Source: Welwitschia mirabilis (lineage: Eukaryota). From it: a stretch of 64,000 nt of DNA. The DNA lies in assembly GCA_051453625.1 (NCBI GenBank), contig JBOZIK010000001.1, positions 6,484,373-6,548,372 on the forward strand, given 5' to 3'. Under the pieces are notes generated by a model. The model was not told the DNA's origin and searched no databases. It was given only the letters and a program-made list of their open reading frames with translations. Below are positions 1 through 64,000 of this stretch, piece by piece (within the stretch, counting starts at the first letter, position 1; the number at the start of each line of letters is the position of its first letter). Position numbers and translations under genes: made by a program.

Positions 1-2099
1 TTCGGATCACTCCGTCTATACTAGCGTGTTGTATTTTGCATCTTATTATAATTAACAGGATTAAGATTGAAACGTGAACTATTGCACCAATACACACTGC
101 AACAATCATACTTATAATATTTTCTTATATAAAATAATTTTTGATTAATAAAGTCAAAGAGCTTTTCTCATGCTTATGTTTGAGTCCATGGCATGATTTG
201 GAAAGTTTTATTTCTTTTCATCCACCATTGTTTCTACCTGTGTTTTGGGATCTACAAGATCTAACATAAGATCCCGAGCCTTAAGGATAACTTTTCTTTT
301 AAAATCAATGGTTAAAGCTTAATTGTTTTCATAAATATATTCCTATAAACCATGACTTTGATCTTAATCTCATTAACATAGAATTATAAACAGTTAAAAA
401 AAATATAAAGATATGTTTAAAATAAATTTAGAACTAGTGTCCATTAAGAAATGAATTTTTAGCAAAGTTAAGTTTTAGAATTTATTCTTCGCTAAAACAT
501 AAAGTTATGGTAAGTACATGGATTTGGATAAGAAAAATATTAAGCAAGAAGCTTAGATTTTTGTTACGCATATCATACCAAATATTTTATATTAAACTTT
601 AATGTAACTATGTTCTAAGAAAAATCTGCAAAAATCCTATTGAATATAAAATTTTATGCTTTAAAGACACACTCGGAGACTCTTGTTTAATATATATTTA
701 AAAAAAGAAAAAGAAAAAAAAAGAAAAAAGTGAAATCTATGTATTAAAAAAACATAACAACAAAAATGAAAAAGTAAGATATAAAAATTATATACTCATA
801 TAGGAAGGATATGGAATTTTGTATATCAAAGATTCTTATATAATTCCATTATGAAAATAATTTATGTAGAATATCTCTATGATTAACAATCTTACTATGG
901 AAAAGATGCATCTTGTATATGTTGAAGATTTTCATAATATTATAATCTTATGAGGATGGTGTGTATTGACATATCCTTACTAGACAACACTTGTAAAAAC
1001 CAAGTAATCAAGATGAAAGTGTACTTGTTATACTAATTTTTAAATTAAAACCTATGTAAATCATCATCTAGCATGGAATATGTTTAGATGTTATATGGAA
1101 ATGAAAATTTTAATACTTAAATGGGAGATGATTGAGCCTTATGTGAAAATTATCCATATTAGCACATATGTATTCTAATAATATATTGACTTAGACCTTC
1201 TTTATGAGATATATCTAAAATTCACATCCGATGGCCCTTTTTTTTCCTGGTATTAGTAGAAGAGGGGAGATGTAGCTAAAAAATGGAAATACATGACATG
1301 GATTACATACTAGGATTAAGATTAAATTTTATCATATCTAGTTTAAAGTATTAGTTAAAATAAATTACTAAAATGTAAAGATATTTAAGTTCATCAAGAT
1401 AATTAATTAACTAGCCTATCTTCTTTGATTTATGTTTAGTAGAATAAAATCTCTCATTTAAGAATTAAAGTCAATTAGAAGTCATAACTATTTTATAGCA
1501 TCATTATTAACATATTTCAATGATTTTAATTAGATACATAATGCTAGGTATAAAATAACATTATTTTATATGATAAGTTTTAAAATTATGTGGATAATTA
1601 CTATTTGACATAATTCAATAAAATATATAATTCAAAACCTTGGTCAAAAATTAAAATTAGCATAATTTTTCTAAAAGCCAATTGACTTATGCATAAAATC
1701 ACACATTTTCTTTTATTTAGAAATTTTATAAAAATGAAATAAATAAAACAATTAAAATTAGCAATATTTTTGATGTTTTATCTATTAATTTTTAAAAATA
1801 TTATTAAAAGAATTAGTTCATTATATTTTATTAATAATTTATCTTAATCTACTTAATATTCATTAAAGCTAATTAAATGAAAAGGAGTAACACTTTTATC
1901 ACTTCTATGGCATCACTACTATTCTAAAGAATAATGGATTTATAGAAAAATGGAATTTTAAACAAAGGATAAGTTAATAAAGTAAACTTATAGCCTAGAG
2001 CTAAATTATTCTACCAAGATTAAGGATTACATAACTATGTCCTATTACCTAAGGAAATCCATCACTGCTCATCTGTTAATAACAAGGACATGAATTTTT

Positions 2100-5000
2100 T
2101 TTTGAAAAGGTGATAGAGAAGCTCTAAAAAAACTAAAAAGCCTATAAGTAGGCTAAAAGGTAGTGGAAAAAAAGTCTATAATCAAAGAAGGAGAAGAAAA
2201 CATGATGGAAGAGGTCTCCTTACACTAGAAGAAAAGTGAGGGTTTGTAACCTCATTGAGGCAAGTTTTTTTCCTTCAAGTAACAAAACCTTAGTTAGGGA
2301 TTTTTGTTAAGTATGAATATGAACTTCTTACTTATGAAATTTTTTAAGGAGTATGGATCATTTAAGCTTAAAATCGTACCAGAGTACTATGCAAATGTAG
2401 AAGAGAGATTTTGATTTAATCTAATAGGGTATTTTATTTTAGTCACATCGCATCCAACCCTAGAGATAATAAGAAAATGAATTATCATAAAGTAGATAGA
2501 CACCAAGGTGTTATAGGTAATTATATTAGAAGAAGGCTTAATTTTATTTAAGTTTAAATCAAAGTAAGATTTGAATAATATGACGTTTAGAGGATCATGA
2601 TTCTTTGAAGTGAGAGGTTTGATCTTGGCTAAGTGAAAAATAAGGAGGGATTTTGAAAAAAAAATTCAGAATTTTTCAATCTAGGTGAAGCTAAGAGTCA
2701 TTAGCCTAAAATGGAATTAGAAGATTATAAAGGCCCTAGCTAAGTATTTCATGAAAATCATAAAGTTCAATTCAATTATAAGTAGTACTAGAATAATACT
2801 AATTTGTTTTTATACTTGAATTAGCATAAAACTGATAAAGACATAGAAAAAATTTGAGTTGATTCATTATTTTAGAGTACATAAGGTTGAAATGGAGTAT
2901 GAGAACATTCTAGATTCTTCCATGCATTGTAGGGCCCTTAAACACTCCAAGCATTTTTGCCTTAAGCAAAGAGAATTGAGGTTTGAGAAGTGTGATAGAA
3001 AAGGGCATGATTCATCTCTTCGCATCATATCTTTGTATTCTATTTGTAAGAAGTTCAAAAATCTCATAGAATAATGTAGATTTAGAAATAACAAGGATGA
3101 TTTTTAGCAATTAAGAGAAAAGGCAAATCAAAAATTTTTGTAAGACCTAAAGTAGGATTAAACATTACAAAAAAATAAGGTAGAGCCCAAAGAAAAGAAG
3201 CACAAGGTAAATCCACATCCAAAGAAAAAGTAGATGCCAAAATACTCTAATCCAGTTATAGGTTAAAACAGATTATCCACCTTAAGTAGTTCAAATTTGA
3301 ATGAAGAAGAAGATGAAGGCAAAAAAAGGAGACAAGATAAGTCAAACGAAGATAGTGTGAATGGTAGGCAGAAACAAGTAAGTTAAAAAGGATGATAAGG
3401 CCATCAGTAGAAGATAAGTCTATAAAGCAAGTAAAAGAAAATATAGCATTAATGGACTTACTGGGAAGAATCTCAAAAATAAACAAACAAAATAATTACT
3501 CTAAGCTAGAATAGTTGAGTAATGAACTCAATAGCAAAAATTAAAACTTTAGAAGAGCTAATTGATAACAAGAACATAAAGATAATTTGTCCTTAAAAAG
3601 GTAAAGTTCAAAAAGCTATTTTATAGGAAAAAACTAGAAGGAAATGACAATTGAAATGGATGACAAGCTATGAAAACACAAGTATGCTAGCGATATTGGT
3701 CAAGAAATAAATTGAATACAACTAAATAAAAATGAATAGATGTTTCTAAACCTTGGAATTAAATAAATGATGGCCAATTAAACTTTATTTATGCTCCTTA
3801 GACTATGGTAAGAAAAATAAAGCTTTAGTAAACTTTAAATGATAGACTCTAACAATAAATTTGCATCATAATAGGGATTTTAATCAAATCAAATGATAGG
3901 AAGAAAAGAAGATAGGAGAAAACTATAATGGCTTAAGAGTTTAGGATCTAGAGGAGATGATGCTTAAACTAAATGTGATCATTTTTACTAATTCAGAGGG
4001 TGCAATTCAGATGATTAAACTATAGAGAAGAGCAGAGAGGATCATGTCTAGAATAGATAGAGTCTTGATTTTTCAGAAGTTAATATAAGATAAGTAGTGG
4101 ATCTTAAAGGGGGAAGGAAGGTGATGCTCCAATCATAGACCAACTTACCTCATGACATAATGCATGGATATAAGAGGAGCATATCACTACCTACATAGGT
4201 AAGTTCTAGAGAATGAACAATAGATATCCCATAGAACCCTTACAGAAAAACTTGCCAAATTTAAAAGGCAATCTTAAAAAGTGGAAAAAGGGATGGATTT
4301 CTAAAGCTAGGCTAAAATAAATGTTAAAAGAAGAGTTAAAGAGATTCAATTTAGGTAAGATCAGTGGAAAGGCCTACACAAGGAAGAGTGGAAGAGGTTG
4401 TGAAAGCTGCATAACATTAAGAAGTAAGAGAAACTTTATTAAGGAGATTTACTGAAACTAATGATCACATATAAATTGCCTGAAGAATAGGGATAGGTAT
4501 ACAAAATACTTTTTTAGAATAGTAAATAATAGAAGACAGCTAAAAAACATTAAAAAAATTACTTGGAAAGGATAAGCATATCAAAAGAAAAATGTTTAGA
4601 AAGATTTCTTAAATCACTTATAAGAGATGTGGATGGAATAGAGTTTAGGAAATTGATATACTTTCTAGCCTAACTACTAAGATGAAAGAAGTCCATGAGA
4701 GAGTTGGAAAAGAAGGAAGTGTAGAGAATGTTGTGAAAGATAAAATCAAATAAGAACTTAGGGCTATATGGATGGATATTAGAGTTATTCTTAAAATTTT
4801 GGAATGTAAAAAGTAGATTAGTGGACCTAATTTTCAACAAGATCCTTTGACAAGGAATAATTCCCCGTTCCTAGAACAATACCCATGTAATTATGATCCC
4901 AAAGTTATAAGACGTAATAGACATTAATAACTTTACATTCTTAGGAGTCTGCATTGTCATCTAAAGACTCATTTCCAAAGTCTTAGTAGTAAGGATAAGA

Positions 5001-5850
5001 TCGATGCTAGAAAAGATGTTTCATGGAAAGTAGGCTAGACTCTTACAAAATCATTTAATCATTAATTAGGTCATCTATAATCAAGTTCTTTTCCACTTCA
5101 TACAAAAGTACAAGAGAAGGGTTAATGTAAAAGAATAAACATTAAAAAGGCACATGATAGTTATCATGAACATTTTTGAAATGCATACTCATCACCAAAT
5201 GCTTTTCCTAGAAATTTGTGAAGTTACTAATGCAGATGTTATCAACTAGTCTATCCATGATTACTTTAACACAAGTAGGAGATTAAAACAAGAGGATCCT
5301 TTATCCCCTTATTTATTTATTTATTTATTATTCTTGATATTATATAAGACTATGTTAATTAGATGGAGGGAAGAGGGATTAAGATCTGTAATATAGATGT
5401 AATGTGTAATCACTTTACTAATGACTCAATAGTTTCATAGAGGTGAATATGAAATAAATAAGAGTAATTAAAAAAGAAATAGAAATGTTTGAAAAAGAAT
5501 CAAGGCTAGATATAAGTTGCAAAAAATAAGGGCTTATATTGTTAATACTTGGACAAGTGTACAAAAAGAAATAGAGAGAATGCTAGATCTTCAAGTAGAT
5601 AATGGAAAGGATCACTATCTAGGAATACTAATTTTTTATCTAGAATAAACTTAAGTCATATGAAGGACTTCTATTAAAGACAAGGAAAAGGTGTAACGGT
5701 TATGACACCATATTTCTATCAAGTAATGAAAGAATCATTCTCACAGATTCTATCATTTTGGCAATAGCAAGATATAGTGCTTTAATGGGAGTGCTAATTA
5801 AGGAAATCAAGGATATGCTAAATAGATTTAGAAACTTCATCTAAAGTGAA
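2100..5850 (+). mobile_element. Degenerate L1-clade LINE (ORF1 zinc knuckles, APE endonuclease, reverse transcriptase)
   Basis: Knuckle remnants at ~2920-3020 (HCRALKHSKHFC, KCDRKGH). Endonuclease remnants include SRIDRVL at ~4048. RT remnants: GDR.TKYF ~4490, IKKAHD ~5140, RRLKQEDPLSPYLF ~5277-5318, YLG ~5615. Many stops and frameshifts. Confidence 0.85.
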
Positions 5851-5899
5851 GGTTAAGAGACTCTATGAGTTCATGTTATTAGGATAATTTTTTAAAATA

Positions 5900-7520
5900 G
5901 GTGTTATTATTTTGATATTAAGAAAACTTAGGATATGGATCACAATTTTAGGGTTAGTTCATATTTCATTCACTTCAAATGAAAATTCATTTTGTATAAA
6001 TTCATTCAAACTTAATAAAATATTAGAGCTCTTTTAACAAATATTTTTAAAAGCTTCTTAAATTCACTCCCACTTTTCTTTGACATTCACATGCAGAGAG
6101 GTCTCATCTCTATAATTGATATCAAAGTAGACTATTCTCTATTCCAGATCTTACTCGATGACTACAAGCATGCTCTACATATGAGAATTACTCTGAATTA
6201 TGATTAGTACTTTGAATGTAAATGTTTCATGATCAATTTACAGAATGTTAGGGTTAATAGGCAAGATCTTGCAAGGACATCAATGGTAGTTTAAAAAAAA
6301 AATAAAAGACTTAACATCTTTTTTTATTCAAGCGTTTGCTTATGGCTATTGTAATGACCCTGCAAATAATGATGCTTTCACTGCTTAAAGTCCTTTATAA
6401 GAGTTCTTTACTCTCTACCATTAGTTAAATTTTAGCGAAAAATCTATGATTCCTTTTATTTTGGATGATGAATAATATTCTTTAAGGCTTTCCAAACACT
6501 GATGACTATCAAAGGTAGATTAGTGTATTTTTGTTGAAAATTTTACAGAACACATCTTTGAAAAGTAGAAAATGATCATTCATTGTGAAGAAATAGAGAA
6601 CTCTTGATTCTTTTAAGAGAGACATTACTTTCAACTCTAAAATTGACTTGGCCTATTTCCTAGTGCTACAAATGCAAGAAATGAGTTATTTGGAGGTAAT
6701 CTTTAAGTAAGTATGAGTAATGGCATTGATTCTGCTCAGTTTGTATGTAGATGATGGAGCATCATAGGAAACAAGTGCCTTCCTTTACTTTTTCATGCCA
6801 CGAGTAATCCTATTTAAGGGTTATTTGGAAATAAATGTGAGATTACCATTTTTTAATTTATGAAAGATGCTAAAGTGAAATTGTGTAGAATACGAAGATA
6901 GTCTATAGTAAAATCACTTATGTAATCCTCAACAATGTGTTTTTCTTTTGATGCACAGACTCTTAGATAGTAGAAAAATTCTCTATGAATTCAGTGAAAT
7001 TTGAAGAGCTACGATAATTCTATGATTCATAGGGTCTATTTCTAAATAAATAGATGAAGACAATTTTGGGCATTAGCAATAAAAATACTAAAGAGGTGAG
7101 TAGTTGGAGAAATAGTCATACCTTTGGAGTTGATGGAGATCATTTGCATGCTAGAATTCTCTATAAAGCAACACAAAAGTGGAGGGAAGCATACTTTATA
7201 GGTAATAAATCCATTAACTCCATCTTGTCTCATTTAGCAAATAAGCGTGATTCTTATATTTGATGCATATGCTATAAGCTTCGTAGCATTACTAGATGTT
7301 CCTATTCTAATAAGATCCATTATTATGATGGAACTAATGCAAAAATGATAGTAACTTACCATTCAAACATGACACATGGGCATGAAGAACATCAACATAT
7401 TAGCATGACCATACTGTGATGTTTTGTTTTGATGCCCAGTGTTTGATATATTTAAAATTGCAACTCTCAACCACTAGTTTATGTATTTCAAATTTCATAT
7501 AAAATTAAAGATACATTAGA
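5900..7520 (+). mobile_element. Probable LINE 3' region remnant (possibly RNase H-like)
   Basis: Degenerate coding-like sequence following the RT. Its first ~170 bp recur at ~8000-8135. Domain identity is not firmly resolved. Confidence 0.3.
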
Positions 7521-10449
7521 GACTTGTCCCAACCCTAGTTTTATATGAGGCCTTTTTATTTTCATGTAAAAATAAAGATCATTAAAGAGTGATATAGAAC
7601 ACTCTTTTTAACATTTGTTTTTATATGAAAATTACTTGGGTGAATTCCACGTTTTTTGGGTGTCTCTCTTTTAAAGTATTAGATATGTCCCTGATTTCAA
7701 GAAAGGTATATAGAGTGCTTAAGGAGATCACTCAGAGGATGTCTTCTTTAAAGTTGCATAGGATGAAGGATGTAGATTTATCTAGAAAGATTATTTAAAT
7801 GAAATCTTCTTTGAAGTTGCACATTTTGATAGCTTGGTGCTTCCATCACTGGTTTGAATCTTGGTGCTCTATACTACTATCAAAGACTTTATAGTTATAT
7901 GATGTTAATTTAGTTTTTAGATGACATCAAGAGGGGATTTATTAAAATAATTATTTAAAATAAGAATTATTAGTTTAAGATCCACAAAAGTTGGAATGTG
8001 GATTCACAAGTTTAGGGTAAGTTAATACTCCATATGAAAAGTTATTTTGTATAAATTCATTCAAACTTAATAAGATATTAGAGCTAGTTTAATGATTATT
8101 TTTGAACTCCCAGTTTTGTTGGCCCTTCACATGTAGACATATCTTATCTCTACACATGTGATAGCACAGGGGGAGATAGTAAAGCCAATGAAATCTAGAG
8201 GATGGAGTATTCAAGATATAAGGAATACCATTTTTGTAGCATAGGATAAAATAATATCCAAAAGTGAAGTAGAGGAAAACAACCCTAGATAAGAATCTTA
8301 AAAAGGAAGTACAAGAACCAAAAAGTAAGGCATGGGGATTCCCCCTTTTGAAAAGCATTATGTAAAGAACAAGCTCATATGGAAACTTTCATGAGATAGA
8401 AGATTAGGAGAGGGAATATCCCTTTATAGTCATCTATAATATTATAAGATAAGAAACCAGAGGAGATAGAGAAGATTAGGCCAACAAAAATATAGTTAAA
8501 AAAATTCAATTAGGTGGAAAGTAAAGGATTACTAGAGCAGAGGTAACCTACCTCACTTAGAAAGAAAAAATATAAACAAGGCTATTAAAGTCTTAAAGGA
8601 ATAAATTGCAGGTGTGCAAATTGTCTTAACTAAAAAGAGAGACCATTAGACTCTAAATGAAAATCCAATAAGCTGTAAGGATTTATTAATTAGAAAACAT
8701 GAAATTATTAAACTACTTCATAAGATTTAAAAGAAATCTCTCATAAGTAAATATGTGATATTAAGATGGCTCATTTTCAAGAAATATGTGATATTAGTAA
8801 GTAATCTATGGAGAGAGAGAGAAAAAAAAGCATTATATAGTGGATACTTATAGCCATTACAAGGGATTTAAATCCTAAAACCCTTATTCTAGAATTGCTT
8901 AATTACAAGAGAAGTTTGGAGGGGGATTAAACAGAGATAGATTAGATGTAATTAATTCAACCTATAGGGAAATTCATTGATGTAATGTTGTGGTTTATTT
9001 AGATGATCATAATTAAAATATTTTTTATAATATAAGCCCAGACATCAAGATCATGAGAACAAAAATCACAAGAAAAATCTGATCAATCTTATTACTAAGA
9101 AAAATAAGGTGATATATAGCATGATCTAAGAAATAGTGAGAAATTTAGCAACAATGAGGAGTATGGAAAAAAATTGTGGCCATCAGGTGGGAACCACTGG
9201 CTGACTTTAAAGCGAACCTTGAATTTTTATCAAGTTTAGGAAAAGAGAGTGGTTGGAAGAAGGTGGATCCCCATCACCTAGAATCTTAATTAGTTAAGTG
9301 ATAGTGTTTTAAAAAGAAGGGAACTATTTACTTCCCTCCTTTATAAAATTCAATGACATAAAGAGGTTCTTTGCATGAAGAGTACCTAAGAATTGAGAAG
9401 GGATTTATTTCAAAATTTTATCTTTCTAAGCCTTAGAAAATAGTAGCTAAGTCTTTTGACAAGTATATCATCCAAGATAGAAAACACTTAAAGTTGAAGG
9501 ACCTACACTTTAATTTCTTACTTACCCTTGAAGATGGGAGAAGGGTAAGCCTATCTTGCTTTCTACTAGAACGGCTAAAAAGTAATGTGGAAAAACATCA
9601 TTCATGACTAGTTATAAGACTAGTGGACTTTGTAAAGGATTAAGTTCCAACGAGTAGGCCTCCTATCCAAGAGACAACAAGGAAGGACTAAAGAGGCAGA
9701 AGGCTAGAGAGGGTAGATCTTTTTGCATCCTTATCATTTCATTGGTGGGCATGGTTAGGAGCAAAAAGGGAGGAGGATCAAGTAGAGGGGACTCAAGCTA
9801 AGGGGTTAGTGAAGGAAAAATAGGCTAGTGCAAATATGAGGAACCATTTACCTACTTCTAAATCTATCTCAAGAATAGAAAACTAGGTAGAAGACAAAGT
9901 AGCACAACATATCCTCCATAGAGAGATAAAAGAAAATAATGGTTTCCAAAAAGATAAGGAGGTAATAATTCTCAATGACTGGGAAGAAAAGACTCTTATC
10001 AAGTGTAAGGACTAGAGATCAGAGTCATCTAATAGAGAGGAGGTAAGTAGCAAGAGTACAACTCATGAAGAGATGCCAAGATCTTCATTTGGGAATAGCT
10101 TCTTAGATGAAGAAAAGTCAAAAGATAGAGAGAGCTATGAATTTGAAGTGGATCTAGTTTATGATGAGGTATAAGTAGCAAGAGTATGTAAGGATTATTA
10201 CAAGGCCTTGGAACTCTTTCTAATGCTTCCCAGTAGGAAATAATTAGGACACACAGGTGTTTAGTGCTAAAATAGCACCTAGATAAAAATGAAGATAGAA
10301 TGGAAGAAGTCATAGAGATAAAATCTAAGATCAATGTATCAAAGGAAGTTCTTAATAATAAGCATGCTTACATGTTCTATAACTTCATGTACAGGGATAA
10401 ACTAGTGTAGAAGTATAGGTGTTGGATTTAGCCTCTTCACTCATATCTA

Positions 10450-13400
10450 AGTTGGCAAGGGGTAAACCTTCATTTTTTTAGACTCAATCAAAATATTTAT
10501 ATGATTATGTATGCTTTAATAGAAATGACCTTTTCTCAAAAAAATTAACAAGGACATACTAATTTAATTCAAAGTCCCAAGAAAAGCTATATAAGAAAAG
10601 CCTCTTTTAGGGTAAATAAATCATTCACACTTCATTCATCAATTGGAATTGAATCATACATTCATTCAATATCTGATTGGAAGTCTATTATTTTATATCT
10701 AAGTAACCTATGTCTATGATAAGGTATTATCTTATCATAAGGTTCTAAGATTATCTTCACTGTCATTGGATATAAGAGAATGATTTAGTCATGATGCATT
10801 TATCTTTTCAAGCCCTAAAATTTTATTTATGTTGGATTGATATGTGAATGCACTTTGATTTATGATTATATTTGCTTTATTATTTCATCATGCATATAAA
10901 TATTATTATTAGTCATGGAATAATACATTTTAAATGTTATTTTGTAAATATATCTTATATTTATTCTTTAATTTATTATTGCGATTTTAATAATTGATAT
11001 GTTATTATGATATCTTTCATGTTATTCTAGTATTTCATAATTTCATTGTAAAATGTAGCATATCTAATATTTATACTATTATAATTTTTCAAATTTATGA
11101 TAAATAATTTATTACTTATCCATAAATTCAACTTGTAGTTAATATCTTTTACTTAACTTGGGCTTACTTGACAAACTTTCTTAGTAGTTATTTTTAATTT
11201 ATAAAAGGAAAAATATATAATATATAATTCTTAAAATTTCTACTTAAATATTCATCTTAAAATCAAAGTATAAACCTTATAAGCTTTGAATTACCTCCAC
11301 AAGTCCTACGAGAGAATGATAATTAGGATCAATGATACTATAAGAGAATGTCATAGTTTATTACTTTAAACTACTAATATACCTTAAGAGGTATGGTACA
11401 TCTTCTAAAAACCAACAATTATAACAAAGCTAAGGAGTAGAGAATCATCTAAAGTGATAAAGCCATTTATGTATTTGACTTTGTGATTATTGATGTTCTA
11501 AAATGTTTTTGTAGATATGCGCTTATTCCTATTCTCTCATGACTTGCAAGTGCTAACCTTGAAGTTCAATGACGAAGTAATAATTATTATTCATTTTAGA
11601 AATATGAGGATATATTTTAATGTTTTTATTTATTTTTAAAAAAATTACTATTTAACAAACTTGAGTACAAGAAGGTTCATATTATTTATGATGAGTCATG
11701 TTTTAAGTTAATTTTAAGGGATAATAAATATTTGGGTGTTAAATATCAAAATATAATTTATTCTTTTCTTGAATCTCCTATTATTTGTGCATCTAATAAA
11801 GATGTTTTTGAAAATGAATTAATATCTTAAATTTTTATAAAATAAGAATTTTCATAATTCTCTTGAAAATTGGAATTGTTCTTCTTCTAAGATTAATGAA
11901 TGTGAATTAAAAATGAATTTTTTTAATTATTTGACATATATAAATGAAAATGAAAGAAAATTATTGCTAATAAGTTTTCTTATTTTTGATATGCAATAAA
12001 AGACATTATATAGTTGTTAACTTCTAAAATTAATTCTTTTTCTTAATTAAATAATGATCTTTTATGCTTAAAACTTAACAAATCTAATTAAAAAACATGC
12101 TAGATAAGTATGGGTAAGATTAAATTCTAAATTAAGGGAAATTATTAAGACTAAATTATAAAGCTATGGGATTCTAATATCATTTTTCCTATTTATAATA
12201 ATAAGTGGATTATTCCTTTATAAGTGCTACCTAAAGAGAATGCTAAATGATAAATTTTTACAGATTTTAATGCTTTAGATTAATTCACTAAAAAAGATCA
12301 TTTTCACTTCTATTTATTAATCAAATTATTAATAAGATTGTAAGAAATAAATTGTATTGATTTCTCAATAAATATAGTGGAAATAATTAAATTCCCATAA
12401 CCCATACAATCAACAAGAAACTAATTTTACTTGTTTATTGAAAAGTCTTACAAATCATTATATGTATTGTTTAATTTTTAATGCACTTACCAATTTTGAG
12501 ATGAATATGACTAATATCTTTGCATATATTCCTAATGATTCCCATAAAGGATTTACAAATTATTTTTTTTATATGGTAATTTCTTTAAATAAATCTTAGT
12601 CTACCTTTTTTGAATTCTTAATTGTTGCATTTCTAGAAATGTTAAAATTTGTTGGAAAAACAACTTTTCCATGGTCAAGAATAATTTGATCCTAAGTTAT
12701 GTTGTTCCTAAATTAGGTATTAAATTAAATCTATTAAAGAAGTATATCATTTAGTTACTTTTTCTTTCTAAAATTGTTCATAATGTTTTTTTTTTTTTTT
12801 TGGCCATGGTAATTTTTATATAATATTTATCTCTAATTTTAATTATTTATGAATAACTCTCATAAAATCAATAATTAGAGATTTTTAACTTGATTGGGAT
12901 CTGTCTTTTAATGTTGCTTTTAATAAATTTAAGAGTATTTTTAATATTCTACCATATTGTAAGCATGTAATTACGTTTTTCATTTAGAGATGATGCGTGA
13001 TTCAAGTGATTATGAAATTTGATGTATTATGGGATAGACTAAAGATAAGAAATTTTATCTTATTTATTTAAAAATTAAAAACACATGATGATGTATAATT
13101 CAAGGACCTGACAACTACAAAGGAGATAACAACTATCATTTTACAGTTAAAAAATCTTTTAATAATCCTATAACCAAATCTCACTTGATGGAAAGAAATT
13201 TTTTATTACAGAATTTGAGTTAACCATTATGAACTAGAGTAATAAAGAAAACCTTCTAGTAGGTCATTATTTTTAAGTCATTAATACTTCTGTTAACCAA
13301 CTTTAAAGACATTTTATTACTAGGCATTTGTTTAGAGTTAAGTCTTATAATGGTATGTAAAATTTGCAAAGTTTAGAGTTTTCAATAAATTTCTTGCAGA

Positions 13401-16400
13401 TATATTTTTCATAAATTTTTGTTTCTTATGACAACATCATTTTACTTGGAGTCTACCTATTTTGTGTTAAGTATTATGACAATTAGATTATTACAAGATG
13501 TATTTCCAAAAGTAATAGTATTAGCATCTTAAAATTTGTCATAGTTGCATACGTGATAGATATTTTAGTGGATAGAAGAATTATGTCAAGGTATTAAATA
13601 TACATTTTTCTAATCTATTCTATGTAAATATTCCTAAGAAATTTTACATCATGTGATAAATATCAAAGGATGTGTAGTTTAAGTAAATAAACTAGAAGGC
13701 TTCTTTAACTTATTATTATGTATAAACCATTTAACGTATGGGGCTTTACTTTCATTATCCCTTTTTACTTTATTTCCAACATTAATATGTTCTAATGTGT
13801 ATTGATTATGTGGCCCATTAGATTAATGAAAAAATGTTATTATAGTAATAATGTTAAGACTATGATAAGATTTCTTAGAAAAGAAGTTAACTTATCATTT
13901 TGATCATTCAAAGATTATTATCAGTGATCAAGGCACTTATTTTTGTATTATAGTGCTTAGAAATTTTACATTAAAATGTTAATTTAATTATAAAGATGCA
14001 ATATCTTGTTAGTTACAAATAAATAGATAAGTTGGACTCAACATCTATAAAATTATACACATATTATAAAAGATGATGAGTGCTAATAGGAAATATAGGT
14101 CATTAGTTATACATGGATCTATGAGCATATTATACTACTCATAAAACTCTTATTGACATGAATTCTTTTATGTTGGTTTATGACAAGAAAATTTTTCTAC
14201 TAGCATAAATTAAACATAAGGCTTTAGAGCACCTTAAAAATTTAATCATGATCTAGTTAGAAGTACAAACAAAAGACTATAACAAATTAATGAATTACAT
14301 AAGTTAATGTTAAATTCTTATGAAAATTAAGTTTTGTTATAAAAGAAAATAAAATATTTCGTAACAAAGTAATTTTGAGAAATGAATTTTATAAAGGTAA
14401 GAAATTTTCAATGTATAATTTTAGGTTTCACCTCTTTCAAAGAAAATTTAGGTGTAAATGAGAAGATTCTTATAAGATCATGAAATCTTTCATATGAGGA
14501 AGTTAATGTTAAAGATCTTACTAATGGTTATATTTTAAGATTAGTGATTCAAAGCTTAAACTATTTACTAATCTAATCACACCTAATCCAAATGATAGCC
14601 TAAGACCAGAATGATCATCCATCTAACTTTATAAAGTCCTAATCATAGATGATTAAGCATTCTTAATTAGAGAGTTCTAGTCATAAATGATTAAGCATTA
14701 TTGATGTTTTTAGTGGATTATCTAGGGGAGGTAAGAGGATGTGTGAAAAATATTAGTTATCCTTTCTCTAAACCATTTTTATTGGTTTATATCATATGCC
14801 TAGTCTTAATTATCTCTTCATATGTAAATAGTTGATTTTTATGGTAATTTTAATATATGTAGTTTATGAACTTATACTTCTAATGTCTTTTATTTTTTTT
14901 TTTTTTGGTTTAAGTAAATTTTCATGAAAATTTAGTGTTTAATGTCGGATTATAGGGTATAGAAGTGTCTATTAAGATTAGACATATGGTTGGAAAGTAA
15001 AACTTCTTCCTGACATAATTGTGATTGAAGGATTTAATTGAGTGAGTTGAAGTGATATAACATGTGAGAAGCCCAGGGATAACTACAAGTTTTGGAGAGA
15101 CTTTAATTAGGTTATACATTAGAGATAAGCCAAAAAGATATAAAATTTTAAGTTTTTTATTATTATTTAATTTTATTATCTTTATTAATTAGATTCTTAA
15201 TAAGTAGCACCTATTTTACTATATTTAATAACATCTTCTACCTAAAAATAATTACAAACATAGACATCATGATTCACATCACACAACTTTATTAACTCTA
15301 TTACTTAGCTTTTAATTGACTTTATGGGTTTTACATACTTGTATTGGATGTTAAGGCATAAGTCCACATGGATTCTTATTTAATTTTATTAATGAAAATT
15401 TAACCCTCATGCTCTACCATCTTTTTAATCTTAACTCGTCTTTTACCCTTATCTTCAACTTCATCTTTTAGGTCACATCTTATGCTACCTAAGTAGAATT
15501 CATTAATAATCCATTAAATGATATCAGACTCTTTTCTTTATCATTTTATATTGATAGCACTAGTCAGTCTCATTATTACTCGAATTTCATATTTTTAGAA
15601 ATATTTTAATATAATTTCATCTCATTTTATGAGACCTAAGGTTTACACTGATTATTTTGTTAGTATTATTTATTTTAAGGTTTTTTAAAATTTATTTTAT
15701 GTTTTCTTTTAATAAACCTTGAAATGCACCCTTTTTCATGATAAAACTCTATTGGTGTTAAGTCTTAGATATCTTATCAAAATCTTTCATATTTTATGCA
15801 TGATTGTTTCCCCATTCAAGCCATATGTTTTATAGAGGTCAATTTATCTATCACTTTGTCCTAATCATTCAGTCTCTTAGGTCTTTCAGAAAATTGAGTT
15901 TTCTATAGAATAAGTATTTACTATCAGACTTTGAAAATTTAATTTAGATGATGAATAGATGATTTATCCATCAATGGATTTGACATTTGTTAGTATAACT
16001 GCCAAAGTTAGGGTTTTGTGCTTATATGATTAAAAAATTTATTTAGAAATTTATAGGACAATAAAGACCAACAAAGGATATGGCCTTATTTAATTAGTAA
16101 TGCAAATACTAAGTGGCCTTTTAGATTTATGGCAAATGCCTTAGACATCACTTACTGAAAGCATAATTTGAAACTCAGGAATGTTCAAATTACTAAAGCA
16201 ATGTTAATTCCTAGTCTTTCTAGTTTATATATTAATCTTGCAGAGTTTAAAAGAGGTTTTTTCCTTCAAAAAACACATGTAATTATTTTTTTCTTACTGA
16301 ATTATTCTCATTAATGTTTATGCGTATATCCATAAATTTCATCTTTTTGCTCATACTTTGAGGATACCTAAAAGGTTTAGAGATGATGAATCATTGTATG

Positions 16401-18800
16401 TACCTTTTCTTATGTTCAAATGTGTAACTTAATCTAGTGAGAGGGACAAAATCACTTATTATTCTTCACTCTTTGCCATTTAAAAAGACATTATGCATTA
16501 GCATCTTCATCCTTTCCTTAGCTAAGAAATTGTCTTTCTTACTCACTTTACTATAGAATTCCATTAATAAGGTTGTGCTAAATTTTACTAATCTAAGAAA
16601 CGGACAGAACATCATAAGGTCAAAGAGTCTAAAGTTTAGAATGAGATTCAAGCCTTGTATAAGGAGATGAACTAAATTTTAGCATGTTAATCAATGATTG
16701 AATCACTATGATTCTATATTGAGAGGAATAAAAAAGGCATTTAAATTTCTCTATAATTTTGTGACTATTATCAAGGTTGAGCTTTGCATTTTAAGTTATA
16801 AATCATTCAAAAATTGTTTAGTAGATTAGAATATGTTATTCTGAAGAGTTCTTTAATACCAAATTATTGCTTCTTATTTTATGTAATAATACTTCTTGAT
16901 TGGTACAAGACTATTGGTTATAAGAGTGTGTACATGTCTTAGATTATTCTATGTACTATGAAGTCCAACTTATTGATTATTCTATGTACTATGAAGTCCA
17001 ACTTATTAATGTACATGCCAATCATTATCAAGTTGAATGATTTAACTTATTACATGCTAGTTTGAAGTAGCATGTCTTACTTCTTGTTTCCTTGCAAACT
17101 CAAGCAAATGAGGGTTTTTCAAGGAGTTACTTCCTTGTGAAAACTAGAAATGGTACAAGGTAGATGCTTTGGTAAAGCTCAATTTTGATTGCAAAACAAG
17201 GTGCATGTATTTAGTAATCAACCTAGATAAATTTATTCACACTTTAGTTACATTACCAATTAAGAACTTAGACTTACCAAAGTGGCACCTTGACATTTTT
17301 AACTCAAATGATTTCAAAATTTAATTTAAACTTTATCATTACATCTGAAATGATGAAAACCTTTAATTTTAGTAGTCATTTGTAGAAAACAATGTTCATG
17401 TGACAAAGTTATGGGCATTTAAAGTTTTGGTCAAAATGATAATATTGTCATTCCACATTAATAAGACAACTTAATAGCACTACATCATTATCTTAATCAT
17501 CACTCTACATCTTTATCATCCCTTATAATATCCATGTCATCTTCATCTTATCATCATATCATCATTTTTTTAATCTTCTCATCATGTACATTCTTTGCCT
17601 TATTAAAAGATTTGATATTAAAAATTAAACTTTCTACCTATAATTCCAATATTCATCTCTTGATATTTTTGGATTCCTAAAATTATTTAAAATATCATTT
17701 CTAATTTAAAATTAAAATTTCTCCCCATAATTCCAATATTCATTTCTTCTTATTTTTCCATTTCTAAAGTTAGTTAAAAAATTATTTCCTATTGTTTAAA
17801 TTTGTTTTTACTACTTTAAATCTTATTCTTGTTTTCTTAAACCTTACTAGTTATGATATTTGTTTTCCTTCAACCTTAAAATCTTTACCATTCCTCTTTT
17901 AAGTATTTTCTTTTAAAATTTAATTATATTTCATAAAAATTTATTTGGGTTTTAAACCCTTCTTTCCACATGTGAAGCCTTATCTTCTTTCCCATTACCA
18001 CTTGGACATAATGCAACATAGTTAATATTAGTAGTTGGATGGCCTACTCTGAAATGATAAAACTGAAAAGTGGCTATGACATGATTTAGATATGTATAAC
18101 CACATAATCATCCTTAACTGGATGTGTTGTTTCCATCTAAGCTAGAGCTTTGTACATGAGAAAAAGAAATAGGTTTAATACCCTAGCAATAAAGGATTCT
18201 ATTTAATCAAAGAAAAAAAGGAAAAATGCTTAAGTCTGTGGATTTTTAATCCAAAAGTTCTTAGCAACTTAAGATCTTAATGAGTGAATTAGGGGAGAAA
18301 TTTTGAGAGGCTGTTTTACTAAGTGTTTATTAGAATTAGCCTTTAGATTACATATAGCTAGTAAAAATGTCATTCTGATTTTGGCCCCTATCAAATTTGC
18401 TACAACTTAGTTATAAATCTCCTTCATTTCTGAAAAGTTGGCTTGTCATTTTTCAAATCAAGATTTATGCAACTTGTATCAGCTTACCTTAAGGCTTTTA
18501 CATCAATGATCCTTTTGTTCTTAACTGTAATATAAATGACTAATTAGGAGCCATTTGAAAAGAAATGAAAGATTTTTTTTTATTTTTGTTAAAAATTTAT
18601 TTTAAATAAGGCTTCCTTGAGGATGCATTATCCTTGAAGAGTAGAGTATGGAGTACTAGATTATTGATCAAAAAAATCAAGTGCTAAGATTTCATTGTAA
18701 CATTTCAAAATTGCAAATCAAGGAGGGAAAATTAAACTACTAAGAAGATTTCGTTAGGTTCATCTTTTGTCTTTGGTACATGAGATTTTTAGCTATCTTT
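10450..18800 (+). mobile_element. Highly degenerate Athila-like Ty3/gypsy LTR retrotransposon (pol remnants ~12300-14560; outer limits uncertain)
   Basis: RT MPFGLxNAP-like remnant ~12460-12520. Integrase remnants: SCDKYQR ~13648, PFNVWG ~13727, ISDQGTYFC ~13920, AY.T.HKT.I.M.SF.LVY.K ~14125-14190, RFHLFQRKFRCK ~14424. Confidence 0.7.
16942..17007. repeat. Perfect 33-bp tandem duplication
   Basis: gattattctatgtactatgaagtccaacttatt occurs twice head-to-tail. Confidence 0.95.
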
Positions 18801-20844
18801 AAGCAATTCATGTGGACATTATTTTTGCACATTATTTGTAAAATTTAAATGTAAATATTTAACATCCAATTAAAACGTTGAGCCTATTAAGATCCATGTT
18901 TTTTATGCACATATAACATAACAGAATATACATTTACACAAGAACGAAGGCATGACAAGTTTTTGATTTTTTATCTTTTGTATGATGTACATGATATTTT
19001 CTCTAGTTTCAATTGTAGTTTGTGTCTAAGAAATGTGGAAATTTTATTTTGTAAGTTTCTTCAGTAATATTTCAAAGGTTGCATAAGTAGTTAAAACCCT
19101 TTAACAAGTGTTTTAAATTGAGTATATGAATCATATTTTCTAGGAAAATATGTCTTATTGCTTGATTTTTTACAATTAATTGGAGCAGTGAATTTACATT
19201 TAAAGCACATAATTGTCTAAACATTTTTATAAAAGTTTATGCATATTAAAATTCTCAAATTAAAATTCCCTATTAGTTTTTTGGGTTACTGCACTTTTTT
19301 ATGTACAAGAATAGATTCATCATCTTGAACTTTATCTATTCTATCTCTCTTTTCTTCTATTTATGTGTTGCACAGATGTTTTTAGAACAAGAATTTTAAA
19401 CGAAACTTTGTATATAGTTTTTTTGCTTACGAACCCTACTATATGCATCAATTAGTGTGAGTAAAATAATATTTTCTAATTTTTGACTCAAATTCTCAAT
19501 TTTCTATCCTACATATTCTTCCTCTTAAATTGCAAATTAGATTTCATAAAACTGTAAGCTATTTTTAGTTTGTTTGAGCATATATAATTGCATTTAATGA
19601 TTTTATTGATAAATATCCATTACTTGAAATATGATAAAACATAATTAACCTTTACTTTAGATGAACTACTTAATGCATATTTAATGATCATATTGTTTCT
19701 TATGTGAAAAATGATGATTTCGGTTTAATAGTTTCCATTTATCTAATAATATAAATATTTATATTTAACATTAAAAAAATTCTAATGGATGTATTTAAGC
19801 ATAATAAGTTATTTTAAGCTAATTTATATATAATTTTTAAAATTTAGATGCTATCTTAAATAAATACTCTCTCGCCTCGCTCGGCCCCCCCCCCCCCCCT
19901 TCTTTCTCTTCCCTTTCCCCCTCTTTGTTTTTCTCTCTCTTTTAGATTAGTTCAACCATGCAATAAAGAATCTATGTGTAGGATCATTAAAATCAAAATT
20001 ATGTTTTCATTTTTAGATAATGAGAATAATGTGCTTATGTAAAAAGAAGTGCAGATTCAGTACTTGCTCTACCATCAAGTTATTTCCAATTCAAGAAGAA
20101 AAAGGTTTCATAGAAAATACTGAGCATGTTTGATAAAAATATTTTGTTATGTCAAGATTTAATTTGCATTATAGAAGAATAAGAGCAAGTGATATTGCCT
20201 AAAACTTAAAGGAATATTTAGCACAAGGACTAATCTTGTGAATATCAATTAAATGAATTATCAAGTAAAACAAAATCATAAGAAATATTTGCAGTAAAAT
20301 TTTGTAAGTTCAGTTGTTGAAGTGCCTTTAGTGCTTAAATTAGCAGAGAAATGTTGACCATCCATAAAAACAGTAATTGAGGTTAATTAAGAAGGATTTC
20401 TTGTGCGATCTTATAATTTTACTCCTTCCAAAATTGGAGCACATAAGTTGGGCTAGTCAATTAAATCCAAATTAGGCATGGAAATGTAGATCTACAAGAT
20501 AGATCGATTATAAGTAGGAAAGAGATGAAAAAGAAAGCCCAAACTCTTTACTCAAATCTTTGAAATGCTTTATAATACTTTCACTTTATCAGTAGCTTTA
20601 CGTTGGAGTGGTCTTTTGGGATTATCATCACCCCTAATAACCCTATGTGTTTTTTAGTTATGACTTTCCTTTTTGGTGGGGTTAGTCTCAATTGAATAAA
20701 TATGCTTTCTCTTAGTCATCTGAATATCTACTTAACTCTTTTATTAACATAAGATGTAACATTTCACCATCATAATCATTAGGGGTGGCAAGCCCAAAAC
20801 TTTTAGTAACTCTTTAATTACATCCAACTCTTTATAATGTGGTG

Positions 20845-20915
20845 AAAAGGGTATTCAAAAGTTCGAACTCATGACCTCCTAAGTGAAAAATGAATATCCT
20901 ATTAATTCAACAACT
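20845..20915 (-). other. tRNA-like (Glu-like) SINE head or pseudo-tRNA remnant
   Basis: Minus strand reads taggatattcatttttcacttaggaggtcatgagttcgaac: a B-box-like GTTCGAA with a tRNA-Glu-like upstream part. No intact cloverleaf. Confidence 0.35.
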
Positions 20916-20945
20916 CATCAAACTGTTTCCTACTACTTACATTGT

Positions 20946-21300
20946 TCACGTACGTGATCCCACTACTTACTTAACCCACCTCTTAATTGCTTAGAGCAGC
21001 TCATTTTTATATTGAAAAAAACACCCATTTAAATTCCTTGTGCCATTTGACACTACAAATTGTTTCCATCGAAGGCTGGGTAGAAATTTGCTCCATCCAA
21101 AGCCACACTTACAAATTATCTTCCTAAGCACATGATGCGATGTGATACGTCAAATTTCAAAGAGAGAGGCAACGATGGTCGTAATAAGAGTATGCGTTGT
21201 ACTACCCGCTCGTACTGTAGCACTTGCAGTACAAACACCACCGCAAAAATCGAAGGCTACCTCCGAGCTTATAATGCATCGCTGCTTCCATTCGCAAATC
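20946..21300 (+). promoter_or_regulatory. MIR408 copy A promoter: GTAC (CuRE/SPL7-type) cluster and TATA box
   Basis: GTAC at 20950 (inside palindrome tcacgtacgtga), 21199, 21212 and 21229. TATAAT at 21270. These motif blocks are shared with the copy B promoter. Confidence 0.75.
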
Positions 21301-21343
21301 GCGAGCGTTTCGTCGGATTCTTGATTCAATTCTTGAGCAAATA

Positions 21344-21533
21344 GAGGGAGCGAAAGAGCAAGGGACGCGGCAGCGCATGGAAGTTTCAGCAGCTTCCGCT
21401 GAATCATAAATCAAAGAATTGGAAGAAATAAAAATTCAAGATTTGCAGAAAAGATTGAAGAATTGAAGAACTGAAGATGAAATGCTTCCGGAAATCCCAT
21501 GCGCTGCCTCTTCCCTGGCTCCTTCTCTCCCTC
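21344..21533 (+). ncRNA. MIR408: MIR408 precursor, copy A (mature ~21499-21519 ATGCGCTGCCTCTTCCCTGGC; star arm ~21359-21380)
   Basis: Mature sequence differs by 1 nt from canonical miR408 ATGCACTGCCTCTTCCCTGGC. Arm 21344-21380 pairs with 21497-21533 over 37 positions with 5 mismatches and no bulges, and an imperfect upper stem continues. Confidence 0.93.
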
Positions 21534-22069
21534 CTTTTTTCCTTTTTGCAATCCCCTACTTTTTTTTTCTTTTTTCCTTTGTTTTTTTTTTTTTTTTTTT
21601 ACTGTTGTTCACCAAACTGCAACTGTAACATTGTGAGCAGATTTGTATGGAAATTGGCGCGTCAAAGCAGATAGATAGCATGTCTGCACCTTTTCCAAGC
21701 TTTCTTCTGCGATTATTTCCTTCAAAGTCTCATAAAAGAAATGGCGTCGTTTGAACAGCCAAATGAAGACCTCCAACGGCCTCTCTACCAAAAGGGAATT
21801 TCTTGGTAAATATATTAATGTTAATCACTCTAGACCTTTGGTTTTACTGTATCCTTTTTACTATGTTTTTCATTTAATAAGTCAATACTAATAACGATAT
21901 TTTATAATTAAAAAAATATTTTTTAAATTAAACTCACAACTACAAGTAGTTATAGAAGCATTGCTCTACCAATAAGATAAGATCTATAATAGTTCTTTAA
22001 GTTTTGATGTGAGAATAATTTCTTTTAATTAATACTAAGCCATATTATGTAATCAAAGTATAGTTTGCT

Positions 22070-25000
22070 CGGAGAGGATGGAGGAACCCTTAAGAGAGAT
22101 AGTGCAAATGTAGCAGCCCAAGGGACAGGAGCAGAAACATCAGATTTTACTACTCCAATCTCAGAATGAAGCTCGGCATGTTAGCTCTCACGTTAAGGAT
22201 GAAGGTTTAAAAGAAAATGATACCCCTTTTAGACCCCAGGATGGATTTTTTAAACAAAAGCAGTGGTTTGTAGTAGATTTTGTTGGATGGTCTCACATGC
22301 AACTTTTAGATCTTAAAGTTCAAAATCTTATAAAAGGTTGGGGTTCTTTTGTTCATTTTAAAGCTTTAGATAATAACAAATAGATTTTTTATTGTAAAGA
22401 TGGGGCCAAATGTTCTCGAACACTAAAAGAAATAGATTTTTTTGGAGTGTTTGATTGGCTTTTTCACCTTAGGGGTCTAAGAGTTTTTCAATGGAATAAA
22501 TCTATTTTTTGAGATTGGAGTGTTTATGGTTTAAACTCTTTGATCTAGATCCAGATCTTTGGATTTCGGATATTCTATTTAAACTTTTAAAGCCTGTTGG
22601 TAGATTGTTCTTTTGGGATATGAATGACTTTTTTAAGGGCCTTAAATGCAAATCACTTAAAGTTTGTTTAGTTTCTAATAAGAAAAAGGATTTCTTTCTA
22701 GAATTGTTTATTAATTGGAAGAGAACTATCAAAAGCTCTTTTGTTGTACCTATCTTTCCTAAAACTTGTTGCACTCCAAAAGAGCTAGGCAAAAAGGAAG
22801 GGTCAGATAAAAATCATAATCCACACTTAGAAAGGCAAGGCTCAAGCAAAAACAACTCTTCAAAGAACAAGTAGATTTTAGCAGTTTCAAAAAAAAAAAT
22901 CCTATTGAAATGGAAGAAGGAATAGATACTATAACTATTAATGTGAATATTTCTATAGAAGATGATTCCAAAATGGAAACTTTAGCATAACACCAAAAAG
23001 ATTCTATTATCTCTTCAAATGCAATGGAGAAATTTTTGAAAATCATGCCAAATCCTCAATAAAGGAAGAATAGGTTATGGAAGGAGTTAAAAAATTTCTT
23101 TGCACAAGAGTAAAAATGAGGGTTTAAAAAGACTAGGCTCAAATAATTAGCATAGTTTAACAGTTAGAAACAAACCCTCTTACAATGGTATAAGGACTAG
23201 GTGTTGTAAATATCAAAGAGAATATTTCTACAGAAGAAGATCCCAAATTGGAAACTATAGCTCAAGCCCAAAAGGAGGTAGCTCACTTTCGGAGAAATCT
23301 AATGTAGTAAATAAATGTTTAGAAGATCTTGTCAAATCCTTAGTAGAAGCTACACAAGGTATAAAAGGAAGAAGATTTTCTTTTTACAAAAGTGAAAGAG
23401 GACCTAGAAGATATTCTTAATGTTCGGGACTTAAATCCTCAAAGATTGTAAACACAGGACAATAACCAAAGATCTAGAAATATCGAAATAATGTGAAACA
23501 AAGACCATCATTTTTTATCCTCCCATATGAACTTAGAAGCTATCATGGAGAAGCCTCATCCTCCAAAAAGATAGGATGCCATGCTCTTAGGGGGAGCTAA
23601 AAAAATGTTGATACTCTTTATTTGTAGGAGACCAAAATAGATGAATCTTCTAGTATTTAGGTTACTAGAAGGATTTATAAAAATGCAGGGTTTTCCCTTA
23701 GGTTAGCTAGTGCTAGATTAGGGGTATCTAGACCATATGGAAGAATTCTTTAGATATCTCTTTTTTTAATCCCTCAGATCATATGTTGATGGTTAATATT
23801 AATCAAGAAAATCCTTGGATACTCATCAGTACCTATAGCCTAGTCATCACAGAAAACAAACTTCAATCATGGAGTAATTTCCCTTAAAAGGTTAACTTGG
23901 CTCTTTTCTTTTTGATTTATGATGATGTTAATAATGTTATTAACTGATGAGAAAAAATAGGAGGTGATACTTGGTAGAACTTGGATACCGAAGTTGTACC
24001 TCAGGGGATTAGAATAGCTAGTCTTATAGGTGTCTTTATTCCCAACTACCCATATACCTGAGATAATATGATAAAATGAATCCAAAGGGCTTATCACAAA
24101 CTAAAGCATTTTACATGATCTCCAAGCTGGCTTCTTTAATTTCAAATTATGCATGCTTAGAAATTAGCTAGAATAATCTTAGATCATTGGCTAATCCTCT
24201 TAACCACAAAGTATAACATGATTAGACCTTCAACAATTTTTAGATGGAAGAAAATTTGGAACAATAATGAAGGGATTACAAAACTTATGCATAATACATG
24301 GAAAATGGAAATACCATGTTGTGCTCAATATAGGCTTTGGTCTAAACTTAGGGCTATTAAAGAAAAACTTCTTAGATTATCTTTCACCAAGAAGAATAGT
24401 TCAAAACCAAAAAAAAAAAAAAACTCAAGAAAAATATCTTTCTTAGTGTTAGTGTGTAAGATTAGATTGAAATAAGTTTGGCGATGAGAGCAATAAACTT
24501 TTTCATTCTTATGCTTCCATTAAACATTTGTGTAGGCATTAAAGGTTTAGAAGGCAAGTGGCCTATTTATCAAAAGGACATTGAAAAGGAAGCACTTAAC
24601 TTTTTCAAGAGCATTCTAAGTGAAGGCACTCTAATTGATAACTGTAAGGTGGATACATTCGTATAAGATCTTAACAGAAAGCTCCATCTAAAACATATTA
24701 AATTAATAAACAAAATGCCCTTAATGGAGGAGGTAAGAAATTTTATCTTCTCAATGTCAAATAATAAATATCCTAGTACAAATGGCTTTCCAACCAAATT
24801 CTTTAAAATTAATTAGGATTTAGTTAAGGAAGATGTTCTCAATATGGTTTTTGAATTTTGGAAATCAATAAGCTCATTAAGGAGCTTAACTACACTTGGA
24901 TCATTCTTATTCTAAAAAAGAGAATGCTAAATCCTTTAAGAAATTTAGACCCATTAGTTTATGTTTAATAGTCTATAAGGTCCTATCAAAATTTCTTGCT

Positions 25001-26865
25001 CTAAGGATTAAAAAGATACCCCAAGTATTATGACTTAAGAAAAAGTAGGATTTTTACAAGGATGTAAAATTGTAGATCAGACTCTTTTAGTTCAAAAAAT
25101 TATTTATTCTACTTCTAAATTAAAAAATCCCAATATTGCTCTCAGGCTAGATATTTTCAAGGCCTATGATAAAATCAGTTAGAACTATATGATAAATGTA
25201 CTTGAAAGGTATGACTTTACTAATCATTGGATTAGTAAACTTGAATATTTTTATACTTCTAGTAATTTTTTATTCTCATCAAGGGTGTCAAAACTACCTC
25301 TTTTGATGCCCTTATGGTCTAAAAGAAGGGGATCCTATTTATGCTTATCTCTTTATTTTACTAAGGAAGGATTTTCTACAAGACTTAGATCTCTTAAGGA
25401 AAAGGGCTTTGTAAAATGTATTACCCTTACTTATGGTTGTGAGGAATATAATTTACCCACTCACAGTTTGTGAATTATATAATGCCCTTTATTGAAGGCA
25501 ACTTATCCTTTATTACTGTTATAAAAATGTTTTTATAGGATGTTTTTCTAAGACTTAGGACTTATACTTAATCTTTACAAGAGTAATTTTTATTGCTTTA
25601 ACATTGAAGATAATGAGGCAAATGTATTTAGTCATATCCTTGAATGTGATATAGACTAGTTTTCTAAAAAATATTTGGGTTTGACTTTGTTTATGAGTAG
25701 GATAAATAATGATATGTTGAGTGATGTGCTAGACAAAGTTCATGAAAGATTAGCTAGTTAGAAAGATTATCTTCTTTCACATGCAGGTAGATTTTAGCTC
25801 ATTAGACCTTGTATTCAAGCTATTCCACTTTATCTTATATTCACTCTAAAAGCTCCTAAATCTATTATTAACTCTCTGGAGAATATAGAAATATCCTTCT
25901 TGAGGGCCTTGATCTTAAAAATTTGTTAGCTATGACCATTACCCTTATGAGTAAGCTCATATGCTAGTTGCATACAAAAAACGAACCTTGAATTTCTGTT
26001 ATGAAGCATATATAGATTCATGGAAATATTTCCTTTTGTCAATTTCAAATGATAGTGGATGTCTCTTCCACTTGATGAGCTTTTCAAAAAAACAAGGATT
26101 GGTTTTGTCAAAGAATAACTCTTAATGCATAGGATTATAGGTGGAATAATCATGACTCAAATAGGATATGCATTTATAATGGGTCATTATGAATGAGATG
26201 AAAAAGCTAGTTTTTTATGTAATAGAGTCTTAACACATGGACATGAATTTTTTGCTTATAAGCTTATAAAAGAAAAACTTTCAACAAAAGATTTTATTTA
26301 TCAGAGGGAAATAATTAGAAATAATGTATGCATTTGTGAATAGATTAAAGAAGACTCTCATCTTTTCCTTCACTTTTCTTTAACCACTTACATTATGAGG
26401 AAACTTAATGATCTTTATATTAGTCTTAGAACTGATAACTCCATTTGGACAATAGTTAGATCTTGAAAACAAAACTCTGACAAATTGAATAATCATGTTT
26501 AAAATGCTTTTATAATCATTCTTCTCTATCATATGTAAAAAAAAAAAATAATCATAAATCTCTCTCTTAGTATATGCTTTTCTCTGCAAATTCTATTTGG
26601 TTTCATACCCTTAATGAATGAAAATACTTAGTTCAAGAATAAGTTTCAAGTGCTGGAATTAATGTTCATAGATCTCAATCCTGTAAGTGATTTGTTTTTT
26701 TCCCCTTCTTTGTTATGTACTATTCTTATTTGTCTTTGATGCTTACTTTTTATTCTTTAGGCTACATGATGCCTCTTTACTAACTTATTCCTTTCAAGCT
26801 GGATCCTGTCGTATGACCTTGTATTATAATATAAGGATTTCTATTTTTTTTCAAAGGGGAAAAAA
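22070..26865 (+). mobile_element. Near full-length degenerate L1-clade LINE
   Basis: ORF1-like region at 22100-23700. RT remnants: GFPTKFFK ~24784, FRPISLC ~24944, LDIFKAYDKIS ~25147, KYLGL ~25669, LSHAGR ~25774. C-terminal Cys/His (zf-RVT-like) remnant ~26325-26372. A-rich end ~26860. Confidence 0.88.
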
Positions 26866-28120
26866 TTATGTTACATGTATTAAAATACACTATTTTTTTG
26901 AATTAATTTTTTTTAAAATTTCATAAAAGATACTATTTGTTTATTAATAACATTTCTTTAGAAGACTACTTTGTGTCTCAATTGAATTTCTAGTTTTCCA
27001 TTTTTAATTTTTATTGACTCATCCATTCTTGAGTATTAATTCTTACATAATATGCCTAATAGGAAGTTTCTAAGAGCATTTGACAGCTCAAAATTCAAAT
27101 TCTAGAAACCATGAAAATTTGATAAATGTTTAAAAATTAGGATTTATGGTGGATGTGACATGACTAATAACATGATTATTGACTTTCTAAAAATAATAGA
27201 TACATCATACATGAAAGGATCTTGCAACCATTTTTTTTCCTTCTCACCTAAGAGACCATCTATCTTACCAGAAGATTTTTAGAGACCTGAAGGTTATTTC
27301 TTTAAAATATATGCAACAAAAACTAGTGATCCTGATGGTCAAAATAAAAAGAAAGTTGTGATTATCTAATATAAAGACATGGTTCCCAACTCTTTGACCA
27401 TTAAAAACCAACCAAAAAATAAAGAGACAAAAAAATTGGAATATGATATCTACCAAATTACATTTAAAAGTCTCATATCTTCCATTCATAAACAAATGAA
27501 TGCTGCTTTCAATCATCTTAATAAATATCATTTTATAAAGTATTAACTTACAAACAAAACTCTTAAATGAATTAATTCACTATAATAAGGAAACCATTTG
27601 CCCTTTGATCTTTTCATTATTCTAATTGAAATTTTTTTACTAAAAATATTTTAAGCTTTTTTCTAATAGTTGAAGTTAAGAAACTAACATAAAAGGTTAT
27701 AATCATTAAAGTTCAGAAACTTGTATTAATGATAGAAGAAAACTACATAATAATCAAATGACTAATTGAACTTTATAATAATAATCACAGTAGAATAATG
27801 GCCAATTAACACAACATAAAATTTATTTTAAGGATAAAGAAGAGTAAAAAGAAGAAGATGCTAAGAGGCATTTAATTAAGCATAATACTAAAGAGTTAAA
27901 TAATAATATACAAGAAAGAATAATAAGAATGGAGACACTATTAATATGGATGAATATGTTTTATCTATTGTGAAAAACATATAGCGAATAACCATGGTTG
28001 TCTAAATAGCCATTGATATGAGGAAGTAAAAGTAATATAGAATAAACTACAGTTAAATTAGAAGCAAAAACATAAGATAGGCTACAATCAAATATATCAT
28101 TGTGACTATATGAAGTCTAG

Positions 28121-31100
28121 TAATTGCTTTATCAAAGCTAAAACCAAATCGTAAACTTATAAAACACCATAAGCCCAATGCAGAATAATATAAAAATAAA
28201 AATAAAACTTTGATATATTTTTTACATGCATAATATGAAACCTAATTAGGTGTTATACATACTTATAGTCTAAACAGAACACAAAAACGATAAGATCATC
28301 CAGGAAATTAAGAGTACTTATGGGCTTTTTTTAGCCTACATAAGTAATTAACACATTTTATCCTTATCAAATAAGGGATTATTTAAGATATCTAAGCAAC
28401 CTATACTTGATCTAGTTATTAGTAGCTAATACTTTTATCAAGTATCTTATTTTTACAGCTAACTTAATTATGACTCAAATATCTAATAACCCATTCCCCT
28501 CTTTGATGGTAACTTCACTAAACTTAGTTATCACATAAATATTTACAATTGAGACATAAATTTCATAAGGAAAAGAAATTCTATTGATGTATTCCATAAC
28601 CCCTCATATAAAATTTTTGTCCATATGCAATATGATAAAGTAATACAAATGACACACTAATGTGGATTTTAACTTAACCTCAACAAACTAAATAAGAATC
28701 TCATCTTTGAGAAGGAATCTCATCTTCATAAATACAATTGTATAAATATTTTCTCCAATGTGAATTTTGAGCTTAATTACTATAATTAAAATTAAGTATC
28801 TTCTCCAAGAATGTGGATTTTACCTCAACTTCTATAAGTGAACCAATCTTACTTTTACTAAGCACTTTTACTTATTGAGATTAATAAGTTTGAGACTCTT
28901 TAGGTACATCCTTCTTATACTCTTCCAAAGCCATAAGAGCATTAAATTTTTTTTACTATTACATCCAATACATCTTGAGCTTAAACTTTATAATTGATTA
29001 AAAAATGATCTACTTTCTTACAATAGAAACATCATTGTTTAGATCAATTTGATTTGGAACCCTTGATTTTAGAAATTAAAGATTTTTCTCCATAATATGA
29101 TCTCCTAGGAAATTTTCACTTTCCACCATTAATATGAAGATTTCGTTTTGAATTTCTGAATTTGTATCATTTGAAGTAAAAACCACACTTACAAAGTATG
29201 CTACCATACTATTTAATAGGATTTCTTTAGCATCATCATCTATAATAACTTGGTTGATGCTAGTGAGTTGAGAATGTATCGAGTGAAATGTATTAATATA
29301 GGAAACAATATTACTCTTACATTCATCTTGAGGCTATAAAGCTAGTGCTTTAGTGATATAGTAGTACAAATAATTTTAGATCCAACAAATTAGTTTAATG
29401 TATTCAATACTTCTTTGGATTTAGAATTTAACTTGATTAAATGAAGATAACGATCAATTATAGCAACCCTAGTAGTGAAACAACCATCTCATCTTTAACC
29501 TTCTAAGCCATCGTTTTATTTGCATCTTGTGACTTATTTTGGTTACTAGAAACATAGCCCTATAAACTTTCCTCAATTAAAATAAATATCTTTTTTTAAT
29601 CAAGTGTGAAAACTTTGGTGTTTAAACTTTTCAACCTTTGATTTTTTTTTTCCATTTTAAAAAATGTTTAAAACACTATGTAAACCCTAGAAAAGCTTAT
29701 GCGCATAGTTTCACAGGATGGAGATGATGAGGTCGATCCATGACATGACTTTTTATTTTTCACATTTTGCTTGAAGGGTTGATAGAAGATAGTGCATTAA
29801 GCTATTTCTAAGGGCTAACTTGATCTTCCTCCCAAATTCTCTCTTTTTTGTTTTTCCAAAAAAAAAGATAGTTAGGTTCACAAACCGAATCTATTATAAA
29901 GAATTACTTGTAAACATAATCCTTTTTTTGCCTTGTTTTAGGAATCAAGAAATTCTTTCTTTATAACATAGATTTATTTATCTTTTTTTTATTTCAATCT
30001 TGATCCCCACACTACCTTTAGTACACTGGCACCAACCATAACCTAGGTATGTGGGATTAATTATTGAAAAAATGAAATAAGACAAAATCTTGGTACTAAG
30101 AAAAAAATGAATGTTAAAATATAAATACTAAAGAAACCTTGCCAAAATACAAAACTCCTTGTAGAATTTATTGCTTGAAATGATTTCAAAGAAAATAAAA
30201 CCATCAAAAAGCAAAATAAAAAAGTAGGGAAAAAAAGGATTAGTGAATAGGGGTTTGTACTAAATGAATTTCCACTACTACAAAATATTGTCTACATTTA
30301 TGGTAGTGACATTTTGAAATCCAAACCACTTAATCAATATATCTTTTAAAAAATAACAAAATCTCTATTTCATATTTTCAAATAAAAATAGACAAGAAGG
30401 TTTTCAAAATGAATAAGCTGGGTAGATTCAAAATGGATGAAGATATTATTAAGACTAAAAGTTATATGCATGTTGTTAATAAACAATGAGTAATAAGATT
30501 AGATGTAAAGGGGAAAAGAGCAAACTACACACACACACACCCACACACACAAACCAACCAAATATTTGTAATATCTACTTGGATTTTTATGCATTAAATT
30601 TGTAATAGAAATCTAAAAATGCATTTTGCTTACTATAACAAGGATCTAAGACCTTAGAAATTTAGTAGTTCTACACTCATCATTATAGTGAATAATTTAA
30701 TTTTAAAAAAACTTTAGTGCAATTAGAGTGTAGTTTCACTAGCATTATTATTTGTGTTTGGATTACTCTCATATCATTTATTGGCTTTAGCAAAAGACAA
30801 AACTAAATAGCAAACCTAAATAACACATTAGGCTTAATTTGAAATAGTTAAAAATGAAAATAAAACTTTATATAGTTTATACATGCATAATATCAAAGTT
30901 GATTAGGTATTTATGCATGCNNNNNNNNNNTAACTCCTAGAAATAAGAGAATCTAAGGAATTAGAAGAAATTATGGGCTTTTGTTAGCCTACGTAACTAA
31001 TTAGCCCATTTAACCTTATCAAATAAGGACTTATTTACAATATTTAATTAACCTTTATTTGATCATCTATTATTAGATAAGATTTATATTAGGTATCTTA

Positions 31101-31138
31101 CTCCACAACTAACTTAATCATCACTTCAATATCCAACA
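28121..31138 (-). mobile_element. 3-kb non-autonomous or internally deleted LTR retrotransposon with both LTRs
   Basis: Diverged ~360-bp direct repeats at 28121-28488 and 30779-31138. Decayed tRNA-Met PBS (actctcatatca at 30765-30776 vs gctctgatacca). PPT at 28489-28506. Flanks tctag/tttag are consistent with a 5-bp TSD. Confidence 0.75.
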
Positions 31139-32528
31139 TTTAGTAAAGTTGTTAAAATGATACTTCAAAGTGAAGAACTTTTAATTTCGAATGCGTCATC
31201 TCATGAAGGGTTCTAAAACTTCATTTTTATAGTAATGGCATTCTATTTTATAAAGCATCACACTTGTCATATAATAAACCTATCTGTTAAAGATCTAAGT
31301 TTAATACCTTTTGAATTAAATTTAATGATCTTTGGTATAATTAAATTATTGGCGTAAATTTTCATGTCAATAATCTAAATTTTTTTGATTCTAATTATTG
31401 GAAATTTCTATTGGGATATTATGGTCATGTTATTGTAGTCTCTTCATGATGTTTCTTTGACCTACAGCTACAAAAAATTCCATCCTTAGGACCTTAAAAT
31501 GTAAAGGTTCAATCCTTTCAGCTTTTTTTATTATAAGCTAGGATATTTACAACTATGTTTCTGAGATATGAGGACGTAAGTACTATGAACAAGCAACAAT
31601 TGGTAGTGATAAAAGGTAAAGATTTGAAGGTAGTGTGGAGTAGTAGGATTCATATGTATAAGGGATTAATAGAAATGTAAACAATTGTTTCAATAATAAC
31701 ATGAGATCTAGACATGATAGAAACATTGCATGAAAGCACAATCGTGATAAACCATTAAAGGTTGTGGAGTGAAGAGAAGTGTTAATGTTTTAAAAGAAGG
31801 AAAAATGAGGAGATATTTCATGCTTTATGATGGAAAAAAATTCTAGATGGAAGGTTTCTCTCATCCAATAATTTCAAGGGAAAAAAAAAGATGAAAATTT
31901 AAAAAAAAAATATGATTATATATTACACTTAAATTTTAAATAAGTTTTAATTAGAGGGCCTTAACTCTCTATATCAATAATTTAAAAATAAATATTTTAA
32001 AAATACTACATTTTGCTACGTTTCTATGATAGATGACATGTAAGCTGGAAGGCCTTAATTCTCTTAGGTACATCTTAAAATAATTTTTAAATTTTTAAAT
32101 TTTTTATTTTACTTCTTATTGCAAAAACTTTTTTAATTTTTTATTTAATCTTTTCTTACTTTTAAATAAACTATATGGGCATGAAAATTTTGTTATGTTT
32201 AGTTGATTATGTAAGAGAATTTTCTTTGTTTCTCAATAAAGTAATTCATGCTTACATTGGAATGTTAAAGTTTTTCTAATTCTCAAGGATAAATCTAAAA
32301 TACTTTTTTAGAAATTTAATCCCATTATTGCTTAAAGAAGTATTAAAATGATAGTTAAGGGATTAAATTACATTTAAATTATTTTTATAGATTTTAATTC
32401 CTTAATCTATTCATTAATTTAATTTTTATATCTTTATTTATATTAAAATAATTTAATGGTAAATTATTATTTTAAGATTTTTTTCCCCTTTATATTATAT
32501 GATCTATAATTTTTTTCCTTTATATTAT

Positions 32529-32568
32529 ATGATCAACCATAGAACATTAGTGTTCTATGGTTGATCAT
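32529..32568. repeat. Perfect 18-bp inverted repeat with 4-nt spacer
   Basis: atgatcaaccatagaaca-ttag-tgttctatggttgatcat. Confidence 0.95.
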
Positions 32569-33199
32569 TGCCACTGAATCTTTGAAAATTCATGCATTTA
32601 TTTATAGCTCACTTTAGATTATAAGGGTTTTAATATCATAATCTTAACCTGATTTAAATTGCATTCAATGACATAAGTCATTTAATATTTCAAAAAGTCT
32701 TAATCTTCATCAAGGTTATAACTACTTACATTATTTGATCTATCATCATGATGATTTCTTTCATCATTTATTTCTAATATTCCCATACTTTTTCATAATA
32801 AAATCACATTTTATGATTATGCACCTCATACATTAACCTTTTGTAATATAATAAATATTTCTTATAAATTGATTACTTGATAATGAGATTTAATAATCTT
32901 ACTTACATTTTTAATCCTTATGTTAATTAAAAAATCTTAATTATTTTTTGTTCTATTGACAATAGTTTTTAATGTATGAATTAGTACTTGATGGTTCTTA
33001 AGTGTTAATGGTTTATGAATCAATGGTATGTTATCTTTTATTCTTCTTTTGGTAGAATTATATTTCTATCTATACTATATTAAGATTATTACATTTTAAA
33101 TCATTATCATGCTAATAGTAATAACCTAAGATGATTTACTTATAAACTACTATTTGAAAATGGTTTATGTAAATATCCATTTATATAATAGATATATAA

Positions 33200-36100
33200 T
33201 TATAACCAAAATATATTGTCATAATACTAGTATTATAACATATAAAATAAACCTAATCTAAAAATATATTATAATTATCTATAAACTAAACTATGAAGAG
33301 ATGTGATCTATATGTCATAAGCTCTCATAGTAAGATAAAATAACTAGAAATTTGTGATTGAAAAACAAATTTTCATGGTAAAAAAATATATATAGTCTTC
33401 CAAGATAACTCTTATAAAGGACCATAAAAGATATCTTAATCATCAATTCTCAATATCATCAAGACTTTGATTTCATTTTTACATATCCTTCCTTAATCTT
33501 TGAGTTTTTAAAATGAATAATTTAAAATAGTGGTGATATGGTTAACATTGTAGAGGTAGTTTGCTTTATAAACATTCTAAACACATTCCAGATTTAGATA
33601 CATTCATATCTTATTATTAATGATGTCATAAATGAATAGACTTCAATGATCTTAACATTTGTTAGAAATTTTTTCTAAAGGGTTTTTATGTCTTTAATAT
33701 ATTAGGATTTTTCAATTTCTAATAATTTTACACATCTTATTATATTTATGACTAGCACATCCATTCTTTCACAACCCTAGTAATGTTAAGAAGACTAATG
33801 TATTAAGGTAACTTGAAAAGTCAAGTCAAAAGGGAATAGAAAGATGGAAAGAATGATTTGAAATAATAAAACGATCAACAACCTTTTCCTTAGAATGTAA
33901 TTAGTAGATATACATCCAAATTTTGGTTTCTTCATTTGGATTTTACTCTTATTAATTATTAATCTTACTATTAAAAGTGATTGATCTTTTTACATTCATC
34001 ACTATAGTAATGACCTTACCAATTAAATGTATAACTTATAGGACTTCAATCCTTTATTAAGATTCAAAGGTTATAATTACATGACTAATACACTACTAAT
34101 AATAATAATCATAATTGAAAAATAAATACATTTAAAAAAAAGTGGACTCTTACACAAACACATCAATCTTAAATTAACATTACTTAAGTAGTCTAAATGC
34201 TAAATAATTAATCATTTAGTGAATTTTATTTTCCTAACTTAAGATGACCTGATGTTGCTTACTACTAGTTGATTTCTAAATTTTTGAAACTTTATTATGT
34301 TTAGTGGATTTTCTTGGAATGTCTATAACCTAATCTATTAATGACACATATTTTACATTTATCATATCATTATGATAAAATTCTTGTATTATATAGAATT
34401 TTATTGCAATATATTTCATTTTATTATGAAAAGAATAATTTTTTTATCATGTGAATCGTAGATGACTATTTACACGTACCCCTAGTGAATCCATTACAAT
34501 CCTTTATTAACTTTCTCTTTGAGATATTAATAAATATTTTAATAATATTAGTTAATTTATTGTAGGTTTCCTTGTATCTTGACAATAACTAAACTTTGAA
34601 TTCTTCATCTTCTTAAAATGAATTCCAAACATTCTTGTTCCCTTTAGTTACTTTAAAATAATAGCAACCACACTCTAGTGACTCTATTTTGATCTAACCA
34701 TATATCTCGCTCCTAGTTTAACTCCATAGGAAATATTATATTAAAGATTAGTGTCATACATTAAGTTCCTATTAGTTTAAAATACAATGACTTATTTTCA
34801 TTTTGTTCTTCTTTATCAGTAATTAACTTCATGTTTTATTCCATTAATGTAAACATTATTTTATTATTTTTCATATCAAAATTTTTTAACATATCACTAA
34901 TGTACTTTGATTAATTCAAGAAATTCTGATTATTTTCATTACTCACTTTGATACTTAAATGTTATTTTACCAATTCTATATTGATGGTTTCTTTTTGCAA
35001 TATCTTTCTTCAACTTCATAATGTCATCTTCATCTTCTTTAGCAATAAAGATATTGTTTATAAACATAATAAGATATGTTATCTTACCTTTTCCATGATT
35101 GATAATTTAGCACTAATGTCCTGATACTTGCACATATCAATTCATAATTTCACTAAGATATTTCTAAGCTTAATGTATCATGCACTTGGCACTTGATTAA
35201 TTGATGTAGTAACTTCCTTAATGTACACATATTCTACTCATATATCTTTACCATAAAACCTTAGGATGAGTTAGGTAGAGTTCCTCCTTAAGATTTCTAT
35301 TAAAGAGTGCCATTATTTCATCAAGCTAATGCATCTTCCATCTTTTTGTACTTATAATATAACCAAGATTCAAATGATCTTTTCATTTTGATATTGTTAC
35401 AAATACTTATATGTAGTTAGTTTGATTCTTTTGAATTTATTTTTTTCCCTTAGTTACCCAACAATCTAACTTATACTTATTAAGCATTTTATTATATTTA
35501 TAGTTATTGTGGAACATCCATTTATTTCTTACTAGTTTCGTTCCTAGAGATAAGTCCATCATATCCTAAGTATCATTTTATATCAAAGACTTAGATTCTG
35601 TGTTTATTACATCTCTTCACTTCATAGCTTTCTTAAATGTTATTTGTTCATTATTATAAGTAAGGTAAGTTTCTAGAAAATGTAGTTCTAGTTTTAGCTT
35701 TTCATCATTATTTATTTTATGAGTTAAAATACTTTGATGAGCATTTTTTCTGATTTAATTCTATTAAACTTTAATGAACTTTACAAAATTATCTACCTAT
35801 GAGTGTAAGCTTAGATATCTTTACATTCACGTGTAATTATTAGAAAATTCTTTATTAAAGCCTTACTTCAAAGTTTGTAGTTGAAGATATTCCATTCATC
35901 CTTTTCTCTAGTTATTAAAAATTTTGATATTGTGAACTCTTCATTTGAGTAAATGAGAGTCACTAATGTATATATTCCTATTTTTACACTTGAATTATCA
36001 AATCTACAGGGTTACTTCCATCCCCTCTATAAAGTGTAAATCCATATAATACAATCACTTAATCTTTAATTTTCATGCTTTAACTCATGGATCTTCACTC

Positions 36101-39100
36101 TCTAATTTAATGTAAGGAGAATCTCTTCATAATATCCAAATATTACATCAAGGGAAAAAATGATATTTTGATGTCATAACAACAAGACTTTATACATCTT
36201 TGTGCAGAGTCCATACTCAATAAATATACATGGCTAGGAATGTAGTTAAAGCTTTTTGCAACTCTATGATAAGATAAATGCATAACAATGAAATTCAAAC
36301 ACTTAAATGTGTCTTACACTTACAGAAAGTATTGTCCACAACTTATGAAATAGTTTTCTATCCTTCCTAGATGGACTATTTAATTGCTATATGATTATTT
36401 CAAATGATTCTCTCCATAAAAGACAAATAAGTNNNNNNNNNNTATTATATATGAGAATTTCTCATATCATATTAAAACATGTGCGATTTATTTACTTTAT
36501 TATATCATTTCACTATAGTGTTTCTAGTTGTATTCTTATTATTCCTTTCATCTTTATAAATTACTTAAACTCCTCTAAGACATACTAATTATCAATATTA
36601 ATATGTAAAGTTTTAATTGTATGGAAAGAATCATTTTTAACATGACACTTTTAGTATTAAAATTACTTAAAAACTTGAAATTGTACTAAAAATAAAATAT
36701 CTATATTTTTATGAATTCTTCATCAATAAAAGTGAGGAAACATCTGTTACTTCTAAAAATCTCAGTTGGCATTGATGCACATACATTTTTATGAATTCCC
36801 ACTTACTATGGTTATACTATGGCTTTTCTAAATTGTATGTCTTTTAATCTTACTTAGAATAAATTCCTTTCCTTTTAGATTCTTCATCTTCAGGCGCTTC
36901 GAAATTTCTTTGAGATGAAAAATCCTCTTCAATAGAAAATGAACATTTTTATCATGCTAAAGAATAACTGTAAAAGATTTGATGTATTATTTCTTTCTGT
37001 AACCATATAGTAGAATACTTGTTACTCTATACTTGTAAAATGAGTTATTTCTTTCTAGCATGTTAATGCTCTATTATTAAACTACATCTTACTTTTAATT
37101 TAATCCATAATATAGCTTTTTTCCTTCACTTACTTTTTCATTCATTATTATCCTTATAACATTAAAAACTTTTTGAATTAATGTAATTAGAAATATTTTC
37201 TATTTAACTTTTAAGGCATATAAAAAGTATCTTAGCTATAATTTGAGTCTCTAAAGATTTCACAAATACCATTCTAATACCTAGCATTGGTTGTAATTTC
37301 TAAACTACCATTATAATTATGATGTGGATTATTTCATTCTAGTTATAGAAAAAATCTTTTTTTTAAAGTTAAATGATGATCTTCTATGGTATTAATTAAC
37401 CAACATCCTACTGTAGTAACCACAACTGAATTTACATACCTATTTTATCTACATGACCTTTCACAAAAGTTGTTTCATATTGTCATCTCTTAAAAGATTA
37501 CTTATTTAGACTTCATTATTCTTCTCCTCCATAAATCTAATATAGGATTTAGATTCTAGATGACTATTAGAAAAGTTTAGTTTTGATATCATCTCCTCTA
37601 TATAATATGCTTGATCTATCTATTAAAGTTGTCCATATGGAACTTTACACTTAGATGGATAGTAGCCATTCATTTATCATATCATACACTTTATCTATCA
37701 TTTTTACTTCTTTATATATATATATATATATTATTTTGTTTATCTTGTTTCTTAAACTTATTATCTTTTCTATAATTATTGTTCTTTTTCTATCTTATTT
37801 TCTACTATATAGAGAGAATAAGTGGTAATACATATGCATCTTATCCATTTTATTTAGCTTCATATCCTTTAGAAATGATTTTTATGTCAACTAGTCCACA
37901 TCATAATGCACATTAAAATGCACTAAGATCNNNNNNNNNNNNNNNNNNNNNNNNNNNNNNNNNNNNNNNNNNNNNNNNNNNNNNNNNNNNNNNNNNNNNN
38001 NNNNNNNNNNNNNNNNNNNNNNNNNNNNNNNNNNNNNNNNNNNNNNNNNNNNNNNNNNNNNNNNNNNNNNNNNNNNNNNNNNNNNNNNNNNNNNNNNNNN
38101 NNNNNNNNNNNNNNNNNNNNNNNNNNNNNNNNNNNNNNNNNNNNNNNNNNNNNNNNNNNNNNNNNNNNNNNNNNNNNNNNNNNNNNNNNNNNNNNNNNNN
38201 NNNNNNNNNNNNNNNNNNNNNNNNNNNNNNNNNNNNNNNNNNNNNNNNNNNNNNNNNNNNNNNNNNNNNNNNNNNNNNNNNNNNNNNNNNNNNNNNNNNN
38301 NNNNNNNNNNNNNNNNNNNNNNNNNNNNNNNNNNNNNNNNNNNNNNNNNNNNNNNNNNNNNNNNNNNNNNNNNNNNNNNNNNNNNNNNNNNNNNNNNNNN
38401 NNNNNNNNNNNNNNNNNNNNNNNNNNNNNNNNNNNNNNNNNNNNNNNNNNNNNNNNNNNNNNNNNNNNNNNNNNNNNNNNNNNNNNNNNNNNNNNNNNNN
38501 NNNNNNNNNNNNNNNNNNNNNNNNNNNNNNNNNNNNNNNNNNNNNNNNNNNNNNNNNNNNNNNNNNNNNNNNNNNNNNNNNNNNNNNNNNNNNNNNNNNN
38601 NNNNNNNNNNNNNNNNNNNNNNNNNNNNNNNNNNNNNNNNNNNNNNNNNNNNNNNNNNNNNNNNNNNNNNNNNNNNNNNNNNNNNNNNNNNNNNNNNNNN
38701 NNNNNNNNNNNNNNNNNNNCATAATCTTTAATTTTCCATTATTAATAGTGTTGTAATAATTTTATCATAGTTTGATACTACCTAAGCACTTTAATTAGAA
38801 ATAGCCATGTAATGTAGTATATTCTATAGTCTATGTCGAGGCTCTTCTTGATCCCTTAAATATTATTAAAAATCTCAAATGCCTTCACTCTCTTCATGTG
38901 AATATTATTCGTATGACTTAGGTAAACTTCACGTCTAATTTCTTAATACAGCTTATATTAAACATTTTTTCAATCTTATATGTAGATGTATACTTATTCA
39001 CCGCTTAATTATGATATTTATTTATGATCAAGAGAAATGAAGAAGATAAAATTTTAGTAAGGATTTCCATTTTAAAATTTCTTCATTACCTACTGTTGAA
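33200..39100 (-). mobile_element. Degenerate Ty1/copia retrotransposon (spans an N gap; limits approximate)
   Basis: Minus-strand remnants in copia order: gag knuckle-like ~37880-37910, integrase FLTFIDE ~36720-36742, EQITFKKAM ~35622-35650, HQLD..AL-like ~35300-35332, YISDM (YVDD-like) ~34889-34904. Confidence 0.7.
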
Positions 39101-39549
39101 AGTTAAATATTGTTCTTTTCTATATGACTTATGTACACTTGCTTAGATTAGCTAAAAATATGAATCTATCATATTATCAACCCCCATATAACTACCATCT
39201 AACATGATATCAACATTTATCTAGAAATTAATTAAAGTTGTCACTAGTTACTAAAGGTTTGTGTTAATGTTGGATGCATTAAATTCACTTGAGTTCATTC
39301 TTTTAAGTTATTAGAATTAGTGAGTACTATAGAAAACCTCTTATCTCAAGTAGGGAAAAAGTTACATTATGTCTAAATTATTTTAGATCTACCTTTTTGG
39401 CCTTTTATAGCTTACATAATTATCAAGTACTAATTCATAATTGAAACAACTTGCATAATGAATTTTAAGCTATTTGGCATGATAGAATACCAATCAAAAT
39501 AAAAGAAAGTAAGATTGGAAAAATTCACATGTATTAATTGACTAATAAT

Positions 39550-39600
39550 TTTCTAGGAGGTCACCCATCTGAGTACTACTTCAAAGAAAGTATTCTTAAT
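39550..39600 (-). pseudogene. 5S rRNA-derived fragment (internal Pol III promoter region), Cassandra-like or 5S pseudogene
   Basis: ttctaggaggtcacccatctgagtactact...aag....cttaa matches the reverse complement of plant 5S rRNA (TTCCCAGGAGGTCACCCATCCTAGTACTACT...AAGCACGCTTAA). Both 5S ends are absent. Confidence 0.8.
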
Positions 39601-41579
39601 CATAGATATTTTTACTTATTTAATGCTTTTAGGTTTAAATAAAACTTATGTATATAATAAAACCCAATAAATTTCTTACAATGAATTATCTCATTTGTTT
39701 CCTTGGATTTTCTCCTAGCATTCAACCTCATCCTAGGCATCCAACTTATTAAGTTCAATAGTGGTATTTTTAGTGAAAACAATTTCAATAAATCAAATTT
39801 TTTGCTTTACCAAATTATTAATTTATAATAGTTTAATCAACCATGAAAAATTAGCAAATCATTTTTTCCAAAATGTTTGTAAGATAATTATAATAAGCTA
39901 AAATATCAAGAATTTTATGCATATTTCTAGGTTTATTAAAAATGATATTATAGAAGTAGATGTATATAGTTCTTGATCATTAGAAATAAATCCTTAAAGA
40001 TGTAAAATTAGTTAATTAAACATAAACCAGAAACATCAAGTACAAGGATACTAAATTTGTTTCAATTAGTCTTCAATCAATCTTTGACACACATGCATAC
40101 ATAGATTAGACTAGTAATCTTCCTTTATTTAAGGTTCTAGAATCTATGTAGTCTAATAATGTTAATCCTAATCTTAACCATTTGTCATTTTTCTTTCACA
40201 CAATATAAATAAATTTTCTCAAAGCCTCTTCATTATATAATTCTACTAATCCCTTAAGTTATAATAATAAATAATAAATATTATTTACTCTATAAATCTC
40301 TAGCCCCTTTTACCTAATTATAACTTTAATTAATAAAGCATCTAGTTAAATACCATTTTAGCCCTTTGGCAAATTGATTTCCTATTAATACAACGTACAT
40401 AAATGAAACATAAATAGCATTCATAATTATATCCTCATAAAAATAACAACTAATATGTTTCAAACACTTAAATAAGATGCCAAGTACCAAATAGATCCTT
40501 GGATCATTCAAATTTATAAATAAATGACTAAAAAATCACTCAAGAACATATGGCTTACCCTTGTTTTCCTCCTTTTATATCTAAATACTTACCCTTAAAC
40601 TGATATAAACTTATAGCTTTTTGATTGATCTAAGAAAAACCTTAAGATAGTATACTTTGAAGATAACATATTGATAAATGCATCCTTTTTTAGGAAAGGA
40701 AAAAATTCCTAAAAGTAAATAAGAGTAAATTATTTAAGGTCTTAAATAATTAATGCAAACAAAATTAACTAAATAAATCATATTTATCACCATGACCAAT
40801 ACCCCTACTAATAATTATGCTAAAAGTGTTTGGATGACAAAAAGAAATTTCATTAAACATTTTTAAAATATTTTTAATTAGACAAATATACTAGAAATAA
40901 TGTGAAAGAAGAATAAGTGGATACAATTAATAATACAAGCATTTATAACATTCCTATTAAGTCTCTACATGCTTAAATATTTATATTAGACATTTGCCTT
41001 CATAAAAAACTGTACTCATCATTTTATTATGCAATTATTTTTTATAATAACTCTTCCTCTTTTTTTAAATATATATTACATTATAACGCAATCACATAAT
41101 CATAAGGATATAGTATCATTCAGAGTCAGCAGTTATGATGTATAGTCCCTTATTTAAAATTTGGAATTACATTATAATGTTCACATACTTTTATTAAACA
41201 AGGGCATAAATAGAGATAGATATGCAAATTCCAAATGTTTCATCATACAAAGAGTACTTTTTTGTTAATGAAACCATTATTATTAATTATAACATTAAAA
41301 AGGTTACATATTATTAACTTTAACAAGAAGAATAAGATTATCATATTGTTATTCAAATACTAGTTTATATAATTAATACATATAATAACACCAAGTACAA
41401 GTTAAAAAACAAGATCTGAGTTAGATAAGGATGTCAAAAGTTGGGGTATAATTTCTTAATAGAAGTATTTTAAAATTTAAAATATTATATTTTAAATTTT
41501 TTTGGCGGAGAGGCTAATCCCCAGCCACTGATATATCCAGGACAACATTATGTTTTTTTTAATAAAATAATTTTTAACA

Positions 41580-42080
41580 TTAAAATTATATTTTTAGTTA
41601 AAAACAAATAACTAAAATTATATTTTTAGTTAAAAACAAATAACTAACTTTTAAAATGGTAAACCTATTAAAATGATCAGCTTATAAATTTTGAAATGAT
41701 AAACCTATTAACTTTTAAAACAGTAAACATAATCAATTTTAAAAAGGAAAACCTAAAAAACCTAAAAATATCTTCAGTTTAAAAAAAAAAAAGGAAGTAA
41801 TTTTTTATTTTAAAGCCATATTAAAATTATAATTTTAGTTAAAAAACCAAAAAAAAACAATTTTTAAAATGGGAAACCAATTTTTGGGCCACAATAAATT
41901 TATATCTTTAGGTTAAAAACAAAAAAATGGCAAACCTAGTTATGGAACCATACTAAAATTATATCTTTGGTTAAAAAACAAAAAATCAAATTTTGAAATG
42001 ACAAACCTAGTTTAGTGGTCATAATAAAATTATATCTTTAGTTAAAAACAAAAAAATAATTTTTGAAACATTAAACCTAA
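41580..42080. repeat. Subterminal imperfect minisatellite at the Helitron left end
   Basis: Recurrent aaaattatat(c/t)tttagttaaaaacaaa and aaatg(g/a)(t/c)aaaccta units. Confidence 0.8.
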
Positions 42081-45000
42081 ACTAATGGAGCCTTATTCAC
42101 CCTATAAAACAAGGCCCAGGGTAGCACATGCAATCGAAATGCAATCAATAAGAATTTATGTTTTCAAAAGTAAAGTTGCTCTGAAGATTTCACTGTGTAT
42201 AAGTGAAATTTACTCTAAAGAAGTGGAATTTACTTTAAAGAAGTGGAATTCTCTCCCTCTAAAGGTATGCTCCTTTTTTCAAGTCATTCTTTTTTTTTAT
42301 GTTTTGATAATGAAAATTGAAATGTACTGTGATCTAATCATTATAGATACTCTGCTTAATGGTCATGTTTACTTCAAGATTTTTAAAAATATTGAAATAT
42401 AAATTTAGAGTTTTTATACTTTTACTTTGAAAATTATTTTTGATATTAATGTTTATTTTCCTTTGGCCATTTTGACATGAATAATAGGAAAAACTCTAAA
42501 CTAAAACTAAAATATTACTTTTTTTATGGTGATTTAAAAAATTCTAATAAAGAGAATAATATTTATGATACAAGTNNNNNNNNNNNNNNNNNNNNNNNNN
42601 NNNNNNNNNNNNNNNNNNNNNNNNNNNNNNNNNNNNNNNNNNNNNNNNNNNNNNNNNNNNNNNNNNNNNNNNNNNNNNNNNNNNNNNNNNNNNNNNNNNN
42701 NNNNNNNNNNNNNNNNNNNNTTAAAAAATAAATGGAAAATGTATAATAGAGAAAATAATAATAATAAATTTTAAATTACTTACATCTTGTAAATTTTTTT
42801 TTATTTTTATATTTTTTTAAACTATAGGCTTTTAAATAGTTAAGTTTTTAAAAAATTTAATAATAATATATTCTTATTTTAGATTAGATTTTCTTTTTAT
42901 TTATATTAAACTTTTTAATGTTAAGTTTTTCAAATTATTTTTTATAGATCAAGTCTTTTTAATAAAATTAAGTCTTTTAAATTATGTCATTTTAAATAAT
43001 TATTTTAAATTGAGGTCTTTTTTAAGTTAGTGTTTTAAATTAAGTTTTCTTTTCTTTATTTTAGTATTTTTTAAATTAAACTTGTTTTTTAAAATTTAAT
43101 TTCTTTAAATCATGTTTTTTAATAAATCTTTTGTAAATTAAGTTTTTCATAAAATAAGTTTTTTAGAAATTTAATTTCTTAACTTAAATTTCTTTTAATA
43201 GTATTCTTAAATTAGATTTTTATACAAATGAATTCTTATAAAATTAATGTTTTTCTTCTTTTCCATAGGTTTTTTAAACATAATTTTTAAAAAGTTTTTT
43301 AGATTTAGTTCATTCTTTCAATTACGTTTACTTTTAAATATAGTTTTCCTCTTCCTTTTTTGTTTCTTTAGAATGAAATCTAAGATGGAACATCAGTGAG
43401 CTCTTAATCATGAAAGGCAAATAATATATCATGAGAGGTAAAGACTTTTAAGAGAAACTTCTCACTTAGAAAACTCTTTAAACATATGTAGTAAGTTATG
43501 ATAATGATAAAAAAGGTATGAGTTAATTTTGTTTATAGCTTTACTACTTTTTTAAAACTAGGTTTGTAACAAAGTCACTGTTTTTTATGTTCATAAATAA
43601 CACGTAAAATGTAGCTCTTCAACATTGTACTACATCATCTAGTATACATTACAACACTTGATTGATCATACAATGCAAGAACTAAATCAACAAATGGAAT
43701 AAATGCCTATAAAAAATAACCCCCTTAGTAGGAGTCAATGAATAGTCAGTAAATAATGGTATAACATATACAAGTTACATGTCTAACACATAGTGTTCTT
43801 TATCATTAACCAAAAGACATGAATATGTAAAGTGACAGAAAGAGATTATGGGAGAGGATGTTTATCATAACCAACAATCACACTTATAGAGAGAACGTCA
43901 AAAAAAAAAAAAAGTCTATTGCAATAATATCGATGTCATATCTCCTCTACAAGAATGTTTGAGCAAACATTGGATCAACCTTCATATCCTAACTTACAAA
44001 AACATAATGGTGATATATCTAAATGAATTGATACATTTTGGAGAGAAATATAAGTATTTACACAATCAAGATTATGCATAGCTTGTAATAAGATGTATCA
44101 ATCTATAGAGTTGGTATAAGATAGACATGGCCCTCCCTGTAGACGGTGTCAATATGGAAAAAAAGAAAAGGAAGATATCATAGCTGCTGATGAAGAAATT
44201 AGATTTTTCTTGTTCTAAATGACATGATCTAAGGCCTCAATTATTTCTTTTATCCCATCTTACATAGGTTGAAGCAACACAGAATTTAAGAATAAATCCA
44301 TTGCTTTAAGTTACACATGCAACTAGTGGTTAACTACTATATTAAGGGCACATAATAAGCTTTTCATAAGATGTGTCACATATTGCAAGGGTTTTGTCCT
44401 ATAAAATTACACAAATACCCATTCTTCTTTTAAAGAGAAGGGATTAAATCAATATAGAATATAATTTTATTATAACTAAGATGCGAGTTTATCATGCCTT
44501 ATGCTTTAAGAATGAGAATGATCCTTTCTATTAAGGTATTGATATAGATATGCATGCCTTAGATGAAATTAGTCATGATGAAGATGTTAATGTCTTTTAT
44601 ATGCTTCGAGACATTACTCTTAGTGAAAAGGAAGGGGAAATAAAGCTACATTTTAATGGCTTAATTCTAGAAACAAAAGAGTCTGACATTATTCATCACA
44701 CATTCTTAGTTACCACACAATGTCCTTGACTTAAAAAAGAAATTGATGCTATAAAGAACTGACTGCAAAACTCATATGATGATCCATCAATAAGTGCTCA
44801 ATGGCCATTACTAAAAAAGGCATTGGTTAATAAGTTTAACACTAGAGATATGCTATCAATTTTATTTCCTTTAGTGTTTCCTACAAGTAAGTGTGATATT
44901 TTCGCACTAAGAGCTAAGGATGTTAAGCTACATAAGTTTGCAAAGCATCTTTTAAAATACAAAGATGGAAGATTTGATCATCATCCAACATTTCAGTAAG

Positions 45001-45985
45001 CACCTCTTCATTTGTTTTATTCTTTAATAAATTTAATAGAACAAATTTTAAACCCTTTTAAAATTATTTTTTATTTTAGGTATTCTGTATTCAACATGAT
45101 TATGAGACATAAGGCGCTTAGGTCTATAATAACGTTTTTCAAAAAGGATAGAATTGATGCCACAATCATGATAGAACAATTACATGAATAAATGAACAGT
45201 TATCTATTGAAAGAAATAATAGACAACTTAATGAGATATGAAGCTCTCTAAGAGGCACACGTTCCTACTAGAAAGAAGAAGCAAATGTAAACTATTAGAT
45301 ATGGATACCCATCTTGGAACTCTTATAATATTCTTTAGTTTAAGTGTTGCATATTTATATTAGCCTGACATACATGATACCATGTCTGGTGAACAACCAC
45401 AATAGACCTCTAAAGCTAGACAATGGCAATTGTAAAACATCATTGAGAACTCACACATTATCTCAGAGTACATGTACAACCATCATAAAAGATTTAGAGA
45501 GGTAATTCTAATAAAGGAATTTAATGTTGTAGACTATTAAATATAATTTGAGGGCAACATAGAGGTTCTTTACATGTATAGGGATTTCTATGAATAAAGG
45601 GAGCTCCCAACATTAAAAAACTTAACTAGAGTGATGATACAATAATGATAATTACTAAGAGATTTTTTTATTCCATTTTAGATGTATGGAATGATAGATT
45701 TAATGAGTGTGAAAGACTCAATGTGTAAGTAAAAAATTGTATCTTCTTTATTACACATTTAGTTATTAATACAATTTTAGTTTTTATAATAATTTTTACT
45801 TCTACAGGCCTCAAAAAGAAACATGGATCTTCATCCATGTAAATTACAAATTAAGGATCTTAAACATATGCAACTAGGGCAAGATTTCACAACCTTATTA
45901 AATAGTATTCATAGACATATAGTTTGTAATCTAAGAGCATGTTTGAGAAAACGAAATGGTTGACAACCTTGTTAAATAGTGTAGG

Positions 45986-46110
45986 TATCCACATACTACT
46001 ACACTTTTAACACTATAAATATCTTCAAATTATAGATACTAATGCTTATCCACATACTACTACACTTTTAACACTATAAATATCTTTAAATTATAGATAC
46101 TAATGCTTAT
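45986..46110. repeat. 61-bp tandem duplication inside a predicted Helitron intron
   Basis: tatccacatactactacacttttaacactataaatatctt(c/t)aaattatagatactaatgct occurs twice with 1 mismatch, starting just after the donor at 45985. Confidence 0.9.
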
Positions 46111-49057
46111 TATAAATATAATACTCTGTGGGAGTTACGACCTTACGATTTTAGGTTGTATATAAATGAAAATAATGAGAAAAAGTATGAGAAAATAAGA
46201 AATGATGATAGGTTAAATGTTCATAATATAATAATTCTACAAACATGATGAGTAAATATAGACTTTCAACCTATCCTTGATAAATATGTTATTATACAAT
46301 ATATTACAAAGTATGCCTCAAAGTCAGAGAAAAATTAAGTGCCATATTTACATGCATTAATGAAGGTATCACAAGATAGAGATCTTAATAAGCCTACCAT
46401 TTCAGCTTACAAAAGGCTAATGATGGATACTGCAGCAGATCCTAATACTAAAGATATAGAAACATGCCACATGTTACAGGGACTTTTCTTGGTTGAAAGT
46501 AGTATGGTATATGTACCACTTAATGTATCTAAGGAGGTCTACAAAGACGTGAGACAAAACCATGTTATAGATGAAGAACGTGTGCATACCATGTTAGTAG
46601 ATTAATATCCAAATAGACCACTGCATATGGAAGGCATTTCATTATTTAATTATGTAAAATATTATGTATTCAATTCAAGGAAAATATGAGATGATGCTTT
46701 GCATTCTACAAAGGAAGATATAATTATCAGATCTATTCCTAGATTTCATATGCGACTCGACAGAGATGATGACAAATGGATGGCTTATCGTTGAGCTCAA
46801 ATACTTCTTCATTATCTATTTAGAGATATCAAATGTGATTTGGAAACAAAGATGAAGAAAATAGAAGCTAAATGGATCTCTGTTACACATATGTATGAGC
46901 AGTGTAATCCATCATATGATAAGGATTTCGAATGCGCAATCATCGAGGAGGATCAACAAGAAGACATGAAGCCATCACATATGGAACTTGTGAAAATGAT
47001 TATCCAGTATTAATGAGACATCTACTAAATGAAGGCATTCTTTAAAGAATTGAACAAATCATGCTTATCTTGTGTGATCTTAATAGACAATGTAATTGGT
47101 AGGTAAACTATAAAGGAGAGGACTATCTAAAAATATGTCATTTTCTTTATTTAGAGTAATAGGACATCATATAATTTATTGATCCAAGATGAAATGAATG
47201 AAATTATTAGCCTATCTAACCTTGGTTTAAAATTAAAAAAAAAATTGCTTCAACATACTCATATCTCATTTGGTGCTATAAGAATTCTAGTAAGAAGACA
47301 TCCAACCTATATGCATGATAATCTAAGGAATAGCAAGATTAGGAAAATCTTTTCTCATTCATGCTAAAAGAAATGAATTTAAGAATATGTGTTCAAATAA
47401 CATAGGTATTTTTATGGTGCTAGCATCCACTGGAATCACATCATACAACATCAAGGGGACAATAATAAATTCAACATTGGGTATTAAGATCAGTGAATAT
47501 GAGCCTGCTTCATCAAGATAGTTGCTACATCTTCAAGAACGGCTAAAAAATATCAAGTACATCATGTTTGATGAGATGAGTTAAATGTTAAATAATATCT
47601 ATAGAGGGCTTAAATAAATATTTCCAACTCACTAATACATGAGTTTTGGTGTAAGGTCTATCATATTAATAAGTGATCTTGCTCAGTTACCTCCGCTGAA
47701 GGATTGTCCACCGTATAATGCTAGTGAAGAAATGAAGGCACTATAGAGATCATTTGATACAATTATTATGTTAGATACAATCTATAAATAAAAGGGTAAT
47801 AGTCCAAATCGGCAAAGGTTTCGAAATGTTTTGATGGATGTAAGAGATAATAAAGTATTAGACAATGATTATGAATGATAAGGTTTGAACTTCCTTCCAT
47901 GTACAATGGAATGGATGGCTTCCAAGATTTAGTTCATCTGTTTGCCATGAATGATATGGTTTCTTCACATAACAGAAAGTGCTTGCTTCAAATGCAATCA
48001 CCCCTTACATGATGTATGACATACAAGACATGAGATTCAGTTAGATGTGATGATGCTAATGGTGAACTGAAAATAGAGCTTTTTCTTTGTCAAGGAGCTA
48101 CGGTCATGTTGACTATGAACATATGTGTGCAGCTGGATTAGTAAATAGATCTATGAATATTGTTAAATCAATAGTTTATTGGCCACAAAAGAATTCACTT
48201 GATTTTCCAACCTATGTCATGGTTAACTTCGATATCCACACTAAAATTCCTTTCGATGAATCAAGTCGAAAAACAGTTTCCATCATCTTATTCTCTAGAG
48301 ATTGAGCAAAACAACCATCTCTCAAACTTGTATGGACATTAACAATTCATACATCTTAGGGGATAAACCTTAGTAAAGCATATATAGACATTAGTCCCAA
48401 GTGAATGCTAGAATTGAATTTTGTGGCACTTTCTTGAGTGAAGTTCATGGATTCATTGAAGATATTACATCTCTTCTCTAAATAAAGATAGAGAAAATTA
48501 TCCAAGAGTTCTAACTTGGAGAAACGGATTAAGGAAGAGCAACGTTTAGCAAGCCTAAAAGTCTGCAGTACATTGTCTTTTAACAATTCGTCAATTCATG
48601 TATAATGTACATTTGTATCAAGTGATATAAAATAAATTATTATTGATTTCTAGCAATTACATATTACTAATTTATCTATACTACATGTTTATATTGTTCT
48701 TAATTACCTTCATTGTAATATTTAAATACCTTTATTATTCTTTATTAGCTTCATTGTAATAAAGTAATACTTACATCTCTAAAAACTTTATGAGCATTTC
48801 CTTCCCTCTATTTATTTCTTTTTCTTGTTTATGCATTTTAAATATCAAAAAGAGATATCAACACACACTTAAATCATTACTAATTGTTTTCTACATTAAG
48901 ATTATGTGTTTAAATAACATGTTTAATAAAACTGTTTACAAATAAGGCATTTCTATAAAGGCCTTACTAATTAAAGCAACTATGACTAGTGAAATTAATT
49001 CTATAAGAGACTTAATGATTAATGCACTTATAACTATTAATCAGTGACAGGTGACCA

Positions 49058-49519
49058 TTAAGCTAGATATATATTTCATATACATCTGTAATTTGGCTAA
49101 GAGATATCAATCTCTACTGCCTTTCAAATGAGGCTACAAGCATTAACCTAAATAAATTTTGCTTACACATTGGAGTTGACTATAACCACATTCAAAGTTA
49201 ACTTTGCCTTCAGTCAATGTTGACTTTTATCACTTGGTCAATGTTGACCATTAACCAAAATTCAATACTTCGTCCTCAGCTAAAATTTTCCTGCTATCAG
49301 CCAAAATTTCCCTTAAAAAAATTTGGTCAAGAATAATGCATTGACTTCTAATGAATAGTCAACATTAACCAAATGATAAAGTCAACATTGAATGTGGTTA
49401 TAGTCAACACCAACGTGTAGNNNNNNNNNNGGCTAATGCTTGTACCTCTTCTGAAAGGCCATAGAGATTGATATCTCTCAGCCAAATTATAGATGTATAT
49501 AAAATATACATCTAAATTA
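49058..49519. mobile_element. ~460-bp foldback / long-TIR MITE-like element
   Basis: Left arm tagatatatatttcatatacatctgtaatttggctaagagatatcaatctct...gttgactataaccacattcaa is an imperfect reverse complement of the right arm over ~200 bp. Internal tcaatgttgac repeats. A 10-N gap lies in the right arm. Confidence 0.8.
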
Positions 49520-49989
49520 GTTAATAAAAATAGTTAAGAATTGGATGTACTAATCTCTTGGAGCGAAAAATATGAACTATAACATATTAAAAAATCAAAA
49601 CATATTATGGGCCTTTTGAAAAAGGGATGAACTTCAAAATTTTAGTGTTTTTCAAATTTTACTGATTGTACCTCCCATTAATAAGTACAACCACTACACT
49701 AACCCAAATAAATGATTTAGTTATATTATGGCCATTTCCAAATTTTTATCTCCACAAGACATTTAAAGGTTCAAACCTACAATCCCTCATATAACCCATT
49801 GGCTAAGTTTTTCTATGATTTCTTCAACAAATTAAATTGACACATTATTTAATCAATAAACTACACGTATACACCTAAAGTATCTAGTCATCCTCAATTA
49901 AAATTATTATTTCCATTTTGTCAAATTTTAAGCTTCTAACCGTTCACCTCTTCACTTAACGCTCTTTCTCACGTTAACACTAGCCATTA

Positions 49990-50200
49990 ACGTACGTAAC
50001 TCAGTCCTAGAAGCACAGTTTGACAAAGCGTCTCGTATGGCGCTTTGCGCGTTGTACTACACTTCACTTGCAGTACTCTATCAGACAAACGCTCGGCACT
50101 CAGTTGCAGTACAAGATCTCTTATACGGCGTCTCAACAGCATCGCAGAAGCAATTCTCTTCTCTCTCTATATAACGCAACGCCACTTCCATTCTCAATCA
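49990..50200 (+). promoter_or_regulatory. MIR408 copy B promoter: GTAC (CuRE/SPL7-type) cluster and TATA box
   Basis: GTAC at 49992 (inside ACGTACGT), 50054, 50073 and 50109. TATATAA at 50168. Confidence 0.8.
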
Positions 50201-50242
50201 CAATCTCAGTTCAACTGTCACTTCTTCAGCAGAAGCGAACAC

Positions 50243-50452
50243 AGGGAGCGAAGGAGCAAGGGATGCGGCAGCGCATGGAAGCTTCAGTAGCTTACGGCGA
50301 TCGGTGACAGATCAACGCACATAACTCAAAGGAATGAAAGAAATGAAAGATGTAAGGAGGGAAGATTTGCAGATAAGATTGAAGAATGAAGGATTACAGA
50401 TGAAATGCTTCTGAAACTCCCATGCGCTGCCTCTTCCCTGGCTCCTCCTCCT
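50243..50452 (+). ncRNA. MIR408: MIR408 precursor, copy B (mature ~50422-50442 ATGCGCTGCCTCTTCCCTGGC; star arm ~50257-50278)
   Basis: Same mature sequence as copy A. 5' arm aggagcaagggatgcggcagcgcatggaagcttcagtagc pairs with 3' arm gcttctgaaactcccatgcgctgcctcttccctggctcct. Confidence 0.93.
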
Positions 50453-51517
50453 CTTCTCTTTCTTTCTTTTTGTTTTTCATCCTTCTTTTACTGTTGTTGC
50501 TGATAAGTTTGTTTGTTTCAGCAGTTTTGGAGCTTCATCCATTCATTCATTCATCCATCTGCTCTGCAACTGCGACTGCAACTTGGAGCGGAATTTGTAT
50601 GGAGTTTGGCGCGTAAAAGCGAAATTATATTGCTGCTCCTTTTCCAAGGATTCTTCTGCAGACGTTCACTCGTGAAGGCCTAAAATCTATATGTACATAA
50701 AAAAGACCCCTTTTTATGTCGTAAACTATAATCAATTTTTTGACTTTGCTTAGTAAGTTTATTAATGGCAATCATTTACACCATTTATTTTTACTCTCTA
50801 TTAATACTAATGATTAAGAGTCTTTCAACTTTGAGGGTACCAAAATTAAGTTTTCTAATGTTTTAATGTTTTTTGTCACATATCTTGCAATAGGATAGTT
50901 CTTTGCATTAATTCTTATGGAAATATCATACAATATGTTCATGAGAACATTTCCTATAAAAATCTTTAGTGTCTCATTTGTGTGTTTGTAGATTTCCATT
51001 TCAAATGTTCTTGACATGTACATTCTTCTATTATTGTTTTTCTTAAATTACAAAATGTGCATATACAATACATAGTGAGTTTTGAATAGCATTACATAAA
51101 TCAAATGGTATCAAATTCAGAAGTTGACATTTTGCATGTATGGATTCATTTTAGTATTGAGAACAACCAAGGAACTATTGAGGTTATGAATCCACATTCC
51201 TCAATGTTGCTACTATGATTTTTCATCACTTGGGCATGAAGAATGTGGAAGGTTTAGGGCTCCCAATGGACAATGGCTAATGTTGAACAAGCTATTGATT
51301 TGCTAGCATTATGGAGGAAATCAACTTAGTCCTCTCTTGGTTTTAGTCTTTAGTAGTTTAAGTGGAGAAAGTTATGGTGTTAGTCTCATTGATATCTAAT
51401 GTTCATTTATCATAATGAGATGTGATATCTCATCTTGAAATATGTTATAGGGTTATTTATTACTTATGGGGTATATAGCCATTTATATAAATGTTCCTTC
51501 TTAGAGTATTTTAGTTA

Positions 51518-51528
51518 TGGTATCAGAG
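51518..51528 (+). mobile_element. tRNA-Met primer-binding site of a fragmentary LTR element next to an N gap
   Basis: tggtatcagag is the canonical plant PBS. The LTR partner was not resolved. Confidence 0.4.
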
Positions 51529-54500
51529 TTAATTACGTGAAGNNNNNNNNNNNNNNNNNNNNNNNNNNNNNNNNNNNNNNNNNNNNNNNNNNNNNNNNNN
51601 NNNNNNNNNNNNNNNNATATATTTGTTTATATTATTTTCATGTTAATCTAATAAAGAAGGTGCTTTAATGGTTTTGTTGTCTATGTGTTTTCTTATTGTT
51701 CTCCTTTTTTAAGCTTGTTTGAAGTTATTATATGCTTAATTAATTGAAATTATTACATGACAATTTGATTAAGCTTGGAATCATTACAAAATGGCCAATT
51801 TCAAAAAATGATGCATTGATAATTTTGTAAGTTCATTTCTAATGTCGATTACTAAAATTAAGAAACAGATTTGATTTTGTCCCAATAGGAATAATAACTA
51901 AATGTAACAACACAAAAACTAGGATCCAAAACTTAAAAAGAAAATTAGTAAACTTTAAGGGTTGAGGATGAGGATTTGTTTTTTTAGAAGAATTAGACAT
52001 TGGCGATGATGACATGCCTAGTGTCTATAAACACATATCAAATACATGTCCTTACATTTATTCTCATATAGTAAACAATGCTGCAATCTTGCTTTCATTG
52101 TATTAAATCGAATTTCCACTAAAACTAGGCTTCAATATTGATTTCTTTTAATTATTCATGGTATGAAAGCATAATGGCTAAAAATTTAGATCACGAGGGC
52201 TTAATTTATTTACTAGAAATAATGGTAACTATCTAGTGGCTAATATTTTAAATTCTGATGAGGAATGAAAAGAATATTGTTATCAAAACAATTACATTAG
52301 AAAGTTTCTTTTTGTAGAGATTGCCTTACAATAAATATAGTTAGGCTTCATGTGATCAAATCTATTAGCTTTAAAACCTATATGAAGTCATCCTACTTTA
52401 ATATCGTATATTGCATTTCATGTTTAATATTTAGATAATGAATTAGATGCTCTTTTAAATGGGCCATACTTTTTTAGTAAATAAGATTTAACTCTTATTG
52501 AATGAAGGCCTTTCATCAGGGAAAAAAATATTTTTAAGGAAATCCCATGCTAGTTTTAAATTGTAAATCGAGATCTAGAAATTTTTAATTCTAAATTCAT
52601 GCGATAAATTATGAATACCTTAGAAAGGATTAGAAAACTAACTCTTTCAATAATGTCTGAAACCAAAATGATTATAGCTTGAATCTATATCTACACAAAT
52701 ATGAAAAATTGCAAAATTAAAAAGCTAAAAGTAAAAATTATTTGGGCATGAAACCATTTAAAACTAAGTTTTTAAATGTCCTATTCTTATGCCATTACTA
52801 TGTCCAAAAGGATCATCTAATATTAGTGTGTAGATCTTAGAAAGATGTGACTCCAAATAAATTAGAACTTCAAAAAAAATAATAAAATAAAAAGTGCTAG
52901 AAGAAAATCAAATGAAAGGATCAAAATAAGGAACTCCTTAAAATGCATCATAAAAAATAAATATTTCACTTCAAATGTCATATAAACATTTTTCAATAAA
53001 TGAATCAGAAAAAAATAATATAATAATGTCAGAAACTCCTCTATCATTCAATCCCCTCTTCTGTATTAGCCCATTATATTTCCTCACTTTATCCAAATTG
53101 ACTTTCATTACTCACTTTTCCACTCCCCCAAAACTTAGTACTATATATCTCAATCTTCATCAATTGCAAACTTATCACTAAAGATTAAGAAGAAATTTTG
53201 ATTTGTCTTGATCTAACATGCTAGCATCATGTTATGTCATTTATGTATTAATCAAATAATAACATCCATCATATAATAATAATTTAGGAAAGAAATGGTT
53301 CATAAATATCTAATTCAAATGATTTTAGATGAAGCTTTAAAATACACTACAAAATTTTGTATATGATTCTAGGGAAGATTCTTCATTTTATTATATGTCA
53401 AAATTGAAATGATTATCTCATGGAACTAGAGAGATTTATGAAGCCCTCATAATATCTCCCATCTTTAGTTCCTTCTTCATGAATCTTAACATTAATTTAT
53501 CTTCTTCAATAGATAAAATTAGATAACTTTAAACTACAACATTTATTCCTTACAAATCGTGCAATTCCATTGTAGTTTCTAGCTATGACGCTCAAGGTAT
53601 CCTCGTGAGTCTTTATAAATAAACACAATTAAAGAAATAAGTAACTATATAATATGGAACATGACTTAGAAAATCACCACTTTTTATGGTCCCCAATCAT
53701 GGAAATAACACTTAAATTATCTATATAGGATCCTAGTGAATTATACAAAGAATCACATCATCATGGATAATTTTAGTTATACATTAAACTTCCATGAAAA
53801 ATTAGTAGGTATCTTAGCACTATGACATAGAGCGAAAGAGTTCTTAACATTTCTCTAAATCTCTTCCCTTAGGGATAAAAGAAAAAGCACAAAACATATT
53901 CTAACTCATATGTTTTATTTCTAATTTATTATTCTAATGAAACAAACTCCTCAGTCTTAAAAAATGACCTATATAAATCAATTAATTAATGACTCCTAAA
54001 GAGAGATTATGATTATTCATAATTTTTGGACATCAACTTAATCCCTAGATGCTAGGGAACCCCTTTGGAACCCTATCTAGCCTTCTCTTTTGACCAACCT
54101 CCTTTATCTCCATCACCTCCCCTCTTTTTCTTAAACTCCTCCTTTTTCTTACCTTTCCTTTCTTCTTTTCTTCACTTTTTCTTTCCTCTTCTTGTCCTTC
54201 TTTTCTTTTCCTTCATCCTTCTTGTTTAAATCCCATAGTCCACATATTATACACCATTGTTGTAAAATCTAGTTAATGGAATCCTAACTAATTACACATC
54301 CTAGGTATGAAATTCAGTCTAAGTCTTGGATATTTCTCTTTTATTCTGCCTCATTTTCTACCTCAACTTTAGGAACCAGGTCTAGAGTTTAAAAATAAGT
54401 TTAGTTCTTTTTATTCTATGCTTTGTTTTCTGTTGGGGTCTTCAGCCTTCTCATTTCCTAGGAAGACATCCTCTAGCTACCTTCTTCATCTAGGATCCCT

Positions 54501-57500
54501 TCTCAACCCTATTTTATGCCCTTCTTTATCACTTCTTCTCCTTTACCTTTTCCTACTACCTTTACTTTTCATTTGATTCTCTTCTCCTTTTAAGTTTTCT
54601 TGACTTTTCAATTTTAGATCCTAGGCATGGGATTCCTACTTTAAATCCCTTCCCTATCTCCAATTAGATAGATCTCAGTCTCAAGAGGTTCATATAAGGA
54701 AGAATCTTATGATAACTTTGGATAACCTATATATGTTGCTTGGATCTCTAGCATCAGATGCTAGACCATCTTAGAATCTAAAATCCTTCATAGGCCTACT
54801 TTTTCACCTCATGAAGACCTTTTTTATACTCTTCTTCTATCATTGTCTCCATCCTTTTTATTTTTCTTTCTTTTTATTCCTTCTTCTCCCTCTTTTTTCC
54901 TCCTCTCCTCTTCTTCATATCCTATTCACACAGATTTCATGCCCAAGACATGGAATCCCAATCAATTCCACACCTAGGAAATGGAATTTTAAAACCTTGC
55001 CCTTCATCTCCCTTTGACTTCTTATTCCACTCCTACTTTGTAGAATCAAATTTCTTCAGTCTCCTATACGACATCTCCATAGTTAGTATCCCCCTTGAGC
55101 TATTTCATCCCCAGAGATGTAGTTCTTTAGAGAATACTATCATTCTTTAACTTTCAACCTCATTTTTTCCACCTAGGGCATGATTTTCTAGTTTAGAATC
55201 AATTTCAAAAGGATCCTAAGGTTGTATCAAATCCTTAGGGTGAACCAAAATGAAATAAGCCTACCCATGACATTACAACATGGGTTGGGTACTATCTTGG
55301 TGCTCAGTTAGATGACCATTATTTTAGTGAATTGATCCTATCTGGTACCATCAAGAAACAATCAACTATTCATCAACTTCATTGATCTTTTAGACGCTAG
55401 CTAGTGATGAAATCTTAGTTAATTTAAGAATGATGAGTACATCTAGTTAATAAGGAAATGCTATCCACCCCCTTTCCATCATCATCACATCTCCTTTTCA
55501 TTCTTCTGTGTCATTTCCTATTCTCTACCTTCCATCTAAATAGAATTATTTTTTCTTTCTTCTAGGTATCTGCATCTAGGAGACACATTCTACATCTCCT
55601 CCTTATTCCCTTATTACCTACTAATACTGTAAAAGTGTTCTATAAGACTAGAGATTTCTTTCACATATGCTTGATAGTAATTTTACCTTTACTTCTTCCA
55701 AACTTCTAGCTAGTTAGTGACTTCTTCTTCATGATAAGAAATACTCATTAAGATAATATAAGGAGCTTCTATCAATTGCATATCTTTTTTACCAACATTA
55801 ATGCTTTCTACTAAAGTCTTATAATAGATTATTTTTAGTTATTGATTTCTATAGTGTAATAGTCATCCCTTATTCTCATCTACAAGAGACCTATTTATAC
55901 TTCTTTCCTCTTTGTTTGAATAGGGTGCAAAGGTTTTTAAAGATTTATTAATAAAAGAGTTTTGTTAATTTCTTATTACTCTATTTCTTATTATTTGTAG
56001 GTACAATAAAGCATATGAAATATTTTTGCTTAAGCATCCTCCTTTTTGAGAGAGAAAGACACTTTATTTTTAACTAAATAGGAATACCTATCTAGTTTAC
56101 CCTTTTCTAAAGAATACACCTACTTAGTTATAGACTTAGGAGGAAATTTGACTTGAACCTTTAATCTTAAATTTAAGACTTGTTTCATACCCTCTATCTA
56201 GCATCTTAAAATAATCTAAAGACATCACATTCCTTAGGAAGTTCTTTTCTTTATTTATTATCCTTTATCTACCATGTTTTTTCTTCTTACATACCATAGT
56301 ACCTATGAGGTTCCATCCATTAGGTTTAGCCCATACTCTAATAATGTTTTCTACCTACTCTGTACCCTGAGGAAAATCATGTTGGTTACTTATTTAGTAA
56401 TCATGCTCTAAAATAAGTCTAGGACATTACCCTAAAAAGTAGACATTATTATTCTTTCTAAGCCTAGGGAAAGGAATTTGCAATAATACATCTTCTCTAG
56501 TTATAGATGGAGGGTAATGAATCACTACCCTAACTTATCATTGTGACACACATTTTACAACTTGATAGAAATTTAACAAGAGATATGCTAAATAACCCAT
56601 TTAATCTTTCTTATTTTCATATACCTCATCTTCATCTAATGATTCTTTGTGTCTGTTATGTTTTCTTATACTGCCATCATTCTTAGTCACTAAATATTCA
56701 CAGACTTTGACCCCTCATTTTTCTATTATTCAACTTTATTTCATGGCTAATCCACCACTATATATAGATAATAATCCCCTTAGTTTTCTTAACTACTCTA
56801 CCCTATCCTCAGAACATTATAAATTCCTCCAAGCCTAGAGCCTTCGTTCTTTCCTTACCCTAAAACATCACATTACTACCTTTACCAAAGGACTACATTT
56901 CTTGGTTGTTNNNNNNNNNNTGGTTGTTTAGCAAGAAGATGTTACTTACAATGTTTCTCCCTTTATCTTAGATGAGAACAATAGATTTAGAATCTTCATT
57001 TACCCTCCAATTCCATTATATCTTGGAATGAGCTTACTTAGACATTTCTCTAGTAATTTGAAGGGTAGACATACCTGAAGATCCTCTATATATCTATATA
57101 TGTACCCTATACTAGTATTTTGCAACCATTAATAAATATCATATAGAGATAGTTTGAGTGGTAAACAATCGTTTTCAAATCATTTATGACATACTTTTAG
57201 TCTACTACAAGCCATTATCCTTTTATATTATGATGGTGTAAAAATCTACTCTAGATGGAATGATCTGATTCTTCTTAGAGTAAAGACCAATTTGAATAGT
57301 CTTTAGTACTTTATAAACAAGATAATATACTTAGATTGATCATTTTTATTTTCCCATATGGTCATTCAAACCTAATTCATCTAAACCCTATCACTCCACT
57401 ACCTCCAAACATTACACCTTCTTGTCATTGCTCCTTTTAAGCTTATAAACCCTTGTCTACCATAGTTTTTTTAACTATGAATTCATACCACATATGTGAT

Positions 57501-57699
57501 ATTATCTTTTCTTATACCTTCTTTTCCTCTTCTTACTTATTCTTCTTCCTTTTAAACTTCTTCTTCCTCTTCTCCTTCACATCCACCTCTCAATTCAATT
57601 TCGTTACCTTTAAATATGCCTTATACTCATATAAGAGCCTCTTTCAGTTTAAAAGTAGGTGGAGAAATAGAAGCTCTTAGTATAATACTAAGAAATTTG

Positions 57700-60600
57700 A
57701 GTCAAGATATTAAGTAGCTTAAAATATCTTAACAAAAATAGGTTAATAAAGAAAAGAAACATCAACAGGGAAGTGGATCCCCACCATTACACATGATTTT
57801 AAATAGCTACATAATCAGCCTTCAAGAGAGGATTCTAATCTTTTGTTACTTTATGATTTCTATCCTTTTTATTAGATAGGCCATAACATTAGGGAGATTT
57901 ACCAAGAATGTCTCTAGATGTAGGAGATTAAAAAGGCCTCTTCCTCTTGAGCCTCTTCCTTCTATTTAAAAGGGACACACTATGCTAATATCACAGACTT
58001 CCTAGGATAAGCAAACGTGGCTTCTGCTCTTTATGAAAGTCAAAATAAGTAATACAATCTACAGAATACATATTAGTCTTCTAGACTTCCATATACACTA
58101 GAAAGGATAGAGTTACAAACAAAGAGACATTTAGACTTAGATCTAATTCAACAAAAAATAATGAGATAATGTTCAAAAGAAACAAGAAGGATCCTGCTAT
58201 TACTTCCATTTCCCCTAGTAGAAATCCAATGTTACCTAACAAAGATTATTCTAATGATACTCCACCCCTCTATATAGATGAAAGGTACTATTCATTTATG
58301 TTAAAAATTCTCCTCCTAAGACTTCTAAAGAAGAGAAATAATAGGTTGCATTACCATGTAATGTAGTTAAAGAACTAAAAAAATGCTAGGTTATCCTATC
58401 TATATTTGAAGTCTTGCAAATGAGCAAAGAGAATAAGGGTAAACTATTCGAGGCTTGCATGATGATAGATGGTCAATGATTATAAGATTTATTCCTAGAG
58501 AAGAATTGTATAGCATTGGAAGATAAATCTAGTATTTTTATTATTAAGAAGAAGATCCTTTAATTTCTTGTGACATGGAGAATGTTTGATAAGAATGTAT
58601 GGAATTGTCTAATTGCCTTGGGAGATTATACCAATATCTTCCCATATAAAGTATGTAAGTGAATAAATAGAACCAATGTTAAGGCCTAAGGTATTTTAGA
58701 AGATGTCAAGATTCATTTAGTTACAAACATAAGATTTATGAGTATGACAGAGTTTTACATTATGGACATCCCTGTAATCTATGGAGTATTGCTGAATTGG
58801 AGTTGGGTACTCTTCATTAATGCCTAAATCTTTTCCAATTATTCTGACATACGGCTACCTTAGAAGGGAATTCCAAACCAAATTTAAATAGAAAAGGATA
58901 CTTACTTGAAGTACAATGTAACATCTTACGGAAGAGAAAAGACTAATCTTGAAGAAACCATTGAAGATTCAGCATTAGGGACTTACTTTCATGATATTAG
59001 AGAGTGTATGGGAGTTTAAACATAGAAGATACTTTCTAATGCTTCTTTTACTGAAATATGATCTTTATTCTTTAATGGAGCCACCACTTCCAAGGAATTA
59101 GAAGGAGGGATAGTCTTATAACTATCAGGTGGACAATCTTTACTAAAATCTTTTAAGCTAGGATTCACTGCATCTAACAACTCCATAGAGTATGAAGCCC
59201 TTATACAAACTCTAAAGGTGATTCTTTGGAATAATATTAAAATAGGCTATATTTTTTAAGATTTCAAGGTAATTATTAAGCATATTAAAGTAGACTACTA
59301 GACCTATAATCCCATGCTCAAAGCTTAAAAATCCCAAGTCATGTATCTCTTAGGATAATTAAAAGAATGGTCTTTTTTCTAAATTCCCAATGGTAAAAAC
59401 TCCCTAATACATAAGATTTTACCTCTGCCATCATAGGATTTCTAGTAGATGATGCAACTATTTAAAAACTCTAGATCACCCTCCTTTCTTAGAAATCAGT
59501 TCCTTATAACATCAAGGATTTCCAAACCATTGAAGGAAATGATCAAATCTTGAGGCTCGTATATAATCAAGAAAAGTCCAAAAAGCAAATAGAAGATGAT
59601 CAAGAAGATACAAAGAGATATGGCTACTTCATAGAACATGATACTATGTAAAGTGCAATAACAGAATTTCTATTAGATTTATTTAGTTGAAAAAGTTCTT
59701 TGATACAAAGCTAGATCTCCTCTTTTCCATGATATGCATGGAGGAAGGTTTTTTTAAATAATTCTAGATAATTAAAATGAAGAGAATCTATTCTTCCTAA
59801 TATATGTAAGCTATTCTTTCTTTTTGCAAAGAGTTCAAGGATGTCTTTACTTATTCCTATAAAGACTTGAAGAGATTTGATCTTGAAATTCTTACTCATA
59901 ACATCTCCTGTAAGGAGAAGATCAAGTCATTCTAATAGAGATAAAGAATAGTTAACTGATCCTAAATCCCTTAATTAGAAAGAAGATTAACAAACTACTT
60001 TAGTTTGAAATCATTTATTTAGTTAGGAATATCATGTGGGTACCTAATCTAGTGTCAGTTAAGAGAAGTGGAGAGATCCATCTGCGAGTGGATTTCAAGA
60101 ATTTAAATATGGCATTGGTGAAAGATAACTATTTCAGTTTCACCATTGATGATATATTTGAGAATGTATCTAGAGCTAATATATTGTCTTTTCTTGATGG
60201 TTTCTCTAAATACAATCATGCTTAAGTGGATACTTCCAATCAAATCAAGACAATGTTCAACATCAAGTGAGAGATATACTCTTATAAGAGAGGATGTCAT
60301 TTGAACTACTTAATACTAGAGCTACTTTTAAAAAATTCATGGAGCATGTGTTAGAAGAATAATAGGAACATAAATAATGGTTTACCTAGATGACATGACT
60401 GCCTATTCTAAGAAGTGAAAAAACCATGTACTAAATCTAATAAAGATGTTTATGCATTTCCTAGAATATGAAGTCTCTCTTAACTTCAAGAAAATTATCA
60501 TTATACTTTTCTCTAATAAGATATTAGGCTATCTTGTTTCAAATCAAGAAATTAGAGTATACTAAGTGAAAGCTTAAATCATATAAAATATGTCTCTTCT

Positions 60601-61381
60601 TGGATCACTTAAAGATTTCTTTCTTAAGGAATATCAACTTCGTAAGAAGATTCATCCCTAGATTCATTGAAATAGTGGCTTCCATCATGCTACTCCTAAA
60701 GAATAATGCTTCATTCATATGATAGAAATAAATTATTTAAGCTAATTAAGAAGGTAGTGACTAGTTTCCCATGATTGATTAGTCCATATTTATCAAAGAA
60801 ATAATTTATCTATTCTTGTACCAACCTAAGGAGGGAAAAGTAAATTTCAAAACTATAAAATAATGACATTTATCTCTTTCTTGCTAAGTTAGTAAAGTGT
60901 TTAGTAAGATATCTTCTAATAAACCAATTAACTAAGACTCAATTACTTCTCCACCATTTCTATTATGTTCTTAGGTGACCCTTGGTATAAGTCTATCTAT
61001 AATTACTTATCTAATGAATCCTTGCCTTAGGATACATTCATATTATTCCAGAAAGAATCCAAAGTAAGAATAACTTGATTTATGATTAAGAATGGAGTCT
61101 TCTTCCATAGGAATTATGATGAGATTTATTTCCGATGCATCATGTAAGATGAAGTGTAAGGATTACTCTAAGAGTTTCATGATAGAATAAATGAAGGACA
61201 TACTTCTACCTAGCCATCAGTAGCACAGATTATGTGGCATGCTATTACTAGCCTATGATGATGAAGAAAACACTTAATAATGAATAAACATGTAATTTCT
61301 ATCACCACTTCATCCCTAGAGATAATAATCTGGATCTTGTCATTCTTCCCATCTTATAAACTTGGCCTTTCATAAAATAGG
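57700..61381 (+). mobile_element. Degenerate Tat-type Ty3/gypsy pol (protease - additional RNase H - RT - integrase start), truncated by insertion
   Basis: Protease C-terminal remnant DIPVIYGVLLNWSW ~58765. aRH remnants SLFFNGA ~59062 and SNNSIEYEALI ~59173. RT: WVPNLVSVK..G....VDFKNLN ~60037, LDGFSKYN ~60194, VYLDDM ~60380. Integrase: EFHD....GH ~61172, YY*P ~61243, WPF ~61363. Confidence 0.88.
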
Positions 61382-64000
61382 TGAGGATCATTGAACTCAG
61401 AGGGGAGGGGTGAATGAGATCTACTAATTAAAAAATCACCACTAAAATAAAATAAATAATAAAGACTTCACTAGATTAACATGATTCCCCATCCTAGGTA
61501 CATCCACTCATAGAGGGTAGCTTTTATTCACACCTCTTGATACCCTTAACCTATAAAATAGTGGTTTTGAAACATCATCAATTTCACATAAAAATGAAAA
61601 GATACTTGTAAGATAGCACTCTCTTTCCTTCAGGTATTACAATAGATAAAAACTTAAAGTGTGCTTATAAGCACTAAAGGAATCATACCCATATAATAGT
61701 TGTCTTATAATTTAGAATCCTAAGCAAGGGACCTTGAAAATAATAAAAATTAATGAACTAAGAAGAATGAACTCAAGAATATGATAGTCTTACAATGACA
61801 TGCCAATAAACAATACTAACAAAGAAAACAACAAGCCTAAAAGATGTCACCTTGATGGAATGTTTGAGTCCTCTTTGTTGTAGTCTTTCATAAGTATTCA
61901 AGATTATAGTGATGCATCTTTAAAAAAGATAATGATCAAGTAATTTATTTAGCAAATGGTCCTCTTCATAAATGTTACAGAAATCTTTATGAATAGTGCT
62001 AATCACTCATGTTAATAACCCTTTTTCTTTATACTTTTTTTGCCTTTTATACTTTTGATGTCTTCTTTGTCTTTACCTTAGTGAGATAGTTATTCAAAAA
62101 TGCTTAAATACTATGCAACAACTATAAATGGCTAAGTTTTATTCATTCAATGGCTATTTTATTTTTTATTAATTTTTTGAGGTAGACATCTTTAATGTAG
62201 TAGACGTCTTTATTAGACTAATGTATTTATCCTAGAAGATGTCTTCAGTCAAACTGCATAGATTTTAGTAATACTTAAATTACTATATCTTTATTCTTAG
62301 AGATCATGAATTTAATGTGTAAAATGTTCTTGATTCCCTAAAATGTAGATAATTCATCATAGTATAATTTACCTCTATTACCTCTTTAATTTTAGCACAG
62401 ATGTCTTTCATTCCGTAGACATCTTTAGATAGTTAAAATAGTATATATGTCTTTAGTTTTCTAGATGTCTTTCATCTATCTTAGCTTCTTGATCTAATAT
62501 AGACGTGATTATCATGATAGATATATTGACCTATGACAAACTCAAATTTAGTCTAGATGACTTTAATATAGTGGATGTTTTCATCATAAATGTCTTTAGA
62601 TATGTAGATATCTTCAAGAAATTGTGTATATTCTTCATGAATTTTGAAATGAAGCTTCTATGTACTTAGAACTTTGATGTTTGACTGGCTTAATCCTCAT
62701 TTGAAGTTTAGTATTATCTAATTTTTTAGTCTACACATTAGACACATCATATTTGACAAGTGAAATTATTAAAACTAGGATTTTTACCAACAATCTTCCC
62801 CTTTTTGATGATGATCAAAACTTATCAAATCTCATTAGTGATATCATGTTAAAAATTTACTTAAGAAAAATTAATCCAAGAGAAGACACAATGTATTACA
62901 TAAGGAATGTTACAAATTTAAAAAAGTAAAGACATTAGATAACAATATTGATAATCATTTATAAGATAATAAATAGGAAGTAGTACTAATAAACTGAATT
63001 GCTAGATACATGCCAAAACATAATTTATATTACATACACAAATAATCTCAACAAGAGATAGAGAATAATAAAAGATCATAAAAAATTATTAGGGAATGTG
63101 TTCCAATATGTAAAAGTAAGCATTAACAATTATGTCACTCACAGGAAGTCTAATCCATCCATATTAAATCCACATCCTCTAGGCTCACACAAGATGTCTA
63201 GTATGATGTAATTTAATTTACCCATTCAATCTGATTTACCTATCTTCTCTTCCTTTTTAGATAGCACAAAAAGTACTATTCACTAAGGACCAAATCACTG
63301 GTATATCGAGTACCATCTCCTGCATCATCACTATCAGATGATATGGATGGAGGTGTATGCCACTTCCATGATGCCAGCTATAATAATTTATCATAACCCT
63401 GAGAGGCTTGTCTCCTCATACACGAGTATGTTTAAGAGGTAATAAGGTATTAAGAAGCTAGGTGTAGATGTCTTAGCAAAATTAGAAGCTAAGGATAGAG
63501 AAATGTTGAGAGTTAATGATGAATAAGAAATGTGATAGGTGATGGTGGAGATGGAAGACAAGGTGGTGAAGGTATATGACATGTAATGGAGGCTGTGTGA
63601 GATGATGAATAGATAGTTTGCAATGAGGCTTTAAAATACAAGAGGCTCATCATCAAATCTCTTAGATTCCACCTTCTATTTCCCCTATGCCTATGCTAGA
63701 TTTTATGATAGTTTTTTATGCCTCCTCTATGCTTGTGTTAGAGCTTAGTGATTCCCTTGAAGGTGTGACTCCTTCTTTGTGGACTCTGAGGAATCTGAAT
63801 CATTAGCTTTACCAAAATCATAACTTGTAGTAGGAGGTGCAGGAGGTGCCTCTGCCTCAGATTTCTTCTCTAAATCAAATCAAGTGAGAGTCCTTATGGA
63901 TTTCCAACTACTTGTAGGTGCATCTTTCTTACTAGCTATGTACTAGTGCTTCTTTAATCTCAAGAGATTTCTTTTAATATTACCTATCATTTTTGCAATT
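61382..64000 (-). mobile_element. SIRE (Sirevirus)-like Ty1/copia 3' end: 3' LTR 61382-62792, PPT, and degenerate extra/env-like ORF region running off the window
   Basis: Minus-strand PPT-LTR junction catcaaaaaggggaagat-TGTTGG at ~62787-62810. C-rich LTR end attcacccctcccctctg...tca at 61382-61415. Confidence 0.8.

Follow-up and report, generated by a model that had tools for sequence, protein, structure and literature searches.

Two MIR408 paralogues in a 64-kb window of Welwitschia mirabilis share a G at position 5 of mature miR408-3p

Two MIR408 hairpins and their mature strands

The window, the whole stretch of 64,000 nucleotides of W. mirabilis DNA that was analysed, carries two MIR408 hairpins on the same strand about 29 kb apart, each a stable fold whose 3' arm holds the mature strand. 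Positions are counted from the first letter of the window.

21340..21538, + strand, copy 1 MIR408 hairpin (RF00690, 45 bits, E = 2.8e-10, model positions 1-126 of 126; -74.1 kcal/mol, z -5.2)
50239..50461, + strand, copy 2 MIR408 hairpin (RF00690, 41.2 bits, E = 4.1e-9, model positions 1-126 of 126; -75.9 kcal/mol, z -3.7)
21499..21519, + strand, copy 1 miR408-3p variant (exact match and Rfam alignment; G at 21503, RNA without another letter)
50422..50442, + strand, copy 2 miR408-3p variant (exact match and Rfam alignment; G at 50426)

Both hairpins matched the Rfam family model RF00690 end to end, which supports the proposal of an earlier sequence-only reading of this DNA that they are two MIR408 paralogues. 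They were the best matches of the whole window, with window-wide E values of 5e-8 (copy 1) and 7.6e-7 (copy 2), and for neither copy did any of 200 shuffled sequences fold as well. The scores of 45.0 and 41.2 bits lie below the gathering score of RF00690, which at 64 bits is an operational cut-off and not a biological feature; a gathering-level Rfam scan of the window was empty, and the hairpins appear as full-length E-value matches only. The low scores are due to loop insertions of 65 to 135 nt. The opposite strand also scored against RF00690 (39.4 and 35.7 bits), as is typical of hairpins, and a minus-strand match to MIR2118 (34.8 bits, gathering score 85) was set aside as an artefact of hairpin shape. 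The two loci share with the RF00690 family the full-length hairpin match, the 3'-arm mature strand, a lower stem of about 14 bp, the GTAC-rich promoter and the CCC...GGCUCC flanking context. They differ from it in their between-arm loops, which are unusually long (118 nt in copy 1 and 143 nt in copy 2) and far exceed those of the model, and in being two tandem copies. The plant miRNA criteria of Axtell and Meyers (2018) reportedly allow a foldback of up to 300 nt and up to five duplex mismatches, at most three of them in asymmetric bulges, and are said to ask also that independent small-RNA libraries yield precise reads of both strands, miRNA and miRNA*, with 2-nt 3' overhangs. Both hairpins lie within the limits on length and mismatches, at 199 nt (copy 1) and 223 nt (copy 2) with three symmetric mismatches, at nt 11, 13 and 19 of the 3p strand, and no bulge in the predicted duplex.

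The 21-mer ATGCGCTGCCTCTTCCCTGGC occurs exactly at both mature positions, where 0 occurrences were expected, and with up to two mismatches allowed there was no third match on either strand of the window and none in 100 shuffles. Its fifth nucleotide is G in both copies (21503 and 50426), as the sequence-only reading had described. The remaining 20 of the 21 bases are those of canonical miR408 as printed in Table 1 of PMC9695887 and Table 1 of PMC3236769. Canonical miR408-3p is (A)UGCACUGCCUCUUCCCUGGC, from which both copies differ at a single base, A5 to G; the RF00690 consensus likewise prints an upper-case A at this position, and the 5' A of the window copies agrees with the 21-nt form described for Arabidopsis. 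In its accessible text, PMC8745667 calls miR408-3p essentially invariant among land plants except for its end bases. The novelty of G5 is nevertheless unproven, because the available part of PMC9695887 reports base 5 as variable among 351 catalogued miR408 sequences. A metagenome scan gave only one match to the variant 20-mer (L001), which was GC-rich, looked by eye like bacterial coding sequence, had no Rfam match and was taken as chance.

Promoters, transcription and splicing

Upstream of each hairpin lie a putative promoter and a TATA box, and at copy 1 the transcript could be followed across an intron.

21199..21234, + strand, copy 1 promoter (GTAC cores at 21199, 21212 and 21229; the 11-mer TTGCAGTACAA, common to copy 2, at 21224-21234)
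50054..50114, + strand, copy 2 promoter (GTAC cores at 50054, 50073 and 50109; TTGCAGTACAA at 50104-50114)
21270..21275, + strand, copy 1 TATA box (some 25 nt upstream of the start of the X10 RNA contig; aligns with the copy 2 TATA box)
50170..50175, + strand, copy 2 TATA box (from sequence and alignment to copy 1)
21295..21805, + strand, copy 1 pri-miR408 exon 1, containing the hairpin (X10 contig 21295-21804; raw X21 and X22 reads 21288-21875)
21806..22063, + strand, copy 1 intron, GT..AG (from RNA joints; an alternative acceptor ends the intron at 22058)
22064..22631, + strand, copy 1 exon 2 (X10 contig to 22408, X21 depth to the bin 22548-22631; 3' end undefined)
50753..50758, + strand, copy 2 candidate 5' splice site GTAAGT (aligned with the donor in use at copy 1)

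The MIR408 loci are the sole CpG islands of the window, and the hairpins lie within them. The observed-to-expected CpG ratio was 0.64-1.45 at the two loci, against 0.20 for the window as a whole and a window median of 0.12, and among the 15 highest-ranking 500-bp windows 11 fell at the MIR408 loci and 3 were N-gap artefacts. The sequence-only reading had pointed out that G5 creates a CpG in a window that is losing CpG. The window is indeed CpG-poor, but the argument from CpG survival is weak, because CpG is not being lost in the islands at both loci. In the window as a whole, 20 stop-to-stop open reading frames of at least 90 aa were counted, of which 7 were artefacts of N runs and the others were of low complexity, and no tRNA genes were found.

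The roughly 100 bp upstream of each TATA box hold three GTAC cores. At least three GTAC per 150 bp occurred at five places in the window (0.65% of 150-bp windows), two of which are the MIR408 promoters. To our knowledge, this 4-mer is bound by all SBP-domain factors. In the accessible text of PMC8430956, the CRR1/SPL7 copper response element has GTAC as its core, and the parts of PMC8430956 and PMC10958043 available describe SPL7/CRR1 as binding GTAC and driving miR408. At the level of motifs, both copies thus appear to carry the GTAC promoter trait of MIR408. The clusters resemble those of the SPL7/CRR1 copper-microRNA regulon (miR397, miR398, miR408 and miR857), the likeness here being one of motifs alone, and they are what would be expected of copper-responsive genes, in agreement with the earlier suggestion of a copper-homeostasis module.

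RNA of copy 1 was found in two studies, as an 851-nt spliced contig (X10), 38 raw reads (X21) and 15 raw reads (X22). The joint 21804>22063 was read in 5 X21 reads, 2 X22 reads and 1 X10 contig, and the joint 21804>22058 in 3 X21 reads, with the cut moved by 1 to give GT..AG. The libraries were apparently unstranded, as the two first-mate directions reached similar depth, and the plus strand was assigned to the transcript because of the GT..AG intron and the MIR408 family match. At 21503 and 21374 the RNA showed no other letter at a 5% threshold (X10 contig depth 34.8; X21 depth about 7 at the mature site); X22, with a depth of about 2 there, had no power to show other letters. Raw reads with A at the variant site had been named as a check, and the RNA of X10 and X21 reads G at 21503. 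In exon 2 the RNA departed from the assembly at 22124 (G>A in 7/7 X21 reads, 4/4 X22 reads and the X10 contig) and at 22266 (G>A in 5/5 X21 reads and the X10 contig), indicating some difference between the RNA samples and the assembled individual or its consensus. Copy 1 is transcribed and spliced, and copy 2 is probably expressed; both MIR408 loci look like live genes, with CpG islands, a TATA box, a GTAC cluster and a common 5' splice site. In a separate observation, the X8 DNA contigs (organism B, a relative; 57% of the run read, filtered) did not cover 21036-21623.

The star arm, the G:C pair and the divergence of the copies

The fold and the geometry of a 2-nt 3' overhang place the predicted star strands as follows.

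21360..21380, + strand, copy 1 predicted miR408-5p (star), AAGGGACGCGGCAGCGCATGG; C at 21374 faces G5
50258..50278, + strand, copy 2 predicted miR408-5p (star); C at 50272 faces G5; one base off copy 1 (T for C, at a CpG)

Both star arms read gcagCgcatgg, and the predicted folds pair this C with G5 in both copies (columns 39 and 194 of a common fold of 46 pairs), as the sequence-only reading had proposed. If that proposal is taken to mean that the star C preserves an existing pair, it does not hold, since the canonical family is mismatched there: the RF00690 consensus leaves the nt-5 column unpaired, with A in the mature strand, and in Table 1 of PMC9695887 an A or a G faces A5 in 4/4 soybean miR408 precursors. 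Starting from the canonical mismatch, the lineage has therefore gained a new G:C pair rather than retained one from its ancestor; the column that is open in the RF00690 consensus is closed in the window copies through a C on the 5p arm. Neither copy has the canonical trait of an A at nt 5 opposite an unpaired 5p base. G5 and its G:C pair are a departure inside the MIR408 family and give no ground for excluding either locus. The computed energy of the 5' terminal stretch of the 3p strand is -10.1 kcal/mol here against -4.2 in soybean. In this model, the stabler 5' end could shift loading to the 5p strand, and the 3p arm may dominate less than assumed.

The two copies are identical at 21/21 mature bases, 20/21 star bases and 13/14 bases of the 5' lower stem. 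The loops agree at 94/117 aligned bases with 27 gap columns, and the flanks have fallen to about 50% identity, which is saturation. These figures bear out the earlier description of loops and flanks diverged by many indels. Because the stems are conserved while the flanks have diverged to saturation, the comparison also fits purifying selection, in line with the claim that the variant is maintained by selection. Since both copies share the two changes, G5 and the star C most likely arose before the duplication, judging from the sequences of the present copies. Downstream of the hairpin, a further block is conserved between the copies.

21615..21710, + strand, conserved exon 1 block downstream of the copy 1 hairpin (BLAST 77% identity; 70/92 aligned bases)
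50568..50659, + strand, conserved downstream block of copy 2 (paralogue of 21615-21710)

The predicted common fold of this block is weak (-11.2 kcal/mol). A conserved small peptide was considered and rejected: the ATG at 21651 opens a frame that lasts 5 codons in copy 2 before a stop, and the ATG at 21741 is unaligned in copy 2.

Drift or rewiring of a conserved regulator

We consider it probable, at about 80%, that the window holds two functional, anciently duplicated MIR408 genes in which a conserved regulator has drifted to G5, a permissive and nearly neutral change, and has not been rewired. Each gene would be transcribed by Pol II from a CpG-island promoter that has a TATA box and clustered GTAC copper-response cores; its exon 1 would hold the long-looped hairpin and be followed by an intron. 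DCL1 would cut from base to loop above the lower stem of about 14 bp, and the products would be a 20/21-nt miR408-3p, (A)UGCGCUGCCUCUUCCCUGGC, and its 5p partner. With the usual nt-5 mismatch of the family turned into G:C, the 3p strand would begin, at its 5' end, with a perfect helix lengthened to 10 pairs in the duplex. Canonical miR408 targets are copper-protein mRNAs, those of plantacyanin, uclacyanin and laccase. Because G5 pairs with either U or C, the canonical sites should stay repressed through a G:U wobble, and a C at the site position would be tolerated or favoured.

A different reading is that G5 and the closure of the mismatch were selected, with copper-protein sites co-evolved to C or new GGCAGCGCA sites recruited, and with strand choice or AGO sorting altered. 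We regard such adaptive rewiring as unlikely. Two substitutions exactly opposite each other do produce a Watson-Crick pair in a column that the RF00690 consensus leaves unpaired, and both bases have been retained in both old paralogues. A literature text search returned 114 papers that print the canonical 20-mer and none with a G, U or C version. A change in the balance of the arms could also matter, because miR408-5p has targets of its own in rice, according to the accessible part of PMC10958043. On perfect idealised sites, as opposed to real targets, the computed duplex energy at a C-site is -46.1 kcal/mol for the variant and -40.7 for the canonical form, so that relative to a U-site the variant gains about 1.9 kcal/mol and the canonical miRNA loses about 3.9. 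However, at the idealised U-site the G:U wobble leaves the variant near full stability (-44.2 against -44.6 kcal/mol for the canonical form), and co-evolution of the targets is therefore not required. In addition, the available text of PMC9695887 describes the miR408 5p arm as variable across plants, half of its bases differing, so that a star C gained by drift is not improbable. These model energies suggest that G5 is nearly neutral for canonical U-sites and adds C-sites.

Gene conversion between the nearby paralogues, or a recently copied change, would reduce the two copies to one observation with no independent ancestral state. The short distance of only 29 kb on the same strand would suit such an event, and identity is highest in the arms and parts of the loop (94/117 aligned bases). 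The conservation is nevertheless patchy, being confined to the arms, part of the loop, the downstream block and the splice donor, which are split by stretches of about 50% identity with many indels. Because of this patchiness the pattern points to selection on elements and not to a contiguous conversion tract; the star arms, moreover, differ at one base. We therefore think conversion improbable. There is still less to be said for one or both hairpins being decaying relics without a working miRNA, in which G would be a tolerated lesion. Rfam scores below gathering and unusually long loops are what such decay might leave behind, yet the stems are intact, with 21/21 mature and 20/21 star bases kept despite saturated flanks, each promoter is a CpG island where the window median is 0.12, both copies retain TATA box, GTAC cluster and 5' splice site, and two studies contain spliced transcripts of copy 1; we give this reading only a slim chance. 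That the G comes from a mistake in sequencing or assembly, or is a polymorphism of one individual, is already largely refuted and has a negligible probability, for although the assembly differs from the RNA data at 22124 and 22266 in exon 2, the same G stands in two diverged paralogues and in the RNA of two independent studies, at an X10 contig depth of 34.8 and an X21 depth of about 7.

Conserved plant miRNAs form sub-families that differ by one or a few bases, such as miR165/166, miR156/157 and miR159/319, in which the variants are widespread and coexist with the canonical form in one genome. The MIR408 loci described here resemble them in that paralogous loci carry a deeply conserved mature miRNA with a substitution fixed in it, and differ in that only the variant form is found, in two loci of the 64-kb window. 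G5 is a modest natural variant of a well-known copper-stress regulator with a near-universal A at this position. If it is only drift tolerated through G:U pairing, the reading we hold most likely, it amounts to a small annotation note, useful to miRNA prediction pipelines that demand exact canonical matches. If instead rewiring were true, with the tighter 5' end favouring miR408-5p or another AGO, it would give a natural example of an ancient module whose miRNA, star strand and targets had co-evolved as a coupled set. The substitution lies in the seed region of a miRNA reported unchanged from mosses to flowering plants, and as a fixed internal change in two old paralogues it offers a natural experiment on the extent to which an ancient miRNA-target module tolerates change in the seed region, on whether target sites follow the miRNA, and on the purpose that the conserved nt-5 duplex mismatch may serve in strand choice and AGO sorting.

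Two MIR408 loci with a variant mature sequence

Exact search located ATGCGCTGCCTCTTCCCTGGC, the 21-nt form of miR408-3p with G for the canonical A at nucleotide 5 (G5), exactly twice in the window, once in each of two paralogues lying about 29 kb apart (copy 1 and copy 2). No further match with two or fewer mismatches was found on either strand of the window, and 0/100 shuffles matched it. The star (miR408-5p) arm reads gcagCgcatgg in both copies, and its capital C pairs with G5 in the predicted common fold. Hairpin fold energies were -74.1 kcal/mol (z -5.2) for copy 1 and -75.9 kcal/mol (z -3.7) for copy 2, and none of 200 shuffles of either folded as well. The two G5 21-mers and the star C's claimed in a sequence-only reading were thus found in place by exact search and folding.

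Features of the two loci
21340-21538, + strand: copy 1 hairpin
21374, + strand: star C of copy 1
21499-21519, + strand: variant 21-mer of copy 1, with G5 at 21503
21806-22063, + strand: copy 1 intron, GT..AG once the cut is shifted one base
50239-50461, + strand: copy 2 hairpin
50272, + strand: star C of copy 2
50422-50442, + strand: variant 21-mer of copy 2, with G5 at 50426

An Rfam scan of the window at gathering thresholds reported no family. With an E-value threshold, both hairpins matched RF00690 (MIR408) over 126/126 model positions (copy 1, 45 bits, E 2.8e-10; copy 2, 41.2 bits, E 4.1e-9); these scores fall below the gathering cut-off of 64 bits because 65 to 135 nt are inserted in the loops compared with the model. 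The - strand scored lower (39.4 and 35.7 bits), and some score there is expected because the sequence is a hairpin. Among 4227 Rfam families, the two copies were the top two matches of the whole window (E 5e-8 and 7.6e-7), and full-length matches ranking best in the scan agree with the earlier claim of two MIR408 paralogues.

As a variant, G5 belongs to a very familiar kind. In the full text of about 8.4 million papers and preprints, the canonical 20-mer is printed in 114 papers. Neither the star arm nor variant 17- to 20-mers, spelled as RNA or DNA on both strands, had a match there, nor did 20-mers with U or C at the variant position, and no discussion of G5 was found in the full-text literature. 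According to PMC8745667, citing Pan et al., mature miR408 of moss, angiosperms and gymnosperms is the same save for 5' nucleotides. PMC9695887 describes 351 mature miR408 sequences from 118 plants pooled from miRBase and sRNAanno; by this account some variant of the fifth base has therefore been catalogued, and G5 may already be in a miRNA database without comment.

Transcription, promoters and CpG islands

Four public runs were placed on 20700-23200, the copy 1 locus. In X10 (RNA contigs), one contig of 851 nt among 160,973 records joins 21295-21804 to 22063-22408, and raw RNA reads from X21 (38 reads, about 26% of the run read) and X22 (15 reads, about 24%) cover both of these exons. Five X21 reads, two X22 reads and the X10 contig span the joint 21804>22063, and three X21 reads used a second 3' splice site of the pri-miR408 intron at 22058, 5 nt away. 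Since the intron is GT..AG, the + strand is fixed. Copy 1 is therefore a spliced Pol II transcript of the + strand with its hairpin in exon 1, seen in two independent studies. At a 5% threshold, no letter other than the assembly's was listed in RNA at 21503 or 21374, with a depth of 34.8 in the X10 contig, about 7 reads in X21, and a depth of about 2 in X22 that is too low for power. The fourth run, X8 (DNA under a second organism label), left a gap over the hairpin. In exon 2, RNA has A against the assembly's G at 22124 (7/7 X21 reads, 4/4 X22 reads, X10 contig) and 22266 (5/5 X21 reads, X10 contig), reflecting either polymorphism between individuals or assembly error; editing would give the same picture in RNA.

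By forced alignment, the copies also have in common a 5' splice site, CTTCCATTC close to the TSS, and a TATA box at 21270 (copy 1) and 50170 (copy 2). Each promoter carries the 11-mer TTGCAGTACAA and, within about 100 bp upstream of the TATA box, three GTAC motifs; at least three GTAC per 150 bp occur at only 5 places in 64 kb (0.65% of 150-bp windows). CRR1/SPL7 bind a copper response element whose core is GTAC (PMC8430956), and the proximal MIR408 promoters of rice and Arabidopsis are reported to be enriched in it (PMC10958043). Another such place, 16804-17100, is accompanied by no CpG island or RNA-family match and is probably chance or repeat.

The window has a GC content of 27.5%, a CpG o/e of 0.20 (median 0.12 over 500-bp windows) and a GpC o/e of 0.97. 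Of the top 15 500-bp windows by CpG o/e, 11 lie at the two MIR408 loci, three are artefacts beside an N run and one has just 6 CpGs. Together with the GTAC clusters, the way in which the promoters and first exons of both copies rise above this background is a sign that both loci are live genes.

CpG o/e at the two loci (copy 1; copy 2)
Promoter: 1.02; 1.45
Exon 1: 0.87; 0.70
Hairpin: 0.72; 0.64

The rest of the 64 kb looks like eroded, gene-free DNA, in which searches gave neither a tRNA nor a convincing ORF nor a further Rfam match. The window contains seven N runs (largest 37931-38719) and dispersed or tandem repeats (28126-28486 / 30784-31136; 5876-6127 / 7939-8169; 41581-42079; 45986-46110; 17617-17788), among them pairs that are 72-73% identical, a 64-bp unit with 98% identity and a cluster of ~60-160-bp units around 41.6-42.1 kb; these repeats probably derive from old transposons or satellites.

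Divergence and constraint between the copies

Self-comparison showed similarity between the copies at just two places, the hairpin and a block some 100 nt downstream of it.

Identity between copy 1 and copy 2
Mature strand: 21/21
Star strand: 20/21
5' lower stem: 13/14
3' lower stem: 10/14
Loop: 94/117 (27 further columns are gaps)
Leader, stretch after the hairpin and remainder of exon 1: ~48-64%

The last of these values is near the forced-alignment level for unrelated AT-rich DNA, indicating that the duplication is old and that the stems, part of the loop, the downstream block and the splice donor were kept by selection. The sequence-only reading had taken the CpG created by G5 as a sign of selection. 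Its mutational direction stood, as A to G opposes CpG-to-CpA decay and G is therefore not a deamination product. Retention of this CpG, however, is weak evidence of selection on its own, because both hairpins fall within CpG islands, and loss of CpG is evidently not under way there. The 21/21 mature identity against saturated flanks is better evidence for constraint.

The downstream block (21615-21710 / 50568-50659, in exon 1, 3' of the hairpin) has 70/92 aligned bases identical amid surroundings of ~50%, and both copies carry GATTTGTATGGA..TTGGCGCGT.AAAGC and CCTTTTCCAAG..TTCTTCTGC. A weak common hairpin is predicted for it (-11.2 kcal/mol; both-sided changes in 2/24 pairs), and a short ORF from 21651 showed no conservation between the copies. 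The 3' half of the loop (21430-21498 / 50353-50421) is also unusually conserved, with exact 12-base runs AAGATTTGCAGA and AAGATTGAAGAA separated by one substitution and followed by GATGAAATGCTTC, and may be a processing determinant of long-looped precursors.

A closed duplex mismatch and its consequences for targeting

The star C had been read as matching G5. The two do pair, but this is not a pair that was kept, since the family is mismatched here: the RF00690 consensus has an upper-case A in the mature strand, with its column and the opposite 5p column marked unpaired, and in soybean precursors A5 faces A in three of four and G in the other, a mismatch in 4/4 (PMC9695887 Table 1). More aptly, the star C is a second substitution that combines with the first into a G:C pair where the family usually has a mismatch. 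Both copies share the fixed G5 variant and this closed mismatch, and we put at roughly 80% the probability that they are real MIR408 genes, copy 1 being shown to be expressed.

In the predicted duplex, pairing is unbroken over 10 positions from 3p nucleotide 1; symmetric mismatches follow at nucleotides 11, 13 and 19, and there is no bulge. With -29.9 and -30.3 kcal/mol in the two copies, it exceeds the stability of the soybean duplex (-26.0) by about 4 kcal/mol. At the 5' end of the 3p strand, the terminal stretch has -10.1 kcal/mol versus -4.2 in the soybean duplex. Under the asymmetry rule for strand selection from a miRNA duplex, this steadier 5' end predicts a weaker bias towards the 3p strand than in the canonical duplex. 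Such a shift would matter, since in rice the 5p strand has its own targets (PMC10958043).

Target energies were calculated for idealised duplexes with perfect sites, not real targets, having U (U-site, canonical) or C (C-site) opposite nucleotide 5.

Energies of idealised target duplexes
Variant on canonical U-site, G:U wobble: -44.2 kcal/mol
Canonical miR408 on canonical U-site: -44.6 kcal/mol
Variant on C-site: -46.1 kcal/mol
Canonical miR408 on C-site: -40.7 kcal/mol

By these energies, G5 would be nearly free on old sites and would open C-sites. The module would have no need of target co-evolution to keep working, and G5 is most likely a permissive, nearly neutral change, with canonical copper-protein targets kept via the G:U wobble. 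Adaptive rewiring, through co-evolved target sites or altered arm usage, could draw on the opened C-sites and the predicted weaker 3p preference, and we consider it unlikely given how little G5 would cost on canonical sites. Any functional difference is a prediction; the interest of G5 is that it alters a miRNA known for being invariant and lends itself to clean testing.
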